DNA of 64,000 bases from a virus (Duplodnaviria; Heunggongvirae; Uroviricota; Caudoviricetes). The notes under the pieces are model-generated. The model saw nothing but the letters and a program-made list of their open reading frames with translations. It made no database searches and had not been told where the DNA came from. Location: positions 7,047 through 71,046 of IMG/VR virus record IMGVR_UViG_3300031555_005217; one strand, given 5' to 3'. The position numbers were made by a program, and so were the translations under genes. Positions within the stretch are counted from its first letter, which is position 1; every line of letters begins with the position of its first letter. Shown here in pieces: positions 1 to 64,000 of the stretch.

Positions 1-53
1 TCTTTTTTAGTATAACTTTCATTTTGAATTAATAATTCTTTATTTGTAATCAT
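1..53 (-). CDS. 5' end of a gene running off the window, likely baseplate J/wedge-like protein
   Basis: AGAAAGGA SD then ATG at 53; reads MITNKELLIQNESYTKK. The SYTxKD start and the position after the gp25-like gene suggest baseplate J. Confidence 0.45.
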   Translation of the reverse strand, partial: MITNKELLIQNESYTKK

Positions 54-67
54 ACTAATCTCCTTTC

Positions 68-445
68 TTATTCTTGATCATCTTCAAATAAAACTAAGTT
101 ATATGTATCTCATTCATAATTAGCTTTATTAATAGCTTTAAATGAGCAATATAACTTAGCTTTTTCTTTATCTTGAATAATTTTAATATCTTTTCTGTTA
201 ACTTTTAATTGCGGCATAAATACAGCAAGTTGAGTATAAATTTCATCTATAATTATATCCTTTAAAACATAATTATTTTGTTCAAATAAATATCTTTTTA
301 ATCTTATTCCAAAAAAAGGATCCCCAAACAATTCTCCTTTTTCTGATTTTAAAACTAATAAAGCATTTTGTTTTGTTGCATCTAAATCTGTAACCATACG
401 TGAAGAATTAGAATTGAACATTTTTGGAAATTCAAAACTTTTCAT
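68..445 (-). CDS. Baseplate wedge protein, gp25/GPW-like (1 in-frame TGA)
   Basis: KGELFGDPFFGIRLKRYLFEQ gp25-type motif; GAGGTG SD before ATG 445; reading TGA 110-112 as W extends the frame to TAA 68-70. Confidence 0.75.
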
Positions 446-495
446 AAGACACCTCACTTAGTATAATATTATAAAATTTTAAATTATACCTAATT

Positions 496-503
496 AATTT
501 AGC
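496..503 (-). promoter_or_regulatory. GCTAAATT late-promoter-like motif
   Basis: Identical 8-mer recurs 25-50 nt upstream of seven minus-strand late genes. Confidence 0.6.
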
Positions 504-511
504 ATAAATAA

Positions 512-537
512 AAAGAGGTTATTTGCCTAACCTCTTT
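512..537 (-). terminator. Intrinsic terminator after the GT2 gene
   Basis: AAAGAGGTTA/TAACCTCTTT 10-bp stem followed by a T-rich tract on the minus strand. Confidence 0.7.
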
Positions 538-1537
538 AATCTTCTGAAATATTATATTTTTTAAATAAATTATTTTTAAATTCATTAAAAGAAACTTCTT
601 CTAAAGATAGTCTATTTAATTTTTTATAAAATCTATCTCTTAAAACTTCCATCATAATACATTTAGATTGATAAGAACTTACTTCTAATAAATATTTATA
701 TTTTTTATAGTAATCTATAAAAGCTTTTTCTACTTTTATTTTATCTTCAAGATTTTCATCTCAAACTTCTTTTCTTTGAAGCTCTAAATAAATTTCATAT
801 ATTTGAACAAAAGCATAATTAGCAGCATCTGATTTTTTATTTCTAAAAAGTAATTGTTTTACTAACTCTTCATTACTTAACATTTTTTCAGTATAAGTTT
901 GAATAGTTCATAAGTCTGAAGTTCTAGTTATACTTTCTTCTCTAAATTTCCATCAATATGTAATTTCTTCCATATCATATTTTTTAGGATTATATGATCA
1001 AGCTAAACGTACAAAATAAGAATCTTCATATAATTTAAGTTTTGAATTAAATCTAATATTATATTTATTTAAAAATTCAACTTTTCATATTTTTCCGTGA
1101 ATTCAAACATTTTCTTGAAAATAATTTTTATGGTATAAACATTCATTTAAATTATCTTCATTCATAATATCAGTAGTGAACTTAGAAGTTAATACATCAC
1201 AATTTTCCTTTTTTAATATTCTTAAAATATCTCATAAAGCATTAAGACGATAAAAAAGATCATCTCCATCACAGAACATTACATAAGGAGCTTTAACTTT
1301 TTCTAATCCTTTATTTCTAGCTCCACTTACTCCTGACCATTCTTCTATATGATATTCAATTTTAAAAGGATAATTAGGAAATAAAGAAGAATCTAAAATA
1401 CATTCATCTCCATCATTTATAATTAAGACGCCTATATCATTTCAATCTACATTTTGCTGCATAATTATACTATTTAAAAATCGTAATATGCAAGCATCTC
1501 CATCTTTATAATTAGTTAATACTATTTGTAAAAACAT
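536..1537 (-). CDS. Glycosyltransferase family 2 (GT-A), 333 aa, 5 in-frame TGA; absent from the ORF track
   Basis: MFLQIVLTNYK...LIINDGD...GVSGARNKGLE...YVMFCDGDD GT2 motifs; TGA at 1442, 1232, 998, 908 and 761 read as W; ends TAA 536-538. Confidence 0.85.
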
Positions 1538-1577
1538 TGAGTTCTTATTCCTTTCTTTAGTTTAAATAATTATACAA

Positions 1578-3020
1578 TTATTTATCTGAGCTTGATCCTC
1601 CTGATGAAGATCCTGAATAGTATGAAGAATTATAGAAAGAAGTATCAGTATACCATCCTCCGACATAAGTTCTAATAGTAGGTGATATAGTTGCTTTAGT
1701 TACTTTTCCTATAGGCAAATTGCTTTCAGAATGTAAACAAACAGAGAAAGTTAAAATTGCTTCCATCCACTTAGTTTGATCATAATGATCAGGATCTAAA
1801 AATTGGTTTGGAGATCCTAAACTTAAAGTAAAAGTGAAATATTCACCTGCACCTAGCAATTTATTTTTTACTTCATATCTATCTAAATGTTCTCATATAT
1901 ATTGTGTATCATCAGTACGTGATCCATCAGCAGCCAATCTATTATATCTAAAATAATCAGATAAGGTAAACATTCCAGAACAATAAAAATCTTTATCTTT
2001 ATTTTTACCTGTATTTTGTACTACTATTGAAACGTAACAATCATCATATGAAAATACTTCGTAATCAACAATACTTACTAATACATCAGGAGTCTGTTCT
2101 AATGCTATACCTGCAGATCCTAAAGCTGTACATAATAATAACATTGTATGTTGCATACTATTATTTGCTTGTGTTGCACTATTGGCAGCAGCTGTTGCTT
2201 TATTTGCAGCTGAAGCAGCACTATTTGAAGCTGAAGTAGCACTTGCAGCTGCTGCAGATGCTTTATTTGATGCAATTGTAGCATTTGAAGAAGCTTTCCC
2301 AGCTTCACTTGCTGCAGCATTTGCTGTTTCATTAGCTACATCTGCTGTATTTTTTGCTACATTAGCTGTTTCCATTGCAGTATTAGCAGTATTATTTGCC
2401 GCATTTGCTGTATCTGAGGCTGATTGAGCTGTAAATTCTGCTGTTTTAGCAACTTCATTAGCTGTATTAGCTGTTTCTTCAGCTACTTTTGCAGTTGATT
2501 CTGCAACATTAGCTGTTTCCATTGCTACATTAGATGTTTCATTAGCTACATCTGCCGTATTTTTTGCTACATTAGCTGTATTTGAAGCTACATCTGCTGT
2601 ATTTAAAGCTGTATTTGCAGTCGATTCTGCAACATTAGCTATTGTAGCTGCTTGATTAGCAATTATTTTAGCTTCATCAGCTAATATTTTTCCTTCAGCA
2701 GCTAATAGTTTTCCTTCAGCTGCAGCAGCTTCAGCTACTCTTGCTGTCACTTGAGCAACATTAGCTGTGTTTTGAGCTACGTCAGCTGTTGCTTGTGCAG
2801 TATTTGCAGCACTATGAGCTACATTAGCAGTTGATTGAGCAACATTAGCTGTTTCTTCAGCTACTTTCGCTGTAGCCTGAGCTGTATCAGCTGTAGCCTG
2901 AGCTGTTTCCGCCGCTTCCTGAGCTGCTCCTGCAGCTGCTTCAGTAGCATTTACAATTATATCTTGAATAGCTTTAAAATCTTTTAAGTTTTCTAAAGTT
3001 ACTAACTTAGCATTAGCCAT
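1578..3020 (-). CDS. Tail fibre-like protein with long Ala/Thr/Asn heptad repeats (480 aa, 1 TGA)
   Basis: Track ORFs 1893..3020 and 1578..1859 are in one frame joined by TGA 1893-1895; MANAKLVTLENLKDFK start; ANTA/ANVA heptads; tail-module context. Confidence 0.65.
2326..2579. repeat. 44-bp near-identical direct repeat pair (2326-2369 and 2536-2579) inside the heptad-repeat region
   Basis: gtttcattagctacatctgc(t/c)gtattttttgctacattagctgt occurs twice, 210 nt apart. Confidence 0.85.
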
Positions 3021-3060
3021 TTGTATCCTCCTTTAGATTTAAATATATTAATATCATTTA

Positions 3061-3068
3061 AATTTAGC
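3061..3068 (-). promoter_or_regulatory. GCTAAATT late-promoter-like motif
   Basis: About 40 nt upstream of the tail fibre ATG at 3020. Confidence 0.6.
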
Positions 3069-3069
3069 A

Positions 3070-3663
3070 TTAAAATAATCCTTTAATGTCTTCTTTAGTA
3101 GCTATATTTTCTGCTTCAACAAATTCTTCAGTAATCACTTCATCTGTTTCTATAGGTGATAATCCAAATAAACTTCTTATATCATTTACATTTGTTGTAG
3201 TGTAAATTCCTAACGAATTTTGATTTAATTTTTCTCCTATTTGAGCACTTGGAAGTAATACGTTTAATAATTCAGTAGTTTCTGTAATTATATCTAATGC
3301 TTCCTTTATTTTTTTAACACTATATTCTAATTCTGAATATGTGATATTTCCTATTTTAGTATCTTCGGATAATTCTGTAGATCCTGTAACTTTTAAATCT
3401 TTATTAAAACTATAATTAGAAGCATCTTCTGGAATTCCGGTAAATAATTTTCCTAAAATTATAGGTTTATTATATTCATAATTTTCAAATCCGACATACA
3501 CAACATCATTTAAAACGTAATTTTTAAAATTACCAGGTTCGTGACACACTGTCGCATCCGTTATAAATTGAGTAGAAACTCCTGCTACTTCAAATATAGG
3601 TATTCTTACTTTAATATTTCCTGTTACATAATCTATTGAGGTAATTATTGCTTTTTGTATCAT
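3070..3663 (-). CDS. Baseplate spike / gp5-gpV N-terminal OB-fold-like protein
   Basis: KAIITSIDYVTGNIKVRIP...NDVVYVGFENYEYNKPIILGKL pattern; baseplate context. Confidence 0.6.
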   Translation of the reverse strand: MIQKAIITSIDYVTGNIKVRIPIFEVAGVSTQFITDATVCHEPGNFKNYVLNDVVYVGFENYEYNKPIILGKLFTGIPEDASNYSFNKDLKVTGSTELSEDTKIGNITYSELEYSVKKIKEALDIITETTELLNVLLPSAQIGEKLNQNSLGIYTTTNVNDIRSLFGLSPIETDEVITEEFVEAENIATKEDIKGLF

Positions 3664-3681
3664 TATAAATTCCTCCTATTT

Positions 3682-5010
3682 TTACATAGATGTTTTACTA
3701 GTATATGATGTATTTGTTATTGTTGAAAAATCATTCATTGGCGCAACTCTAGTTAAAGTTAATGTTGTTTTATATCCTCTTGTACTAATAGAATCTTGTT
3801 GTTTTGTTACAATGTATAGTCCTGAAGATATATGTTTATTTCCAAAAAATAAAACTTTTAAATTTACATATTGCATTAATGTAGCAGGACGTAATAAACC
3901 TTTTAAGGTAACAGTTGCTGTTATAGGATATTGAGTGATTTTACTTCATCAAACATTTTCAGCAGTGTTACTTAAACCATTTTTTGTTTGAGCACCTATT
4001 CTTGGAGAATATTCTTCTTCTCATTCACCTTTATCATTTAATCTAAGAACATATTCAGTAGAACTTAATTCTTTTTGATAATCATAATATATAGAATAAT
4101 TTTCATTATTTTCTATTGAAAAACTTGTTATAATATTTTGAGTAGGATATCCTATTATTAATTCGTAAGCATCTGCATGTTGAATACTTTTTGATACTTT
4201 AGTAATTTTAAAATAAGGTCCACCCAAATATTTTAAATTACTTCCATTTATATTTTGACCATCTACATCATCGTGAATAGTTAAAACGTAAAATGTGTTT
4301 TGTTTATTATTATTGCTGGAAGCTCCTTCAGGAATCATACATCCAACTAAATAATTTAAATATTCTAAAGGAGACATTCCTATTTTAGCATCTATTTTTA
4401 CAGCTTTATCATCTGCAGCAATTAAACCTAATTGATTTACTATTGCCATATTATTCATTCCATAAAATAGGTCTTTTAGTCCATAGTCTTGATTTTGTAA
4501 AATCTTTTTTATAACATTACTAGGTTTTTCTGAAGAATATGCTTCTCCTACAACAGAACCACTATATCCTAATTGTGCTGATGAAGTAGCTTGAACAGTA
4601 TAAGATATTTTAGAGTTTTGAATATCAAATTGACTCGTAATATTTGTTATTATAGCTTGTTCATTTTTATAAATATATGAAGGTAAGCTAACATCTCCAT
4701 AGGAAAAAATTATTTTTCTGCTCTTTCCTATTGAACTAAATACTTTTTCAAAGAAATTAGGATCATCTCCTGGACGTATAGGATAAATTAAATTTAATGT
4801 GTATTTATTTACTTGTCCATTTATTTTTACTATATCTAAACTTTGAACATAATTAGGATACTTTATTGAAGCTTGTTTATAAAATCCGTTATTTCCTTGA
4901 ACAACAGCACTTTCTTTATTATATACTCCAAAAGTATAGTCTCCTATTGTTATTTTAATAAAAGGGACTTCTATTCTAGTAGTCCCTCCAAGTAATGATA
5001 TATTTGCCAT
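3682..5010 (-). CDS. Baseplate hub protein (gp27/gpD-like), 442 aa, 3 TGA including a tandem TGA-TGA
   Basis: Track ORFs 4021..5010 and 3682..3876 share a frame; bridge reads ...NVWWSKITQYPITATVTLKGLLRP...; C-terminal SGLYIVTKQQDSIS..GYKTTLTL hub motif. Confidence 0.7.
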
Positions 5011-5336
5011 TATCTTTCAGCTCCAAACTCAATTCCTGCTATTTGAGGAATTTTTAATGTTTTATAGTTATCAACTAGATTTATAAAAGAATCTTGAATA
5101 TCATTAAAATATGCTATAGCTCAATATAATGTAGGATTATTATAATATTTTAAAGCTAAAGAATCTAATGTATCTGTTTGAGTAACTTTATGTGATATAT
5201 ATGAAGTTTCTTTAGATAAAGGAGTACCTGTACCATAAACATATTTTTCATCTAAAGTATTATAATAATACGGAACTGTAGTATATCTACAAGTATATGA
5301 ATATACTTCATATTTTTTATCTTTTAATATATCCAT
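5010..5336 (-). CDS. LysM-like tail/baseplate protein (gpX/gp53-like), 1 TGA
   Basis: HKVTQTDTLDSLALKYYNNPTLY-W-AIAYFN, where TGA sits at the conserved W; TAATG overlap with the hub gene. Confidence 0.75.
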
Positions 5337-5340
5337 ATAC

Positions 5341-5952
5341 TTATTCCTCCAATCTAAAGAAATCTTTCATTGTTCTTGTTAATCCTCTAAATCCACCTTG
5401 TTCAGCTATTGTAGTAGCATCATAAGGATCAGTTTCATAAATTGTAAAACTTATATCTACTTTTGCATAAGTACCATCTCTTAAAATAGGTTTCATATAG
5501 TTAACACCTACTGAACCTGAAACAATACCTTTAATAAATATTTGATCACAAAATCTTATAGCAACTAAAGGAGGTTCAACTAATTTATTTTTTAAATTAT
5601 ATTTAGGAACGGCTATTGATTGCAATTTTTTAATAAAAGTATCTAAATAATCATCACCTAATTCAGGAATTAAATTAGACTTTCCTTCATTTGCTTGTTG
5701 CATTAAATCTCTATGTAAATTTAAAGTTATTTGCATTGAACGAGGTCCTGAATTACTATATGTAAAAACTGGAGCTGTTCTAGATAATGCATTTGTTTGA
5801 TCAAATGTTGAATTCATTGAATCACTTATAGAATCAGGATAATTAGGTAAGAATAATCATTTCTCATCTTCATCTCCATCTAAATGAGATATATAAATAT
5901 AATTATCTTTTAAATTTCAATCTCTGCTATAAGTCGTATATTTATTTGACAT
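5341..5952 (-). CDS. Tail tube initiator / baseplate protein, 2 TGA
   Basis: ATG 5952 after an AGGAGGA SD; open through two TGA into track ORF 5341..5817; LPNYPDSISDS and PPLVAIRF motifs. Confidence 0.6.
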
Positions 5953-5954
5953 TA

Positions 5955-7394
5955 TTAGTCCTCCTTATAAATATCATATTCATTTCCTAAAGCTTTTTCT
6001 ACATCTTTATCCATATAACCTAAAATATCAAATTTATCTTGAAGTAGATTTTTATTTTTAGCGATTGAATATAAACATCCTTTATAAACATCATCTCAAA
6101 TTCCTTTTTTACTAGGTAGATATGTTAAAGCTCCAATTTCTTTTTTAGCTTTTTGTTCTTCAATTAAACTTTTATTTTTTCTGTTTATTTTATCTTTATT
6201 TAATAAATTATATTGAATTCTTTTTATGTTGTCAGAAATATCCTCATTATTTGTTACAACATTTTCTAATAGATATTCTATTAATCTATTTGAAAAAGGA
6301 ACTGTTATTCCTGAGTTAAAGAAGGTTAATTGAGATTTACTTGGAAGATTTAATTTAGATAAATCATTAAAATTATTATCTTCATCTTTAAAATTAATTT
6401 TATAATCAGAATATGAAGTATTTAAAGCATCAGTTATATAATCATATTTATTAATTTCAATTCCTTCAGTACCTGCTAAAGGTAATGTTTTACTTTCCGT
6501 TTTTACATACTTTCCTTTAAAAATTTTACCATTATTTATATTATGATCTCCTTCTAATACTACAATAGAACTTAAACTATCTTTAGATACTTTAATTACT
6601 AATTTTAAATCTCTTTCATAATTTATATAATCTTCCATTGTAAAATATTTAGTAGTTTGCGAATTTAAGATGCTTTTTAGCTCTTTTAATAAAGAATATT
6701 TAAAAGGTTTATCAAATACACTACTACTTATTTTTTGATATGTTAATGAGCTTAAATTATCATTTACATTTAAAGTATAATGTCTTTTTCCATATAAACA
6801 ACAACATATTTCTAAAGGTAAAGTTGAATCTATAGAAATCATATAATCTTCAAAAAATTTAACTGGAATTAAATAGTATTTATAATTAGCTTGTTCAGAA
6901 TTAAATTGAGAATATATATTATTTCCATTTGAGTCTAAGTTAGGTGTTTTAACATTAAAATTTAAATTTCTAGGTAATTCATCTGTAAAACAGTTATACA
7001 TAGACATTAAATTTAACTTATTATAATCTCTTAAGTATCTTAAATATTCTCCTAAATAAATATGAGTATCTTTATCATATATTAAATTTTTATTATTAAA
7101 GGTACGAGTAAAATTATTATAATGAGTATTATATTTAAAGTATTGAATTTCTTTGAATACAGGAGGTTTTATTTCCGTTATTATCGTTTCTTTTCATGTA
7201 TTTTCATCAATATTTTTTGTAGTTATAATTTCTTGTTCTGATTCACATTTTACAATATAATCATCTTTTAAATATATAACATTTTTAATGCAATCTTCAT
7301 CATTTTTATATATTTTAATTGTAGGAATAGGAGTGGAGCTTAAAAGCTCCTTTAAGAATCCTACAAATATGTTATTATCATTAAATTTTATCAT
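5955..7394 (-). CDS. Tail-module protein of unknown function (479 aa, 2 TGA)
   Basis: Track ORFs 7194..7394 and 6096..7007 are one frame joined and extended by TGA 7194 and 6096; ends TAA 5955. Confidence 0.7.
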
Positions 7395-7417
7395 TTAATT
7401 TCTTTAACCTCCTTATT

Positions 7418-9577
7418 TTAATTAAATCCAGGAAGTCCTGATTCTAATCCTGCCATTCTAACATAGAATGCTGAAGAACCATCAACTACTGCATTAAATA
7501 ATTCATGCATTTGAGTTATAATATCATAAACATCGTTTAATGATACACTATCATTTTCTTCTTCTGCTTGTACACTTAAATCATTTTTCTGATCATCAAC
7601 ATTAGCCATTTCAGCATCCATTGCATCATCTCCAGAACTATTTCCTACATAATTTGTAGTAGATGTTTGAATAGTGCTTGAATTATTAGTTAAACTAAAT
7701 CCTCCAACACCTCTAGTTACACTTCTTAATCTTTCAGAACTATTAGTACTCATAGTATCTAACATTCCACTGACATTACCTGCGTTTCCTAGCGCACCTA
7801 CTAAATCTCCAATAGATCCAAGTAAAGATCCTGATAGAGCTCCTACTTTCATTAAGTCTGCTACAGTAGTTTCTAAGTCAACCATGTTACCCATAACTGA
7901 AATACTAGGAATTCCAATTCCACCTACTAAATCATCTAACATATTAGAAGCACTTCAAATACCATATAAAGCAGGATTTGATGCAATTCCTTCTGATAAT
8001 GTATATTGGAAATTTTCTAAAGCATTATTCATAATTTCTCCGACTGACATACGAGAAGCATAACTTCCCATCATACTTCTTGTCATATTAGTAGCAGAAG
8101 AATAATTATATTCATTACCATATTTTGTTATATCAGTTATATCATTACTTAAATTAACTGCTGCCATTATATCTGATGTTTGTAATCCATATAATTGAGC
8201 AACTTGAGATTGAACAACATTATTTCTAGTAGCAATAGTTTGTAAATAATAAACCATAGATTTCATTAAGTTGTTCATATCAGATCCATCTAATCCATTT
8301 ACTAACATTTCTGAAAGATTCATTCCTGATTGAGCAGCTGCCATTGTTAATAATTTACCTGCACCTGAATCTAATGAATCAATATTACCACTAGCTAATC
8401 CACCTAAAGCTTCTGCAATAGAAGATACTCCTGATTGAGACATTCCTACAGAATATAATGAACCTAACCATTTTTGTGCTTGGAATTCAAATCCAATACT
8501 ATCTTTATAATCCATTAAAGAAGTTGCTTGATATAAAGCTGAAGTTACACTATCTGATACATTTGATAAATATTCAGTATTTTGGTATTCCTCATTTAAA
8601 AACTTATTTAAAGTAGCTTCCATACCTAAACGAGCTTCGGTTGAATCTGCTTGTTGAACTCTTATTATTTCTAATAATGTAGAATCAAAAGCATCAAAGG
8701 TTGTAGCAATATTTTCAGAAACTGTAGCTAAGAAAGCTCTTTCCTCTAAATTATAAGAAATACCTTTATCAATAGCTTCATTTAATTTTTTCATTACATC
8801 AGCTTGTTTAACAAGTCCTGATGCTCCAATTGATTTACTAACTAAATCAGAAATACTTGAATGTCCTTTTCCACTTCCGAAAAGTCTTGTATCCCAATCT
8901 GATTTATAACTTGCTATTTCTTCAATAGTTGAATTTAATTTATTTACTAGATCAGCTGTTTTATTAGCTATATTATCTAAAGCTTTTACAACTCCAGCTC
9001 CTCCAGTATTTCCTCCAGCTAATTGACCTACAAGACCTTTAGTAAGATCTTTTAATCCTTCTTTTATATTACCTGAAAATAATTCTGATAATCCAACATC
9101 TGTTTGATCTTTAGCTATATTTAAATTTTCTTGTGCTTTTTGTTTAGAAGCATCTATCTTATCTTTTTTAGATTGAACTTGCTTTTTATTATCATCTTGT
9201 TTAATCTTTTTAATTTCTTCTTTTTGCTTTTTTATTTCAGCTTTTAAATTTTTCTTTTCTTCTTCACTATTAGTTGCTTCAGCTTGAGCTTGTAATGCTT
9301 TAATTTCTTTAATTTTTTCAGCTACTTCTTGCATTTGTAAAGCATGTTGTGATTCTTTTAAATTAGCTTCTTCCTGCAATTTTTGTTGTGCTTTAATAGC
9401 TGCTAAACGTTCTTTTTGCAATTCAAATAAAGCTTTATTATTTTCTTTATTCTCTGTATTTATCTTATTAATTTCTAAAGATGCTTTCTTTAAGTTTTCA
9501 AGATATTCAGTTCATGCTTCTGTAAAATCTTTTCCGGAAAATAAATTTTCATCTTGATCTCTCAAATTATCAGCCAT
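7418..9577 (-). CDS. Tape measure protein (719 aa, 2 TGA)
   Basis: GGAGGT SD and ATG 9577; coiled-coil N-terminus and G/A/S-rich helical body; joined across TGA 9512-9514 and 7955-7957; lies downstream of the chaperone-like gene. Confidence 0.7.
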
Positions 9578-9622
9578 AAGGTTACCTCCAATCTTTAAAA
9601 ATATTTTTTTACTAATATATTG

Positions 9623-9630
9623 AATTTAGC
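9623..9630 (-). promoter_or_regulatory. GCTAAATT late-promoter-like motif
   Basis: About 45 nt upstream of the tape measure ATG. Confidence 0.6.
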
Positions 9631-9635
9631 AGTAA

Positions 9636-9908
9636 TTAAGAATTTAACCTTTTATTTTTCTTAGCTTTAGCTTCTTTTTTAATTTTATCCATTTGCTCTT
9701 TACTTCTTTCATTTTCTTCTATAATTAAATTTAATAAGATATGTTTTTCACTTGGAGTTATATTAAGAAGATCTGTATAAGAAGTATGTAGATTTTTAGC
9801 TATTACATATAATTCTTTTACTATTTGTTTATATCTATGAGGGCCATAATCTTTACCGTCTTTAGTCTTCTTTGGGTCTAAAAAACTCTGGCCCGAATCG
9901 AAAAAAGG
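9636..9908 (-). CDS. Start-less ORF in the +1 frame of the chaperone gene (probable frameshift extension, gp51/GT-like)
   Basis: 90 sense codons between TAA 9909-9911 and TAA 9636-9638; reads ...DGKDYGPHRYKQIVKELYVIAKNLHTSYTDLLNITPSEKHILL...; no ATG/GTG/TTG until near its end. Confidence 0.6.
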   Translation of the reverse strand, partial: PFFDSGQSFLDPKKTKDGKDYGPHRYKQIVKELYVIAKNLHTSYTDLLNITPSEKHILLNLIIEENERSKEQMDKIKKEAKAKKNKRLNS

Positions 9909-10623
9909 TTAATATATTTCCACCACATTTATCACAAGTTAAGTTAAGTTTAGTATCTAAACCAAAAAATGCACTTGCCGCATCTATTTTATTTATAATA
10001 TAATTATAATCTCTAGCAGATAATGCATTTACATAATTTTCCATCTCTGCATATCCTAATTTTCTACCATCAACTGTATCAATCATTTCTTGTAATTTAA
10101 TTAAAGGTGTAGGATCTAAATTAAAATTTGGATTTTCTTTTTTAAATTCTTTTATTTTAAAATCTATATTATCTGCTATTCTAGGAGTTTTTATTTTAAG
10201 TTTTATATTACGTTTAGAAGCAGGTAACTCAAAAGATAATAATTCATTAAATTTATCTTCATCATAATCTTTAATTTTTAAAGAATCTAAATCAATTTTA
10301 GAATTATATACAGCATCACAATGAGGACATCCTACAACCATTTTATATTCAGGTCCGTAAGTAACAACTCTTAGTTTATGTAATAAATACTCGTAATCTG
10401 CCATACACATATCATAGCAAGATATAGGTAATTTAGTTAATAAACAATCATCTATAATTTCACACAAATTTTTATAAATATATTGGGAATTAGATGTTCT
10501 TTTCATTTCATCTCTTACTGTCATACTTCTTAATTTAATTCTAGGATCAAAACTATTTTTATATATTCTTGCTTTTGATGGAAGAGTGTAGTCTTCACAA
10601 ATAGTATATTCTATATTACTCAT
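9862..10623 (-). CDS. Tail assembly chaperone / T4 gp26-like baseplate hub assembly protein
   Basis: TLPSKARIY..., DYEYLLHKLRVVTYG, two CxxC motifs (CPHC, CDKC); position between tube and tape measure. Confidence 0.7.
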   Translation of the reverse strand: MSNIEYTICEDYTLPSKARIYKNSFDPRIKLRSMTVRDEMKRTSNSQYIYKNLCEIIDDCLLTKLPISCYDMCMADYEYLLHKLRVVTYGPEYKMVVGCPHCDAVYNSKIDLDSLKIKDYDEDKFNELLSFELPASKRNIKLKIKTPRIADNIDFKIKEFKKENPNFNLDPTPLIKLQEMIDTVDGRKLGYAEMENYVNALSARDYNYIINKIDAASAFFGLDTKLNLTCDKCGGNILTFFRFGPEFFRPKED

Positions 10624-10906
10624 CGTATCCTCTCTCCTTTTGTAAATAATAACGTCTAATATAATCTTTTATAATCATAGCAATAATATCTGGAATAGAA
10701 CAAGAATAAGTATATCTTAATTTTTCTAATTCCATTTTAGTAGTTTCATCTAAATTAACGAATATTCTACTATTATCTTCAGATAAGTGTTCATTCAAAA
10801 TATTTCTTATAAATGCTGACATTGATATATCACTATCAAAAGATTCTTTTTTTAGCCTTTGACGTAATGTCTCAGGAATTTCTAATGCAATTATTCTTTT
10901 ATTCAT
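10616..10906 (-). CDS. Tandem ribbon-helix-helix (CopG/Arc-like) DNA-binding protein
   Basis: RIIALEIPETLRQRLKKES...SMSAFIRNILNE and a second RHH-like unit IFVNLDETTKMELEKL...SIPDIIAMII. Confidence 0.6.
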   Translation of the reverse strand: MNKRIIALEIPETLRQRLKKESFDSDISMSAFIRNILNEHLSEDNSRIFVNLDETTKMELEKLRYTYSCSIPDIIAMIIKDYIRRYYLQKERGYDE

Positions 10907-10934
10907 ATTATTTAATCATTCCTTTCATACATTA

Positions 10935-10942
10935 AATTTAGC
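10935..10942 (-). promoter_or_regulatory. GCTAAATT late-promoter-like motif
   Basis: About 28 nt upstream of the RHH gene ATG. Confidence 0.6.
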
Positions 10943-10976
10943 TTTTTATAATTTTATAATTTTTTAATTCAAAAAG

Positions 10977-11000
10977 AAAAGAGGATATTAATCCTCTTTT
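10977..11000 (-). terminator. Intrinsic terminator at the end of the tail tube gene
   Basis: AAAAGAGGAT-atta-ATCCTCTTTT perfect stem followed by a T-tract on the minus strand. Confidence 0.75.
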
Positions 11001-11638
11001 GCAAATATTTCATCAGGCATGTGCATAACTGCTCTATCGTATTGAAGTGTTACTGAAATTTGTCTTGCACCTGATGCCTCTACATCAAATGGACTTTCAC
11101 TAATACTTGAAATCCAACAACCAATTAATTTCCAATATCTAATTTGTTTATGATCTGGAGTATATTCAATTAATGTACAATCATGTTTATATCCTTTATG
11201 TACTACTCCATTTTCATCTGTTCAAGTTCCTGCACGTCCTTGAGTATCTGTTATAACATCATAAGCTAATGCTTGTCATGCCATTAAAACGTTTTTAGTT
11301 TCTAATCCTACAAAATCTTGGAAATCTAATGTTCCTGATTGCCATGTTGGTACATCTGCAAATTTAACAACTGAATTTCCACGTTTAACTTCAATTTGTC
11401 CTAAATCAAAATGAGGAACAAATGATTTGTTAACACTTAGTTTAATAATATCTTGAGCTGTTCTTCCTGTATTTTTACCTGTTACATACTCATTATCTTC
11501 ATTTTCACCTGTATAAGCAAATTGTGGATATACTAAATCTCCTAAATCTTCAATTAATAATGTGAAGAAATTACTTCTTGCTGACTCATAATCCTGAATA
11601 TTTTGACTAATATGATAAGTTCCTAATCTCTCTGACAT
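10988..11638 (-). CDS. Tail tube protein (T4 gp19-like), 216 aa, 2 TGA
   Basis: IEVKRGNSVVKFA.VPTW, LMA-W-QAL, YWKLIGCWISSIS and VTLQYDRA motifs; continues past TGA 11276 to TAA 10988. Confidence 0.85.
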
Positions 11639-11656
11639 TTTTACTTACCTCCTTTA

Positions 11657-13051
11657 CTATTCAATAACCTCAATTGAATCTGTGAATTCAATTGTGAAAT
11701 CGAAATCTTCTACTGCTTCAATTGGTGCAATTGTAACTCTTGCTGATAAAACTGCTTTTTTACTTGTAGGAATTTTAGTTATTTTATATCCTCTAATTCC
11801 TTGATTTGCTTTCATTGTTTCTAATAAAGGTTCAACATCATTTTTAAAATTAAACCATAATGTATCTGAATTAGGTTCAAATGTTCTAGTTCTAGATGCT
11901 CTATATAATGTTTTCTTTAAACTACAAGCTAATAATCTAATATTTAAGAAATCAGAAGCAATTAATTGAACATCTCCTCCTGATTTAGGAGCACTTAATG
12001 GATGCATTGTTCTATTTCCCCAAATAACATTTCCATAAGGTTTGACATTTGCTATAACATTTGTAGCAATATGATTTTCTCCTGAAGTTTTTCCATTAAT
12101 TGTTTGAGTAGTTCTTGGTTGGAAAATATTAATAGCAGCATCTCCATATTCTTCACTTAATTGAATAGGTGCTAAAGGTGATATTCCTCTAACTGAACCT
12201 GCTATTGCAAATCATTCAGGAGTTCCTTTTCCAACAGAACTTGAATAAGCTACTAAGTAATTTAAGCTAGCAGGGAATAATTTATTTACTGCTTTTCCAT
12301 TATAATCTTTTATACTTGAAGATTGAAACATTGGAGCAAATACTGCTGCATAATTTCCTGCTTTTTCTGTTGTTCGCGCAAATGTTACACCTGTTCTAGT
12401 TACATCATTTTTAGCTGATGTTAAATTATAATTTACTGTATTATCAACTGCTTCAGCTAATTTTTTATTATTAGCATAAGTTATTGTTGCATCACTTTTA
12501 GTTCATACTTTTAATGTATTTCCATCTTCATCTTCTGTGTCAACGAATGAATAATTTCTATAATCTGAACTAGTTGATAATATCGCAACAGAATCTCCTC
12601 TTTCAGCGGCACATTCAATTGCTGCATTTGACATATTTATATTATCAATAACACCTGTAGTTATAAATAATAAATCATATAATCCTTTATCCTTATAATC
12701 TTCGTATAAGTCTGAACATTGTGTAGCGTTTAACTTTTCTGCTTCCTCTATATCAGTGTAAGCACCAAAATATTGTACAGGTAATCCTTGATTTAAAAGT
12801 GTTAATACATATGTTATAGAATCATCTTCTAATAATGTTGTAATATCACTTGAAGCGTCTTCAATTGAATCGATAATTGAATCGACTTTATCTGTAAAAT
12901 CCTTTTTATTTGTATAGAAACCATCTAAAGTAATCTTAGAATCATCTTTAGTTGCTTCTACTTTAATACCTGGAACTAATACAGTATTTTCAACATAAGA
13001 ATAACTACCAGAACCCGTATTATCAATTTCTCTAATTGTAATTGTTGGCAT
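11657..13051 (-). CDS. Tail sheath protein (464 aa, 2 TGA)
   Basis: PE-W-FAIAGSVRG (TGA 12212-12214), GNVIWGNRT and LNIRLL sheath motifs; track ORFs 12503..13051 and 11657..12007 share the frame. Confidence 0.9.
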
Positions 13052-13091
13052 ACTACATTCTCCTTTTTATTAATAATTAATTTTATCATAT

Positions 13092-13099
13092 AATTTAGC
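13092..13099 (-). promoter_or_regulatory. GCTAAATT late-promoter-like motif
   Basis: About 40 nt upstream of the sheath ATG. Confidence 0.6.
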
Positions 13100-13107
13100 T
13101 TAGAAAT

Positions 13108-13707
13108 TTATAATTTATTTTTAATAATACCTTCAACATCTTCTATTCTCTTATTTTGTAAAATTGGAATACTATAAATAAAAGCATCTTCTACTGTAAA
13201 GTTTAAAGTTCATCTAGTAAATTGGTCTGAAAATAATTTTTCAGCTATATCACTGTTATCTGATATTGTAGGATTTAATCTTATATAACAAGTGTGATTT
13301 ATAGAAGAATTATTATAAGGAATTTCAATTTTCATATCAGGACTATTTATTAAATTAAAAATAAAATTTCTTAAATATTCATCTCCCTCTATAAATTTTT
13401 GTGTATAAATATCTAATTGATAAGATATTTGAATAGGAATAGCATCTAATTGTTTTGTTTTTTCTTCATTGTACTCTACTTTCTTTCCATCGCAAGATAA
13501 ACTTCTTTTAGTAGGAATTGAAAGATTTATATTTGTATCTCTAGAAATTGCTATTAAAGGTAATGTTAAAGGCTTATCATTATTTTGATCCGCAGTAATT
13601 TGAAATAATCGATTTACTTCATTAGGTTTTAAAATAACCATATTAGGATCAGCAATTCATTTTTTAATTTTATTAACTACTGCTTCATCATAAAATCTTA
13701 TACTCAT
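13108..13707 (-). CDS. Tail completion / sheath terminator (gp15-like), 2 TGA
   Basis: ATG 13707; LPLIAISR...IPIQISYQLDIYT; extends both ways from track ORF 13210..13641. Confidence 0.6.
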
Positions 13708-14111
13708 TTTAATATTTTCTCCTTTTCATTATATAAATGATTTAAGAACACTAAAGTATTTTCAATAATTTCATAGAATAAATTAGTTCCTTTTAAACTT
13801 AAATTTCCTTTATTTATTAGGTTATAGATAGTAATTAAATCTAAATTTTTATAATAATTATTTTTTAAATTTAAAGTTTTTGTTTCTAAGTCTAAATAAA
13901 AATTATTTAATATTATATCTATTATATTATATATATTAATATCGAAATTAAAATGATCTGCTATCTTATTTAATCTGTTTCTTATTGTAACATTTTTTTT
14001 ATCTTTACTTCTTTTAATTATTTGAAAATATTTTTTTGAAAAGAATTTTAAATGTGTTGACATTTTATCATAATTATATTCTGTCATGTATGGAATATCG
14101 ACTAAAATCAT
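13698..14111 (-). CDS. Hypothetical protein (late-module)
   Basis: GAAAGGAG SD before ATG 14111; ends TGA-GTA-TAA, overlapping the next ATG. Confidence 0.55.
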
Positions 14112-14136
14112 TTTAAAATCTCCTTTCAATATATCT

Positions 14137-14144
14137 AATTTAGC
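14137..14144 (-). promoter_or_regulatory. GCTAAATT late-promoter-like motif at the divergence point
   Basis: About 25 nt upstream of ATG 14111; divergent from the plus-strand unit starting at 14216. Confidence 0.6.
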
Positions 14145-14215
14145 TGAAATTTAAAGTTTTCAAAATGTATATATTTATATATATAATTATTTTAAAGAAA
14201 GGATAATTTTTATTT

Positions 14216-15250
14216 ATGCAAGAACAAAAAAAGAAAAAATTTTCTTATTCTAAATTAGATACTTTTAAACAATGTGCTTGAAAATATAAATTAATATATG
14301 AAGATCATAATTTCATAAGTAAAGGTTCAATTGCTACAGAATTTGGTACTTTAATTCATTATATAGAAGAAACGATGGCTAATAAAATAATAAATTATGA
14401 GTTATTAAATTATGAAGAATTAAAAAATTTAACTTTAAATATAAACATTTTAGATGAAAAAGAAACTGTTTTAGGAGCAAATATTTTAAAAAATAAATAT
14501 CCTAAAGAATGGTTTGAATTAGATAAAAATGGTAAAAATTATGAAGATAAGTTAAATGATTATTTAAATAAAGGTATTTATAGATTACGTGACTATTTAA
14601 TTAGTAATCCTGATTTTGAAATTTTAGGAATTGAAGATGAATTTAATATAGAATTAAACGGTTATATTTTTCACGGATTTATAGATAGAGCTTTTAGAAA
14701 TGTTGTAACAGGAGAAGTATTTATTGAAGATATTAAAACTTGGACAAAAGATTTGGATAAAGATGTATTAACAACTCCTCTTCAATTAGTTATTTATTCT
14801 TTAGCTGCTAAAGAATTATATGGAGTAGATGAATCTTTAATTCATTGTTCTTATGAACTTCCTTTATGGGATAAACGATATTCTGCAGGAACAAAAGGAT
14901 TTATTAATAGAGGACTTAAAAAGATAACATCCTTATTAGAAGAAATTGAAGAAGAAAAATTTGAACCTAATCCTACTCCTTTATGTCATTGGTGTGACTT
15001 CTGCAATACAAATCCTAATCAACCTGAAGAAGGAAAAAATTTATGTCCTTATTTTTGTAAATGGACTAGAGAAACTAAAGATTTTAGTGTGGAATATGAA
15101 TGGTTAGGTATCGAAAATCATGAGAAAATATTAGAAGCATTTAATAATAAAAATGTAAAAGAAAACAAAGCTGAAATTAGAATAGAAAAAATATTACCTA
15201 AATTAAATGAAAATATTACTTCAAAAAGAATTTTTATTTTAAGAAAATAA
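14216..15250 (+). CDS. PD-(D/E)XK nuclease (RecB/Cas4-like exonuclease), 1 TGA at codon 22
   Basis: FSYSKLDTFKQCA-W-KYKL, GTLIH, GFIDR, IEDIKT, QLVIYSLA and C-terminal CHWCDFC. Confidence 0.85.
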
Positions 15251-15261
15251 GAGGTATAAAA

Positions 15262-15747
15262 ATGAAATTTATTGAAAAATTAAAAATTTACAAAAATAAA
15301 AAATTATGTAGAAAATATCCTTTTTTAATACCTAGAAATGTTTGAACAGGTGAAATCTCAGAGAATTATAATTTTGAAGATACTTATAATGACTGATTAG
15401 CTCCTGGTTGAAGAAAAGCTTTCGGAAAGAAATTATGAAAAGAATTATCTATAGTTTTAAAAGAACATAATTATGAAAATGAGTTTTATTTTACTCAAAT
15501 AAAAGAAAAATGAGGAGAATTAACAATGTATTTTTGTTCTCTTCCTGAAGATATATATGACAATATTTCTAAAATAATTACTAAATACGAAAACCTATCT
15601 AGAGAATATTGTTATATATGTGGTAGAAAAACTAAATATTATACTGTAGGATGAATTACATATATTTGTAAAAAATGTGCTAAAAAATTTAAAAATTCAT
15701 CTGCTATAAAGAAAATTGGAGGAATTGATGATGAAAAAGATTTTTAA
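15262..15747 (+). CDS. Conserved phage hypothetical protein with QIKEK-W-G motif and C-terminal Zn finger; 6 TGA
   Basis: GAGGT SD; reads ...GWRKAFG...QIKEKWGELTMY...CYICG...WITYICKKC; invisible to the code-11 track. Confidence 0.75.
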
Positions 15748-16207
15748 GTTATTTTTAGGAATATTATATTGGATTGTACAATTAACTTGAGGATCATTAA
15801 TGACTATTGTTGGATTATTAGTTACAGGTTTCTGTATTATATTTTTAAAAGGTACTCCTCACAGAAATGGTTTTTCTTATATTGTAGAAATAGGTGGAAA
15901 CTGGGGTGGACTTGACTTAGGTGCAGTTGCCTTATGTGGAAGATATAATACTAAAGGTCATAAAGCATATAGTCCAAATTGATTCCAAGAAACTAGAAAA
16001 CATGAATTTGGTCATAGTTTACAAAATTTAATTTTTGGTCCTTTTACATTATTTGTTGTAGGTTTACCAAGTACTTTTAGGTATTGGTATCAAAGAATTA
16101 TGAAGAAAAAAGGAAAAAGATTTCCTTCTGATTGGTATGACAGTATTTGATTTGAAGGAACTGCGACTACTTGAGGAGAAAAAGTAGTTACATGAATTGA
16201 AAATTAA
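15731..16207 (+). CDS. Membrane protein with HExGH zincin-like motif; 5 TGA
   Basis: Hydrophobic N-terminus, RKHEFGHSLQ, GPFTLFVVGLPS, WFEGTATTWG. Confidence 0.7.
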
Positions 16208-16220
16208 ACTTAATTAGATA

Positions 16221-16246
16221 AAATAGGTTGAGTTATCAACCTATTT
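16221..16246 (+). terminator. Intrinsic terminator
   Basis: AAATAGGTTGA-gtta-TCAACCTATTT followed by Ts. Confidence 0.75.
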
Positions 16247-16300
16247 TTTATTGTATTATAATATGTATTTTTATAACTATTTAGTGAAAGGAGTTTATGC

Positions 16301-17335
16301 ATGAAATTTCTTATTTATGGAGATGTTCATTTTAGTACTTATTCTTCAATTATTAGAAGCAAAGGAGAGAAGTATTCTAAAAGACTTGAAAATTTAATTA
16401 AAAGTATAAATTGAGCTGAGGATTTAGCAATTAAACATAATTGTGATGAAATAATTTCTTTAGGTGATTTTTTCGATAAACCAGACTTAAATAGTGAAGA
16501 ATTAACTGCTTTAACTGAAATTAAATGGGCTGATATTCCTCATTCAGTTATTGTTGGAAATCATGAATCTCCACATAAAGCTTTAAAATATAATAGTGTA
16601 AATGCTTTATATAACTTAGGGTTCAACATAATATCAGAAGTTTCTTTTAGAAATTTAGAAGATTGTTCTCTATATTTTTTACCTTATATCTTAGAAGAAG
16701 ATAGAAAATGTTTAAGTGAATATATTAAATTAAATATTAATTCTAAGGATAGAAAAATATTTTTTAGTCATAATGATATTAAAGCTCAATTTGGACAATT
16801 TTTATCAAAAGAAGGGTTTGAAATAGAAGATATTGAACAGAATAGTTCTTTATTTTTAAATGGCCACCTTCACAATGGTAGTTCATTTTGTCGTAATGGA
16901 TTTAACCTAGGTAATTTAACAGGCCAAAATTTTGGAGAAGATGCATATAAATATTCACATAATATTTATATACTAGATACTGAAAACTCGAGTTTAGAGT
17001 CTTATGAAAATCCTTATGCTTTTAATTTCTATCAAATCGATTTTAAAGCTAATTCAAATTTTTCTGAGTTAACTACATTAAAAGAAAATTCAGTTGTTAG
17101 TTTAAAATGTTTTAGAAATGATTTAGATAGATTAAAATCAATTTTAAAAGATTGTAAAAATATTACAGAATCTAGAATTATAGTAAAAAAAGAATTTTCA
17201 GATATGGAAGAATTAGATTCCACATTAGAAAAATTTAATAGTATTGATTACTTATCTCAATTTAAAATTTTTGTTCAAAATAAATTAGGAGTTCATCCAG
17301 TAATTGAGCAAGAATTAAATAGAATAATAAAATAA
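16301..17335 (+). CDS. sbcD: SbcD/Mre11 (gp47-like) metallophosphoesterase nuclease, 1 TGA at codon 38
   Basis: GDVH, GDFFD, VGNHE, FSHND and NGHLH motifs; adjacent to SbcC; missing from the track. Confidence 0.85.
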
Positions 17336-17362
17336 ATATTTGAAAGGGAGGTTATAAAATCT

Positions 17363-17551
17363 ATGTATAAATACTTTTTATTATATTATATAAAAGATTT
17401 TGATGATAAGTTAGTAGGAGGTTTAAATAGTACCTCTATTAATTTATCTTATGAATTAAATAAAAGCAGTATTAGAAGACTTGAAAATTTTTTAAAGAAA
17501 AGTTTAAATGTAAAAAGAGTAACTATAGTAAATTATTCTAAAATAAATTAA
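17363..17551 (+). CDS. Small hypothetical protein
   Basis: GGGAGG SD, 62-aa ORF between sbcD and sbcC. Confidence 0.5.
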   Translation: MYKYFLLYYIKDFDDKLVGGLNSTSINLSYELNKSSIRRLENFLKKSLNVKRVTIVNYSKIN

Positions 17552-17568
17552 AGAAAGGAAATTTTAAT

Positions 17569-19635
17569 ATGAATATAAGCTTTGAAAAAGTTATAATACA
17601 TAACTTTCTTTCTTATGGACATACTGAAATAAACTTAAAAGATAAAGGATATTGTTTAGTTTCAGGTATTAATAATAATCCATTAGATAACGCATTATCC
17701 AATGGTGCAGGTAAATCAACTTGATCTTCAGCGATTTGTTGGGCTTTAACAGGTCAAACTATTCAAGGAATATCTAGTAATATAAAAAATATAAATATTG
17801 ATGAAAATTCTTGTTATGTTGAATTATATTTTTATATAGATAAAGATTATTATACAATAAAAAGATTCAAAGAACCTAAATCAGATTTAAAAATTTTTAT
17901 AAATAATGAAGAAAAATCAGGAAAAGGTATTAGAGAATCTGAAGCAATTTTAAATCAATATTTACCTGATTTAAGTTCTAATTTAATAGCATCTATAATC
18001 ATTTTAGGACAAGGATTACCTTGTAAATTTACCTCTAATTCACCTTCAGGAAGAAAAGAAGTCTTAGAAAAATTATCAAAATCTGATTTTATGATTCAAG
18101 ATATTAAAGAGCGTTTAAATAAAGTTATAAATGAGAATAATACTTCTTTAAGAGAAACTGAAGATGCATTATTAACTATAGAAACAAAATCTAAGATGCT
18201 AAAAACAGAGTTTGAAAGTAATGATTTAAAATTAAAAGAATTGAAAAAACCTCAAAATTTTGATTCTAATATTTTAAAGATAGAAAATAATATTGATGAT
18301 ATAAACAAATCGATTGTACAAGCTAATAGACAGCTTTCTGAAGCTGAAAATGAAATTACTTTATTAGATAAAGAGTTAAATACTATTTTAAATGATAAAA
18401 ATAACTTAATACAATCTGAAAATAATGAATTCAATAACTTTAAGAATGAGTATTTAAGTAGAAAGAATATTTTAACAACTGATTTTAATACTAAAAATAA
18501 TGAATTAAATTCTGAAATGAATGTAAATAAAAATAATTTAAGTATTGAATTCAATAAAAATAAATCTTTATTTGATATAGATATATTAAAACTAGAAAAA
18601 GAAATTAAGGAATTAAAATCTATAAAGGATATTTGTCCTACTTGTGGACAAAAACTTCCTAACATAGTAAAACCTGATACTTCTATTCAAGAAACCAAAT
18701 TATTAGAATTAAAAAATAGTTTAGTAAATTTAACTGAAAGTTATAATTTAAATTTAAAAAATACTAATTCAAAATATGTAACTCTTCAAACAGAGTTAAA
18801 AAATAATTATAATGTTTCTATTACAAATTTAGATTTGAAATATACAGAATGTTTAAAAGAGCATAATTTAATTTTAAATCAAATAGAAGATAAATATTCT
18901 GATACTATAAATAAATTGAATCAAAATATAAAAATTAAAAAAGATGTAAAAAGTAACTTAAATTTAGAAATTAAGAAAAATGAAGCTACTTTAATTATAT
19001 TAACTAATGAATTAAATAAAATAAAACTAAATAAAGAGACTTATGAACAAAAAATTAATGAAATTCAAAATCTATTATTATCTATAGATAATAATATTAA
19101 AAAATTAGATGAAGAAAAATTGTATTATATTAATAAGAAGTCTGATATCTCTGTAAAAATTGAAATTGATAATAAAATAAATACTTTAATTAAAAGAGAT
19201 TTTAGAGGATTCTTATTATCTAATGTTATTAATTTTATTGATAATAAGTGTAAAGAATATTGTGAAATTATTTTTGGAAATAATAATTTAGAATTTATTT
19301 TAAATGGTAATAATATTGAAATATCTTATCTAGGAAAATCTTTTGAGAATTTATCTGGTGGAGAAAAACAAAAAGTTGACTTAATTATTCAATTTTCTAT
19401 TCGAGATATGATGTCTCAATATTTAGATTTTAGTTCTAATATTTTAATTTTAGATGAAATCTTTGATCAATTAGATTCATTAGGATGCACAAATTTATTA
19501 AATCTTATTTCTAATAAACTTAATGACATTGAAAGTACTTTTATTATATCTCATAGAAGTAATGAATTAGCTATTCCTTATGATTGTGAGATGGTTATAG
19601 TAAAAGATGAAAATGGAATAAGTAGGGTGAGATAA
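17569..19635 (+). CDS. sbcC: SbcC/Rad50 (gp46-like) SMC ATPase, 1 TGA at codon 52
   Basis: Walker A NGAGKST immediately followed by TGA 17722; CPTC zinc hook; LSGGEKQK signature; ILILDE Walker B; IISH. Confidence 0.9.
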
Positions 19636-19640
19636 AAATT

Positions 19641-20522
19641 ATGGATACTTTCAAAAAACCTGAAGGTATGAAATACACTGATATGTGTATTTACATAGAT
19701 GCTAATATGCATAAAGTAGTAAATCCTAATGAATTTCCTCAAATAGAAGCAAATATTTATAAATATTTATATCTAATAGTAAAAGCTTTAGCTATTAAAC
19801 AGCATTTATTTAAAGATTGATCATATTATGATGATTTTGCTTTGTATTCAGCAGGAGATTTATTTATGACAATGCGTAAAAAGCATATAAATAAAGGTAA
19901 AATAATAAGAGGTAAATTAGTAGAACCTGTTAAATCTTGTTTAAACTTTATTAAGTCTGTTTTATATCCTTTAAAAGTTAATTTTGAAAAAAATAGATTT
20001 GATGAAGTTATAAATCCTGAAATTGATTCTAGATTTAATTCTGAAGCATTACAAGAATCAATGAGAACTCAAGTTAGATCTCAGTATATAACAAGTTTAG
20101 ATAAAGATCTAGAAGAAATTTTAAAAATATTTCCTAAAAAGATATATAATATGTTGAAAAAAGAAAGTCCTTTTAAAACAGATAAATTAATGCTTAAACG
20201 TATTTATATATCTTGTTTACTTAGTTTTATAAATAAATTAAGTTTACCTAACAAAGATAGAAAAAGAATAGAAGACAGAGAAAAATATCAAGAATATAAA
20301 AATGTCATATCTTTATATACTCAAAATGATTGAGAAATTTTACTCTGACATTTAGAACCTGGAATGGAAAATTATATTAGAATATTATTAGTTAAAATAC
20401 AAAGACTATTTACTGATGAATTAAATACAACCCGTTCTAGATTTGATCTAAGTGATGAAGTTATAGATGGAATTTTAAAAACTGCATTTAAAACTTATGA
20501 TAATAATCAAGGAGAATACTAG
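19641..20522 (+). CDS. Hypothetical protein, possibly a divergent phage sigma factor (gp55-like); 3 TGA
   Basis: One frame from ATG 19641 to TAG 20520 via TGA; helical, DWSYYDDFALY segment; adjacency to gp46/47-like genes recalls T4 gene 55. The sigma call is weak. Confidence 0.4.
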
Positions 20523-20524
20523 TT

Positions 20525-20926
20525 ATGGGAGTTAGACAAGAAAGAAGAGATTGAATAAATGAGAGATTAAATACATTAGAAAAAACTGATGTATATTCTC
20601 TTATGTTATTTGCGTTATATAAATTAAGGGATGTTCCAGAATATACAGCTTTAAGTGAATTATCTTATATTTTAGATGGATCTAATTTATCAAAATTCTT
20701 ATCTTTTTATGGAGGAATGACTCTAAAAATTCCTACTCTAAAAGATATGAGATTAATGATTCAAGCATTACTCTTATTTCAATTAGTTAATTTAGAAGAA
20801 ACTGAATTAGAAGATGCAATAAAAGTTATTTTAGATAAAAACAGAGAGTTTTCAAGAGATGAACTATTAAAAGCTTACGATACTATATTATTAGTTTCTT
20901 CTAAATATGATTTTAGGAGAAACTAA
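20525..20926 (+). CDS. Hypothetical protein, 1 TGA at codon 10
   Basis: ATG 20525 in frame with track ORF 20603..20926. Confidence 0.65.
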
Positions 20927-20928
20927 AA

Positions 20929-21201
20929 ATGCTTAACAAATTAAAAGAAAATTTAGTTATTATATCTAGAGACTTACATATGTATGATGTTGAAAGAGAA
21001 TCATTATTTACATACTGTATAAATAAAAAGTTAGAAGCAGCAATGCTAAAATATAAAGAAGATATTAATTTAGATGCTGAATGAGTTCTATTTAATAAAA
21101 ACGAACAAGTTTTAAGAGCGTTAACTCAAAATAAAAAATATAACGATAAAGAATTTTTAGATAATGTAATAAATAAAAAATTCAGAAGAGAGGTCGATTA
21201 A
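20929..21201 (+). CDS. Hypothetical protein, 1 TGA
   Basis: AGGAG SD; open under code 4 to TAA 21199. Confidence 0.6.
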
Positions 21202-21203
21202 AA

Positions 21204-21533
21204 ATGACTGATATAATAAAAGATGTTTCTATATTATCAACTATTCCAGAAAAGTATATAAATAAATTAATTCAACAAAAATTTATATATTGTATATGTG
21301 AGGCAATCCAGGAAGATATATTAGAAGGAAAAAATATGTCACAATTAGATATTGGATTAGGAACATTATATATTGGATATGAAGATAATGACATAAAATA
21401 TAAATTTGAACCTAATCAAACTTTAATTAAATCAGTAAATGCAACAATTCTCAATAAGAAAAACATTTTAGAAGATGTTTTAAATAATGCTTTAGCTAAA
21501 AAATTTATAGAAGTGTATAAAGATATATGTTAG
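21204..21533 (+). CDS. Hypothetical protein, weakly HU/IHF-like
   Basis: IQEDILEG...LDIGLGTLYI...YKFEPNQTL resembles the HU arm pattern. Confidence 0.4.
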   Translation: MTDIIKDVSILSTIPEKYINKLIQQKFIYCICEAIQEDILEGKNMSQLDIGLGTLYIGYEDNDIKYKFEPNQTLIKSVNATILNKKNILEDVLNNALAKKFIEVYKDIC

Positions 21534-22186
21534 AAAAGAGTGCACATAGTTTTATAGAAGAAGAAGATAGAGCAAGGTATTTAAAAGAAGCCTATGAAAG
21601 AGGCGAAGATTTGAATGAGCTCATCCTATCTCCTAAAGATGTTATTTTAGTTGAGAAAATAATTGCAGCTGATAGTAAAGATGAATTACAAGCACAATTT
21701 GATTTATTTAATATGAATCAAGCTAAAAAGAATGCTTTAAGAATTTTAAAATTAAGATCTTTATTAGATAAAGTTGAAGATCAAGCTATAGAAAGATTTG
21801 AAAAAAGACCTGATCAAGTATCAAATAGAGAGTTACTAGATTATATGCAGATAGTATCTTCACAAATTGAAAAATCTCAAAATGTAGTGGATTCTTTACA
21901 AGATAAACCTATGATAAGTGCTGTTCAAAATAATACTGAAGTAAATATTAATGTAAGTCCTACTTTAAATAGAGAAAGTAAGGAAAAAGTTATTGATGTT
22001 ATTCAAGCACTTTTAAAACAAACTTCTTCTAATTCATCTAATCCAGAATTAGTTGAAGAAGTTGAAATTGTAGAAGCTGAAGAAATTGAAGAAGTTATAG
22101 AAGAAGTAAAACCTTCAATTCCAAATGTTTTTAGTTCAGACTTAGATGAAGAAGATATAGATCCAGATTCTTTATTTAAAATTTAA
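21527..22186 (+). CDS. Coiled-coil protein with acidic tail (possible terminase small subunit)
   Basis: Helical core, NNTEVNINV segment and E/D-rich C-terminus; function is a guess. Confidence 0.35.
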   Translation: MLEKSAHSFIEEEDRARYLKEAYERGEDLNELILSPKDVILVEKIIAADSKDELQAQFDLFNMNQAKKNALRILKLRSLLDKVEDQAIERFEKRPDQVSNRELLDYMQIVSSQIEKSQNVVDSLQDKPMISAVQNNTEVNINVSPTLNRESKEKVIDVIQALLKQTSSNSSNPELVEEVEIVEAEEIEEVIEEVKPSIPNVFSSDLDEEDIDPDSLFKI

Positions 22187-22215
22187 TTGTATATTTACAA
22201 AAGGAGATTATAATA

Positions 22216-23409
22216 ATGAATGTAAATGAATTTTTCAAATATGTTGATAAATTTGAAGGTAATTATTCAGATGAAATTCTATTTGAGATATGTGATAAAG
22301 CTAAAAAAGAGACAGATCTTACATGAAAAGAACTTAATGATTACTTAAATATTAATAAATCAACTAATGCATTAAAAAAATGGTATTATAGAGCAAAAGA
22401 TAAAAATCAAAATAATATAAAAATAGTTAAAGATCAATCAACTGATATTCCTCAATATGATAACGAACAAGAATTTGTAGATCAATATAAAATAATTACT
22501 CAAAATAGAGATATTATGAATAGTTATAGAAAAATGATTAGAGAAACTTCTAGAATTGAAGCTTTAAGAGATTATATTAAAGAATGTGTTAATGAATTAC
22601 CAAAATTACCTAATTTTCCATATAGTATTAAAGTAAGAACTACTGGAACAGAAGCGGTAGCACTATTATCCGATTTACATATGGGTGTAAATTGTGATAA
22701 TTTCTATAATAAGTATAATTTAGAAGTGGCTATTGAAAGATTGAATAGGTGAACAGATAATGTATTGCATTATTGTGATATAATGAATGTGAAGAAATTA
22801 CATATCTTAAACTTAGGAGATATGATTCATGGATTAATTCATACTAGTGCTAGAGTAGAACAACAATTTGATGTGGTAAGTCAAATAATTAATGCTGCAG
22901 AATTAATAGCAAAAGCATTAAATAAATTATCACAAGCACCTATTGAAATATTATATAGAAGTTGTACCGATAATCATAGTAGAGCAGTTGCTGATTTACA
23001 TTCACATATTGAACAAGAAAATTTTCATAGATTAATTGATTGGTATTTAGAAGAAAGATTGGCAGGAACTTCTATTAAATTTGTTAATGATAACTTAGAT
23101 AAATCTATGGGATTATTTGAACTAGAGAATGGTAAGTTATTAGGGTTTGCTCATGGACATCATGATTCAATAAATGTTAGTTTCCAAAATTTTGTAGGAG
23201 CAACTAAAAAATTTGTTGATTATATTTGTTTAGGTCATTATCACTGTGAAAAAGTAAAATCTTTCCAAGGAAGTACAATTATTGTTAATGGATCAATTGT
23301 TGGTACTGAACAATATGCAAATAGTAAGAGATTATATAGTGATCCAAGTCAATTATTATTAATTTTTGATGGTAATAATAGATTAAATATTAGTATAAAT
23401 TTAAAGTAA
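22216..23409 (+). CDS. Phage calcineurin-like metallophosphoesterase with N-terminal helical domain, 2 TGA
   Basis: LSDLHMG, LGDMIHG, DNHSR, AHGHH and LGHYH motifs; joins track ORFs 22516..22752 and 22765..23409. Confidence 0.85.
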
Positions 23410-23419
23410 AAACTTAATT

Positions 23420-23443
23420 AAACTGCTATTAAATTAGCAGTTT
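23420..23443 (+). terminator. Intrinsic terminator
   Basis: AAACTGCTA-ttaaat-TAGCAGTTT followed by a T-tract. Confidence 0.7.
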
Positions 23444-23502
23444 TTCTTTTACTTTTAAATTGTATAATTATATATAATATAATTATGAAAGGATAAGATT
23501 AT

Positions 23503-23859
23503 ATGGCAAAAATTGATGTAAATTTATATTTCTTAGAAATGCAAGATCAATATTTTGAAATGTTAGATAATTTAAGAGAATTTAAAGAATTATCTATAGA
23601 AGGAAGAATAAGTCAAGAAGAATATGATTCTATGCTTCAAGAAGTTGAAATATTAAAAAATAACTATGAAAGATTAGCTTATATAATGTTTTTATTTAAT
23701 AAGCCAAAAGGAAAAAATGCTAAAAAGAGAAACATTAATTTAAGTTGGTATAATGAGTTAAAAGGTGCGTCTAAAGAAGCTGTTATTAATGAGAATGCTA
23801 ATGTTTTAGCAGATTTAAAGAAATTAATAGATTTAGGAAAGGAAAGAATAAATGGGTAG
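23503..23859 (+). CDS. Hypothetical protein
   Basis: Track ORF with GAAAGGA SD. Confidence 0.6.
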   Translation: MAKIDVNLYFLEMQDQYFEMLDNLREFKELSIEGRISQEEYDSMLQEVEILKNNYERLAYIMFLFNKPKGKNAKKRNINLSWYNELKGASKEAVINENANVLADLKKLIDLGKERING

Positions 23860-24547
23860 TTTAATTAGAACTGATTTATCTTTATTTGAAGATAGAATAG
23901 ATGAAATAACTTCAAAGACAAATTATTCTGAAGTTAAAGATACGATTTCAATGTTAAAAAATGAGTTACATAAAAATAAAGATTTAGTTTGTTTATGTGC
24001 TCCTCAAATCAATAAAAAGCTTCGTATTTTTGTTGTTAAGAACTCAGATAATAAATATAAAGCCTTCTTAAATCCAATGATTGTAAACGCATCTAAGGAG
24101 CTTCATTTGAGCAGAGAAGCTAATGCAAGTATTCCAAATAAAGAATTTATAATTCCAAGAAAAAATGAAGTACATGTTGCATATCAACAACCTAATGGAA
24201 GAGTTGAATCAGAAACTTATTCAGGTGCATATTCTGAAGTAATTCAGCAGATGATAGAAATGTTAGATGGAATAACATTATTAGATTATGGTTTAGATTT
24301 AGATTCAGTAGGGGGACCTAAAAAATTTGATAAGGCTACTAAAAAAGATAAACAAACTGTAATTGAAATGTATTTAGATAATTTAAAAAATTTATCAAAA
24401 GATTTTGAAGATGAAATAAATAATAATGAAGAACTTAAAAATCTTAATGATACAATAAAATTCCAAACTAAATTATTAACTGGAGAAATTAAACCTATAG
24501 ATTCAGATGGAAATATAATTGAAAATTATAGTCCAAAAGGAGAATAA
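23852..24547 (+). CDS. Peptide deformylase-fold protein lacking catalytic residues
   Basis: CLCAPQIN..LRIFVV, FLNPMI, EANAS (vs EGCLS), QQMIEMLDG (vs QHExDHLxG). Confidence 0.75.
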   Translation: MGSLIRTDLSLFEDRIDEITSKTNYSEVKDTISMLKNELHKNKDLVCLCAPQINKKLRIFVVKNSDNKYKAFLNPMIVNASKELHLSREANASIPNKEFIIPRKNEVHVAYQQPNGRVESETYSGAYSEVIQQMIEMLDGITLLDYGLDLDSVGGPKKFDKATKKDKQTVIEMYLDNLKNLSKDFEDEINNNEELKNLNDTIKFQTKLLTGEIKPIDSDGNIIENYSPKGE

Positions 24548-24548
24548 A

Positions 24549-24923
24549 ATGTTATTTGAATTTAATCAAGAACTTCAGTTTATGTCTGATATAGACATAA
24601 ATGATATAGGTCAATTTGCAATAGAAGCTAATAATGATGAAGGAATGTTTTGATACTTAATTGTAAGAACATCTTTAGGAACTTGTACTATAACTTCTTG
24701 TGGTCCTTTGGTTCCAGATTTAGAATTACTTCCATCAGGATTTACACAAAAATTAGAAAGAATTCCTTTTAAAGAAGATAAATTATGTAAATATATAAGT
24801 ATGTTTTTAAATGATAAAGGAAAGAAAATAACTAAAGCTGTCGAAATTGAAATTGAAGATGCTATAGAACAATTTAAAGATTTAAAAGAATATTTAGAAA
24901 ATTATAGTGAGGAGATTTTTTAA
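24549..24923 (+). CDS. Hypothetical protein, 1 TGA
   Basis: GGAG SD and ATG 24549, in frame with track ORF 24708..24923. Confidence 0.65.
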
Positions 24924-25144
24924 TGAGAACACCTCTTAGAAACTTTTATAATCAAATAATAGGTTGGATAGAAGAAGACAATAATGGAAATCAAATTGGA
25001 AGAGATTTTTATTTAAGAATTGTTGGAAGATATAAAAAAGATTTAAATGTAACTGAAGATTTTTATCATAGGGTTGTTGGAAGAGGAAATTTATTAGCAA
25101 GTTTAATTCAACAAGCTGATGATGAAAATAGAAAAAAGAAATAG
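24923..25144 (+). CDS. Small protein with three internal beta-hairpin repeats
   Basis: RNFYNQIIGW / RDFYLRIVGR / EDFYHRVVGR. Confidence 0.65.
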   Translation: MRTPLRNFYNQIIGWIEEDNNGNQIGRDFYLRIVGRYKKDLNVTEDFYHRVVGRGNLLASLIQQADDENRKKK

Positions 25145-25161
25145 AAAGGTAATAGTTAAAC

Positions 25162-25581
25162 ATGTTTTTTAATAAAAAAATAAAACTTTATGGAGTTTTT
25201 TTAGAAAACGATATGAGTAAATTATTAACTATTGTTCAGAATAAACAGGATATAAATGAATATGTAAATAAATTACTTAAATTAGAGCATTCAATCCATT
25301 ACAGCACCTGATTACAAGTAAGATCTTTACAAGATTCAGAAGATAATTGAAAAGAATATTTTAATAAAGTTTTAACAGATGAAGATAAACTAAAATTTAG
25401 TGTTTGTAAACTTGTTTATAAAAAAGAGCAACTAAGTTCTATACTAAGAATGTTTTGTGGATGTACCCCTATAGGATGTTCTTTCAATACTCAAGCAGAA
25501 TATAATTATTTTTCTCAACAATATGGAGATGATTATATGGAAACAGATACTTCAGAAGATGATTTAGATTTAGTTTCTTAA
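25162..25581 (+). CDS. Hypothetical protein, 2 TGA
   Basis: GAAAGG SD; open under code 4; missing from the track. Confidence 0.65.
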
Positions 25582-25595
25582 AGGAGTACATCTAT

Positions 25596-26069
25596 ATGGC
25601 AATAAATAAAGGAAAAGCTTTTGAAAAGAAATTTGCAGAAGATTTTATTAAAACAGTTCCTAATTGTAGTTTAGATCGTCTTTATGATTCTGTATCTGGA
25701 TTTAAATCAATATCAAATATTTCAGACTTTATAGGATATTCTAAACCTAATATATTTTATTTAGAATGTAAAACTCACAAAGGAAATACTTTTCCTTTAA
25801 CTAATTTATCTCAATATGATAAGTTAGTTAATAAAGTAGGAATTCCAGGAGTTAGAGCTGGAGTAATTATTTGATTTGAAGATCATGATAGAGTTATTTA
25901 TGTACCAATAAATACTATTACAAATTTAAAAAATGATGATAAAAAGTCTGTTAATATTAGAACAATAGAAAAAGAAGGATATAAAATATTAAATATTCCT
26001 TCAATTAAAAGAAGAGTTTATTTAGATTCTGATTATTCAGGATTATTAAATTTAGAAGATTATGATTAA
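25596..26069 (+). CDS. RecU-like Holliday junction resolvase, 1 TGA
   Basis: NKGKAFE, ISDFIGY, LECKTHKGNTFPL, QYDKL, AGVII-W-F. Confidence 0.75.
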
Positions 26070-26109
26070 TTGTATTATTATAAAATAATATGAAAGGATT
26101 AATTATATT

Positions 26110-26595
26110 ATGGCAAAACCTAATTTAAATGATGCATTAGAAAATGTAGAAATGATTTATAGTGAAATTGCAGATATTGCAGGTGAAATGACTGATGAAC
26201 TATTTACTCCTATAAATAACTTAGTTAACAGTGTTAGAGAAGATGTTAATAATTTATCTGTAGGAGAAATTAGAGAATATTTATTACGACTTCAATTACG
26301 AGCTTATCAATTGAGTGAAGTCAAGGATAAATCAGGAATTAAAGCAGAATGTGCAGAAGCACTAAGAAAAGAAAAATTTGCTAGGAGTTTTAATGAAGCA
26401 TCTGGTTCAGCTGCAGTTAAAGATAATATTGCTTTAATTGAAAGTTCAGAACAAGTTGTAGTTGAAACATTATATAACTTAGTGGCAAACTTAATTAAAA
26501 CAAAAGTCGATCAATTACATAGATTAATTGATACATTAAAATCTATCTTAGTATCTAGAATGCAAGAAGCTAAGATTAGTTCAATTATAGAATAA
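26110..26595 (+). CDS. Coiled-coil hypothetical protein upstream of RecA (possible recombination mediator)
   Basis: Track ORF; all-helical; synteny only. Confidence 0.45.
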   Translation: MAKPNLNDALENVEMIYSEIADIAGEMTDELFTPINNLVNSVREDVNNLSVGEIREYLLRLQLRAYQLSEVKDKSGIKAECAEALRKEKFARSFNEASGSAAVKDNIALIESSEQVVVETLYNLVANLIKTKVDQLHRLIDTLKSILVSRMQEAKISSIIE

Positions 26596-26608
26596 GGAGA
26601 TAATTAAA

Positions 26609-27766
26609 ATGGCAGAAGAAAAGAAAGCAAGTTTACTTGACTGAGCAAAAAAAGTAAATAAAGAATTTGATTCTAAAACATTATTAAGACGTTCAGATGT
26701 AATTCCAGGATATGCTAGATTACATACAGCGGCTTTAGGAATGGATTACCCATTATTTGGAGGATTACCTTATGGTAGAATTGTAGTATTCTCAGGAAAA
26801 CAACATTCAGGTAAGACTACAGCGGCATTTGCTCAGTTAGCAGCATATCAAAGAGAAAATCCTGATAAGAGTTGTTTATTTATAGATGTTGAACAAGCTG
26901 TTGATATTGAATTCCAAGCTTTAATGAATGGAGTAGATTTAACTAAATTAATCATTTTACAACCTGAAGAAGGAATGTCAGGAGAACAAATTTTAGGTTT
27001 AGTTCTTGAAGCTCAATTTGATAATGATGATATAGGATTAATTATTTTAGACTCTATTCCAGCATTAGTTACAGCACAAAATTTAAAAAATGATTTTACT
27101 AAAGATACTGGAAAACAAGGAACAATTGCTAAACCTTTACATAAGTTTTGTGGTGAAATTCTTCCATCATTAAATAAAAAGCAAAACATTTTAATTTTAA
27201 TTAATCAAGTTCGTGTAAAAGATGTTATGTATAATGGAGCACCTATTTATTCAGAGCCAGGTGGAGATGCACCTAAATTCTACTCAACTGTATCTGTAAG
27301 ATTTGGTACTAGAACTTTTATGAAAGGTGAAGATGAAATTACAGGTGAAAATAATGGTGATGGAGCAGATGGATTTAGATTAAAATTCCAAATAACTAAG
27401 AATAAAACAGCTCCTTGTAATAGAGGTGGCGGATTTATTACTTATAGATATGAAACTGGAATGGATTCAATGCATGATTTACTTGAAATTGCCACAACAT
27501 TTGATTTTATTCAAAGATTAAATAATGTAACATATCAATTAATTAATCTTGAAACTGGAGAAGTTTTATTAGATGAAGACGGAAAAGAATTAAAAGGTAA
27601 AAAGAAATATTTAATTGAATATATTAATTCACATAAAAATTTTAGAGAAACTTATATTAAAATGTTAACAGATTATATCAGTGCAAGTAATACTAAGAAA
27701 CATTTATTAAGTGAAGCAGATGAAGCAGCAATTGCTGAGGAAGAAAAAACTGTAAAGCAGGAGTAA
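26609..27766 (+). CDS. recA: RecA/UvsX recombinase, 1 TGA at codon 12
   Basis: GGLPYGRIVVFSGKQHSGKTT, FIDVEQA, IILDSIPAL, LINQVR, PGGDAPKFY; AAGGAG SD before ATG 26609. Confidence 0.9.
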
Positions 27767-27770
27767 TTTT

Positions 27771-28151
27771 ATGATTGTAGGATTAAGAGAAAGAAAAAAA
27801 GATAACGATCCTAAAAAACCTACAAGATATTATTCTAAAAATCAAGAAAAAGAAGTTGCAAAAAGATTAGGAGGTAGCACCACATTAAATTCAGGTGCTA
27901 CTCCTTTTCAAAAAGGTGATATTAATGTAGGAAATTTATTATTAATTGAATGTAAAACTAAAACTAAAGATAGTGATTCAATTAGTATTAAAAAAGAATG
28001 ATTAGAAAAAAATTTAAAAGAAGCATTATTTATGGGAAAGAAGTATAATACATTAGCTTTTAATTTTGGTCCAAATCAAAAAAATTATTATATATTAGAT
28101 GAATGTTTATTTGAAGAGTTTATTAATTATTTAAAAGATATAAATAGTTAA
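27771..28151 (+). CDS. Hjc-like PD-(D/E)XK resolvase/endonuclease, 1 TGA
   Basis: QEKEVAK, NSGATPFQKGDI, LIECKT, SIKKE-W-LEK. Confidence 0.75.
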
Positions 28152-28164
28152 GGAGGTTTTAAAT

Positions 28165-29088
28165 ATGAGAAGTTTTAGTTATTTAAAAATTCCTTTACAT
28201 GGTTTAACATTTAAAAAATTAGATACTAATGAAGTGTTTTATAATGAATTAGAATTAGATTTAAGATGTTATTATGCAAGTAAAGATGGAATATATTTTG
28301 ATGAGCCTATATTTCAAGATTTAAATAATTATTTATTAATGGATAATGAAGGAAATGAAATAACTTTATTTTCATATTTAAAGCAGAATAATTATTTAAC
28401 TAATAAATATGTTATAATTTCAACTAGATTAAATAAACTATTAAGTATTCAAGATTTGGATGTTGGAAGTTGTGAATCTTTTTACAGTCTTAAAATATCA
28501 TCAGATATAAGTCATTTTTTAAATAGCTTAAATTTAAGTAATTTTAAAGTTATTCCTAATAATTTCAATTATAATTTACATCCATCTTCTTTTTATAATG
28601 ATATTAGAGATGATATTTTGTTTTTTATTGAAAGCAATAATATTGTAATTAGGGAACTATTAAATAAAAAAAGAATTGAAGTTATTGAGAAAGAATTTAA
28701 AAAAATATGTAACTATATGATTGAAAATGGTATATATTTTAAATTTAAGGATACTTTTACCTTTTTTAGATATTCTTTAAAGGACGAATTAGATTTGAAA
28801 ATATCATTTTTAGATACTTCAGGTACAAATAAATTAGTTATAAATGCAAATAGAACATTTAATATGACTGAATCAGAAATTAATAATCTATTTGTTAATT
28901 TAGAATATAATAGAAAACTTATAGAAGCATATTACAAAAGTTACATTTTATATATAAAATCTATATTTAAGTTTGATTTCTGCATCTTAGATCTAAATAA
29001 ATATGATAAAAATTTATTTACTTTTGGGTATATAAATGATTTTATATTTAAAAATATAAATGAAATATTTAATAATGAGAGGAATTAA
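28165..29088 (+). CDS. Hypothetical protein (very AT-rich)
   Basis: 307-aa track ORF with AAGGAGG SD. Confidence 0.6.
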   Translation: MRSFSYLKIPLHGLTFKKLDTNEVFYNELELDLRCYYASKDGIYFDEPIFQDLNNYLLMDNEGNEITLFSYLKQNNYLTNKYVIISTRLNKLLSIQDLDVGSCESFYSLKISSDISHFLNSLNLSNFKVIPNNFNYNLHPSSFYNDIRDDILFFIESNNIVIRELLNKKRIEVIEKEFKKICNYMIENGIYFKFKDTFTFFRYSLKDELDLKISFLDTSGTNKLVINANRTFNMTESEINNLFVNLEYNRKLIEAYYKSYILYIKSIFKFDFCILDLNKYDKNLFTFGYINDFIFKNINEIFNNERN

Positions 29089-29089
29089 A

Positions 29090-29806
29090 ATGAAATACTT
29101 AAATAACAATAATGAACAATATATTTTACATTTTCCTTCTGAGGATGAATTAAATATCTCATATTTTTTTAAAGAAGAATTAAATAAAAAAATTAGTGTA
29201 AATAATCAAATTACAATACTAACAACTATAAAAGATTTACATTCTACTTTTTTAACCCAATGTTTAAAAAATAAAATACCTGTAATAAAAACTGAAAATA
29301 ATAATATTTTAAAAGAAATTTCACATATAAATACAGAATATTGTTTAATTGTTAAAGAAAAAGATGCTATATTACTTAATGATTTAGATGATTTTTTCAT
29401 AGAGAAATTTCTATCCTTATCTGAACCATTTGTTTTTGCAGGAATGTCTTCAGCATTTCCTAGTGAAAATCTTGAAAATTTTAATATTTTATTTTTTAAA
29501 GGAATATATAAATATATTAATTCATCTTTAATTTTCGGAAAAAAAGATGCTATAATTGAATTTTTTTCAAATTTAAACTTCAATTTATTTAAGGATAGTT
29601 ATAATTTTAAACAAGATAATACCATTTTTAGAACTCTTTTATCAGATAATTTCTGTAAAAAGGATTTTAATAATTCTTATATAGATTCTCAAGCAAAATT
29701 ATTTTCAACAATAGTATGTCCTTTTTCTTACATAAAAGATAATATAGATTATAAAGAAGTTATAAATAAGTTTGATTATAATTATATTTTTAGAGGTGAA
29801 ATTTAG
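29090..29806 (+). CDS. Degenerate glycosyltransferase-like protein (PLOD GT-domain-like)
   Basis: FIEKFLSLSEPFVFAG...FPS...YKYINSSLIFG resembles VVFSAE..YP...RFLNSGxFIG; no clear DxD. Confidence 0.35.
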   Translation: MKYLNNNNEQYILHFPSEDELNISYFFKEELNKKISVNNQITILTTIKDLHSTFLTQCLKNKIPVIKTENNNILKEISHINTEYCLIVKEKDAILLNDLDDFFIEKFLSLSEPFVFAGMSSAFPSENLENFNILFFKGIYKYINSSLIFGKKDAIIEFFSNLNFNLFKDSYNFKQDNTIFRTLLSDNFCKKDFNNSYIDSQAKLFSTIVCPFSYIKDNIDYKEVINKFDYNYIFRGEI

Positions 29807-30915
29807 TGAACTATTTAAGCATTACAAATTTCAATTTTAATTCAGTAAATGATTATGAAAGTTTAAATTTAATAGAACAGAATTCTAGGATATATGGACA
29901 CAAACATCAAGATGATAAAATCATCTTTGAAGCAAACTTTGTAGCTTGTCCTTGCATATATTATGTGAGACAAGATGATTTGTTTTGCTTTAGTTTTGAT
30001 GTTGATCAAGTTGTTGAGTTTGCTCAACAGCATAATATTCCTTTAACAGATACATATGATAATTTAAAAGATATAAGTGATAATATTAGATCTCATATAA
30101 AATCTTCTATAATGAAAAGATATAAATATAATATAAATTATATTGAAAAATGGAAGAAAGTTACTTTAGATAATAAAGGAAACTTTAAAATAGAAGAAAA
30201 CAATTTTATTCCATTTCAACTTGAAATAAAATATAATTATTCTTTATTTAAAAAATGAGTTATTAAATATAAAAAGTTAGTAACTAATTTAATTAATAAA
30301 AATAAGTTTATTCCTACTATAACAGCAGGGCTTGATACTAGAGCTTTAACTGCTTTTTATAGAGATAGAATTAAAGATATAAATTATTATTATTTAACAG
30401 CAATAAAAGGTGATGGAAAGAATAACGTTAATAAAGGATTAAAAGAGGTTGAAATTGCTGATAAAGTAGCTAAAAAAATTGGATTATTAGGTGAACGTGT
30501 TGAATTTTTAAATATAAAGGATAAAGAATATATAACTTTAAGTGGTCAATTTAATGAAAATATTAATTCATATGATAATCCTAATGATCCTGATTGGATA
30601 TATAAATTTTTACAACATGCTTGAGGAAATACTTCGGATTATAGATATGATTATCAATTACTTCCTTTTTTGGATGATGATTGATTAATATTCAAACAAG
30701 ATTTTGAAAATAAAGAGTTGCAAAGATGTTTATTTATGTTATTATTTGCTTCAGATATTTTACATATTCCTTTTATAAGTGGTGCTAGGTTATTTAATGT
30801 ATATACTGAAGGAGCTTTTATTTCAGTAGTATTAAAAAATAATTTAAAAGCAGCTATAGAAATATTAGATTATTGAGGAGAAGAAAAGATTAATAATATT
30901 TTTAAGGAGGATTAA
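29806..30915 (+). CDS. Asparagine synthetase-like (AsnB / N-type ATP pyrophosphatase) protein, degenerate; multiple TGA
   Basis: PCIYY...FCFSFD resembles the AsnB KPLYY...FASE segment; TITAGLDTRAL resembles LSGGLDS; frame continues past TGA 30256 to TAA 30913. Confidence 0.5.
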
Positions 30916-30917
30916 AA

Positions 30918-31193
30918 ATGGAAAATACAATTTGAGATGAATTTATAAATTTAGGATACATTATTCAAAAACCTAATAAAGACAAGCAATACTTTTTAGT
31001 AAAACAATTTTCAAATTATTCAAAGTTTATTTTTATAACTAGAAATAAAAAATCTGTCAAAGTAGAATGTAAAATATTAAAAAATACTAATTATACAGAT
31101 TCTTATATAGATGTAAAAGAAGGAAATTTATTAATTAATTTATTTGATGATATTTGAAATATAAAAGATTACGAATTTTTAATGATAGAGTAA
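30918..31193 (+). CDS. Small hypothetical protein, 2 TGA
   Basis: AAGGAGG SD; open under code 4. Confidence 0.55.
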
Positions 31194-31226
31194 AATAATA
31201 TTGTATTATATAATGTAATTTAAAAC

Positions 31227-31270
31227 TGCTTGTTTAATAACTCGACCAAGCAAAATAATAAGTTAAATAA
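31227..31270 (+). promoter_or_regulatory. Candidate preQ1-I-like pseudoknot leader upstream of queF-like/yhhQ
   Basis: TGCTTG/CAAGCA stem, loop containing TAACT complementary to AGTTA in an A-rich 3' tail, just before the AGGAG SD. Confidence 0.3.
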
Positions 31271-31290
31271 AAAATAGGAGAATTTGAAAA

Positions 31291-31668
31291 ATGGGAATGT
31301 TTAAAAACACTCAAGGGATTACAAAGATTGTATTCCAACCAAAATTAGCAGCTCATTGTTTTTGCCCTTTAGGTGAGCTATACTGTAAAAAAGAGGCTGA
31401 AGGTACAGGTAAGAAACAAATGTTACCTCATTACACTAATCATTTTAAAATTACATTTATTCCAAATAAGTTAGTTTGTGATTATTGTGATATAGAGGAT
31501 TGGATTAGGGAAAATATCAATGATCAAACATTAATTATTGAAGATTGTGTTGATATGTTATTCAACCATATTAATACAACATATTCACCTGAATTTTTAA
31601 AGGTTGAATCATATGTACCTGACGCAGTTCATGGACCAGTAACAATTGAAAAGGAGACCATTTATTAA
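31291..31668 (+). CDS. QueF-like T-fold protein (QueF-L-type)
   Basis: HCFCPLG catalytic-Cys-like motif, FIPNKLVCDY, LIIEDC, PEFLKV; the QueF E(S/L)K(S/A)hK NADPH signature is not seen. Confidence 0.65.
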   Translation: MGMFKNTQGITKIVFQPKLAAHCFCPLGELYCKKEAEGTGKKQMLPHYTNHFKITFIPNKLVCDYCDIEDWIRENINDQTLIIEDCVDMLFNHINTTYSPEFLKVESYVPDAVHGPVTIEKETIY

Positions 31669-31672
31669 AATT

Positions 31673-32437
31673 ATGAAAAATCTAATACAAAAATTAAAAT
31701 CATTTAAAGCTAGTTCTTATATATTAGCAGTTACTATTTTCTATGCTATGGGCAGTTTACTAATTAATCTTATGGCAGTAAAAACAATGGGATATTATGA
31801 ACCTATTGATTTTGATAAAGGATTATTTGGTAACCCTATTATTCCAATTACCACAGCAGGAACTTGTATTTCTTGGTTAGTATTTGGAGCTATTGATGTA
31901 ATTACTGAAATTAGAGGTAAAAAAGGTGCCGTTCAAACTTTCTGGATTGTAGGTATACTAAATGTATTATTTACAGTTATTGCGGCATTAATTTGTTTTA
32001 TCCCTGGTAATCCTTGGACTAAAGATGCTTATGATGGAGTGTTTGGTGGTAACTGGGGTATTGCATTATCAAGTATTACCGCATTCTTAATTGGTAATTA
32101 TGTAAATGCTATTATATTCTATGTTATGAAGGTTAGAGATAAAGATCCAAAATCAGGTAAGAGTTTTACATTAAGAGTTATTGTATCAACACTAGTAGGT
32201 CAATTATTAGATAATGCTATTTTCTATATCGTGGCCTTAGCTCCTGGATTTGGAATTGGTGGAATTGTAAATCCTGCTGTAAGATGTGCAAACTGGGGTC
32301 ATTTATTTATGATAGTTGGATTTACTACAGCCATTGAATTAATAATAGAAACATTATTTAGTCCACTATTCCATAAATTCAGTCAATTTGTAATTAAGAA
32401 AAAAGAGCAAGAAGGAATTGAAGATATTTCATTATAA
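31673..32437 (+). CDS. yhhQ: YhhQ/VUT-family preQ0/preQ1 transporter
   Basis: DVITEIRGKKGA, SSITAFLIGNYVNAIIF, LRVIVSTLVGQLLDNAIF; multiple TM helices. Confidence 0.85.
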   Translation: MKNLIQKLKSFKASSYILAVTIFYAMGSLLINLMAVKTMGYYEPIDFDKGLFGNPIIPITTAGTCISWLVFGAIDVITEIRGKKGAVQTFWIVGILNVLFTVIAALICFIPGNPWTKDAYDGVFGGNWGIALSSITAFLIGNYVNAIIFYVMKVRDKDPKSGKSFTLRVIVSTLVGQLLDNAIFYIVALAPGFGIGGIVNPAVRCANWGHLFMIVGFTTAIELIIETLFSPLFHKFSQFVIKKKEQEGIEDISL

Positions 32438-32464
32438 AAAACAGGTAGAAATACCTGTTTTTAT
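32437..32464 (+). terminator. Intrinsic terminator
   Basis: AAAACAGGTA-gaaa-TACCTGTTTT followed by Ts. Confidence 0.8.
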
Positions 32465-32509
32465 TTTGATTAATTGTATATTATTTAAAATAAATAAGGA
32501 GTGATTAGT

Positions 32510-33061
32510 ATGAGTAAAGCCTTTAAAGTAGGTTTATATGTAGGTAGATTTCAACCAATGCATAGAGGGCATGAAAGTATAATTAGAAAAGCACTTAAAA
32601 TATGTGATATAGTAATAGTTGCTATTGGATCTAGTCAAGAAGAACATACCGAAAGAAATCCTTTTAGTGTAAGTTTGCGAGCTGAAATGATTAAAAAGAT
32701 ATTCAAACGTGAATATGAATGTCAATGTCTATATGTAATGGGTGTAAGAGATAGAGAAGATCCCGCAGATAATAGTGAATGGGGAGAGTATTTATTAGAT
32801 TCGGTTAAGATTGCAACTGGAGGTTTAGAACCAGATGTAATTATTGAAGGTTTTGAAACTACAAGAAGATCTTGGTTTTCCGAAAATTTATTATCACATG
32901 TGGTAATTAATAGAACTAATTTGCCTATATCAGGAACTCAGGTAAGAAAATATTTAGAAGATGATAATAGAACTGAATGGCGACATACAGTAAATAAAGT
33001 TATTTGGCCTTACTATGATAAGTTAAGGAAGGAATTAAAATTATGCGAAAAGAAAGAATAG
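32510..33061 (+). CDS. nadM: NadM-like NMN/NaMN adenylyltransferase
   Basis: YVGRFQPMHRGH (HxGH), IGSSQE...ERNPFS, ISGTQVR. Confidence 0.85.
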   Translation: MSKAFKVGLYVGRFQPMHRGHESIIRKALKICDIVIVAIGSSQEEHTERNPFSVSLRAEMIKKIFKREYECQCLYVMGVRDREDPADNSEWGEYLLDSVKIATGGLEPDVIIEGFETTRRSWFSENLLSHVVINRTNLPISGTQVRKYLEDDNRTEWRHTVNKVIWPYYDKLRKELKLCEKKE

Positions 33062-33822
33062 AACATTACGTAAATTATATAATTAAATTTATTAAAAATG
33101 AATTAGGTAAAGGTAAAGCAGTAATTGGTATTTCTGGTGGAAAAGATAGCACTATTACTGCAGCTTTATTATGTAAGGCATTGGGTCCTGAAAATGTAAT
33201 AGGTGTTATGATGCCTAATGGAGAACAATCTGATATTGAGGATTCAATTAAGGTTTTAAATTTTCTAGATATTCCAAGTGAAAACAGAAAGGTATTAAAT
33301 ATTGAAACTGCTTACCTTGCAACTATTAAGGAACTAGGCTTTAATACTAACACAGTTCCATCAATGATAAAAACTAATCTACCAGCAAGGTTAAGAATGG
33401 CAAATCTATATAACGTTGCAGCTTTATATCAAAATTCAAGGGTAATAAATACTTGTAACTTATCTGAAAATTATGTTGGTTATTCAACTAAGTTTGGTGA
33501 TCATGCTGGAGATACTGGAATATTGTATGATTTAACAGTTAAGGAATGTTTAGAAATTGGAGATTATTTAGGATTGCCTTATGATTTAGTCCATAAAAAA
33601 CCTTCTGATGGAATGTGTGGTAAGACTGATGAGGATAACTTAGGTTTTACCTATGAAGAGTTGGATAACTATATACTAAATAATGAAAAACCAAGTAATG
33701 ATAAATTAGAAAAAATTGAGAAGCTACATACAAATAATTTACATAAACTTAACCCAATGCCTTATCCAAGTAGAATGTTAATGGAATTAGATTACTTAAG
33801 TAGTGTAGCAGATGAATTATAG
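33043..33822 (+). CDS. nadE: NH3-dependent NAD synthetase
   Basis: IGISGGKDS, NLPARLRM..LY, NLSENYVGYSTKFGD, KKPSDG, DEDNLGFTY. Confidence 0.92.
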   Translation: MRKERIEHYVNYIIKFIKNELGKGKAVIGISGGKDSTITAALLCKALGPENVIGVMMPNGEQSDIEDSIKVLNFLDIPSENRKVLNIETAYLATIKELGFNTNTVPSMIKTNLPARLRMANLYNVAALYQNSRVINTCNLSENYVGYSTKFGDHAGDTGILYDLTVKECLEIGDYLGLPYDLVHKKPSDGMCGKTDEDNLGFTYEELDNYILNNEKPSNDKLEKIEKLHTNNLHKLNPMPYPSRMLMELDYLSSVADEL

Positions 33823-34771
33823 AAGAGAATATATTGAATATTTAAGATTGTGGCATCCTATCAGAGAATATGTTAAGGTATGGTTAGATGGTGATAAACT
33901 TAATATTACAGTAGAAGGACCTATGTTCCAATGTATGCAATTTGAAATTTATTTACTAGAAATTATTTCTCAAGCATATAATACTATAGTAGGAGATATT
34001 CCACAAATTAATATGAGTGGTATTGAAAAATTAAAAGAAAAAGTAAATGCTATTAATTCAGGTAAATATACTTTTAACTTTGCTGAATTTGGAGCTAGAA
34101 GACGTGCATCAGCTGAGTTACAACATAAAGCAGTTGAAATGCTAGCTGAAACTGGTAAATGTGTTGGAACTAGTAATGTTTACTTAGCAATGATTTTAGG
34201 CTTAAAACCTATTGGTACTTATGCACATGAATTTGTTCAAATGTATCAAGGTATTAAAGGAATGTCATTAGCATATACTAATAAGTATGCATTAGAAGAT
34301 TGGTTTGACGTATTTAATGGAGATAATGGTACAGCTTTAACTGATACATTATCAACAGATATATTCTTATTGGATTTTGATAAGAAACAAGCAACAATGT
34401 ATACTGGTGTTAGACATGATAGTGGTGATCCTTTTGTATGGGGAGAAAAAATATTAGCACATTATGAAAAATTAGGAATTGATCCAAAAACAAAGACTTT
34501 ATTATTTAGTGATAGTCTAAATTTTGATAAAGCTCAAGAAATTTATGAATATTTCAAAGATAGATGTAAAGTATCATTTGGAATTGGAACATTTATTAGT
34601 AATGATACTTGTCAACCAGCATTAAATATTGTTGTTAAATTACAATATGTAAATGGAAATCCTGTAGCTAAAATTTCAGATGTACTTGGCAAGACAATGT
34701 GCCAAGATAATTCCTACTTAGCACACTTAAAAGAGGCAGTTCAATATAGATTAGAAAGTGAAGGTAAGTAA
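33812..34771 (+). CDS. pncB: Nicotinate phosphoribosyltransferase, N-terminally shortened
   Basis: EFGARRR, GTSNV, GTYAHE, RHDSGDP, FSDSL, FGIGT, AKISD; lacks the N-terminal TDxYK segment. Confidence 0.85.
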   Translation: MNYRREYIEYLRLWHPIREYVKVWLDGDKLNITVEGPMFQCMQFEIYLLEIISQAYNTIVGDIPQINMSGIEKLKEKVNAINSGKYTFNFAEFGARRRASAELQHKAVEMLAETGKCVGTSNVYLAMILGLKPIGTYAHEFVQMYQGIKGMSLAYTNKYALEDWFDVFNGDNGTALTDTLSTDIFLLDFDKKQATMYTGVRHDSGDPFVWGEKILAHYEKLGIDPKTKTLLFSDSLNFDKAQEIYEYFKDRCKVSFGIGTFISNDTCQPALNIVVKLQYVNGNPVAKISDVLGKTMCQDNSYLAHLKEAVQYRLESEGK

Positions 34772-34772
34772 T

Positions 34773-35336
34773 ATGCAAAGAAATGTAACTTTAACTTTAA
34801 TTATTGATGCTCAAAAAGATTTCGTATATGATGTTTTAGGTTCTAAGGAAGCACAAAATTGTATTCCAGGTCTAGTTCAATTTATCAAAGAAGAAGAATC
34901 TTGTGGATCTTGTGTAATATTTACAAGAGATACTCATTCTAATAATTATATGAATACTAGAGAAGGAAAATATCTTCCAGTTCCTCATTGTATTGAAAAT
35001 ACTGAAGGTTGGAAAGTATGTGATGAATTATTAAATGCATCTATCACTAAATATCAGGTTAATAAACCTTCATTTGGAATGACTCAAGAAAGATGGAGAG
35101 AAGTGTTATATGAACATTTCTATTTTCTAAGTGATGTCCAAGAAATTAAATTAGTAGGTTTCTGTACAGATATTTGTGTAATTAGCAATGCTTTAAGTTT
35201 AAAGGCAATGTTTCCTGAGGCAAACGTTACAGTATATGAAGATTTATGTGCAGGAGTAACACCACAAAAACATGAAGCTGCTTTAGAAGTAATGAGAAGT
35301 TGCCAAATTAATGTTGAGAAGTACTTTAATAATTAA
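34773..35336 (+). CDS. pncA: Nicotinamidase (isochorismatase family)
   Basis: IIDAQKDF, TRDTH, PHC, KPSFG, GFCTDICV. Confidence 0.9.
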   Translation: MQRNVTLTLIIDAQKDFVYDVLGSKEAQNCIPGLVQFIKEEESCGSCVIFTRDTHSNNYMNTREGKYLPVPHCIENTEGWKVCDELLNASITKYQVNKPSFGMTQERWREVLYEHFYFLSDVQEIKLVGFCTDICVISNALSLKAMFPEANVTVYEDLCAGVTPQKHEAALEVMRSCQINVEKYFNN

Positions 35337-35345
35337 TAATAAATA

Positions 35346-35369
35346 AAAAGAGGATTAAATCCTCTTTTT
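35346..35369. terminator. Bidirectional terminator between pncA and the convergent late gene
   Basis: AAAAGAGGATT-A-AATCCTCTTTT inverted repeat flanked by A and T runs. Confidence 0.75.
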
Positions 35370-36500
35370 AATATGCAGCTACAAGAATTTTTTCTTCGCT
35401 ATAGAAATTTAATTGAACTTTCTTAGTGTTAAATTTATTTATTAATTCCATTAAATTCGTTATTAAATTTATATAATCAAACGATATCTCATTTTTATTA
35501 AACGCATCCTTTATAAAATCTATTTTTACTTTATTATTTGTTTTTATTATATCAAAATAAGTTTTTAAATTAAATAAATTTTTATTTGTTATAAGTTTAT
35601 CACTTAAATTTCTATTATTAAATTTTATATCTGAAGGAATTTTAATTATTTCTGGAAGTCAGATTTCTCTTAAAGCCTGTTTTATAATATAATCAGGAAT
35701 ATCATTTTTTACAATATATTCTCCTTCATCGGCCGTAAATTGATTACATAATTCATCTGCAAATTTAGGATTTAAATAAATATGAAGTCTAAATCTATCT
35801 GAAACTTTATACTCAGGATCATCTTTATGCTTTTTTCATTCTTCATAATTATTTAAATCATCTTTTTTTACTGTTAAAGATGGAGATGAAATTATTCCTT
35901 TATTATCTTGATAAAAATAATAAGATTTAAGATTAATTATTTCATCTTGATACTTTTCATTCCAACCTGAAGATTTATTTAACTTAAATTTTTGTCTTAG
36001 AATTGGAAAAGAATCAAATTCTAACATTTTTTCAACTAAATAAGTATATAATTCTTTTGAAATTTTAAATAATCCAGGTCAATTGTATACTTGTAAATAG
36101 TAGTTTCCATCTTCACCTTCTCCTACTCTATGTATTCTGGTATAACCTTTTCCTTTTTCTTGTCCTGTCAGATATTTTGAAAACTGATTTATGGAGATTA
36201 TTTCATTTCCTACTTTTTTAACATAATCTTCTACTAAATTAAAATCTAAATTAATTGCACAAGAAAATTTATTTGAATTTCTTATTATAGTTCCAGGAAT
36301 ATCATCTTTATTTTCTATGAATTGATTTGTAAATGAAACTGTACCTTTTCTTCCTTTTTTAATCCTGTTTTAAATATATTAGCTAAATCCTGCATACTTC
36401 TTGTAGCATGACTAAGCACTGTATCTTTAGCTGTAATTTTTACTCATTCATTAATTTCTAGTTGATTTAATTCTTTAATAGCTTCCAATAAAGTATTCAT
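35368..36500 (-). CDS. Late gene with ART-like motifs, interrupted by a -1 frameshift at A_AAA_AAG (about 377 aa when shifted; 4 TGA)
   Basis: GAGG SD and ATG 36500; LSHATRS..LANIFKTGLKK then -1 frame GRKGTVSFT...DEGEYIV; zero frame stops at TAG 36315-36317. Confidence 0.6.
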
Positions 36501-36531
36501 ATAAACCTCTTTTTAATTTTTATTCTTATAT

Positions 36532-36571
36532 AATTTAGCTATTTTTAATTATTTTAATCTATTAATTGTAT
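36532..36571. promoter_or_regulatory. Back-to-back promoters: GCTAAATT (minus, 36532-36539) and ATTGTAT (plus, 36565-36571)
   Basis: Both recurrent motifs sit in the 100-bp divergent intergenic region. Confidence 0.6.
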
Positions 36572-36601
36572 TATATAATAAATTGAAAATGAGGTGTTTG
36601 T

Positions 36602-37801
36602 ATGGATTATAAAGGAGTTAAAATACCTAAGAAGGTAATTATTGTATCTAAACCAAAAACGTGGTGGTTTAATTATCGTACTGAAGAAGTATATAGTAGA
36701 TACGATGATTGTTCACCTGCTTATGTAGTAGATCCTGATAGTAAAGGAATGTTAGATAGTGCTTTAAGTTGGTCAAGATCACAATCAATTAAATTAGATG
36801 AAAATAATAAACCTGTTGAATACATTAATCAATGGAATAGAAAAGAATATGAATATGAAGTAGTAGATGGTATTCAATATGAATATGATAATAATGGTTG
36901 CTTTGAATTTGAATTAGAAGATAGTGCTAATGGTTCTTGTCAAGGTGGAAAATTATCTTTCTGGAATTGTAAAATAACTGGACCAGATGGTAAGCAATTC
37001 CTAATTGGAATTAATTCAGATATCTTATTAAATCTATTAAAACATAATACTTTTGTAAATGGTAAATGTCAAAGTAAAGTATATCTAGGTAGAATAAAAG
37101 GTAATGCTGTAGGAGCATTTACTGAAAATATGGAATTATTTGAACAAGCAAAACATGATGATACCATAAGAAATGCTTCTAAAAGTAAAAAATACGTTCC
37201 AGGTGATATAGTTAGAACTAAAACAGAAACATTTGTTTATGTTGGAGAAATTTATAAAACTTTTGAAACTTTTGGTTATAAAACAAGTAATTGGAATTAT
37301 CGTGATTCAATAGATACAATCCACTTATTTGATAAGCCTAAGAAATATCACATGTATATTCACTTATATTCTCATTCTAATTTTGACAAGGAAGATAATA
37401 TAATTGATATTGAAAAAGGTAGTATTCGTTTATTAGAAAATAAACAATCTTACATCCTATGTAATAAACATATTGATGTATTAAGTCCATATGAACAATA
37501 TCTAGAATGTAATGAAGAAAATATTAGATCCTCTAGTGATAAAGAGTATTATAGAATTAAGAAAGAAATTTCAATGTATCAATTCTCTAATACACAAAAT
37601 ACCAACTTGAATAAGGAAATATTAGAGAAGGTTATAAATAAGGATATCATTAAAAATTCCAATATCTTAAGAAATTATACATGCTCATTTTATCGTAATT
37701 ATCGTGATATTGATAATTGGACAGATTTATCAGTATTAAATGATAGTGAAGTGGAATTAATAAAAGAAAAATATAAAGATTATAATCGATGGGAGTATTA
37801 A
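36602..37801 (+). CDS. Hypothetical protein (399 aa; 8 Trp, all TGG)
   Basis: Track ORF with GAGGTG SD. Confidence 0.75.
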   Translation: MDYKGVKIPKKVIIVSKPKTWWFNYRTEEVYSRYDDCSPAYVVDPDSKGMLDSALSWSRSQSIKLDENNKPVEYINQWNRKEYEYEVVDGIQYEYDNNGCFEFELEDSANGSCQGGKLSFWNCKITGPDGKQFLIGINSDILLNLLKHNTFVNGKCQSKVYLGRIKGNAVGAFTENMELFEQAKHDDTIRNASKSKKYVPGDIVRTKTETFVYVGEIYKTFETFGYKTSNWNYRDSIDTIHLFDKPKKYHMYIHLYSHSNFDKEDNIIDIEKGSIRLLENKQSYILCNKHIDVLSPYEQYLECNEENIRSSSDKEYYRIKKEISMYQFSNTQNTNLNKEILEKVINKDIIKNSNILRNYTCSFYRNYRDIDNWTDLSVLNDSEVELIKEKYKDYNRWEY

Positions 37802-37806
37802 TTACA

Positions 37807-37998
37807 ATGAAGATTTATGTAGTGGTATTAAAAGGTTATCATATCTATGAAAAAGCATTTTTAAATAGAGAAGATGCCGAAAATTTTATTGCTCCAATGA
37901 ATGATGATTATCATAATTACGTTCAGAATTGTATAGATAATTATGAATCTTATTCAGATATTGGTGAATATGAAATTATTGAGGAAGAGGTGAATTAA
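37807..37998 (+). CDS. Small hypothetical protein
   Basis: GGGAG SD before ATG 37807. Confidence 0.55.
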   Translation: MKIYVVVLKGYHIYEKAFLNREDAENFIAPMNDDYHNYVQNCIDNYESYSDIGEYEIIEEEVN

Positions 37999-38001
37999 TA
38001 T

Positions 38002-39060
38002 ATGACATTACAAGAGATTAAAGAAATGTTAAAAACAGAAGCATATGACTTCTTAAGAACTGATAAACATTTGGGAAATAGAATTATGTTTTTATGTTTA
38101 GGTGGTTCTCATAGTTATGGTACTAACATTGAAACATCAGATGTAGATATTAGAGGTGTAACTTTAGATACTACTGAATGTGTTTTAGGACTAGAACATT
38201 TCGAACAAAGATTAGATGCAACTACTGATACCACAATTTATAGTTTAAGTAAATTCTTAGATTTGGTTAGCAATTGCAATCCTAATATTATTGAAATGTT
38301 ATTTTGTAAACCAGAACATTATTTATATGTAAGTCCTTTAGGTCAAATCCTATTAGATAATAGACATTTATTCTTAACTAAGAGAGCTTATCATACATTT
38401 GGTGGATACGCTCATGCACAATTAAATAGATTAGAAAATGCAATGGCTAGAGATAACGAGGCATTGACTGAGGAAGAAGTTCAAACTCATATTTCTAGAT
38501 CTTTAAAGAATTGTCTTCAAAATTGTATTGAAAAATTTGAATTTAATGAAGATCAATTTAAGATTTATGTAGATAAATATGATAAGAATTATAATAAGCA
38601 ACAAGATAAGCTAGGTACATTTGGTATCTTTATGGATGCAACATTTGAAAAATTACCTGTCGCAGAATTCAATTCATTACTGTTGGAATTAAGTCAAGTA
38701 GTAAGAGATTTTAATTCAAGTGTTGGTCAACGTAATAAAAAGAAGGATGATATTCACCTTCAGAAGCATATGATGCATTTAATTCGTTTGTATATTATGT
38801 GTAATGAAATCTTAACTACAGGTGATTTACATACATATCGTGAGAATGAACATGAATTATTAATGAATATTAGAAATGGTAAATATAGAAGTGAAGATGG
38901 TAAGGTAACTCCTGAATTCTATGAAATGTTACATAAGTTAGAAACTGAATCTAAATCAGGTTATGATAATTCCAAGTTACCTAAAACAGTTGATAAGAAA
39001 CAAATTTATGATAAAATTATTAAACCTATTTATTCACAAACATTATTTAAGGAGGAATAG
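38002..39060 (+). CDS. Pol-beta-type nucleotidyltransferase (RlaP/Nuc-transf-like)
   Basis: GGSHSYGTNIETSDVDIRGV, NPNIIEML, KHMMHLIRL. Confidence 0.85.
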   Translation: MTLQEIKEMLKTEAYDFLRTDKHLGNRIMFLCLGGSHSYGTNIETSDVDIRGVTLDTTECVLGLEHFEQRLDATTDTTIYSLSKFLDLVSNCNPNIIEMLFCKPEHYLYVSPLGQILLDNRHLFLTKRAYHTFGGYAHAQLNRLENAMARDNEALTEEEVQTHISRSLKNCLQNCIEKFEFNEDQFKIYVDKYDKNYNKQQDKLGTFGIFMDATFEKLPVAEFNSLLLELSQVVRDFNSSVGQRNKKKDDIHLQKHMMHLIRLYIMCNEILTTGDLHTYRENEHELLMNIRNGKYRSEDGKVTPEFYEMLHKLETESKSGYDNSKLPKTVDKKQIYDKIIKPIYSQTLFKEE

Positions 39061-39062
39061 TT

Positions 39063-39842
39063 ATGGAAACAGATGCTTTAGGAACTAGAATGAAGGAATA
39101 TGAATTTGTTCCTAGAAATTATTTATTAAGAAGAACACCAGTAATTATTAGAATTGATGGAAAAGCTTTTCATACATTTACTAGAGGTTTAAATAGACCT
39201 TTTGATAAGACTTTTCAAAAATGTATGGTTGAGACTGTTAAATATTTATGTGCAAATGTTCAAAATTGTGTATTAGGTTATACTCAATCTGATGAAATTA
39301 CATTAGTTTTATTAGATGATTTCAAATTGAATACCTCTCCATATTTTGATAATCAGGTTGAAAAGATTTGTTCAATAACAGCATCAATGGCAACCTTAGC
39401 GTTCAACCAAGCAATTTATAATGAATTGGAATCTGGTTTTACTGAAGGAGATCCATCATATGATGTATGGAAACAAAAACTTTTCAAAGCACAATTTGAT
39501 AGTAGATGTTTTAATGTTCCTAATCGAACTGAAGTATATAACTGTTTAGTTTGGAGACAACAAGATGCTATTAAGAATAGTATTACAATGTTAGCTTTAT
39601 CACATTTCAGTAATAAACAATTACATAAGAAAAATGGTAAAGAAAAAATTACTATGTTAGAAGAAATTGGTGTTAGGTGGAATGAATTAGATAACATTGA
39701 TAAACAAGGAATTATTATTAAAAAAGTATATTATGATAAGAATGGAGCTTTAAGAAGTAAATGGGAAGAAGATGTAAACACTCCTGTTTTTACTAAGGAT
39801 CCTGATTATATTATGAAATTATTAAACAAAGAAGGTGAATAA
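39063..39842 (+). CDS. Thg1-like tRNA-His guanylyltransferase / 3'-5' RNA polymerase
   Basis: IRIDGKAFHTFT, GYTQSDEIT, FDSRCF, WRQQDA..NS. Confidence 0.92.
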   Translation: METDALGTRMKEYEFVPRNYLLRRTPVIIRIDGKAFHTFTRGLNRPFDKTFQKCMVETVKYLCANVQNCVLGYTQSDEITLVLLDDFKLNTSPYFDNQVEKICSITASMATLAFNQAIYNELESGFTEGDPSYDVWKQKLFKAQFDSRCFNVPNRTEVYNCLVWRQQDAIKNSITMLALSHFSNKQLHKKNGKEKITMLEEIGVRWNELDNIDKQGIIIKKVYYDKNGALRSKWEEDVNTPVFTKDPDYIMKLLNKEGE

Positions 39843-39843
39843 A

Positions 39844-40275
39844 ATGATTTCAGTTAACGTACATCAAGATATGATTACCGCAATGAAAAATAAAGATAAA
39901 TTAAAGAAAGATGTCTTATCTTTACTTTATAGTAAGTTAAAAAATAAATCAATTGAACTAAAGCAATTACCTTTAGAAGATAATGAATCAACAAAAATTG
40001 TTCAAAAATTTATTAAAGAACTAGATGATGAAATTGTATTAAATATTAAAGTAAATAGAATTGAAGCCGCAAATAATTTAAAATTACAAAAAGAAGTCGT
40101 TTCTTCATATTTACCTAAAATGTTATCTGAAGATGAAATTAGAAATGAAATTGAAAAATTAACAGATAAATCTATTCCATCTATTATGAAACATTTTAAA
40201 GCAAATTTCAATGGAAAGGTTGATATGGGTTTAGTAAATAAAATTGCTAGAACTTATCAAGGAATGGAGAAATAA
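39844..40275 (+). CDS. GatB/YqeY domain protein
   Basis: AMKNKDK, LKNKSIE, YLPKMLSEDEI, GKVDMGLV. Confidence 0.85.
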   Translation: MISVNVHQDMITAMKNKDKLKKDVLSLLYSKLKNKSIELKQLPLEDNESTKIVQKFIKELDDEIVLNIKVNRIEAANNLKLQKEVVSSYLPKMLSEDEIRNEIEKLTDKSIPSIMKHFKANFNGKVDMGLVNKIARTYQGMEK

Positions 40276-40276
40276 T

Positions 40277-41635
40277 ATGAATTTTAAAATCCCTAAAAAC
40301 ATTCAACAAGTATTAGATATTTTACATAAGAATAATTTCGAAGCATACCTTGTTGGAGGTTGTGTTAGGGATTTTCTTATGAATATTGAACCTAAAGATT
40401 ATGATATTACTACTAATGCTTTACCTAATCAAATTAAAGAAGTATTTAAGGATTACAAATTAATTAATAATAATGGTGAAAAGCACGGAACTGTTACTGT
40501 TTTTATTGAGGAACCTATTGAAATAACTACCTATAGAGGAGAAACTACTTACTCAGATCATAGACATCCAGATGAGGTTATTTTTAAAACGGAATTAAAA
40601 GATGATTTAAGCAGAAGAGATTTTACAATTAATGCAATGGCTTATGATGGAAATAAGTTAGTAGATTTATTTCTAGGAGAAGATCACATTATTCTTTCAC
40701 AATTACATGCTGTAGGAGATCCAGATGAACGTTTCAAAGAAGATGCCTTAAGAATTCTGAGAGGTATTAGGTTTGCATCAAGATATAAAATGTCTATTGG
40801 CAAAAAAACATTGGAAGCAATGCATAAAAACAAATATTTATTAGATTTTATTTCTAAAGAACGTATTAGAACAGAGTTAAATAAAATGATTTCATATGAA
40901 TACTTTGCAGTTTTACTAGAGACTGAGGTAAGAGATATTATTTCTTATATTCTACCTGAAATAAGTGTTATGTTTGATTATGATCAAAGAAGTTTATATC
41001 ACACTAATGATTTATGGCATCATACTTTATCAACAATGTTCTCATTAAATACCTATAACTATATTGTTAAAGTTGCAGCTTTACTTCATGATGTAGGAAA
41101 ACCTTATGTGGCAACTGAATATGAAAAAGATGGTGTTATATTAAAACATTACATTGATCATGCGGAAAAATCATATGAAATTGCTACAGGAATTTTAGAT
41201 AGATTAAAATATTCTAATGAAGAGAAAGAAAAGATTTTATTCCTAATTAGATATCATGATTTTAATTTTTCTACAAAAAGATTAAACAGATCTATGAAAA
41301 AATTTATTCAGTTAATTCCTGAAAAATATAGAGATGAATTATTTGAACTATTTTTGGAATTAAAGTTTGCTGATAATAGAGATCATACTATTAATTTTCC
41401 AAAAGAAGTTATAGATGAATTAGAAACTGCCTATAACTCAATCATTAACACTGAAATTTGCTTTTCTTTAAAGCAATTAGCTATAAATGGTAATGATTTA
41501 TTAAAACTCGGTTATAATGGAGTTTTAATAGGAAAAATATTAAATGATTGTTTAAATAAAGTTATTGAAGAAATTTTAGAAAATAACAAAAATGTTTTAA
41601 TTACATATGTAAAAGATATGTATATATTAAATTAA
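40277..41635 (+). CDS. cca: CCA-adding tRNA nucleotidyltransferase with HD domain
   Basis: YLVGGCVRD, DYDITT, RRDFTINAMAY, EDALRILR, LHDVGKP. Confidence 0.92.
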   Translation: MNFKIPKNIQQVLDILHKNNFEAYLVGGCVRDFLMNIEPKDYDITTNALPNQIKEVFKDYKLINNNGEKHGTVTVFIEEPIEITTYRGETTYSDHRHPDEVIFKTELKDDLSRRDFTINAMAYDGNKLVDLFLGEDHIILSQLHAVGDPDERFKEDALRILRGIRFASRYKMSIGKKTLEAMHKNKYLLDFISKERIRTELNKMISYEYFAVLLETEVRDIISYILPEISVMFDYDQRSLYHTNDLWHHTLSTMFSLNTYNYIVKVAALLHDVGKPYVATEYEKDGVILKHYIDHAEKSYEIATGILDRLKYSNEEKEKILFLIRYHDFNFSTKRLNRSMKKFIQLIPEKYRDELFELFLELKFADNRDHTINFPKEVIDELETAYNSIINTEICFSLKQLAINGNDLLKLGYNGVLIGKILNDCLNKVIEEILENNKNVLITYVKDMYILN

Positions 41636-41671
41636 TTGTATAATAATTAATATTAAGTAAAGGAGAATAAT

Positions 41672-42313
41672 ATGTTAACAGAACAACAAATAGAGTTAAA
41701 TAAAAATGAATTTTTATCCTTAATTAATCAAATTAATATTCCTGGAGCAGATATTCAAGGATTAATTAAATTTTTAGAAGAAAGTGATTTCTTTTACGCT
41801 CCTGCTTCTACTAATTACCATTCAGCATATACAGGTGGATTATGTGAACATAGTTTAAATGTATATAGAACATTAACAAAATTAGTAGAAATGTTTAGTT
41901 ATCAAATTCCTAATTTAGATATGAATTCAGTATTAGTTGTAGGACTATTACATGATTTATCTAAAGTAAACTTCTATGAATCTTATATTAAAAATGAGAA
42001 AATTTATAATGAAAAAGGATTAAAATCTGATAATATGGGAAAGTTTGATTGGGTTGCTAAACAAGCTTTTAAAGTAAAAGAAGCTAAAAATAGATTTTTA
42101 TGTAAAGATCATGAAACAAATTCTATGATTTTAATCTCTAGATATATTCCTTTAAGTATGGAAGAAACAATAGCAATTCTTAATCATCATGGAGGATTAG
42201 GTGATACAAGTACTAATTGGGATTTAAGTCCTATTACTGATACAAATCCTTTATTATGTTTACTTCATGCGGCTGATTATATGAGCACATTTATTCTAGA
42301 AAATATGGAGTAA
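41672..42313 (+). CDS. HD-domain phosphohydrolase (YhaM-like)
   Basis: HSAYTGGLCEHSLNV, LLHDLSK, HHGG, LHAAD. Confidence 0.85.
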   Translation: MLTEQQIELNKNEFLSLINQINIPGADIQGLIKFLEESDFFYAPASTNYHSAYTGGLCEHSLNVYRTLTKLVEMFSYQIPNLDMNSVLVVGLLHDLSKVNFYESYIKNEKIYNEKGLKSDNMGKFDWVAKQAFKVKEAKNRFLCKDHETNSMILISRYIPLSMEETIAILNHHGGLGDTSTNWDLSPITDTNPLLCLLHAADYMSTFILENME

Positions 42314-42314
42314 A

Positions 42315-42680
42315 ATGAAAGATAATTTAAGTTTAATTGAAAAAGAACTTAAAAAAGTTAAATATGCAGACTTATCTACTTTTGATATTAATACTAATAC
42401 TTATTTTATTAAAAAGAGAAATGATATTAAAATTGAAGAAGATAAGTCTTATTTAATTTATCTAGAAGATTCTTTTTTTAATGATTTAGATTTAAAAATT
42501 AAATGGAATTCAAATTTATCGCCTAATTATAGATGTTTAAAAGTTGTTATTGATAAATTATATTTAGATATGGTTAAAATATCAGGTATAGCTTATGATT
42601 TAAATATGAATAAAGATATAGCCTATGTTTGGTCAGGTTGGTCACATTTAAATCAAATTAAAGTATTACAAAAATTATAG
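42315..42680 (+). CDS. Hypothetical protein
   Basis: Track ORF, coupled to the HD gene. Confidence 0.6.
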   Translation: MKDNLSLIEKELKKVKYADLSTFDINTNTYFIKKRNDIKIEEDKSYLIYLEDSFFNDLDLKIKWNSNLSPNYRCLKVVIDKLYLDMVKISGIAYDLNMNKDIAYVWSGWSHLNQIKVLQKL

Positions 42681-42723
42681 AATTGTATATTAAATTAAAT
42701 TTAAGTAGAAAGGAATTGATATA

Positions 42724-43776
42724 ATGGCACAATCACTTGCAGTCAAATATAGACCTAAAACATTTGAAGATACATTATCTCAAGGATCTGTTATTAAAAT
42801 TTTAAGAAGACAATTAGAATTAAAGCAATATACTAATTGTTATTTACTTTCAGGACCTTCAGGCTGTGGTAAAACAACATTAGCTCGTATATTTGGAAAT
42901 GAAATTAATCAAGGAAAAGGCAGTTTAATAGAAATTGATGGAGCTTCTAATAATGGAGTAGATGCTATTAGAACCATAATTGATGAAGCTAAAGAAAGAA
43001 GTATTGATAGTGAATATAAGATATTTATTATTGATGAATGTCATATGATTACTACTCAAGGCTGGAATGCATTCTTAAAATGTATTGAAGAACCTCCTAA
43101 ATATACTATATTTATGTTTTGTACAACAAATCCTGAAAAAGTTCCTGCAACTATTCAAAATAGAGTTATGAGACTTAATTTATCTAAAGTAAATATAAAT
43201 TTAATTAAAGATAGATTGCTTTATATATGTAAAAATGAAGGATTTACTAATTTTAATGAAGCTTGTGAATTTATTTCTAAATTAAGTTCTGGAGGAGTTA
43301 GAGATGCTATTTCTTTATTAGAAAAATGTGCTAATTATTCCACCGATTTAAATATAAATAATGTTTTAGAGTGTTTAGGTAATTTCTCTTATGATTTATT
43401 TTTCGATTTAACAAATGCTTTTGTTGATAGAAATCAAGGAGAGGTTTTAAATATCCTTCAAAGTTTTTATGATTCAGGAAAAGATTTAAAATTATTTGTA
43501 GATCAATATTTAGATTTTATATTAGATTTAAATAAATATTGCATATTTAAAAATATGATAAGCTTAAAAATACCTGCATCTTTAGAGGTGGTCAGATTTT
43601 CTAATGGAGATCCTAATCCAAGATGTGTTAAGTATGTAACTGGTATTGAAAATAATATAAATTATTTTAATATGCTCGTTAAACACATTTTAAATATGAA
43701 GAACATAATTAAGTATGATACTAATATTAAATCTACTATAGAAGCTTTAAGCATTCAAATTTGTGCTGGAATATAG
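42724..43776 (+). CDS. dnaX: Clamp loader DnaX (gamma/tau-like) ATPase
   Basis: LAVKYRPKTF, GPSGCGKTT, EIDGASNNGVDAIR, IIDECHM, LKCIEEPP, TIQNR. Confidence 0.92.
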   Translation: MAQSLAVKYRPKTFEDTLSQGSVIKILRRQLELKQYTNCYLLSGPSGCGKTTLARIFGNEINQGKGSLIEIDGASNNGVDAIRTIIDEAKERSIDSEYKIFIIDECHMITTQGWNAFLKCIEEPPKYTIFMFCTTNPEKVPATIQNRVMRLNLSKVNINLIKDRLLYICKNEGFTNFNEACEFISKLSSGGVRDAISLLEKCANYSTDLNINNVLECLGNFSYDLFFDLTNAFVDRNQGEVLNILQSFYDSGKDLKLFVDQYLDFILDLNKYCIFKNMISLKIPASLEVVRFSNGDPNPRCVKYVTGIENNINYFNMLVKHILNMKNIIKYDTNIKSTIEALSIQICAGI

Positions 43777-43794
43777 AGATAAGGATTTTAATTT

Positions 43795-44622
43795 ATGAAT
43801 AAAATATTAGGACAAGATAATTTATTAAATAAATTAAATAATTATGATTTAAATAACTTTCCTAGATCTTTATTATTAGTAGGAGATAGAGGAAGTGGAA
43901 AACATTTAATATCTAATTATATAAAAGAAAATATTTTAAATCTTCCTTTAATTGATATTACTGAAATAATTTCTTCTGAAGTTATTGATAATATTTATAT
44001 AAATCCAAATCCTTCTATATATTTAATTAATTTGTCTGATATTACAGAAAAAAGTCAAAATATACTATTAAAATTTATAGAAGAACCTTTAAGTAATGCT
44101 TATATTATTTTATTATGTGAATCTAAATTAAATGTTTTAAATACTATTTTAAATAGATGTGTAACTATTGAATTAGAATTATATACTAAAGATATTTTAA
44201 GTAATTTTATTTCAAATAATGAGAATAAGGAACTTATTCTAAATGTATTAAAGACTCCTGGAGATATTATAAATTCAAATTTAAGTAATATTGAAGAATT
44301 ATATGATTTATGTATTAAAATATGTGATAAAATAAATTCAGCTAATATTCTTAATTCATTATCTATATGTGATAAAATAAATTATAAAGATGAATATAGT
44401 AAATTTGACTTAAATTTATTTTTAGATGTTTTAGCATATTCATTAAATAAATACTATAAAGAAACTTTATGTTTAAAATATTTAAATATGTATTTAATAT
44501 TAATTGAAAATAGAAAAAAATTAATTGATAAAAGAATAAATAAAAGACTGTTTATGGAAAGTTTAATTATCAAACTTTGGAAAGGAAGTAGAGATAATGG
44601 ATATAATTCAATTAAAATCTAA
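43795..44622 (+). CDS. holB: Clamp loader delta-prime-like subunit
   Basis: Degenerate Walker A GDRGSGKH, QNILLKFIEEP, VLNTILNRC. Confidence 0.75.
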   Translation: MNKILGQDNLLNKLNNYDLNNFPRSLLLVGDRGSGKHLISNYIKENILNLPLIDITEIISSEVIDNIYINPNPSIYLINLSDITEKSQNILLKFIEEPLSNAYIILLCESKLNVLNTILNRCVTIELELYTKDILSNFISNNENKELILNVLKTPGDIINSNLSNIEELYDLCIKICDKINSANILNSLSICDKINYKDEYSKFDLNLFLDVLAYSLNKYYKETLCLKYLNMYLILIENRKKLIDKRINKRLFMESLIIKLWKGSRDNGYNSIKI

Positions 44623-45487
44623 AATAGAATCTAATTCTTTAGATGATTCTTTACTTATTTTAAAGTATTCTGATAATAAATTTTTATGTGAACATTATAT
44701 AGATAATATATCTAAAAATAAAAATTTAGAAAAAGTATATGTAAATTCTATAACTGATATATTTCAAAATAATTCATTCTTTGAAACTGAAGATAATTAT
44801 TTATATGTTTTAGATGTAGAAAAATTAACTGAATATCCTGATCAAACTTATAAAAATTTAATTATTTTATGTAAAGAATTACCTGATAATTTAACTGTTG
44901 ATTATGTAGAAGTCAATAAATTAATTAATTGGCAAATAGAAGATTATGTTAAAATGAGATTACAAGGTTTGGGAGAACAAGAAGTTGTTTGGTTATGTCA
45001 AATATGTAAATATGATATTTATAGATTAGATCAAGAATGTAAAAAGATAGAAATATTTCCTGTAGGAGCAAGAAATAATATATTTAACATTATAAATTCA
45101 GATAATGGATATTGTGATTTAACAGATAAAAATTTATTTGATTTTACTGATGCTGTTATAAGAAAAGATTTAGAGACTATAAATAATTTAATTCCAGATA
45201 TATTCGTTGTAGATATAGAACCTTTAGGAGCTGTAACAACTTTATTAAAGAAATTTAAACAAATATTAGCAATACAAACAAATTGTAAATCTGCTATAAC
45301 TTCTATGGGAATGAGTGATAAACAAGTTTGGTTTTTAAAGAATAATCAATGTAATATTTATAGTACAGATAAAATTATAGATATTATTGAGTTTTTAACT
45401 GATATAGATTTTAATTTAAAATCAGGTAATTTAGAATTAAGTAAAGAATCTTTTTTAGATTATTTAGTTGTTAATATGCTAAATTAA
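44597..45487 (+). CDS. holA: Clamp loader delta-like subunit
   Basis: LDQECKKIEIF, NLFDFTDAV, EPLGAVTTL, LTDIDFNLKSG; follows dnaX/holB. Confidence 0.7.
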   Translation: MDIIQLKSKIESNSLDDSLLILKYSDNKFLCEHYIDNISKNKNLEKVYVNSITDIFQNNSFFETEDNYLYVLDVEKLTEYPDQTYKNLIILCKELPDNLTVDYVEVNKLINWQIEDYVKMRLQGLGEQEVVWLCQICKYDIYRLDQECKKIEIFPVGARNNIFNIINSDNGYCDLTDKNLFDFTDAVIRKDLETINNLIPDIFVVDIEPLGAVTTLLKKFKQILAIQTNCKSAITSMGMSDKQVWFLKNNQCNIYSTDKIIDIIEFLTDIDFNLKSGNLELSKESFLDYLVVNMLN

Positions 45488-45523
45488 TACTGTATAATAT
45501 ATTTAGAAAGGAAATTGATTTAT

Positions 45524-47383
45524 ATGGCTAAAGTAGATAAAAAAGATAGAATATTAATGATTGTTGAAAGTCCAAATAAAGTAAAGACACTTAAACAAAT
45601 TTTACCTGACAATTATATTATTATGGCTTCTGTAGGTCATATTAGTAAAATAAATGACTCTGGATTATATAATATGGGAATTGATCCAAATAACAATTTC
45701 GAATTTGACTTTGTAATTTCTCCAGATAAAAAAGAAGTTGTTCAAAAATTAAAAGAACAAGTAAAATTATCTGATAAAGTTATATTAGCTAGTGACCCTG
45801 ACCGTGAAGGTGAAGCTATTGCATATCATTTAAAGAATTTCTTAAAAATTCCTGAAAATAAATATGAAAGAATTACTTATCATGAAATAACAAAAAAAGC
45901 TGTTATGGAAGCTTTAAAAAATCCTAGAAAAATAGATGAGAATTTAGTTGGTGCTTCTTTAAATAGAAGTGGAAGAGATAAAATAGTAGGATATAGAGTT
46001 TCAAATATAGCTAGAAATAATGTTAATGCAAGATCTGTAGGAAATTGTCAATCTCCTGGTTTAGGTCTTATTGTAGATTTAGAAGAAGAAATTGAAAATT
46101 TTAAATCTGAAACTTATTTTGATTTATATTTACATTTTTCAAAGAACGATGTTGATTTTAAAGCAAAATATTTTGGAACTAAAGAAAAAGAAATTTCAAG
46201 ATTAAATTCTCTTAATGAGTGTAAAAATATAGTTAATGAATGTAAATTAAATAATTATTCTATTTTAGATATAACAAAAAAAGATAGCTTAGAAAATCCT
46301 AAACCTCCATTTACAACTTCAACATTCCAACAAGAAGTTTCTAAAAGACTTGGAATTAGTGTAAAAGATGCTATGGATTCTGCTCAAAAACTGTTTGAAG
46401 GTATTGATATAGAAGGAGATCATATAGCCTTAATTACATACCATCGTACAGATGATGCAACTTATGCTCCTGAATTTTTACCTGAATTGGAAAATTTTGT
46501 TAAAAATACTTATGGAAATGAATATTATTCTCCTGTTAAGTTTGGCAAAAAAGGTGAAAATGCTCAAGAAGGTCATGAAGGAATAAGATGTATTGATCTT
46601 GAAATGACTCCTGAAAAATTAAGTAATTATATCTCTAATCAAAGACTTTTAAAAATATATGATATTATATATAAACGTACAGTAGCTTCAGCTATGAAAC
46701 CTGCTATTATTGCTAATACTATATATACTATTCAAAATGGAAATCATTTATTTACAATGAATTCTAAAGAATTACGTTTTGAAGGATATAGAAAAGTTTA
46801 TTCTTACAGCTCAAATGATGATTCTAAAGAAGATGCTCAAATAATAAAAGAAACATTTGAAATTAATGAAATATTACAAAATACATTTGAAGAAGCAGTT
46901 GAAAAACATACAAATCCTCCTTCAAGATATACTGAAGCTTCGTTCTTAAAAATATTAGATAAAAAAGGTATAGGACGTCCTTCTACTTATTCAACTATTA
47001 TTTCAACTATATTAGATGAAAAAAGAGGTTATTGTAAATTAGTAGATAAGTATTTAATTCCAACAGATTTAGGAATTAAATTAGTTCATTTCTTAAAGAA
47101 AAATTTCCCTTCTATTGTAGATGTCACATCTAGAGCTTCAATGGAAAAGACTTTAGATTTAATTGCAAAAGGAAAAGTAAATTATATAGATGATTTAAAA
47201 CAATTTTATTCTTCACTTGAGAATGAAATTAAAAAGATTTCTCCTAATGAAGGACAAGAAAAAATTTGTTCTAAATGTGGAAAACCTATGGCAATAAGAA
47301 AAGGTAAATATGGATTATTCTATGGATGTACAGGATATCCTGAATGTAATAATATAGAAAAATTTGGATATAGAAAGGATTAA
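45524..47383 (+). CDS. topA: Type IA DNA topoisomerase with C-terminal Zn ribbon
   Basis: IVESPNK, ASVGH, ASDPDREGEAI, ITYHRTD (catalytic Tyr), AQEGHEGIR, GIGRPSTY, CSKCG...GCTGYPEC. Confidence 0.92.
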   Translation: MAKVDKKDRILMIVESPNKVKTLKQILPDNYIIMASVGHISKINDSGLYNMGIDPNNNFEFDFVISPDKKEVVQKLKEQVKLSDKVILASDPDREGEAIAYHLKNFLKIPENKYERITYHEITKKAVMEALKNPRKIDENLVGASLNRSGRDKIVGYRVSNIARNNVNARSVGNCQSPGLGLIVDLEEEIENFKSETYFDLYLHFSKNDVDFKAKYFGTKEKEISRLNSLNECKNIVNECKLNNYSILDITKKDSLENPKPPFTTSTFQQEVSKRLGISVKDAMDSAQKLFEGIDIEGDHIALITYHRTDDATYAPEFLPELENFVKNTYGNEYYSPVKFGKKGENAQEGHEGIRCIDLEMTPEKLSNYISNQRLLKIYDIIYKRTVASAMKPAIIANTIYTIQNGNHLFTMNSKELRFEGYRKVYSYSSNDDSKEDAQIIKETFEINEILQNTFEEAVEKHTNPPSRYTEASFLKILDKKGIGRPSTYSTIISTILDEKRGYCKLVDKYLIPTDLGIKLVHFLKKNFPSIVDVTSRASMEKTLDLIAKGKVNYIDDLKQFYSSLENEIKKISPNEGQEKICSKCGKPMAIRKGKYGLFYGCTGYPECNNIEKFGYRKD

Positions 47384-47387
47384 TAAT

Positions 47388-47912
47388 ATGATTAAATTTT
47401 ATAAAGTAAGTTATCAACAATTTAAAGAGGATTTCTTAAATAGTGATTATAAGTATTTAAACTTAGAAGAGGAAGATATTAAGTTAATATATGAAAATAT
47501 TAAGTTACCAAAGAGAGCTACAAAAAATTCTGCAGGATATGATTTTTATCTTCCTACTGGAATCAAATTATTAAATAACCAAAGTGTTAAAATTCCAACA
47601 GGAATTAGATGTGAAATGGATCCTGAATCAGTATTAATGTTACTTCCTAGAAGTTCTTTAGGGTTTAAATATAGATTTTCTTTAGATAATACTTGTGGAG
47701 TTATTGATGCTGATTATTTCTCAGCTCTAAATGAAGGTCATATTCAAGCTAAAATCCATTTTTATAATGAAGATAATGAATATATTTACCTTGATGGTGA
47801 AAGTGCGTTTATGCAAGGTATTTTTATGAATTATTTAAAAACAGTAGATGATAATACAAATGAAGAGAGAACTGGTGGATTTGGTTCTACAAATAAAAAA
47901 GGTAATGAATAA
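47388..47912 (+). CDS. dut: Trimeric dUTPase
   Basis: SAGYDF, PTGI, PRSSLG, GVIDADY, RTGGFGST. Confidence 0.92.
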   Translation: MIKFYKVSYQQFKEDFLNSDYKYLNLEEEDIKLIYENIKLPKRATKNSAGYDFYLPTGIKLLNNQSVKIPTGIRCEMDPESVLMLLPRSSLGFKYRFSLDNTCGVIDADYFSALNEGHIQAKIHFYNEDNEYIYLDGESAFMQGIFMNYLKTVDDNTNEERTGGFGSTNKKGNE

Positions 47913-47990
47913 TCATTACCTTTATTTTTTTTTTACTTTAAAATATTATATACTTAAGCAAAGAAAAAAGGAGTTATTAATAACTCCTTT
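47898..47990. terminator. Two facing terminators where plus- and minus-strand units converge
   Basis: AAAGGTAATGA/TCATTACCTTT (47898-47933) and AAAGGAGTTA/TAACTCCTTT (47967-47990). Confidence 0.8.
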
Positions 47991-47997
47991 AATTAAA

Positions 47998-48471
47998 CTA
48001 TTTATTATATTTCCTTAATAAGTTTAAGTCTATTACTTCTTGATTAGACGATCCTCTATATTTAAGTCTTATATCCTTTTTATCAATTTCGAAAGGTCCG
48101 CAAACTGCAACATCTATTGGACTGTTTAATAAAAGTTCCTTTTTCAAATCAAATTCAAATCCTGTCCATAACCATATATCCTTATTAGGATATTTTTCTT
48201 TAACCTTATTACATAATTTTATAACACCATTAACATTATATGGATGTAATGGCTCTCCACCTAATATAGATAAACCTTGATAATGATCTGGTTTTAATAA
48301 ATCAATTATTTTATCAATTGTGGAATCAGTAAACTCTATACCTAAATTAAAATCCCAAGTATCCTCATTAAAACAACCTTTACAGTGAAAATGACATCCT
48401 TGAAAAAATATACTAACTCTAATTCCTGGACCATTTGATATATCCATACATCTTATCTTGTTATATCTCAT
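47998..48471 (-). CDS. nrdG: Anaerobic RNR activating enzyme (radical SAM)
   Basis: DISNGPGIRVSIFFQGCHFHCKGCFN, LGGEP, YRGSSNQ. Confidence 0.93.
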   Translation of the reverse strand: MRYNKIRCMDISNGPGIRVSIFFQGCHFHCKGCFNEDTWDFNLGIEFTDSTIDKIIDLLKPDHYQGLSILGGEPLHPYNVNGVIKLCNKVKEKYPNKDIWLWTGFEFDLKKELLLNSPIDVAVCGPFEIDKKDIRLKYRGSSNQEVIDLNLLRKYNK

Positions 48472-48473
48472 AA

Positions 48474-48710
48474 TTAGTTTCCTTCCTTTTGATTATTGTC
48501 AATTAATTCTAATTCACCTACAGTATAACGATACTTTCGACGGTAATTTCCTCTTCCTTCAACTAAGTAATAAACTTTACAACTCTTTTTAGTTTTATTA
48601 ATAACATAACCTTCAATAATACCTTCACCATCAGTATCCATTCTATTATTATGACTTTTTACATAAACTCTATCGCCAATATTGAATTTAACATCTATTT
48701 TTATTTCCAT
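48474..48710 (-). CDS. Small SH3/YorP-like hypothetical protein
   Basis: KFNIGDRVYV...GIIEG pattern. Confidence 0.55.
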   Translation of the reverse strand: MEIKIDVKFNIGDRVYVKSHNNRMDTDGEGIIEGYVINKTKKSCKVYYLVEGRGNYRRKYRYTVGELELIDNNQKEGN

Positions 48711-48778
48711 ATTTTTTTATGTTACCTTTCCTTAACCTTATATACATATTGTACTACAAAAGATTATAATTATCAACT

Positions 48779-49093
48779 CTATTTTACAATTTTATAACAA
48801 TTTGCCGAACAATCTAACCCAAACACTTTTATTGATCCATCTTCTTTATAACAATCACAATACGCTTCACACCATCCATGACTAAAGTCTAAAACACCAA
48901 CTGTGTACGTATCATCGTCACATAAGAAACTTTTTGCCGTTTTATATGCTTCAGTTTTACTTTCATATAAATTTATTTTACCATATTTTACTAAATCATA
49001 AATAATTTTCTCATAAATATCGTGAATGCTAGGAAAATGTCTATAACAGTAAATAGGTATATAATATTCTTTTCTCTCTAATAATGTTTTCAT
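48779..49093 (-). CDS. Hypothetical protein
   Basis: Track ORF ending TAG. Confidence 0.55.
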   Translation of the reverse strand: MKTLLERKEYYIPIYCYRHFPSIHDIYEKIIYDLVKYGKINLYESKTEAYKTAKSFLCDDDTYTVGVLDFSHGWCEAYCDCYKEDGSIKVFGLDCSANCYKIVK

Positions 49094-49503
49094 ATTTGTT
49101 TACCTTCTAACCATATACTATAGGTATCATGCATTCTATTAGGACGTTTACCATACCAAGTTTCCATTCTGAAGGGCGTAAAAATTTTATGTGCTAAAAA
49201 GTATTCTAATCTAATTAAACTTTCTTCAGTTAAATTATATAGATAACATGATGTCCAAGATCCAAAACTAGAAGGACATAAACCTCCAGAATCATGATTA
49301 ACGAAATGTATAGAACAATCTTGTGCCATTTCGGTTTTTAATCCAAGTCTTTTATAAAAGACATATTCCTTTGCATCATTTGATCTAAAATCAATACAAG
49401 TTATTTCTTCTTCATCTAATTCTAACTTGCTATTTAAAAAATTAAATAATTCTTCTACACAAGGAAATTTATTTAATTTTATATCTTTTCTTAATTTAAG
49501 CAT
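49078..49503 (-). CDS. Hypothetical protein; ends at TGA 49090 (code 11) or TAG 49078 (code 4)
   Basis: AAAGGTGG SD; ATGA overlap with the next gene. Confidence 0.55.
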
Positions 49504-49552
49504 ATAGTGCCCACCTTTCTATAATAATTATACAATAAACCGGTAAAATAAA

Positions 49553-49568
49553 AAGGTCTTTCGACCTT
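49553..49568 (-). terminator. Terminator after NrdD C-terminal part
   Basis: AAGGTC-tttc-GACCTT stem with a T-run on the minus strand. Confidence 0.65.
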
Positions 49569-49573
49569 ATTTA

Positions 49574-50674
49574 TTAAATTTCTTTATTATCTAAATGTAG
49601 TACTCTTTCTTTTATTTCTTGAGTTCTTCCTTTGTTCCAGAAATTACTTCCAATATATCCACAAGTACGACGAGCAACATTTAACTTATCATGTTCCTTA
49701 TTTCCACAATTAGGACAATACCATTCTAAGTTATCATCAATTAAAATTTCACCTTCATAACCACATACTTGACAATAATCACTCTTAGTATTTAATTCAG
49801 CATACATAATGTTATCATAGATAAAATTAATCACTTGTAATACTGCTTCAATATTGTTCTGTAGATTAGGAGTCTCTATATAACTAATTGCGCCACCAGG
49901 ACTTAATGCTTGGAATTCACTCTCTAATTTTAATTTTGTAAATGCATCAATTTCTTCAAATACTGGAACATGATAACTATTAGTAATATAATCTTTATCT
50001 GTAATTCCTTCTATTACACCAAAACGCTTCTTTAAACATTTAGCAAACTTATATGTTGTAGATTCAATAGGCGTACCATATACTGAATAATCAATATTTT
50101 CTGCTTCTTTCCATTCTCTACATTTATCATTAAGATATTGCATAACTTGTAAACCAAATTCCTTGCCTTCTCCTGTATGAGAATGTCCAGTCATATATTT
50201 TACACATTCATATAATCCAGCATATCCTAAAGAAATTGTTGAATATCCATTAAATAATAACTTATTTATTTTTTCACCTTTATCTAATCTAGCTAATGCT
50301 CCATGTTGCCATAAAATAGGAGCCATATCAGAAGGTCTGTTTAATAATCTTTCATGTCTACATCTTAATGCTGTGTGGCAGATATCTAAACGTTGATCTA
50401 ATAATTTCCAGAATTTTTTATAATCACCTTTACTAGATAACGCCACATCAGGTAATGAAATTGTTACAACTCCTTGATTGAATCTTGAATAATATATAGG
50501 TTTATGTTCTATTAAATATATCTTATTATCTATTTTCTCTAAACCAGAGATGATATATATCTTATCATTATTTAATTTTATTTTCTTAGGGACATTAAAT
50601 TCAATAATATTGTTTTTTGGAGTATATCCAGATTTTAATGAGGTTTCCCATAATTTATTAACATCCATTGTCAT
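49574..50674 (-). CDS. nrdD: Class III RNR, C-terminal fragment (NrdD-b) with its own start
   Basis: RFNQGVVTISL, SLGYAGL, YGTPIES, SGGAI-like PGGAISY, CQVCG...CPNCG, RRTCGYIG glycyl-radical loop; AAGGAG SD. Confidence 0.9.
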   Translation of the reverse strand: MTMDVNKLWETSLKSGYTPKNNIIEFNVPKKIKLNNDKIYIISGLEKIDNKIYLIEHKPIYYSRFNQGVVTISLPDVALSSKGDYKKFWKLLDQRLDICHTALRCRHERLLNRPSDMAPILWQHGALARLDKGEKINKLLFNGYSTISLGYAGLYECVKYMTGHSHTGEGKEFGLQVMQYLNDKCREWKEAENIDYSVYGTPIESTTYKFAKCLKKRFGVIEGITDKDYITNSYHVPVFEEIDAFTKLKLESEFQALSPGGAISYIETPNLQNNIEAVLQVINFIYDNIMYAELNTKSDYCQVCGYEGEILIDDNLEWYCPNCGNKEHDKLNVARRTCGYIGSNFWNKGRTQEIKERVLHLDNKEI

Positions 50675-51734
50675 TCTCCTTCTTATATATCTTTAAATTC
50701 TCTTTGACAAATAAATAAAATTCTTTAATTTCTTTTCTATAATTAGCTGAAATATTTGAATTAACTTCCAAATATTTTAATATATTTTTAGTTATTTTTA
50801 CTTTGAATTTATTACTAAAGTTTATATTTAAAAAGTCAATAAAATCAATTCCATTATAGAAAATATTATTATTAAAATCATAAATATATTTAGAGTTTTT
50901 ATTTCTTTGCAATTTATGATATTCCTGTAACTTTTTAGAACGTTCGATTGAATTACTACAACTTCATTTCTTAGGTTCTAAAATGGTACATTCAGTATTT
51001 ATCCTTTTAATCTCATCTTCAAGATTTTCAAAAGTAAATTTATCTCTATTACGAAATAATTCACTTACTTCTTTTAATTTATTATATTTCCTATAAAACT
51101 CAGGTGTATGACCGAATAAGGAATTAAATTCTTTTCGCCACTCTCTACTTTTAATTTTATTACTATTTCTATTATTAATTTTTTTAGATTCTATTGCATT
51201 TTTATTTTTATCATCAGCATATCAAGATTTAAGAGAACTAGATACTTTATTATATATCTCTTCTTTTTTGTCTTCAGACATATTTTTATGATAAGCAATA
51301 CATTTATCTCTAAAAATTTTTAAATTATCTCTATTCTGTAATTTAAGTTTATTTCCTTGACCACCTTTAGAAGCATTTATATGTTTTTGTTCATCAGTTA
51401 ATGTTTGATTTATAAAAGTAAAACTGCCAAATCCGCCATCATTTAAATTCAAACAATTATCACCTAATTCCACTTTTTTACTGTTAACTAATTGTTTTTC
51501 TGCTTCAGCCAAATCATTATAATTACAAAAGAAAGCTAAAATACTTTTCTCTAACCCTTCATTACCATATTTCTTTTTGTAATTTTTTAATATTACACTT
51601 GAACCATAGTAATTATCATCCAGATTATCAGTACAATGCATTCCATAGTAATATTTATTATGTAACGAACTACTATTGTTATTCACCTTTATTTCATATA
51701 AATAGTAATACTTAAAAATTTTAGTTATATTCAT
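50658..51734 (-). CDS. GIY-YIG/Seg-type homing endonuclease (358 aa, 2 TGA)
   Basis: YYLYEI...YYGMH.T...DNYYGS...KKYG...K.IL, NLNDGGFG; track ORFs 51222..51734 and 50658..50912 joined by TGA 51222 and 50964. Confidence 0.85.
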
Positions 51735-51741
51735 GTTATCA

Positions 51742-51776
51742 ACTCCTCAATTAATTTAGTGAATTAATTGAGGAGT
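51742..51776 (-). promoter_or_regulatory. 15-bp perfect hairpin sequestering the endonuclease SD, with a late-promoter-like variant in the loop
   Basis: ACTCCTCAATTAATT-CACTA-AATTAATTGAGGAGT; GAGGAG lies in the 3' arm 8 nt before the ATG; ACTAAATT overlaps the loop. Confidence 0.85.
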
Positions 51777-51800
51777 AAAATAATAATAACTACACCGTGA

Positions 51801-53108
51801 TTAATCTATTAATTCAAATTCTTCAGCTATTTGTATTCTTTTATTATTTTGAGTTATGTAATTAGATGATTTACTTATATTTCCGGCAGTTATTGAAAAT
51901 CTATCAGGTGTTAAGAATGATCTACATCCCATACATGGATAACAATCATCACTTCCAATGGAACTATGTTTTAACTGTTTCATTACCTTTTCTGATATAT
52001 AATCAGGAACCATTCTCTTAGCAGTACATTTAGCTGCTAATTCAGTTAAATAATAAAATTGTGAATCTTTATGAATGTTATCTTCTTCTAATACATATAA
52101 TAACTTAGGGAATGCCGGAGTTATATATACACCTTTTTCATTTTTCATTCCTAAAATTCTTTGTTTTAAAAATTCCTCAATTAACATAGCTAATTCATTC
52201 TTATATAAATCTGTTTCCCCTAAATACATATTCACACTTAAGAATGGGGCTTGGCCATTAGTGGTAGACATTGAATTTATCTGATAATTAAATGTTTGTA
52301 CTGATGCCTCAATTTCAGATTTTAAATCTTCATTTGCATGTTTAATAACATCATCAATGTTTTCACCACGTGATTTATATCTATCTACATAATAATTGTA
52401 ACTATCTCTAACAAAAGGAGCTAAATGAGTTAATGATACTGTACATCCACCATATTGAGAACTTGCTACAGCAGTTATAATTTGTGTAGCAATTGTTGTA
52501 GCTGTTAATAATTTATGTGGTTTTTCAATCATTACTCCATTTATCATTGTTCCATTTTGTAACATATCTTCTAAGTTAATTAAGTCACAATTATGTAAAG
52601 CATTTTGTGCAAAATAATCAGCATCATGAAAATGAATAATACCATCATTATGCGCCTTAACTACTTCTTTTGGCAATAATACTCTGCTAGTATAATCTGT
52701 GGAAGTAATACCTGCAAAATAATCTCTTTGAACAGTAACTGTTTTAGCATTCTTATTAGAATTTTCAGTATTCCAATATTCACTTGTTCCTTCCATTAAT
52801 TCTTTTAAAGCACTATCAGTAGTATTATCTTTTCTTAACAAATCTTTCTTGTATCGATAATGATAATATTCCTTAGCTAAATTACCTTTACCTAGAACAA
52901 TTAGTTGATCTTCAATTATATCTTGAATATCATCTACTTTCATTCTTTGACGATTTAATCCATTTATATAATTTAATATAAATTGAATATCATCTTCACT
53001 AGCTCTATCTTTTCTAGCTACTTCTCTATTAGCTTTAAAGATCGCCATTTTAATTTTATCTTCATTGTACTCTTCTAAACTAGAGTTTCTTTTTACAACT
53101 TTATCCAT
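51801..53108 (-). CDS. nrdD: Class III RNR, N-terminal fragment (NrdD-a) with ATP cone
   Basis: VVKRN ATP cone, HFHDADY, SSQYGG, NGQAPF, PAFPKL, RMVPDY, MGCRSFL thiyl-Cys motif. Confidence 0.92.
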   Translation of the reverse strand: MDKVVKRNSSLEEYNEDKIKMAIFKANREVARKDRASEDDIQFILNYINGLNRQRMKVDDIQDIIEDQLIVLGKGNLAKEYYHYRYKKDLLRKDNTTDSALKELMEGTSEYWNTENSNKNAKTVTVQRDYFAGITSTDYTSRVLLPKEVVKAHNDGIIHFHDADYFAQNALHNCDLINLEDMLQNGTMINGVMIEKPHKLLTATTIATQIITAVASSQYGGCTVSLTHLAPFVRDSYNYYVDRYKSRGENIDDVIKHANEDLKSEIEASVQTFNYQINSMSTTNGQAPFLSVNMYLGETDLYKNELAMLIEEFLKQRILGMKNEKGVYITPAFPKLLYVLEEDNIHKDSQFYYLTELAAKCTAKRMVPDYISEKVMKQLKHSSIGSDDCYPCMGCRSFLTPDRFSITAGNISKSSNYITQNNKRIQIAEEFELID

Positions 53109-53175
53109 ATAAAAATCCTTTCTGCTGAATCGCTTTTGTAATTATTTTAGCGTTCAATAACGAGATAATTTTAAA

Positions 53176-54855
53176 TTATAGATCTTGAATAAATTCTCTT
53201 AATAATTTAATAGAATTATCATCCATCTTATCATCAACTATAAAGTCACTTATAGCTTGTTTAGTAGCTATAATATTTTCTACAACTTCATCAACAGTAT
53301 CTTCACAAATTAGTTTATATATAAAAACTGGTTTTTTATTATCAACTCTATGAATTCTATCTTCAGCCTGTTTTTGGACAGCAGATGTTCAAGGAGTATT
53401 TATACATATCATATAACTAGCTGCATTTAAAGTTATTCCTGTTCCTGATTTACTTACAGTTGCTAAAAATACTTTATATTTATCATTTGTTTGAAATAAA
53501 TCAACATTTTTAGAGAATTCATCATCTGAAATATCTCCAGTTCCAAGTAAAGGATTATATTCTTTTAATTCTGAATATAATTCATTTAAAGGATCTTTAA
53601 ATGTTGACATTATAACAACTTTTTCATTATTCCCTACAATCTCTTCAACTAATTCTTTAACTCTTTCTAGTTTTGATGATTTTATATTTTGAGTAGTTAG
53701 TTGTGATGGACAAGATGTTGCCTGCATTAATCTTACAGTTAATCCTAATACATTATTTGAATTTAATTCTATTTTATCACATTCTTCTTTAATTCCAGCT
53801 TTTACACTATCATAAAATTTTTTATGTGTTTCATTCATTTCAAGTATTTCATTTATTACTGTTTTTGAAGGAAAATCAGGTAACATATCTTTAGTTCTTC
53901 TTAAAGAACAACTCTCTATTTCATCTTTTAAGATATCTAAGTTTTTATATCCTACTATTTGATGTCCTCCAAATCCTCCAAATTCGCAATATTGAGACTT
54001 GAAATTTGTTAAATTAGATTTTTCTACATCAATTCATTTTAAAATTGTATAAGCATCTAAAGGTTTATTCATAATTAAAGTTCCTGTTAAACCTAATTTA
54101 TGTTTATAATTTTTTAGTTTTAATAGGTTATTTCCTTGAGTTGAAGAACTATTTTTACATTTATGTGCTTCATCTACAACAACCATTCCAATATTATTTT
54201 TAGTTGTTTTTAAAGCAGTTATAACATCATCACTTCTTAAAGTTTCAATATTAGTTATTAGAAAGAATTCATTTAAAGGTTCCATAATTTCTTTTGCTCT
54301 ATCTTTTATAGGAGCATAACTAATTTTACCTTTTTTACTTATCTTTTTTCCAATTACTCTAACTGATTCATTAGAATGTTTTTTTATTTCCTTTTCCCAA
54401 TTAGTTTTTAAAGAATTAATTCCACAAATAATTAGACAATGTTCTAATCCTTTTTGTGCTTTTAACTCTTCAGCTAAATAAATTACCTGTAAAGTTTTAC
54501 CTAATCCTGGATCATCTAAAAGTAATCATGAATTTTTATTTAATCCAAATTCAATTCCTTCTAATTGATGTTCAAAAGGTTTTGTTTTATACTGATAAAT
54601 TAATTTAGGATAAAAATATTCTTTATTTTCTTCTTTAGGTAATATTTCTAAATTTATATCATCAATGTAAGTTAAATTATCTAATAAATAACTTAAAGAA
54701 GTTATAGGTAATTCTCAGCATAATAATTTTTTATGAAAAATATATTTATCACAACTTTTTAAAATATCTATTATTTCTTGATTAAAATCAAATTTTATAA
54801 ATAAAGATGTTACTCCTGAAATTTTTTGAGGTATATCTTCTTTTATATAAATCAT
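53176..54855 (-). CDS. SNF2-family helicase (559 aa, 4 TGA)
   Basis: LDDPGLGKT, VVDEAHK, LTGTLIMN, GTGITLNAA, NTP-W (TGA 53389), QAEDRIHR. Confidence 0.9.
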
Positions 54856-54856
54856 A

Positions 54857-55135
54857 TTATTTTAAATTAGTTGTAAATAACTCTTCAAAAATATCTTTAA
54901 CTTCAGAAGTTTTAAATGTTAGTGTTGCTTCAATTGAAAAATCCTTTTTACAATTATCACAATTATATTTTTCTTTTAAATCAGGTGAAGTTCCTTCATA
55001 ACTAATTATCATTCCATTTGAATCTTTTACTACATTTTTTGGTTGTCCTACTAAAGCTTTTGGTAAATAAATTTCACCTGGAAAGTATTCATGACCACAA
55101 TGAGGACATTTTATAATATCATTAGTTTTTACCAT
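54857..55135 (-). CDS. Small Zn-ribbon protein
   Basis: CPHCG...CDNC. Confidence 0.65.
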   Translation of the reverse strand: MVKTNDIIKCPHCGHEYFPGEIYLPKALVGQPKNVVKDSNGMIISYEGTSPDLKEKYNCDNCKKDFSIEATLTFKTSEVKDIFEELFTTNLK

Positions 55136-55147
55136 AATATTCTCTCC

Positions 55148-55744
55148 TTATCATAATTCTACAAAATCATAAGATGAATTATTTCTTTCTTCTTTTCTTA
55201 ATAATTTATCTTTAAATTTATTATTAGATTTATTTTTAAAATTACCTAAAATTATTTCATAAGCGTCATTAAATAAATAATCTTCTAATGAGATTTTAAA
55301 AGTATCTAGAAATGTTTGTAAAGTTCCTGCAGTTTCTATATCAGAGTTCTCTTTATTTAAAGGAAAGTAATTTAAATTTAAATTTCCAAAATACTTACAA
55401 GCTCTTTTACGATAGTTTTTAGCTAGTTTAAGGCCTCTGAAAGGTTTTCCATGACTAAATACTTTAATTGTGTTTATAACAGTATTTATATCGCTTGTTT
55501 TTAAAAAATCTTTTATTAAATCTTCTTCTTTATAATTTTTTATAACTTTAGGTAAATAACAAAAATTCATTAAATAACTTATTAAATAAGTTAATTTTTT
55601 CTCAAATCCTGATATTATTTGTTCAGTATTAAAATCTCTAAATCTAATATGAACTTTATTGTCTGAACATATATAAATACTTGAATCAATATTTATATAT
55701 TCTTTTACAGGAGTATATTGAAGTTTATATGTTAATGTTACCAT
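55148..55744 (-). CDS. Hypothetical protein ending TGA-TAA
   Basis: Track ORF 55151..55744; TAA follows immediately. Confidence 0.6.
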
Positions 55745-56490
55745 TAAAATACCTCACTTCCTACGTTCTTAGTTTGTCTTTGTGAATTTACTGAACTAAA
55801 TGCAGTTACTCTTGTATTATTTGAATTTATATTTGAAACAGGTTTAGTTAAAGAATCTTCATAAACTTTTATAGCCCAAGAACAATCTATATACTGTCTT
55901 ATACTAGCTATATTAATAATTTCAATAGTTTTTTGCTTATCGCCTTTACAGTAATCATTTAAAGTCTTTTGAAATAAAGCTAATTGAGTACGATTTACAG
56001 GACGTTTTGTATACATTGAATCTATCCAATCTCTTAAAGCCATCATAATGTCATAATCAGGAGTTATAATAGCTTCTTTTACTTTTTGAAGCATTGATTC
56101 TTCCTTATCTTTTTTTGAAACTTTAACTTTTGCTGTATTTTTAATAGTATTTAATATCTTTATATCTTCACAAGCTAATAAAGAACTAAAAGCTTCAACA
56201 TCAAAATATATGATATTAACATTATCTGTATCTCTTTTAATTATACCTACTTTTTCAAGAATTAAGTCACATTTAAGTTGATCTTCCTCATTTAAAGTAG
56301 TTTGTGTTTTTATGTAAATTCTATCAATTTGAAAATAATTATCTTCATTTACAAATTTTTTCTTTGTTACAACTTTTTTATATATGGTTAATAATTCTGA
56401 ACAATAAACTGCAGTATTTAATCCTAAAGTATTAATTGCATTACGATTAATCATTATATAATTTGCGGGACTTAGTAAATCTATTAACAC
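55744..56490 (-). CDS. Putative replication initiator / DnaD-like protein
   Basis: N-terminal winged-helix-like segment (NTAVYCSELL...LEKVGII) and C-terminal ALRDWID...Y.DCSWAI; GTG start; position next to the clamp. Confidence 0.4.
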   Translation of the reverse strand: MLIDLLSPANYIMINRNAINTLGLNTAVYCSELLTIYKKVVTKKKFVNEDNYFQIDRIYIKTQTTLNEEDQLKCDLILEKVGIIKRDTDNVNIIYFDVEAFSSLLACEDIKILNTIKNTAKVKVSKKDKEESMLQKVKEAIITPDYDIMMALRDWIDSMYTKRPVNRTQLALFQKTLNDYCKGDKQKTIEIINIASIRQYIDCSWAIKVYEDSLTKPVSNINSNNTRVTAFSSVNSQRQTKNVGSEVF

Positions 56491-56515
56491 GTTTAATACC
56501 TCTTTCTAATTAAAA

Positions 56516-57640
56516 TTAGGCTCTAATCTCAGGAATTACATTTTTAATATTATTTCTAACAATAACACAAGCTTGACTATTACCAAAATTTAATTGAATA
56601 TTTGTATCAGAACAACTATCTAAAATTCTCTTAAAATCAACTAAATCTAAAGTCATAAAATATTCTGAATCTAAAACTGAACCTGATTGATATTTTAAAA
56701 CTTCTACATTCTCCTTAGCTGAATCATAAATTGTTAAATTTCCTTCAATATCAAACTCAAATTTACTATAAGGTTTACTATTTTGCTTACTTCCATATCC
56801 AGCACTAAATAATAATAATCTATTAATAGCTTCAGATAATTCATTAGTATTTAAAATAATTGAATTTGGATATTGAGTATTAGCTCTTCCTCTAATAGCT
56901 CTTACTGGAACTTGATTTAATAATTCATCATTACATCCTGTAATAGCAGTTAATCTGATTCTATCATTATTAAAACATACTTTTGTTTGTGTTATAGTTT
57001 CACTTACTTGATCATAACCTAGAGTAAAATGAACAGCATTGCCTTTAAATAACTTAAATAATTTAACTAATCTAGTATTTAATAAAACTCGAATAGGTTT
57101 TTCTAAATTAAATTCATTAATACAAGCACCTGTTTGGAAAGTAATACAACCTTCTTGATCAATATAAAATAATCTTTGAACAGGTTTAGCTAAAGCTCCA
57201 CTAGCTAATTCTTTTGAATTGTACTTTTCAATACTTTCTAATATATCATATGATATTGTCATATCAGTATGTGGATTATCAATTCCAATAAAAGGTAATT
57301 CCATTAATTGATCATTTTCGAAAATTAAAGGAATTTTATAATTTCCATTTGCCTTAACTAAAACATATCTATCATTAATTACTAGTTCAATAGTTTCAGT
57401 TGTTACAGCTGCAATTAACTTTAAGAACAAATTAGCATTAACTGTTGCATGAAAATTTTCTTCCTTATCTAAATCAAATTTAACTGTAGCAAAATACTCT
57501 TTATTCGTAACATTTAAATATAATGTAGATCCTTCTGTAACTAATTCTAATGTCTCTGTTAATGTAGAAATTTCATTAGAATCTGTAGCTGATAAAATTA
57601 AAGAACAAACTTCTTTAAATTGTTTTGTTGATAAAATCAT
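56516..57640 (-). CDS. dnaN: DNA sliding clamp (beta/DnaN-like)
   Basis: 374 aa, three-domain spacing, ELSEAINRLLL, C-terminal IKNVIPEIR; clamp loader genes present elsewhere in the window. Confidence 0.7.
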   Translation of the reverse strand: MILSTKQFKEVCSLILSATDSNEISTLTETLELVTEGSTLYLNVTNKEYFATVKFDLDKEENFHATVNANLFLKLIAAVTTETIELVINDRYVLVKANGNYKIPLIFENDQLMELPFIGIDNPHTDMTISYDILESIEKYNSKELASGALAKPVQRLFYIDQEGCITFQTGACINEFNLEKPIRVLLNTRLVKLFKLFKGNAVHFTLGYDQVSETITQTKVCFNNDRIRLTAITGCNDELLNQVPVRAIRGRANTQYPNSIILNTNELSEAINRLLLFSAGYGSKQNSKPYSKFEFDIEGNLTIYDSAKENVEVLKYQSGSVLDSEYFMTLDLVDFKRILDSCSDTNIQLNFGNSQACVIVRNNIKNVIPEIRA

Positions 57641-57660
57641 AATTTTCTATATTCTCCTTC

Positions 57661-58857
57661 TTACCATAATGTTTCTTTGAACTCGTTAGTTCCACGATAA
57701 TTATAATTTAATGCCCATTCATTTAAAGATGCTATATTGAATAAACATCTAATTTCTCCTGAACCTTTAACTAAATCTAATTTTTCATTTAATTCAACTA
57801 TTGCTGATTTTATAATATCTATGTTACTACTATTTAAATCTAAACTAGATAAATTCTTATAAACGTCTTGTAAATAAGCTTTTATTTCATCTTTTATATC
57901 TAATAGATATTTATTATTATAATTTATTTCTGGTACTTCCATATAAGGAGATACCTTATTTATATAATTATTATAGTCTTCAGTTAATTGATTTAAAACT
58001 TTAATTCTCTCTTCAGTAGTTGCTTCATCAATTACTTCAAACAAACTATAACCATATTTTTTAGCTATAGAATCAATTGAATCCTTTAAAGCTAAAGATA
58101 AGTTACCTACATAACCTGAATCATTTGGATTTCTACTACTAACATATACTGAACTACCACCAATTAAGATATTTCCAAATCCTGCAGATCTAACCCAAGA
58201 AGTTGAGTCAGCACTTGTAAATGGAAATTGTTCTAAAACCTTTAATGAAGTCATTCCAAAAGCATGTGTTTTAACATTCGGATTTTTACTATCTCTAATA
58301 ATTTTAAATACTTCATTAAACCATTGAATCCAATCATTTGTAGTTAATTCTTTGTTACAAGAAATTCCAATATAATCAATATATTCTCCATTAGGATATT
58401 GATATTCTAACATTCTCCATAAATGTTTAAAATCTTCTCCTTGGTGGAAAATAGGTAATAATTTTTTAGGTGATTTTACCTTATCAACCATATATAAATA
58501 ATTTTCCCAACTTAATTCAGGTGCTTCAGCTAATTCTTCAGGTGTTTTAGGTTGTCCCCAACGACCTGGAATTTTATCTACTTGTGCAAATACAAATACT
58601 TTATCATCAATTGAATTGATAAAATTAATATAATCATCTACATCAACTTCAATTCCTTTTGTATGTGCTGTATATGCTCCTGAATCAATAAATAATTTAC
58701 AAGTACATTCAGGATGTGATCTAAGATATTCAACCCATTCCACACATGCTTTTCTTTCAGTATATTGTGAAAGTAATTGGTCATAACCTAATTCACGTTT
58801 TAAATTTAAAATGTTTTTACTGCCTGCCCCTGCAGCATATAATGCAAATCTTGGCAT
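57661..58857 (-). CDS. dpdA: tRNA-guanine transglycosylase-fold DNA 7-deazaguanine transglycosylase (DpdA-like)
   Basis: LFIDSGAYT, PIFHQGE, THAFGMT, SADSTSW; lies in the que cluster. Confidence 0.75.
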   Translation of the reverse strand: MPRFALYAAGAGSKNILNLKRELGYDQLLSQYTERKACVEWVEYLRSHPECTCKLFIDSGAYTAHTKGIEVDVDDYINFINSIDDKVFVFAQVDKIPGRWGQPKTPEELAEAPELSWENYLYMVDKVKSPKKLLPIFHQGEDFKHLWRMLEYQYPNGEYIDYIGISCNKELTTNDWIQWFNEVFKIIRDSKNPNVKTHAFGMTSLKVLEQFPFTSADSTSWVRSAGFGNILIGGSSVYVSSRNPNDSGYVGNLSLALKDSIDSIAKKYGYSLFEVIDEATTEERIKVLNQLTEDYNNYINKVSPYMEVPEINYNNKYLLDIKDEIKAYLQDVYKNLSSLDLNSSNIDIIKSAIVELNEKLDLVKGSGEIRCLFNIASLNEWALNYNYRGTNEFKETLW

Positions 58858-58900
58858 GTTAATCTCCTTTCATTTATCAGTTTAATATAAATACAGTTAA

Positions 58901-59275
58901 TTATATATTATTTATAATATATGTATAAATTTTTTTCCAATTAACCTTTCTATTTATGTAACTCTTATCATCAATATAAAATGATGCAACTAATTTACCA
59001 CTTTCTCCATGAATTAATTTTTCATTATCCTTTATTAAAGGTAATTCAAATTCATTTATACATCTATCCCAAGCTTCTTCATAAGCATCTCCACATCTAG
59101 CAGTTCATAACACTAATTTATAACCTGCTTCATGTAATAAAGTTAGATATTTTTTAGCATCTGGATTTAAAGGTGCCTTTTCTGGATAAGGTCGATGTAA
59201 TGTAATTGTGTCATCATAATCTACTGCAATATATTTTCCATTATTTTGACTTAGATAATCTGCTTCTTTAATCAT
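58901..59275 (-). CDS. HAD-superfamily hydrolase, 1 TGA
   Basis: IAVDYDDT, LVL-W-TAR (TGA 59105), FYIDDK. Confidence 0.8.
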
Positions 59276-59325
59276 TAAAATATACTCCTCATTACATATA
59301 TAAATAATACAATAAATATACAAAA

Positions 59326-59351
59326 AAGAAGTTATTTTTTAATAACTTCTT
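59326..59351 (-). terminator. Terminator after queC
   Basis: AAGAAGTTAT/ATAACTTCTT stem. Confidence 0.6.
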
Positions 59352-59368
59352 TAAATATTTTTCCTATT

Positions 59369-60184
59369 TTATTGATGTCTATTAGTGGTATTTTTATATA
59401 ACATCTTTCCTATATTTTCAGGATGTTCTTTTTTATATAATTCTAATACTTGTAATATTTCCTTTTCTTCTTCAGCTCTTCCATAAGTTCCAGCTTCTAT
59501 TTGAGGCAAAATTTCAGCTTTAATAGCTTCACACACTGAAACATCTATTTCAGGTTTAAAGTAAGCTCCATTTAATTTATAAGCAATATATTTTCTGAAA
59601 CAAGGTTTACAAATTCCATTTATACACCAACATTCTTCATTTTCAATTGGATCATAACAGCTAAATGATTGATTCATTAAATCATTGATATCTCCACCTT
59701 TATCAACATAAAGTTTTAACATATCTGTTTTAGTATATTTCTTATAATCAATATTAATTCTTACTTTTCTACCTTGAGGAATCCAATGTTGAGGTGAATA
59801 TAAATAAGTTAATAATTTAGAAGTATCTTCTGCAAATTTTGGAGACTTATCTAATACTCTATCTCCAGCTGTTGCTCCTAAACAAATATCTAAATCTCCA
59901 TAAGTTTCAACATCAAAATAGTTACAAATAACCATAGGAAGATATAAATTTCTTAATGGAATTATAGCATCTTCTCTCTCAAATTGTCCTAAAAAAGGAA
60001 AATCGATTATTCTTAATCTAGGATCATTTCCAAATTTAGAATTTTTAATTTTATTTATTTCTTCAATAGAATATCTAGTGTGCATATTCACATAAACTAA
60101 ATAATGAGGTTCATATAAATAATTAATTAAAACACTATCTGATCCTCCACTAAATAATAATACTTTTGTCACTTTCTTATTCAT
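59369..60184 (-). CDS. queC: 7-cyano-7-deazaguanine synthase
   Basis: LLFSGGSDS, IIPLRNL, SFSCY, C..CKPCFRK. Confidence 0.85.
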   Translation of the reverse strand: MNKKVTKVLLFSGGSDSVLINYLYEPHYLVYVNMHTRYSIEEINKIKNSKFGNDPRLRIIDFPFLGQFEREDAIIPLRNLYLPMVICNYFDVETYGDLDICLGATAGDRVLDKSPKFAEDTSKLLTYLYSPQHWIPQGRKVRINIDYKKYTKTDMLKLYVDKGGDINDLMNQSFSCYDPIENEECWCINGICKPCFRKYIAYKLNGAYFKPEIDVSVCEAIKAEILPQIEAGTYGRAEEEKEILQVLELYKKEHPENIGKMLYKNTTNRHQ

Positions 60185-61043
60185 TAATAATTACCTTTTC
60201 TTTCTTTTTATTTTTGAATATTCCAGATTTATATACAGTTGTTAAATTACCATTTTTAGTATTTGCGCCTCTGAACTTCTCACAACCATGAACTAAACCA
60301 ACCATCTCAACCATAACATCTTCAGATCCAGAAATTCTTTTAATAGTTGTTCCAATATATGAACATAAATCTTCTTGTAACCAACCTCTACTAGAACACC
60401 AATCTGCAAATCTTTGTAATTTGCTAATTCCAATTAAGTTATTTTTTGGAATATAACTAATAGTTACTCTAGCATTTGGTTCCAAGGAACTAAAAGGTAA
60501 GAAGTGATGTGAACATACAGCAACTACATCCACTTGCTTTGTTATCACATCTTCTACAATCTCACCACCTGTAGTTGATCCATCATTTGGAAATACGGAT
60601 AATGCAGGCTCTTTATTCCATCTACCTGATAATAATTCTGTTGTATCTTCAGGATCGTTTCCGCACCACATCTTTGCAATACGTCCAGGAGTTCCTTTAC
60701 CTAACGCATTTATTGCAATATTTGGATCATCTTGATCTACCTTCATAGCATCAAAAGCCTTCATTAGATAGTAATGTGTTAACTCTCTCATAATCCAGTG
60801 AATTTGAGGTTTAATTGATTGACCCTTAACAAACTCTTGTTCTTGATCTAATAGTTCCTCTTTTACAACTTTATAATCAGTTAATTTTTCATGAATATTC
60901 TCACTTGCTTTAAAAACTGGTAAGTTTAAATATAATTTAAAATTTTCTTGAAAATCATCTAAAGTTCCAAATTTAGCTTTATATGATTCCATTAAAAAAT
61001 CCATTGCTTCTTCGGTATAAGTGGTATATTCTACTTTATTCAT
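60177..61043 (-). CDS. folE: GTP cyclohydrolase I
   Basis: TPGRIAKMW, CSHHFLPF, IGISKL, LQE, HGCEKFRG. Confidence 0.92.
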   Translation of the reverse strand: MNKVEYTTYTEEAMDFLMESYKAKFGTLDDFQENFKLYLNLPVFKASENIHEKLTDYKVVKEELLDQEQEFVKGQSIKPQIHWIMRELTHYYLMKAFDAMKVDQDDPNIAINALGKGTPGRIAKMWCGNDPEDTTELLSGRWNKEPALSVFPNDGSTTGGEIVEDVITKQVDVVAVCSHHFLPFSSLEPNARVTISYIPKNNLIGISKLQRFADWCSSRGWLQEDLCSYIGTTIKRISGSEDVMVEMVGLVHGCEKFRGANTKNGNLTTVYKSGIFKNKKKEKVIINE

Positions 61044-61093
61044 TAATATACTTCTCCTTTCAATATAATAAATATATTAATATATACAATAAA

Positions 61094-61123
61094 ATAAGCA
61101 CTTTTAGAAATTAAAGTGCTTAT
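61094..61123 (-). terminator. Terminator after queE
   Basis: ATAAGCACTTT/AAAGTGCTTAT stem. Confidence 0.65.
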
Positions 61124-61136
61124 ATAAATCTAAATT

Positions 61137-61916
61137 TTAAACATCCTTTGTATTCATATCCCAAAATATTTTATGAACTTGAATTTGAGCTCTAATATGC
61201 TTATCTTTATGTTTTAATACATATGCTGGAATCTTAGACATAGTTACTTTTCCAAAACAAGGACTTAAATATATACTTGCTTTTGTATTTGAATTAAGTA
61301 CATTATCTAATTCTTTCCAATCTTCTTCATCATCAGAAATAACCATTTTAACTAAATCCCATTCAGAATATAAATTAAAATTAGATTGAATCATATTTTT
61401 TGTCATTCCAGATGAAGGTAATTTATAATCTGCAATAATAGTAATACCTTCTCTATCTCCGTGATTATTAATAACTTTTGAATCTCCAAACTTATTTTTA
61501 TAATCAGTATAATCTATAGCTCCATCAGTCTCAATTCCTACATCATATTTTGCATTAACAAATAAAGGAAGCAATTCATTTAACATAAATTCTTTATTAC
61601 ATAACATTAAAGGTTCTCCACCAGTTAAACAAATAGATTTATGAATATAATCTTTTTCAATTTCTTCAACTAAATTAAAAATTTCTTTAGCTGTTTTCCA
61701 TTGAAGTATGTCATCTAAATTTCTTTCAGGATATACTTTCTTCATGTTTTCTTCATTCCAACTTTCAAAAGTATCACACCATTTACATCTTAAGTTACAA
61801 CCAAAAGTTCTAATAAATACTACAGGTTTTCCTGATGCATATCCTTCACCATTTATAGATTCAAATATGTTTACTAGAGCAATTTCAGTTTCTCCGTTTT
61901 GATTTGTTCTAATCAT
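61137..61916 (-). CDS. queE: 7-carboxy-7-deazaguanine synthase (radical SAM)
   Basis: IFESINGEG, FIRTFGCNLRCKWCDT, LTGGEPL, IETDG, QIQVHKIFW. Confidence 0.92.
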   Translation of the reverse strand: MIRTNQNGETEIALVNIFESINGEGYASGKPVVFIRTFGCNLRCKWCDTFESWNEENMKKVYPERNLDDILQWKTAKEIFNLVEEIEKDYIHKSICLTGGEPLMLCNKEFMLNELLPLFVNAKYDVGIETDGAIDYTDYKNKFGDSKVINNHGDREGITIIADYKLPSSGMTKNMIQSNFNLYSEWDLVKMVISDDEEDWKELDNVLNSNTKASIYLSPCFGKVTMSKIPAYVLKHKDKHIRAQIQVHKIFWDMNTKDV

Positions 61917-61930
61917 ATTATCAACTCCAA

Positions 61931-62212
61931 TTAATTATTTGATCTTAATAATGCATCTAATTGTCGATTTTTACTACATTTAGTTGCACTTAAAAGATTG
62001 CTCATTGTTCTATTCCCTTTTAACATCAAACGTAATGTATTACCTGATAATGTTAAAGTTTGATTATTATTTTTAGTATTAACTAATATATAAGAATATG
62101 CGTTATGTGTTTTTTGTTTAGGATTATTATATACTTTATTATAAGCATTCTTTAAAAATTTTCCACAAACTTGCCAACCATCAAATATCATCCCAATATA
62201 CTTACTATTCAT
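61931..62212 (-). CDS. Hypothetical basic protein
   Basis: Track ORF between queD and queE with GAAAGG SD. Confidence 0.55.
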   Translation of the reverse strand: MNSKYIGMIFDGWQVCGKFLKNAYNKVYNNPKQKTHNAYSYILVNTKNNNQTLTLSGNTLRLMLKGNRTMSNLLSATKCSKNRQLDALLRSNN

Positions 62213-62262
62213 ATTATAATTCCTTTCAATTTATATATTTGTTCACATAATATAAAAGTCTC

Positions 62263-62760
62263 CTACTCAGTATAAGTAACACTATTATGTGAAGTTTCTT
62301 CTACAGTTATTGATAATTTAGTTAATTCAATTCCGGCTTCAGTAAATAATTTATAAAAATCATTATACCATTTATATGCCATATATTCTGCAGTAGGTGC
62401 TTCAGACCATACAAATAATCTAGTAGTATTAATATCTATACCTCTCTTACTATATTCTGTATCATAGAAATTAATTAAAGAATCACCTTCTTTTAGAATT
62501 AAAGAATGATCGTATTGATCCATTTCTGAATGAATAATTTTTTTAATTTTCTTAAAATCCATTACCATAAAATCATCATTCATTTTATTTGTTGAAACTT
62601 CAAAAGTGACAAAATAATTATGTCCATGTATTATTCCTAAGTCATCTTTTGCAAAAACTTCTTTTTCATCTCTGGATACATTACCTACACATAAACCAGA
62701 ATATGCTCCAGGTAATCTATGTGCTATAGGTAATTCAATATTTGTTTTTAATGTAAACAT
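62263..62760 (-). CDS. queD: 6-carboxy-5,6,7,8-tetrahydropterin synthase
   Basis: AHRL, IHGHNY, VMDF, DH, PTAEYMA, VEET. Confidence 0.9.
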   Translation of the reverse strand: MFTLKTNIELPIAHRLPGAYSGLCVGNVSRDEKEVFAKDDLGIIHGHNYFVTFEVSTNKMNDDFMVMDFKKIKKIIHSEMDQYDHSLILKEGDSLINFYDTEYSKRGIDINTTRLFVWSEAPTAEYMAYKWYNDFYKLFTEAGIELTKLSITVEETSHNSVTYTE

Positions 62761-62788
62761 ATTTTAGCTACTTCCTTTCAATTTTATG

Positions 62789-63877
62789 TTAATTTATACA
62801 ATCTTTTAATATCTCATTTAAATCTTCTTCTAAAGATTCCATATGATCTTCATAAATAACTTGTAAAGCTTCTTCTTTACTCATATTTTTACATAGTTTA
62901 TTAAATTCTGAAATTATACCTGCATTATAATCATTATCATACCAATGCTCTGAAATATCTGCATCACATTTAAAAGGAACTTTAACACTATCTTCTGCAC
63001 AAGTTTTCATATCATAAGTTAAAAGTTCAGCTACTCTATCTACATTCTCTTTAGGACATTCGCCAATTAATTCATCATGTACACCAATACATAATCTGAA
63101 TCCTAAATCTTTTAATTCTTGATCGGCATATATTTTATTCATTGCTTTTTTAGTCATTGTAGCTGCAGAGCCTTGAATTCTTGCATTTACACACTGTCTT
63201 TGAGCTTGAGATACGAAACCACTATTATCGTGAATCTCAATGCCTTTTGTTAATGCTTCAGCTTGAATCTGTTCGTATTGTTTACGACCTTTAATATTCT
63301 CTAATTTCTTTCTATACATATCAACCAATTTACTTTCAGTTTGTCTATTTTGACAACCTATAAAAGGATTAAAATTAGCATTAGAAGTACTATTAATATC
63401 TTTAATCTCATATTTAGGAAGTAGAATATCAGGTAAACGTCTTCTTCTACCTCATAAATCTTCTACATAACCATTTTTCTTTGCAAATTCTTCTGAAGCA
63501 TCCATCCAAGCTTTTACTTTAGGAAAGCTTTTATAAAAGTCATTTACAATTTTCTGTGCTTCCTCAATTGTACCATTAATTTGCTCAGCAATTGAAGCTA
63601 CACCTCTTCCATACATTATTCCCAGTAACAAGCTCTTGCAGCTTCCTCTTCGTTTTTTACCTTCAGCATTTAAACTTCCATCTGGATACGTTTCTAAGTT
63701 ATCTTCATATTTATTATTATATACTCCCATTGCAATTGTAGCATATAAATCTTTACCATTTAAGTAAGCATTTATCATATTATCATCTTGAGAAAATTGA
63801 CTTAAAAGTCGAGGTTCCTGTTGTGAGAAATCGGAACCAACTAAAGTATATTTAACTTTTACATCTAATTCTAACAT
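62789..63877 (-). CDS. polA: Family A DNA polymerase, C-terminal polymerase domain encoded as a separate ORF (362 aa, 1 TGA)
   Basis: Motif A GSDFSQQEPR, motif B KSLLLGIMYG, L-W-GRRRRLP (TGA 63452), RIQGSAA, motif C GVHDE; GGAGG SD and TAATG overlap with the upstream ORF. Confidence 0.9.
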
Positions 63878-63999
63878 TAATTATCCTCCAATACAATAAA
63901 TTTAAAAGTAAGATAATTAGGTTTTGTTTCTTTAATATCTATTACCTTTAAAAGAACTTTAGTATCTTCTTTCTTACTTAATATAATATCATTAACACA
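63877..63999 (-). CDS. 3' end of upstream ORF (possibly the N-terminal polymerase part or an inserted gene)
   Basis: Reads ...CVNDIILSKKEDTKVLLKVIDIKETKPNYLTFKFIVLEDN*; stop overlaps the polA-C ATG. Confidence 0.55.
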   Translation of the reverse strand, partial: CVNDIILSKKEDTKVLLKVIDIKETKPNYLTFKFIVLEDN

Positions 64000-64000
64000 T

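Follow-up and report, generated by a model that had tools for sequence, protein, structure and literature searches.

An AT-rich tailed phage that reads TGA as tryptophan keeps this codon out of one set of its genes and uses it freely in another. Across the 19 plus-strand genes at 31291-47912 of the window (the whole stretch of DNA that was analysed, 64,000 nt of a ~157-kb contig, with ORFs called under code 4) there are 40 TGG codons and no in-frame TGA. The explanation that we hold to be probable is that the host uses the standard code and that the partition records which genes are translated before and which after a switch of code, since early genes would be kept TGA-free while later genes would be free to drift.

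TGA is a sense codon for tryptophan in this phage. A change from code 11 to code 4 raises coding density from 0.754 to 0.893, and the stops of all 214 ORFs are TAA or TAG, with none at TGA. In a comparison with a standard-code relative (G002), TGG stands opposite 26 of 47 phage TGA codons, Tyr and Phe codons coming next, so that TGA aligns with Trp and not with Gly; codon 489 of the SNF2 helicase, a TGA, falls on the Trp that is conserved in the SNF2 'WNP' motif. A sequence-only reading of the window had pointed to the rest of the genome as the place where a tRNA-Trp(UCA) and either an inhibitor of RF2 or an RF1 might be encoded. A tRNA(UCA) does lie at genome c[101157-101252], detected by both ARAGORN and Rfam; it is 96 nt long, with an extra arm and a Trp-type acceptor stem (A1-U72, G73), and none of the ~29 tRNAs on the contig is a tRNA-Trp(CCA). 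The ATTGTATAT motif is found 42 nt upstream of it, and a GC-rich element, also upstream, gave no match in an Rfam search. On the contig (estimated completeness 88%) no RF1/RF2 domain and no factor directed against RF2 was found, and the class I TrpRS family likewise has no match there.

The partition is real, and the counts from which it was originally read largely stand. About 39 Trp codons had been estimated at 31.3-47.9 kb, about 24 in dpdA/queC/folE/queE/queD and about 10 in nrdD-a, nrdD-b and nrdG, all of them TGG; the recount gives 40, 24 and 10 TGG, respectively, and no TGA in any of these sets. Both TGA codons of ORF 36566 fall upstream of its true start, ATG 36603, which has its own Shine-Dalgarno sequence. 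At least 20 in-frame TGA had been claimed for the tail module, whose genes within the window hold 27, and 38 TGA and 13 TGG over the whole module. TGA had further been ascribed to PolA, SNF2, RecA, SbcCD and both resolvases; this is correct (one in the C-terminal half of PolA, four in SNF2 and one each in the UvsX/RecA-like protein, SbcC, SbcD and the RecU-type resolvase) save for the second 'resolvase' (25162-25581), an identity left unsupported by searches of Pfam and PDB, where it has no match.

Gene modules in the window and their use of TGA and TGG as Trp codons (window numbering)
Feature	Position	Strand	Trp codons
TGA-free block, 19 genes	31291..47912	+	40 TGG / 0 TGA
Same block: Vut_1 (YhhQ-like) transporter	within 31291..47912	+	TGA-free
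Same block, NAD salvage: cytidylyltransferase-like NMNAT, NadE, NAPRTase, isochorismatase/PncA-like	within 31291..47912	+	TGA-free
Same block, RNA/tRNA repair: RlaP, Thg1-like, YqeY, CCA-adding enzyme, HD	within 31291..47912	+	TGA-free
Same block: three clamp-loader subunits, topoisomerase, dUTPase	within 31291..47912	+	TGA-free
Tail module: tail fibre, baseplate hub, tube, sheath, unknowns	68..14129	-	27 TGA inside window
Recombination/repair module: exonucleases, SbcD, SbcC, RecU-type resolvase, UvsX/RecA-like, peptide deformylase, unknowns	14216..31193	+	32 TGA / 17 TGG
Antisense ORFs inside TGA-free block	35368..36500	-	2+1 TGA
NrdG-like radical-SAM activase	47998..48471	-	0 TGA / 3 TGG
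Split NrdD	49574..53108	-	
NrdD-a	51801-53108	-	0 TGA / 1 TGG
NrdD-b	49574-50674	-	0 TGA / 6 TGG
Homing endonuclease between NrdD halves	50658-51734	-	2 TGA / 1 TGG
SNF2-family helicase	53176..54855	-	4 TGA / 1 TGG
Beta-clamp-like protein; DpdA-like transglycosylase; QueC, FolE, QueE, QueD homologues	56516..62760	-	all TGA-free; DpdA-like 0 TGA / 9 TGG
Isomerase-like ORF, 140 aa; sole TGA-bearing gene in 56516..62760	58901-59323	-	1 TGA
Family A DNA polymerase, two cistrons	62789..64000 and past window end	-	1+1 TGA
PolA C-terminal half	62789-63877	-	1 TGA
PolA N-terminal exonuclease + polymerase half	63877-65508 (starts past window end)	-	1 TGA

Compared module by module, as the sequence-only reading had proposed, TGA and TGG counts set the TGA-free block apart from the tail module (Fisher p = 1.5e-12), from the adjoining recombination module, where TGA makes up 65% (p = 7e-10), and from the rest of the genome (p = 3.5e-5). 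Genome-wide the TGA share is 31%; in-frame TGA occurs in 75 of 214 ORFs (35%), and the other 139, arrays of phage-only small ORFs included, are TGA-free. Genes with TGA come in clusters, the genome showing 47 state switches where permutations give 82 +/- 6 (p < 5e-5). The partition nevertheless goes by gene rather than by region, because late-type genes inside TGA-free blocks bear TGA, namely the minus-strand ORFs at 35368-36500 and the homing endonuclease at 50658-51734. For the former, GCTAAATT occurs 39 nt upstream, and positions 35370-35344 form a terminator-like hairpin.

Neither composition nor recent gene transfer explains this pattern, since codon usage is otherwise alike across the blocks (A-ending share 0.88, RSCU r >= 0.98). 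In two-fold A/G families the A-ending share of the TGA-free block is 0.876, which equals the genome mean, with 0.875 elsewhere; from this ~88% of unconstrained Trp codons would be expected to be TGA, against 0 of 40 in the block. The RSCU correlation is 0.98-0.99 and GC3 is 0.12. A host whose native code is 4 or 25, with TGA-free blocks that the phage recently acquired from genomes of standard code, is very improbable. The TGA-free metabolic genes do have cellular homologues in standard-code Clostridia, and GC3 is slightly higher in TGA-free genes in general than in the others (0.132 versus 0.111), but synonymous codon usage in TGA-free genes is indistinguishable from that in the rest (RSCU r = 0.98-0.998), and the atypical composition by which the sequence-only reading would have recognized horizontally acquired blocks is not seen in codon usage. 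Moreover, imported standard-code genes would have some TGA stops and these have none, the 139 TGA-free ORFs include the phage-only arrays, G002, which is a sister phage, uses the standard code, the phage owns a tRNA(UCA), and the alignment partner of TGA is Trp, not Gly.

The phage, whose whole genome is probably at least 190 kb long, has AT-rich DNA and a contractile tail and comes from animal-gut metagenomes; its host probably belongs to the Clostridia. A 191.6-kb contig carries an identical CCA enzyme, so that some 35 kb would be missing from the contig analysed. Sequencing runs with small shares, the single RNA run among them, do not enter the evidence. That the host uses the standard code is likely on three indirect grounds, namely the 35% of genes with TGA, the standard code of the sister phage, in which TGA serves 17 of 156 stops (11%), and nearest cellular homologues in Clostridia. 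The first of these values lies inside the range of recoded-gene shares of 26-71% reported for phages of standard-code hosts, far from the ~90% given for code-25 hosts (Borges et al., bioRxiv 10.1101/2021.08.26.457843). The 80 cellular homologues listed for the CCA enzyme all belong to Bacillota and, with few exceptions, to Clostridia (Ruminococcus, Oscillospiraceae, Lachnospiraceae); their sources are MAGs of gut or rumen. The native codon bias of the TGA-free blocks points indirectly the same way, while no link to a host through a CRISPR spacer or a prophage was found. Relatives searched with the tail sheath were not found in IMG/VR, and among GenBank phages the best matches, to Flavobacterium and Bacillus phages, have only ~27-29% identity. 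By synteny the closest relative is a 208-kb contig that holds P0003, and the contigs behind P0001 and P0002 are near-identical and 94%-identical relatives. Contig L008 (which holds P0015) and locus L011 (which holds P0007) turned out to be bacterial. Terminase_6N and HK97 capsid families have no match on the contig (~88% complete), nor does the Gp23 family, for which the search is uninformative as its control matched in no genome; with no capsid, portal, terminase or lysis gene identified on the 88%-complete contig, 'virion genes' here means tail genes only.

The partition, the meaning of TGA as Trp, the tRNA and the uniform codon bias are shown directly by the sequence. We infer the timing of gene expression from gene function and sequence motifs only; the code of the host, the order in which genes are expressed and a regulatory role of the delay, if any, are also inferred. 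At entry, the phage would have the host machinery alone, with RF2 terminating at UGA, and genes needed then would be kept without TGA, whether as sense codon or as stop. The tRNA-Trp-like tRNA(UCA), which lies behind ATTGTATA as many TGA-free genes do, would then accumulate and make UGA readable, and in genes needed only later (tail, recombination nucleases, SNF2 helicase, PolA, homing endonucleases) TGG could freely give way to TGA, AT pressure being strong.

The promoter-like motifs follow the partition in part. The ATTGTATA element is an extended -10-like motif, and GCTAAATT precedes several genes of the tail module; among motif-assigned genes, those behind GCTAAATT hold 75 TGA and 69 TGG, versus 84 and 257 for those behind TGTAT-type motifs (p = 8e-9). 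Putative promoter class is nonetheless not predictive of TGA use, because the whole recombination module, with its 65% TGA, shares the TGTAT-type motif with the TGA-free block downstream. The 7-mer ATTGTAT occurs at 85 sites genome-wide against ~105 expected (a hand estimate from base composition) and shows enrichment solely within 90 nt before genes, where 29 regions have it and 4.8 would be expected. A generic sigma-70 scan, with 167 sites against 162 expected, is useless in such AT-rich DNA. The GCTAAAT motif precedes only two genes in G001, a recoded relative with heavier TGA use (39% share), and is not shared between the two recoded genomes, so that its reading as a late promoter rests on the present genome and, weakly, on G002.

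Selection on translation efficiency might produce a similar partition irrespective of timing, if suppression were imperfect throughout infection and genes that are costly to truncate or of high output avoided TGA whenever expressed. We consider this quite unlikely. The tail sheath and tube, both abundant proteins, lack TGA in G001 (0/5 and 0/4) although genes next to them bear it, but the sheath and tube genes of the present phage have two TGA each. Within the same genes, Trp conservation is somewhat lower at TGA than at TGG positions (53% versus 68%), a difference that is not significant (p = 0.26). Early-type arrays at 115-126 kb and 135-150 kb of the genome contain more than 100 small ORFs without assigned function, and TGA is missing from them as a block, which fits timing better than abundance.

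How far the partition amounts to a programme is a separate matter. The sequence-only reading had DNA replication as a whole wait for TGA decoding. This holds for PolA, whose two cistrons meet at TAATG with GGAGG 8 nt upstream, for a DnaA/DnaC-like ATPase (two TGA) and for the SNF2 helicase; it does not hold for the rest of the replication genes, since primase, DnaB helicase, ATP-dependent ligase, the beta-clamp-like protein, the three clamp-loader subunits, topoisomerase and dUTPase are TGA-free. Nor is the programme fixed. Compared orthologue by orthologue, this phage and G001 agree in whether TGA is present (2x2 table 18/10/5/27, p = 1.6e-4; Spearman 0.62), yet the boundary shifts, many genes that are TGA-free here bearing TGA there, among them the orthologues of the clamp loader, NrdD, DpdA, FolE, primase, DnaB and ligase. 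NAD salvage, tRNA repair, NrdG, clamp, QueE and QueD are TGA-free in both recoded genomes.

It is possible, though doubtful, that in-frame TGA has been selected as a post-transcriptional timer, so that PolA, the enzymes of recombination, homing endonucleases and virion parts would have to wait for plentiful suppressor tRNA even where their mRNAs are early. In favour of such selection, two adjoining co-directional blocks with the same promoter-like motif and codon bias have TGA/TGG counts of 32/17 and 0/40, the partition is largely kept in G001, and the three homing endonucleases have TGA at 14 of 16 Trp codons, as Borges et al. found in Agate phages. However, the TGA share in late modules is 0.65-0.75 and never exceeds the neutral expectation of 0.88-0.93 from other A/G codon pairs, which gives no sign of positive selection for TGA; TGA codons are spread evenly over the length of genes (KS p = 0.75), show neither a 5' bias nor a +4 context bias, and are not in excess close to C-termini, where they might be disguised stops (12, with 11.3 expected). 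The boundary, as noted, varies between relatives, and many of the 'gated' genes have a single TGA, a codon that is leaky in Firmicutes. Bacillus subtilis is known for UGA readthrough as Trp. A timer acting within one promoter class, with primase, DnaB, clamp, clamp loader, ligase and topoisomerase translatable at once and with PolA, the DnaA/DnaC-like ATPase, SNF2 and SbcCD/UvsX/RecU, behind the same TGTAT-type promoters, held until tRNA(UCA) accumulates, seems unlikely. Sequence data do not separate an adaptive gate from simple constraint.

The phage follows the published pattern for recoded phages of standard-code bacteria and does not represent a system of a new kind. Early genes in the standard code and late genes that are recoded, homing endonucleases rich in TGA and variably recoded replication machinery were all described by Borges et al. 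(bioRxiv 10.1101/2021.08.26.457843), so that the extension of recoding to replication, presented as new in the sequence-only reading, had already been made. The phage resembles the Agate, Jade and Sapphire clades of that study in low GC, a genome size within 130-200 kb, animal-gut origin, a suppressor tRNA(UCA), in-frame TGA in a minority of genes, recoded modules scattered over the genome, TGA-rich structural genes (here those of the tail) and homing endonucleases, variable recoding of replication machinery and the presence of standard-code and recoded genomes in one clade; the likeness is one of features, as no terminase for clade placement was found on the contig. Replication genes use the standard code in the Agate and crAss-like examples of Borges et al., whereas here PolA, the SNF2 helicase, the DnaA/DnaC-like ATPase and the whole recombination module bear TGA. 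A large set of tRNAs, recombination genes of UvsX and gp46/47 (SbcCD) type, homing endonucleases with genes in pieces and a short A/T-rich late-type promoter-like motif recall T4, whose temporal programme with phage tRNAs Borges et al. discuss, but timing in T4 is transcriptional, without stop-codon reassignment. The present phage also differs from the three clades in its 96-nt suppressor tRNA with an extra arm, and no lysis cassette was identified in it. The preprint on these clades is said to have appeared later in Nature Microbiology (2022). Block-wise TAG or TGA recoding was reportedly described in crAss-like phages by Yutin et al. in 2021. Like the present phage, these recode only a portion of the genome and have suppressor tRNAs, and their hosts use the standard code, as the present host probably does, but they are podovirus-like, infect Bacteroidota and have other gene content, whereas here the tail is contractile and cellular homologues point to Clostridia.

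The phage is a clean, quantified case of partial stop-codon recoding. It leaves the published model unchanged and adds to it a case where recoding takes in some of the replisome and the entire recombination module. The functions TGA-free in both recoded genomes suggest a set needed before the phage decoding system works. One clade offers a series of three steps, from G002 (standard code) through this genome (31% TGA share) to G001 (39%), which could map the spread of TGA from late into replication genes. If TGA did act as a timer, the code switch would set when DNA synthesis and recombination-dependent replication begin, beyond assembly and lysis.

The window is phage DNA, bases 7047-71046 of a single virus contig of 156,901 bp (25.9% GC, classed linear, ~88% complete). 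Animal faecal metagenomes contain DNA of this phage, with at least 0.92 of sampled words in six runs, four of which may be the source. ORFs of at least 60 codons were collected over the whole contig, TGA being counted as a sense codon. Each of the 214 terminates at TAA or TAG, and their Trp-type codons comprise 164 TGA and 367 TGG. Coding density is 0.754 with TGA as stop and rises to 0.893 with TGA readthrough. The 19 plus-strand genes of the TGA-free block hold 40 TGG and no TGA, where the sequence-only reading had counted about 39 Trp codons, all TGG. ORF 36566 includes two TGA, but both precede its real start at ATG 36603, a start with a GAGGTG ribosome-binding site of its own. The counts of that reading for the dpdA/que genes (24 TGG) and for nrdD/nrdG (10 TGG) were reproduced, and the tail genes of the window, credited with at least 20 in-frame TGA, contain 27. 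The complete tail module (38 TGA, 13 TGG) is recoded as strongly as the recombination module (32 TGA, 17 TGG), both having ~6 TGA per 1000 codons by the module counts, and the TGA-free block differs from both in Fisher tests by module (p = 1.5e-12 and p = 7e-10, respectively).

TGA-bearing genes are clustered on the genome (47 switches versus 82 +/- 6 in permutations), and TGA-free ORFs (139/214) include long arrays of small phage-only ORFs. The partition tracks genes, not regions: antisense ORFs embedded in the TGA-free block carry TGA, and a TGA-bearing homing endonuclease separates the two TGA-free halves of NrdD. All three homing endonucleases rank among the most TGA-rich genes of the genome, with TGA at 14 of their 16 Trp codons taken together; in two of them GCTAAATT is found just 10 nt ahead of the ORF start.

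Features of the window and of the surrounding genome (L005 and L007, sub-stretches of the contig)
Feature	Position	Strand	TGA/TGG
Tail fibre, baseplate hub, tail tube, tail sheath	window 68-14129	minus	
Exonucleases, SbcD, SbcC, RecU-type resolvase, UvsX/RecA-like recombinase	window 14216-31193	plus	
Two small overlapping Trp-rich ORFs (161 and 163 aa)	window 15262-16207	plus	11/4
Peptide deformylase homologue, within the recombination module	window 23852-24547	plus	0/0
TGA-free block: Vut_1 transporter; four NAD-salvage enzymes; RlaP, Thg1-like enzyme, YqeY, CCA-adding enzyme, HD protein; three clamp-loader subunits, topoisomerase, dUTPase	window 31291-47912	plus	0/40
Antisense ORFs in the TGA-free block	window 35368-36500		
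NrdG; split NrdD with homing endonuclease between halves; SNF2 helicase; beta-clamp-like protein; DpdA-like transglycosylase with QueC, FolE, QueE and QueD homologues; family A DNA polymerase, running past window end	window 47998-64000	minus	
Gene with terminal TGA	window 49078-49503	minus	
Homing endonuclease	window 50658-51734		2/1
Gene with terminal TGA	window 55148-55744	minus	
Family A DNA polymerase, two cistrons	window 62789-65508 (genome 69835-72554)	minus	
tRNA(UCA), sole UGA decoder, 30 kb past window end	genome c[101157-101252] (L007:1157-1252)	minus	
GC-rich non-coding stretch, ~120 nt	genome ~101400-101520 (L007:1400-1520)	minus	
Homing endonuclease	genome 105112-106290		6/1
Small-ORF array	genome 115-126 kb		0/36
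Homing endonuclease	genome 127585-128442		6/0
528-aa TGA-free protein (DUF2828, DUF7788, weak VWA matches)	genome 134723-136309 (L005:9723-11309)	minus	
Small-ORF array	genome 135-150 kb		4/62

Composition and recent gene transfer were both considered as origins of the TGA-free genes. The A-ending share of two-fold A/G codon families (Lys, Glu, Gln, Leu-TTR and Arg-AGR) is 0.876 for the TGA-free block versus 0.875 for the remaining genome (GC3 = 0.12), and RSCU correlations among the block, the tail and the recombination module, and between all TGA-free and all TGA-bearing genes, are 0.98-0.998. With values this alike, neither composition nor recent transfer explains the TGA-free genes. With such an A-ending share, TGA is expected at almost nine of ten Trp codons wherever it is allowed, in line with the earlier argument that AT-richness favours TGA, and the block has none. 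TGA never serves as the stop codon of TGA-free genes, nor is it enriched near C-termini (12 seen, 11.3 expected). Avoided as sense and as stop, it leaves these genes with the same reading under either code. Two genes of a mostly TGA-free zone have a single TGA as last or fourth-last codon, followed at once by TAA in one and three codons ahead of TAG in the other; these could be true stops with a back-up stop, in a class that is not enriched.

IMG/VR, queried with an alignment of CCA-enzyme homologues, yielded two genome-scale relatives. G001 (166.5 kb, 27% GC) is recoded, with a density of 0.741 under code 11 (TGA as stop) versus 0.907 under code 4 (TGA as Trp). G002 (158.9 kb, 28% GC) has the standard code (0.916 versus 0.921), with TGA stops in 17/156 ORFs and tRNA-Trp(CCA) only. 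When the TGA codons of this phage were compared with G002 over 53 reciprocal-best orthologues, TGG stood opposite 26 of 47, ahead of TAT (7), TTT (3) and ATA (3); this dominance of TGG indicates Trp, not Gly or Ser, as the meaning of TGA in this phage. At codon 489 of the SNF2 helicase, TGA falls on the Trp that solved SNF2 proteins conserve in their 'WNP' motif, another TGA of this helicase aligns with Phe, and a PolA TGA aligns with Phe of Taq polymerase. The two overlapping Trp-rich ORFs are real genes, since both have G001 orthologues and one a G002 orthologue. The DUF2828/DUF7788 protein is kept in both relatives at 55-56% identity.

The contig encodes ~29 tRNAs covering 19 amino acids, plus one with anticodon UCA; none among them is a tRNA-Trp(CCA). 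The sequence-only reading had suggested looking for a tRNA-Trp(UCA) in the rest of the genome, and the tRNA(UCA) found there is 96 nt long. It has G73, its acceptor stem is of Trp type (A1-U72, G2-G5), and the loop of its long extra arm, CUCCAAA, is identical to a tRNA-Trp(CCA) anticodon loop. In contrast, G001 carries an ordinary 76-nt tRNA(UCA) together with tRNA-Trp(CCA). A ATTGTATAT motif stands 42 nt upstream of the 96-nt tRNA of this phage. Between this promoter-like motif and a ATTGTATAAT motif (genome 101588) is the GC-rich stretch, without Rfam match at E up to 1, which may be a small structured RNA expressed beside the code-switch tRNA. Neither an RF1/RF2 domain nor TrpRS was found on the ~88% complete contig.

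Indirect evidence of four kinds favours a standard-code host. TGA-using genes represent 35% of the genes, within the 26-71% given for recoded phages whose hosts have the standard code and well below the ~90% in phages of code-25 hosts (Borges et al., bioRxiv 10.1101/2021.08.26.457843); the sister phage G002 has the standard code, with 11% TGA stops; the phage supplies its own UGA decoder; and cellular homologues of the CCA enzyme, among the matches listed, are all Bacillota and nearly all Clostridia from gut and rumen MAGs (Ruminococcus, Oscillospiraceae, Lachnospiraceae). One bacterial contig with a 53%-identical CCA enzyme has TGA stops.

Presence of TGA agrees between this phage and G001 over 60 orthologue pairs with Trp codons (p = 1.6e-4, Spearman 0.62): 18 pairs have it in neither, 27 in both, 10 in G001 only and five in this phage only. 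Free of TGA in both are the four NAD-salvage genes, RlaP, the CCA enzyme, YqeY, the HD protein, NrdG, the clamp, two clamp-loader subunits, QueE and QueD. The boundary between TGA and TGG genes is not fixed across relatives, however: TGA occurs in G001's genes for the large clamp-loader subunit, NrdD, DpdA, FolE, primase, DnaB, ligase and a 121-aa protein (three TGA in G001, three TGG in this phage), but not in its sheath and tube genes.

The proposal that replication needs TGA decoding holds for PolA and two accessory ATPases, the DnaA/DnaC-like ATPase (two TGA) and the SNF2 helicase (four), but not for the rest of the replisome: DnaG-like primase, DnaB helicase, ATP-dependent ligase, beta-clamp-like protein, three clamp-loader subunits, topoisomerase and dUTPase are TGA-free. 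The replisome is thus mixed. The polymerase is a single ORF of ~890-950 aa in G001 and G002, whereas here it forms two cistrons with one TGA each, of 543 aa (exonuclease and N-terminal polymerase part) and 362 aa (starting just ahead of motif A). The cistrons overlap at a TAATG, which GGAGG precedes by 8 nt, and are not separated by an endonuclease gene.

Word enrichment was scored in the 90 nt upstream of genes, Shine-Dalgarno words being set aside. ATTGTAT(A), which resembles an extended -10 element and frequently comes after a terminator-like hairpin, occurs in 29 upstream regions (4.8 expected). GCTAAAT(T) occurs in 17 (3.0 expected), mostly ahead of tail genes, homing endonucleases and the antisense ORF at 36500, and is not shared with G001. 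With every gene allotted to its nearest upstream motif, GCTAAAT units contain 75 TGA and 69 TGG versus 84 and 257 in TGTAT units (p = 8e-9). TGTAT-type motifs precede both the whole recombination module and the next same-strand TGA-free block. Such motifs, known from sequence, are weak evidence: either the TGTAT type would hide an early/middle distinction, or TGA would delay translation of co-transcribed genes.

A designed gate gave negative results in every test: late modules have no TGA excess (share 0.65-0.75, below the neutral expectation of 0.88-0.93), TGA is spread evenly within genes (KS p = 0.75) without following-base bias, and conservation is not significantly lower at TGA than at TGG codons of the same genes. 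The simplest reading is constraint, in which genes translated before the tRNA accumulates could not contain TGA and all others would drift towards it; TGA may also bring a regulatory benefit. [quoted passage not shown] The same study reports that a single clade can hold standard-code and recoded genomes and that TGA spreads once a suppressor is acquired. The present clade forms a three-genome series by TGA share (G002 unrecoded, this phage 31%, G001 39%) that fits this suppressor-first route. What the case adds is a mixed replisome, a fully recoded recombination module and this three-genome series.

Follow-up and report, generated by a model that had tools for sequence, protein, structure and literature searches.

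A probable phage-borne copy of a gut Bacillota nicotinamide-to-NAD+ operon with a 5'-truncated pncB

Three pathways by which phages restore NAD+ have been named. NARP1 (Adps and Namat) reuses ADP-ribose via ADPR-PP, NARP2 (Nampt/NadV and NMNAT; Vibrio phage KVP40; Osterman et al. 2024) converts nicotinamide and PRPP to NAD+ in two amidated steps through NMN, and NARP3 (PnuC and NadR; PMC13464706) imports nicotinamide riboside. Preiss-Handler clusters (pncB-nadD-nadE, e.g. in Kuafu_71) have also been found in gut 'NAD-jumbo phages', where they were proposed to counter NAD+ depletion (Li et al., Microbiome 2024, PMC11662467), and viral pncA, pncB, nadM and nadE genes are listed in PMC13384950 and PMC12647753. 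The operon described here, at 32510-35336 on the + strand of a 64-kb stretch of phage DNA (hereafter the window), encodes a NadM-like adenylyltransferase, an NAD synthetase (NadE), a nicotinate phosphoribosyltransferase (PncB) and a nicotinamidase (PncA). A sequence-only reading had presented it as a strong candidate for an undescribed system and as a would-be third chemistry beside NARP1 and NARP2. Neither description survives, as the third named pathway is NARP3 and both phage Preiss-Handler clusters (PMC11662467) and the individual viral genes (PMC13384950, PMC12647753) are on record; most of what would make this a known phage cassette has been reported (PMC11662467). The advance is a modest one, as others have already published both the idea and the genes involved. 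What we add to the published surveys is a NadM-plus-PncA form of the cluster in a sub-jumbo phage, its probable origin in a bacterial salvage operon (with NrtR at its head in the locus checked), fused domains among relatives that settle the likely order of steps, and a lineage that may serve as a natural PncB 'knock-down' for comparison with intact sister cassettes.

The operon resembles the NAD-jumbo clusters in that phage genes for a deamidated NAD+ route are grouped together in animal gut or rumen phages, and a counter-defence role may be suggested for both. It differs in having a NadM-type adenylyltransferase rather than NadD, and in including a nicotinamidase, so that the input here is nicotinamide rather than nicotinate. 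The NAD-jumbo limit is 200 kb, whereas the present record is 157 kb (88% complete), with an identical NadM also found on a 191.6 kb contig; the definition further calls for all genes of one NAD+ pathway, and here the gene families are complete but pncB is truncated. With NARP2 the operon shares the overall conversion of nicotinamide and PRPP to NAD+, as well as the pairing of a type II phosphoribosyltransferase with a HIGH-motif adenylyltransferase, but it would take four steps via nicotinate, NaMN and NaAD, and the single PF04095 gene in the genome is PncB-type, not Nampt (NadV). NARP1 and NARP3 are likewise phage-encoded means of NAD+ restoration. Unlike NARP1, this phage has no PRPS-like gene (no Pribosyltran_N match to indicate a PRPP synthetase in the 157 kb, 88% complete genome), and unlike NARP3 it has no match to PnuC (PF04973) in the same 157 kb and, as its sole adenylyltransferase, a protein of 183 aa that lacks a kinase domain. 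A second NAPRTase or Nampt, a PncC and an NAD+-dependent DNA ligase were also sought in this genome and not found; because the record is only 88% complete, such absences are not proof.

The four ORFs fill the interval in the order nadM-like gene, nadE, pncB, pncA, which is not the pathway order (PncA-PncB-NadM-NadE) under which they had been announced. They are tightly coupled, overlapping or abutting throughout: nadM and nadE share 19 nt, nadE and pncB share 11 nt, and a 1-nt gap separates pncB from pncA if ATG 34773 is the pncA start. At the 5' side, a hairpin terminator (32437..32462, + strand; 11-bp stem followed by a T run, found by terminator scan and by reading the sequence) closes the upstream unit, which consists of a gene for a 125-aa protein and a Vut_1 transporter gene, and marks the boundary of the NAD operon. 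The 125-aa protein belongs to no family found, and its sole PDB match is insignificant (E 0.087). A promoter-like motif, TTAATTGTAT (32470..32479, + strand), lies 31 nt before the ATG and is followed by an A/T-rich stretch and then by AAGGAG (32497-32502, + strand), read from the sequence as a ribosome-binding site. At the 3' side, a bidirectional hairpin terminator (35344..35370, without strand; 12-bp stem, terminator scan and sequence reading) separates pncA from a convergent minus-strand gene. That neighbour (35368-36369), considered as an NAD+-consuming ADP-ribosyltransferase, has no Pfam or PHROG match. The promoter-like motif and terminator attributed to the operon are both present, but the motif is a genome-wide one: T[AT]ATTGTAT[AT] occurs at 32 sites and is not peculiar to these genes. 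Twenty of the 32 sites lie 15-70 nt upstream of a start on the same strand (3.7% expected by position) and 25 of 32 are intergenic (12.9% expected), whereas the bare heptamer ATTGTAT is not over-represented (85 observed against ~103 expected from composition) and is informative solely through its position relative to gene starts.

The source sequence is a phage, with genes for tail sheath, tail fibre, SbcC, a helicase and NrdD; its IMG/VR record spans 156.9 kb and is 88% complete, leaving ~12% of the genome missing. Across the whole genome TGA accounts for 145 of 489 Trp codons (30%). The statement that the operon contains no TGA was borne out: it has no in-frame TGA and 10 TGG, and it sits inside a TGA-free block (31291-47912) with 0 TGA against ~39 TGG.

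The four enzyme assignments hold by Pfam and NCBIfam profiles, PDB matches and motifs. The first gene (32510..33061, + strand, 183 aa; PF01467, E 6.7e-14) encodes a CTP_transf_like, archaeal-type NMNAT by both Pfam and NCBIfam, although every one of the best NCBIfam models, all NMNAT models, scores below its cut-off. The best PDB matches are the archaeal NMNATs 1f9a and 1ej2, the HIGH-type motifs GRFQPxHxGH and ISxTxxR are present as GRFQPMHRGH and ISGTQVR, and the protein stands alone, with neither a Nudix nor a kinase domain. Archaeal-type NadM accepts both NMN and NaMN (PMC3376133), and this published bifunctionality, together with the domain fusions of relatives described below, suggests that the phage enzyme would use NaMN. 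The nadE gene (33043..33822, + strand, 259 aa; PF02540, E 1.2e-44) encodes a single-domain, NH3-type NAD synthetase that scores 154.9 bits against TIGR00552 (cut-off 63.65), has the PP-loop SGGKDS and lacks the glutaminase domain.

The pncA gene (34773..35336, + strand, 187 aa; PF00857, E 1.7e-22; 192 aa from an alternative GTG start at 34758) encodes an isochorismatase-fold hydrolase whose best PDB match is the P. horikoshii nicotinamidase 1ilw (E 2.4e-12). A metal site of the form Asp-x-His...His (PxHC motif) separates nicotinamidases from other isochorismatase-fold hydrolases. The phage protein has such a site, D58-T-H60 with P-V-P-H77-C aligning with D52/H54 and H71 of 1ilw, as well as the Asp-Lys-Cys triad (D17, K103, C146). 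All these residues are kept in nearly all of the 11 phage homologues encoded beside pncB, the departures being one divergent row and one N-truncated row. Against this assignment, the protein scores 26.8 bits with the NCBIfam nicotinamidase equivalog, far below the cut-off of 174.

The third gene, pncB (33812..34771, + strand; PF04095, E 1.2e-63), encodes a PncB-type rather than a Nampt/NadV-type enzyme, as a profile comparison proposed earlier had been meant to decide: it scores 327.9 bits against TIGR01514 (NAPRTase; cut-off 269.55), its best PDB matches are PncB structures (E 1e-19) with NAMPT matching weakly (1e-5), and its barrel domain keeps the phospho-His motif GTxAHE as GTYAHE. The N-terminal domain, however, is incomplete. 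The protein is 319 aa long, against 395-428 aa in relatives; what is missing is the first 77-98 residues, the conserved DxDxYK motif among them. It aligns to residues 81-393 of Y. pestis PncB (3os4), so that its start corresponds to residue 81, and it matches the NAPRTase_N profile only at positions 72-125. The N-terminal region is present in full in all 48 viral relatives whose N-terminus is on the contig (DxDxYK in most), which makes this the sole shortened copy in that comparison, and full length is also seen in virtually all of the 120 best homologues from the database. A detached N-terminal piece was not found in the 157 kb genome (88% complete). Four gene families of the pathway are thus present, but the pathway cannot be called complete without reservation, as had been stated, because pncB is 5'-truncated and without the DxDxYK region.

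The junction between nadE and pncB suggests how the truncation arose. The last ~12 residues of NadE look pncB-derived: NadE runs 16 residues past its PMP motif, against 4-8 in most relatives, and the nadE frame reads ELDYLSS, a match to the E-L-D/N-Y-L-K/R-S motif of the PncB N-domain that full-length PncB relatives carry 6-9 residues before (D/E)Y(V/I)E(F/Y)LRLW. The pncB frame resumes 22 nt later. We consider 33784..33826 (+ strand) a probable deletion and frameshift scar; the evidence is suggestive, not proven. A deletion of ~0.25 kb in this phage lineage would have removed the first ~80+ pncB codons, including the tyrosine-bearing DxDxYK helix. In PncB the tyrosine of the N-terminal helix stacks on nicotinate from the partner subunit, and in human NaPRT the Y21A mutation leaves no activity when ATP is absent and half of it when ATP is present (PMC4442680). 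Because these N-terminal codons are deleted, the PncB step is probably weakened or left to the PncB of the host, the other three genes being intact. AlphaFold models point the same way, with a mean pLDDT of 69 for the truncated protein and 82 for a full-length relative at equal alignment depth, and with 47-58 against 85-90 in the residual N-domain.

The truncated allele is not an assembly error of a single contig. The junction is identical in independent assemblies and fixed in at least 24 contigs from ~10 samples; these contigs hardly differ from one another, which may point to a recent event. In one further run (X7), a 90-95% relative covers nadM/nadE and mid-pncB but leaves 33511-34116 uncovered, for which reason it cannot be read as either an intact or a different junction. 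The remaining gene shows no decay: its 319 codons contain zero stops and zero frameshifts, its start codon overlaps the nadE stop in a way that suits coupled translation, all 144 columns invariant in nine relatives are kept in the retained part, and its branch in the PncB tree (0.29) is no longer than those of its sisters.

A survey of phage genomes, which the earlier reading had called for, showed that the synteny recurs. All four genes lie within 8 kb at 14 of 49 IMG/VR PncB loci, 7 or 8 of them in the same order; another 14 loci have PncA, PncB and NadE, 10 have PncA and PncB, and PncA adjoins PncB in most of the 49. At one locus with the same order, on a 233 kb contig (L035), the cassette lies amid ThyA, DHFR, a DnaB-like helicase, a primase and a strong phage-only family. 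In the PncB tree this phage groups with L078 and L079 (support 100), and phage sequences cluster, with 5 label changes against ~30 in shuffles. L078, the closest relative, has a NadE that is 51% identical to that of this phage and is fused to a CinA/PncC-type domain (E 1.2e-44); in L079 NadM is fused to NadE. Two PncB matches labelled as phage were set aside: that of Acinetobacter phage MD-2021a (GenBank 'phage') has a plainly bacterial context, and that of Moraxella phage Mcat17 lies near the record end with no annotated feature.

Among bacteria, the full set of four is found at 13 of the 80 best genome loci, which come from Clostridia of rumen and gut and from one Bacilli MAG, mostly in the order pncA-nadE-nadM-pncB. 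Identity between bacterial and phage proteins is 60-67% for PncB and 35-51% for the others. In the one locus checked, in a Ruminococcus MAG (L111), an NrtR regulator precedes the cluster, which is flanked by AsnB, FeoB, VanW and MatE; the NrtR regulon is described in PMC2330246. The phage operon shares with the Clostridia operon the four gene families and the compact organization, and differs in gene order, in the absence of NrtR, in its phage promoter motif and in its truncated pncB. A word-based homologue search for NadM returned 9 matches, so no host inference was drawn from it.

Taken together, these observations make it probable that the operon is a phage-borne copy of a four-enzyme nicotinamide-to-NAD+ operon of gut or rumen Bacillota (Firmicutes), placed under a phage promoter within a TGA-free block and, in this lineage, truncated in pncB. 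On transfer, an NrtR-type regulator, present at the single host locus checked, would have been lost and a phage promoter put in its place, and the operon would have come to lie inside a gene block translatable without TGA decoding. PncA would deamidate nicotinamide to nicotinate, PncB would combine nicotinate with PRPP and ATP to give NaMN, the NadM-like enzyme would adenylate NaMN to NaAD, and NadE would convert NaAD to NAD+ with ammonia and ATP; the net outcome would be an increased or replenished NAD+ pool in the infected cell. The deamidating logic proposed earlier holds; substrate order, activity, expression timing and biological role we infer. The NadE::PncC and NadM::NadE fusions of relatives support the classical order NaMN, NaAD, NAD+, since joining an NMN deamidase to an enzyme that makes NMN would presumably amount to a futile cycle. 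Counted against the route is its cost, PRPP and three ATP-consuming steps in a phage without a PRPP synthetase of its own.

As to what the phage gains, we lean towards both escape from NAD+-degrading defences and general metabolic support. That the cassette is solely an auxiliary metabolic module, supplying NAD+ for replication, for NAD+-using phage enzymes or in salvage-lacking hosts with no link to immunity, is a tentative possibility. It would accord with a host-derived gene content equal to that of bacterial salvage operons, with the surroundings of the cassette in sister phages, which include genes for replication and nucleotide metabolism (ThyA and DHFR, for example), with NrdD, RNA-repair and tRNA-maintenance genes in the window and a NADAR gene elsewhere in the genome, and with the complementary phage and host pathways described in PMC11662467. 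However, the 88%-complete genome shows no NAD+-dependent DNA ligase, the neighbouring gene proposed to encode an ADP-ribosyltransferase matches no family, and the faithful retention of the nicotinamidase in particular would be left unexplained.

An anti-defence role for the cassette is plausible, but we regard it as somewhat unlikely that this is a dedicated anti-defence system, that is, a fourth reconstitution pathway turning the nicotinamide that SIR2, TIR, DSR or Thoeris-type NADases set free back into NAD+. Its input is the product of those defences, most of the 49 viral loci retain PncA beside PncB, and the TGA-free block and own promoter mean that the cassette could be made before suppressor-dependent genes; NARP1-3 establish NAD+ rebuilding as a proven phage strategy, and the same idea was raised in PMC11662467 and PMC13384950. 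Against this, bacteria of the clade that probably hosts the phage carry this gene set as an everyday salvage operon on the chromosome (with NrtR at its head in the one locus checked), the four-step route is slow and costly in PRPP and ATP, no recognised anti-defence gene was found beside the operon, and a truncated PncB tolerated and fixed across samples is hard to reconcile with strong selection for the full pathway. The literature searched contains no paper testing a deamidating route against an NADase defence and no activity, expression or phenotype data for any phage deamidating cassette. If the cassette does protect from NAD+-depleting immunity, it would be a fourth chemistry beside NARP1-3, and one found widely among uncultured Bacillota phages from gut and rumen.

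It is unlikely that the operon is a decaying remnant, broken at PncB and being lost, whose intact-looking genes merely reflect a recent deletion. That this copy alone is truncated, when the 48 viral relatives and virtually all of the 120 best homologues have their full length, the scar-like junction, the near-identity of the carrying contigs and the weaker predicted fold would all suit such decay, but the nadM-like, nadE and pncA genes are undamaged, a PncB of the host could stand in, and the open frame, coupled start, conserved columns and ordinary branch length of pncB argue against it. The most ambitious version of the counter-defence idea, in which the cassette is a fourth pathway directed at NADases, the NadE::PncC and NadM::NadE fusions serve channelling and the 319-aa PncB is active as a minimal form, we consider doubtful.

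Finally, a Francisella-type order, in which NadE would first turn NaMN into NMN as an NMN synthetase and the NadM-like enzyme would then convert NMN to NAD+, is very unlikely. In its favour, the F. tularensis route (Sorci et al. 2009, cited in PMC3376133) likewise pairs a NadM-type enzyme with a short single-domain NadE, NadM in place of NadD accompanies NMN synthetase there (PMC3376133), and Francisella NadE is the best solved relative of the phage protein (3fiu, 119.9 bits; next the P. horikoshii enzyme 2e18, 104.6 bits). Against it, the NadE of L078 carries a fused NMN deamidase domain of PncC type, as the classical order would predict, the 14 viral loci with PncA, PncB and NadE have no NadM within 8 kb and would need host NadD for NaAD, M. 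jannaschii NadE, which belongs to this short subfamily too, is a genuine NAD synthetase, and archaeal NadM is bifunctional (PMC3376133).

The NAD operon occupies 32510-35336 (+) as one four-gene unit, a real observation of the sequence-only reading, with the genes in the order nadM-nadE-pncB-pncA and not in the pathway order PncA-PncB-NadM-NadE listed there. It encodes a NadM-like adenylyltransferase (32510-33061), a single-domain NadE (33043-33822), PncB (33812-34771), and an isochorismatase-fold protein (from an ATG at 34773 or a GTG at 34758, to 35336). The junctions are overlaps of 19 nt and 11 nt and one 1-nt gap, each gene has a purine-rich ribosome-binding site, and hairpin terminators at 32437-32462 and 35344-35370 bound the unit on its 5' and 3' sides, confirming that it has its own terminator. 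The ATTGTAT motif assigned to the operon is also present (TTAATTGTAT, 32470-32479), but it is a general promoter-like upstream element of the whole phage: T[AT]ATTGTAT[AT] has 32 matches in the genome, 20 of them at 15-70 nt upstream of a start on the same strand (expected, 3.7%) and 25 between genes (expected, 12.9%), and it also occurs upstream of some tRNA genes.

The enzymatic reading of the four genes made from the sequence alone is right. PncB was distinguished from NadV by a score above the NAPRTase equivalog cut-off (327.9 vs 269.55 bits), a retained GTYAHE phospho-histidine motif, and structure matches that are far better to PncB than to NAMPT. The NadM-like protein, with motifs GRFQPMHRGH and ISGTQVR, best matches archaeal NMNATs, and NadE has the PP-loop SGGKDS and no glutaminase domain. 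The isochorismatase-fold protein scores far under the cut-off of the NCBIfam nicotinamidase model, so we read it as the nicotinamidase PncA from motifs and gene context. Among solved structures, its best match is the P. horikoshii nicotinamidase (E 2.4e-12). Eleven phage homologs, whose genes nearly always adjoin pncB, nearly all keep the catalytic residues D17, K103, and C146 and the metal-binding D58, H60, and H77 (PVPHC).

Known phage NAD+ reconstitution pathways are NARP1 (ADPR-PP synthetase and Namat) and NARP2 (Nampt and NMNAT), as previously noted, along with NARP3 (PnuC and NadR); the NARP1-3 papers do not mention phage PncA, PncB, or NadE, and Iyer et al. give the amidated set only (PMC7824862). 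Nevertheless, the claim of an undescribed system fails, as Li et al. have published complete salvage or Preiss-Handler pathways in 174 of 668 gut jumbo phages, with clustered pncB-nadD-nadE and mention of phage pncA (PMC11662467), and viral pncB, nadM, nadD, nadE, and pncA have been listed (PMC13384950, PMC12647753). Those clusters use a nadD adenylyltransferase, whereas the window cassette has a NadM-like one. As a role, Li et al. suggest that these pathways offset NAD+ depletion, an idea "needing experimental verification" (PMC11662467). For the window, an anti-defense system that would counter NAD+ loss is a reasonable hypothesis; plain metabolic support of the infected cell would be a competing explanation. 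PncB is rare in GenBank phages (14 of 50,697 records), where partial cassettes occur in huge phages, faecal phages, and Atu_ph07. Two "Acinetobacter phage MD-2021a" PncB records were rejected as phage for their plainly bacterial context. One of these, the 133 kb contig CAKLQH020000008.1, has pncB between serB, psd, phoBR, and similar genes, and looks like a bacterial chromosome filed as phage. A Moraxella PncB match lies near the record end, without an annotated feature.

The NAD cassette recurs in phages as a module. Of 49 IMG/VR loci retrieved by PncB profile, 14 have all four genes within 8 kb, in the window's order in 7 or 8 cases; a further 14 have PncA, PncB, and NadE, and 10 have PncA with PncB. 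One of the loci with this order, on a contig of 233 kb, neighbors ThyA, DHFR, a DnaB-like helicase, primase, SSB, and a strong phage-only family. The cassettes of the two closest PncB relatives, L078 and L079 (76% and 73% identity), adjoin RlaP and DUF5662 genes, as in the window, and each carries a fusion. In L078 (5902-7098), NadE is fused with a CinA/PncC-type domain (PF02540, E 1e-50; PF02464, E 1e-44), PncC being an NMN deamidase; no description of such a fusion was found in the literature searched. In L079 (1429-2889), on a 334.7 kb phage-like contig, a 486-aa NadM::NadE fusion precedes a 695-aa protein without known family, then PncB and PncA. The Francisella order of the last two steps, with NadE as an NMN synthetase, draws on NadE's best solved relative, the Francisella NMN synthetase (119.9 vs 104.6 bits for P. 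horikoshii), but the two fusions favor the classical order NaMN, NaAD, NAD+. Archaeal-type NadM takes NMN and NaMN alike, and the short NadE of archaea is a genuine NAD synthetase (PMC3376133).

Among cellular PncBs, the nearest (60-67% identity) are those of Clostridia from rumen and gut and of one Bacilli MAG, and 13 of the 80 best cellular loci have all four genes, mostly as pncA-nadE-nadM-pncB. In a Ruminococcus MAG (L111:5061-8969), nrtR-pncA-nadE-nadM-pncB forms one chromosomal operon with ordinary chromosomal genes on either side; the salvage operon of rumen Clostridia therefore appears to include an adenylyltransferase of NadM type, not NadD type. In the PncB tree (a quick search with midpoint root and several long viral branches), phage sequences fall in a few clades next to Clostridia (5 label changes vs ~30 in shuffles), and the window sequence joins, with full support, the two relatives that carry fusions. 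These gene clusters and the tree point to a host salvage operon that phages captured and have long carried; whereas the Ruminococcus operon is NrtR-headed, the phage copy lacks this regulator and has its own gene order.

The operon had been called complete; all four gene families are present, but pncB is N-terminally truncated. Its product aligns with residues 81-393 of Y. pestis PncB and covers only positions 72-125 of the N-domain profile. Essentially all of the 120 best database homologs (identity up to 77%) are full-length, mostly 395-428 aa, and the 48 viral relatives with the N-terminus on the contig all extend 72-210 residues further at this end, most with a DxDxYK motif. Alignment with nine relatives shows 83 missing columns, 38 of them conserved at 8/9 identity or better. 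Neither a detached N-terminal piece nor a second NAPRTase-family gene was found in the genome record, a single 156.9 kb IMG/VR contig (25% G+C) of 88% estimated completeness. The end of NadE (…MELDYLSS…), which is ~8-12 residues longer than in most relatives, resembles the PncB N-domain motif that stands 6-9 residues before (D/E)Y(V/I)E(F/Y)LRLW, one frame off. A deletion and frameshift that joined nadE to the pncB interior, leaving this end as a scar, is thus suggested, though not proven. Assembly error is ruled out, because Logan contigs of runs not flagged as the source (X5 record 10, X6 record 19) bridge the junction without difference, and the identical 319-aa product is encoded on 24 or more contigs from some ten samples. 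The retained part shows no sign of decay: all 144 columns invariant in nine relatives are kept, and in the tree its branch length (0.29) does not exceed that of its sisters.

Human NaPRT has its active site at the dimer interface, where helix 1 of the partner subunit completes it, with Y21 stacking on nicotinate; the Y21A mutant is inactive in the absence of ATP and has half the activity when ATP is present (PMC4442680). Another role of the N-domain is to cover the open barrel (PMC4432964). With alignment depth matched, AlphaFold assigned the truncated PncB a mean pLDDT of 69 (47-58 over the residual N-domain) and a full-length relative 82 (79-93 over its N-domain), a hint rather than a measurement of a weaker fold. 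The loss may cripple step 2 of the pathway in this lineage, or leave that step to host PncB.

The identical NadM protein occurs on at least 17 contigs, the longest of 191,569 bp; therefore, a longer, perhaps complete, assembly of the phage is present in public data. Another contig has an identical nadM, but its nadE, cut off by the contig end after 270 nt (L077:4534-4803), shows 39 differences; this contig may be recombinant, or may continue from there into a related strain.

The phage encodes a tail sheath, tail fibers, SbcC, an SNF2-type helicase, and NrdD, and most gaps of its ORF map close once TGA is read as Trp. TGA makes up 30% of Trp codons genome-wide; the operon, as claimed, has none (10 TGG), nor does the block containing it (31291-47912, +; ~39 TGG). 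The partition is sharp, with the 20.5-31.2 kb genes just upstream using almost only TGA. Other genes in the block encode RlaP, Thg1-like, YqeY, CCA-adding enzyme, HD, clamp-loader, and topoisomerase proteins. The convergent gene at 35368-36512 (-), which has no match in Pfam or PHROG, requires TGA decoding and lies in two frames, with stretches of 65 aa and 333 aa. Directly upstream of the operon, a two-gene unit (31291-32437) with its own TTGTAT-type motif and terminator encodes a 125-aa protein without family and a Vut_1/YhhQ-type transporter, which scores above the cut-off of TIGR00697 (queuosine-precursor transporter); this unit probably goes with the phage 7-deazaguanine genes, not NAD metabolism.

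Follow-up and report, generated by a model that had tools for sequence, protein, structure and literature searches.

A phage class III ribonucleotide reductase gene split by a free-standing GIY-YIG endonuclease: a putative genes-in-pieces arrangement with a fused, endonuclease-free relative

The stretch of viral DNA analysed here (64,000 nucleotides [nt], referred to below as the window) derives from a gut-type phage with a 157-kb genome. The gene for its class III ribonucleotide reductase (RNR), nrdD, is present as two ORFs on the minus strand, NrdD-a and NrdD-b, which lie exactly where a preliminary description of this DNA had placed them. The nrdD-a gene (51801..53108, minus strand) encodes 435 amino acids (aa), comprising an ATP-cone and the first half of the NrdD barrel (positions 1-292 of the Pfam NRDD profile), and ends with a TAA stop codon at 51801-51803. 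In this protein, Cys174 belongs to the motif HNCDL and the thiyl residue Cys395 (codon 51924-51926) to MGCRSF. The nrdD-b gene (49574..50674, minus strand) has two possible starts, the ATG at 50674 giving a product of 366 aa and that at 50668 one of 364 aa. It encodes the other half of the barrel, covering NRDD profile positions 272-562 and a Pfam Gly_radical domain. Among its residues are Asn66, four zinc-ribbon cysteines (C301, C304, C320 and C323) and Gly339, the site of the glycyl radical (codon 49658-49660). In an alignment to T4 NrdD, Cys395 of NrdD-a corresponds to T4 C290, while Asn66 and Gly339 of NrdD-b correspond to T4 N311 and T4 residue 580, respectively, which places the thiyl cysteine and the glycyl radical on separate polypeptides, as had been proposed. 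The class III residue set is complete, including the second cysteine (C174) and accompanied by an nrdG partner, but it is spread over two chains. The nrdG gene (47998..48471, minus strand) is intact and encodes a 157-aa radical-SAM activating enzyme (Fer4_12, E 1.7e-45); the genome holds a single nrdD.

NrdD-b had been credited with its own AAGGAG Shine-Dalgarno (SD) sequence and ATG, followed by approximately 55 novel residues. The SD is real: AAGGAG is found at 50676..50681 (minus strand), within the 3' terminal part of the endonuclease ORF that separates the two halves. It lies 1 nt from the ATG at 50674 and 7 nt from a second ATG (50666-50668), and the second is the likelier start because of its better spacing; gene calls for NrdD-b in other samples start with MDVNKLW. 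A terminator-like hairpin with a T run (49553..49568, minus strand) is located directly 3' of the nrdD-b stop codon, and no terminator-like site was found between nrdD-a and nrdD-b. This split arrangement is present in at least three further ENA samples, with the NrdD-a protein on 11 contigs, and because of this recurrence it is not an assembly artefact. Samples containing the phage include ERZ27248314, ERZ27248351 and ERZ27248446.

The gene between the two halves encodes a Seg-like GIY-YIG homing endonuclease (P0121; 50658..51734, minus strand), which is free-standing and has its own start and stop codons. The statement that it fills nearly the whole gap holds for a 358-aa protein but not under translation table 11, which gives only 170 aa: the full length is reached only if both in-frame TGA codons, at 51222-51224 (W171) and 50964-50966 (W257), are read as tryptophan. 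The phage decodes TGA as Trp, and the endonuclease is therefore 358 aa in length. This decoding is supported by the dense tiling of the window with code-4 ORFs, by a UCA-anticodon tRNA among the 26 tRNAs of the genome, and by TGA codons at conserved Trp positions 552 and 778 of nrdD in a relative, L001 (discussed below). An in-frame fusion or intein containing the endonuclease was considered and rejected: the frame of the ORF does not match that of NrdD-b, and it is separated from NrdD-a by two TAA codons.

The endonuclease matches phrog_314 ('homing endonuclease') over residues 8-331 (E 6e-16) and is 29% identical to an RB16 Seg-like protein (BLASTP, E 9e-18), which itself passes the Pfam GIY-YIG (PF01541) and NUMOD3 models. 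There was no direct match to Pfam GIY-YIG, but the family motifs align (YLY, YYG, EAEKQLV and NLNDGG), consistent with an N-terminal catalytic domain of the GIY-YIG type that has the conserved Glu and Asn. Sequence searches of PDB and NCBIfam gave nothing, IMG/VR contained no close relatives, and a single-sequence AlphaFold model (pLDDT 35) was too poor to use. Upstream of the gene is a hairpin with a 15-bp stem and a 5-nt loop (51742..51776, minus strand), the 3' arm of which holds the endonuclease SD (GAGGAG at 51743-51748, with an 8-nt spacing to the ATG at 51734). The 146-nt stretch containing this hairpin folds at -28.3 kcal/mol (z -3.9), and none of 200 shuffled sequences folds as well. 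Hairpins covering the ribosome-binding site (RBS) have also been described for endonuclease genes of T4 and Aeh1 (PMC2988022).

Both halves of the reductase contain additional sequence at the split. Alignment to intact 729-aa homologues (~70% identical) leaves two segments without a counterpart: the last 18 aa of NrdD-a, which end at its TAA as had been reported (51804..51857, minus strand; residues 418-435), and the first 56-58 aa of NrdD-b (50501..50674, minus strand). The expected spacing in intact NrdD between ...NY and P(I/K)YY is only ~4 residues, compared with ~75 aa for the tail and head together (71-76 aa across split and fused forms). The tail is acidic (pI 4.6) and the head basic (pI 9.3). 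The reading frame of the head is free of stop codons, whereas the two alternative frames contain 7 and 8; among shuffled sequences, just 0.4% stay open.

A counterpart of this sequence occurs in L001, a syntenic relative with 79-81% nucleotide identity on either side of the endonuclease region. Its nrdD is one uninterrupted ORF of 798 aa from which the endonuclease cassette is precisely absent; at the site of the split there is instead a stop-free, in-frame insert of 71 aa (213 nt) that corresponds to the tail of NrdD-a joined to the head of NrdD-b. The position of the cassette maps between a GAT and an ATG of this insert. The claim that the tails are novel thus stands with respect to the intact homologues, from which they are absent, but they are not unique to the split form, as L001 has them fused in frame. 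At 33-35% identity, the tail/head shows weak homology to the L001 insert. The homologue of the head is the insert minus its N-terminal quarter (pairwise BLASTP, E 0.005), and the two have a LEKID-x-K motif in common. The frame of the insert contains no stops, whereas its other two frames contain 7 and 10 (shuffled sequences remain open in 0.2% of cases), and the differences between the split form and L001 fall at codon positions one to three in numbers of 34, 26 and 39. Judging from this open frame and these coding-type substitutions, the insert is translated. In an AF2 model of the fused form, it is predicted with moderate confidence (pLDDT 48-67) to form one strand, one helix and five strands. 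Word-based protein searches for relatives of the insert or head gave only P0003 and near-identical copies, HMMER found no matches to the insert among 1.84 billion representative proteins, and pattern scans of JGI metagenomes and IMG/VR yielded no confirmed insert-bearing relatives. There is no paralogous copy of the module elsewhere in the genome.

These observations bear first on whether nrdD is simply decaying, such that the endonuclease insertion inactivated the gene and the two ORFs are remnants that are still undamaged. A close variant (P0002) does show a D402V substitution at an otherwise invariant column, and close relatives are too similar for selection since the split to be measured. 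The dN/dS values against L001 (0.17 for NrdD-a and 0.10 for NrdD-b) show that both halves are conserved but are no proof of post-split constraint, because they span time both before and after the split. However, neither ORF is truncated, all catalytic residues are kept, NrdD-b is preceded by a well-spaced SD, and its head is open against the low chance expectation given above. The differences among variants are concentrated in the zinc-ribbon region, where they spare the cysteine ligands; the arrangement is stable in several samples, and the damaged gene would be the sole nrdD of a genome in which nrdG is intact. We consider decay unlikely.

We rate still lower the chance that the gap is a self-splicing intron, of group I or another type, that has escaped recognition and has the endonuclease gene in a loop, as for I-TevII in T4 nrdD, whose removal from the mRNA would give a single NrdD. 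The gene is a common host of introns (PMC2988022, PMC3653736). Outside the endonuclease ORF, the 5' flank (~120 nt) and the 3' flank (~150 nt) would have room for a ribozyme core, and inspection by eye turns up a 5'-site U and a 3'-site G with which the frame is restored. An Rfam scan of 49000-55000 (E up to 1) gave no match, but this negative carries no weight because the same scan also missed six clear group I introns in nrdD loci of related phages; Rfam is evidently insensitive to phage introns at such loci. We instead took core motifs from these six real introns: the P7 and J8/7 motifs (ACGACTA ... GATATAGTC, CCGTGCTAA) occur neither in the gap nor in the L001 insert nor anywhere else in the window, in agreement with the preliminary description, which had found no group I core elements. 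The flanks have a G+C content of 21-23%, below that of the exons (28-29%), while values for the control introns lie between 29% and 42%. Folding of the 3' flank is no stronger than that of shuffled sequence (z -0.08), although this is weak evidence, as one real intron has z -0.3; the fold z-score was accordingly dropped as a non-discriminating intron test. Translation also argues against an intron: NrdD-a closes with a stop codon, NrdD-b has its own SD and ATG, and the endonuclease-free L001 version of the region is an open, in-frame 213 nt with coding-type substitutions.

The remaining alternative is a split intein, in which tail and head would be intein halves and the two chains would be ligated by protein trans-splicing. 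Natural inteins are ~125 aa or more in length, whereas tail and head total ~75 aa and the fused form 71 aa. No Pfam Hint/intein domain was detected at E < 0.01, there is no Cys/Ser/Ala start with a TxxH block, the window lacks a His-Asn end, and the +1 residue is Pro rather than Cys, Ser or Thr, so the earlier observation that intein ends are missing is borne out. The insert, without a homologue in the representative proteins, is also quite unlike the real intein at a related locus (L029), which is 384 aa long with an SHN end before Cys. With a free-standing endonuclease between two gene halves, the locus has the layout of the fractured genes described by Dassa et al. 2009 (PMC2677866), which include RNR genes among their hosts; here, unlike in those genes, there is too little extra sequence for an intein, and intein blocks and nucleophiles are missing from it. 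On the basis of size and end residues, a split intein appears close to refuted. From the sequence, the conclusion that both intron and intein are disfavoured at this locus is supported.

We therefore favour, with a probability of roughly 0.7, the interpretation that the split nrdD is a genes-in-pieces class III reductase resembling Aeh1 nrdA/mobE, with putative activity following post-translational assembly. A free-standing endonuclease ORF breaks up what is normally one gene, and both halves have their own translation signals and a unique tail; every sequence-level test favours the original claim that the endonuclease splits nrdD into two separately translated genes. The interruption would be a mobile cassette of ~1135 nt (51803 down to 50669), made up of a stop codon, the regulatory hairpin and the endonuclease gene, inserted in a segment of variable length ~22 residues past the thiyl cysteine. 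The cassette provides the TAA that terminates NrdD-a, the 3' end of the endonuclease ORF provides the SD for NrdD-b, and the NrdD-b start ATG is a pre-existing internal Met codon in the endonuclease-free relative. The three genes would be co-transcribed as far as the terminator past nrdD-b, and NrdD-a and NrdD-b would be translated separately, with neither RNA nor protein being spliced. The two chains may then form one ten-stranded barrel with a composite active site, to which chain a would contribute Cys174 and Cys395 and chain b Asn66 and the glycyl radical at Gly339; the acidic 18-aa tail may add a strand to the basic, beta-rich 56-aa head, helping to join the halves. Expression of the endonuclease would be restrained both by the RBS hairpin and by the two TGA codons that need the phage's UCA tRNA, and the enzyme may spread by cutting alleles that lack it, such as those of the L001 type.

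A predicted complex of NrdD-a and NrdD-b scored 0.91, versus 0.00 for the best of three controls, although this result likely recalls solved structures of intact NrdD. Of 80 solved complexes, 58 attained the mark used for this score, as did 2 of 110 mismatched pairs. Contacts agreed between runs at 90% or above, with a partner pLDDT of at least 88, and the predicted interface includes residues 421-435 in the tail together with residues 1-5 and 23-73 in the head. The score probably mirrors the model's memory of intact NrdD, and we read it as a measure of likeness, not of binding.

The nrdA gene of phage Aeh1 is a class Ia RNR in pieces, in the order nrdA-a, mobE, nrdA-b (reportedly from the work of Friedrich et al. 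in 2007), and its tails reportedly proved essential. To our knowledge, Aeh1 NrdA is the only fragmented RNR demonstrated to work without splicing. The comparison with Aeh1 made in the preliminary description extends to further features. In both phages, a free-standing homing endonuclease splits the large RNR subunit near the active-site cysteine loop, no intron or intein is involved in Aeh1, and probably none at our locus, a hairpin sequesters the endonuclease RBS, the halves are co-transcribed and independently translated (as predicted for the window nrdD), and they bear unique, oppositely charged C- and N-terminal tails (for Aeh1 NrdA, see Crona et al. 2011, PMC3045599). The two systems differ in enzyme class (III, with a glycyl radical, versus Ia), in endonuclease type (GIY-YIG Seg-like versus HNH MobE), in the polarity of tail charge, which is reversed here, and in the need of the window endonuclease for TGA as Trp. 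Activity has been demonstrated for Aeh1, whereas the window nrdD is known from its sequence alone; conversely, a natural endonuclease-free relative with fused tails is available here (L001), and none is known for Aeh1.

Other phages also carry interrupted nrdD genes. T4 nrdD (sunY) with I-TevII shares the host gene, the GIY-YIG family and a hairpin over the endonuclease RBS (PMC2988022); it differs in being interrupted by a self-splicing ribozyme with the ORF in its loop, whereas at our locus no core was found and the flanks appear to be translated. The preliminary description knew of no equivalent of the Aeh1 arrangement for class III NrdD, but there is precedent: split and fragmented phage nrdD genes are on record (PMC3653736, PMC12880540). 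The gene is the most frequently split RNR gene in phages (Dwivedi et al. 2013, PMC3653736), and among 104 genomes of Jug phages, 95 have it in fragments, commonly through endonuclease genes, with one gap showing no evidence of splicing in RNA reads (PMC12880540). These genes resemble ours in having stand-alone endonuclease genes between the pieces, but the reports do not analyse tails, translation signals or endonuclease-free alleles, and the Jug phages use the standard genetic code. Fragmented phage nrdD is thus already published, and the new point here is the fused form in L001.

This fused form bears on how splits in nrdD are tolerated. The authors of the Aeh1 study asked where the tails originated and predicted tail-like sequences in other fragmented genes (PMC3045599). 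A speculative and less probable reading is that the 71-aa tail/head would be a self-complementing mini-domain travelling with, or recruited by, the cassette as an antidote that spares the essential gene. If so, L001 would represent either the in-frame scar of endonuclease loss or a landing pad before its arrival, and would be a natural intermediate answering the question of how genes-in-pieces tails arise. Our interpretation as a whole would extend the pattern to class III enzymes, with the radical-storing glycine and the thiyl cysteine on different chains.

In TGA-recoded phages, endonuclease genes of this kind are mis-called as fragments, and Rfam misses genuine phage group I introns; for both reasons, automatic annotation will mislabel such loci. 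The extra sequence is shared by a split and a fused form, which constitute a natural experimental pair. Neither nrdD-a, nrdD-b nor nrdG contains a TGA codon, and the halves and their activating enzyme are therefore directly expressible in E. coli.

The nrdD gene is divided between two open reading frames on the minus strand, as the preliminary description had proposed. nrdD-a (53108 down to 51801) encodes an ATP-cone and positions 1-292 of the Pfam NRDD profile, and nrdD-b (50674 down to 49574) encodes NRDD positions 272-562 followed by a Gly_radical domain. Alignment to the T4 NrdD structures agrees in dividing the catalytic residues: Cys395 (T4 C290) and Cys174 (T4 NCC motif) are on NrdD-a, and Asn66 (T4 N311), Gly339 (T4 residue 580) and the zinc ribbon cysteines (C301, C304, C320 and C323) are on NrdD-b. 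nrdD-a is followed by a 66-nt spacer and then by the endonuclease gene, which runs from 51734 to 50658 on the minus strand. Two in-frame ATGs lie within 50666-50674, with Shine-Dalgarno spacings of 7 nt versus 1 nt; based on this spacing and on gene calls in other samples, which begin at the second ATG, we favour 50668 as the probable nrdD-b start (364 aa). Downstream on the same strand are a terminator-like hairpin (49568-49553), three small ORFs (137, 104 and 78 aa; 48474-49503) without Pfam or PHROG matches, and nrdG (48471 down to 47998).

The endonuclease had been described as filling nearly the whole gap, which holds under genetic code 4 (a single ORF of 358 aa, containing TGA twice in frame) but not under table 11 (ORFs of 170 and 84 aa). 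Under code 4, ORFs tile the whole window densely. Three features of the sequence show TGA to be a Trp codon in this phage: in nrdD of a syntenic relative (contig L001), TGA occurs exactly at two conserved Trp positions (APILW and NYW); the phage genome (156.9 kb, 26% G+C, 26 tRNAs) encodes a tRNA with anticodon UCA (C1 101157-101252); and phrog_314 ("homing endonuclease") matches residues 8-331 of the 358-aa product, a stretch that spans both TGA codons. There are no TGA codons in nrdD-a, nrdD-b or nrdG. Many genes of this phage lack TGA, these three and the block at 31291-49503 among them; the SNF2 helicase gene (53176-54855) has four.

No direct matches to the endonuclease were found in Pfam, NCBIfam or PDB sequence searches. 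The protein resembles the Seg-like endonucleases of T4-type phages, with 29% identity (E 9e-18) to an RB16 protein ("Seg-like homing endonuclease, GIY-YIG family") that itself passes Pfam GIY-YIG and NUMOD3; the motifs YLY, YYG, EAEKQLV and NLNDGG fall within the alignment. The endonuclease ATG is preceded, at a distance of 8 nt, by the Shine-Dalgarno sequence GAGGAG, which a 15-bp hairpin (51776-51742) sequesters. Equivalent hairpins cover the ribosome-binding signals of T4 I-TevI, I-TevII, I-TevIII and segB and of Aeh1 mobE (PMC2988022).

The nearest NrdD homologue, P0003, is encoded on L001, a 2.8-kb ENA contig syntenic with the window (helicase, then nrdD) and 79-81% identical to it in nucleotide sequence on each side of the split. 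In code 4, L001 carries one 798-aa NrdD and no endonuclease, with a 71-aa in-frame insert precisely at the split site. The NrdD-a tail aligns to the start of this insert and the NrdD-b head to the remainder (33-35% identity, LEKID-x-K motif in common, pairwise E 0.005). The window's cassette is positioned between the GAT and ATG of L001 "KDMD", so the start of NrdD-b is a pre-existing Met codon. The L001 insert has no stops in frame versus 7 and 10 in the other frames (0.2% of shuffles are open), the window head has a similar stop-free pattern (0.4%), and differences by codon position number 34, 26 and 39; from this openness and codon pattern we conclude that the extra sequence is translated. 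The insert has no detectable homologues elsewhere. Among phage NrdD genes the distance from GCRSF to GRFNQG ranges from 57 to 99 nt, so the site tolerates length change. Inside the L001 insert, the empty endonuclease site is flanked by a G+C-rich inverted repeat of 10 bp (ACCGCGTTAT ... ATAACGCGGA; 1667-1760) that the window lacks.

Could the interruption be removed by splicing? The sequence speaks against an intein: the endonuclease ORF shares a frame with NrdD-a, but two TAA stops intervene and NrdD-b is in a different frame. The extra sequence comes to only about 75 aa in all, Pro follows the insert, and no Hint domain was found in the locus by Pfam, in line with the earlier failure to find intein ends. 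A related phage nrdD has a 384-aa in-frame insertion at the thiyl Cys codon, with an SHN end before Cys (L029:2809-3923), that looks like a full intein; it is entirely unlike the split site.

Many IMG/VR phage nrdD genes are broken at the M/GCRSF codon or after RFNQ, one of them (L056) into at least four pieces. Six such interruptions, at approximately 3100-4000 of L005, L016, L056, L007, L026 and L076/L080, are plain group I introns with the common elements ACGACTA ... GATATAGTC and CCGTGCTAA, with or without endonuclease ORFs. The intron scan that had been suggested was run with Rfam and gave no matches in the window, but this carries no weight, because Rfam 15 detected none of these six clear introns, whether the gathering threshold or E up to 1 was applied. 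The control-intron core motifs are absent from the gap, the L001 insert and the whole window, in agreement with the earlier failure to find group I core elements. The flanks of the split site are open reading frames of 21-23% G+C, lower than the exons (28-29%), against 29-42% in the control introns. To the extent that sequence can show it, these motifs, composition and open flanks indicate that the split is not an intron.

Relative to L001, the cores of NrdD-a and NrdD-b have dN/dS values of 0.17 and 0.10, respectively, over an interval that includes time before and after the split. The genome has no second nrdD, and nrdG is intact. The predicted NrdD-a/NrdD-b complex scores 0.91 (best of three controls, 0.00); 58 of 80 solved complexes score this high, as do 2 of 110 mismatched pairs. 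Since structures of intact NrdD are already solved, the score indicates likeness to intact NrdD and is no demonstration of binding. Runs agree on at least 90% of contacts and partner pLDDT is at least 88; the predicted interface takes in residues 421-435 of the tail and, on the head, residues 1-5 and 23-73. When the fused form is modelled with AF2, the insert folds as a strand, a helix and then five strands (pLDDT 48-67), with the cassette site in the loop following the first strand. An acidic tail (pI 4.6) is thus paired with a basic head (pI 9.3); the Aeh1 tails, which are essential for activity, also bear opposite charges (PMC3045599).

We regard the split nrdD as real and well supported by these comparisons, and propose activity without splicing. 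The locus would work like Aeh1 nrdA-a/mobE/nrdA-b, a parallel drawn in the preliminary description and strengthened by the similar layout, the hairpin over the endonuclease Shine-Dalgarno sequence and the oppositely charged tails. It differs from Aeh1 in enzyme class and endonuclease family, in having an endonuclease that depends on recoded TGA, and in having a natural fused-tail allele. The earlier statement that no class III equivalent was known does not stand for the split itself: split nrdD genes are commonly reported from phages (PMC3653736), and Jug phages have endonuclease genes between nrdD fragments, one gap being without splicing evidence (PMC12880540).

The split layout was found again in several samples. 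Most differences between variants fall in the zinc-ribbon region, where the cysteines are retained. Two close NrdD-b variants (P0122 and P0123) match that of the window except for clustered changes in the zinc-ribbon region (residues 303-330) and at the C-terminus, a pattern that suggests recombination between alleles.
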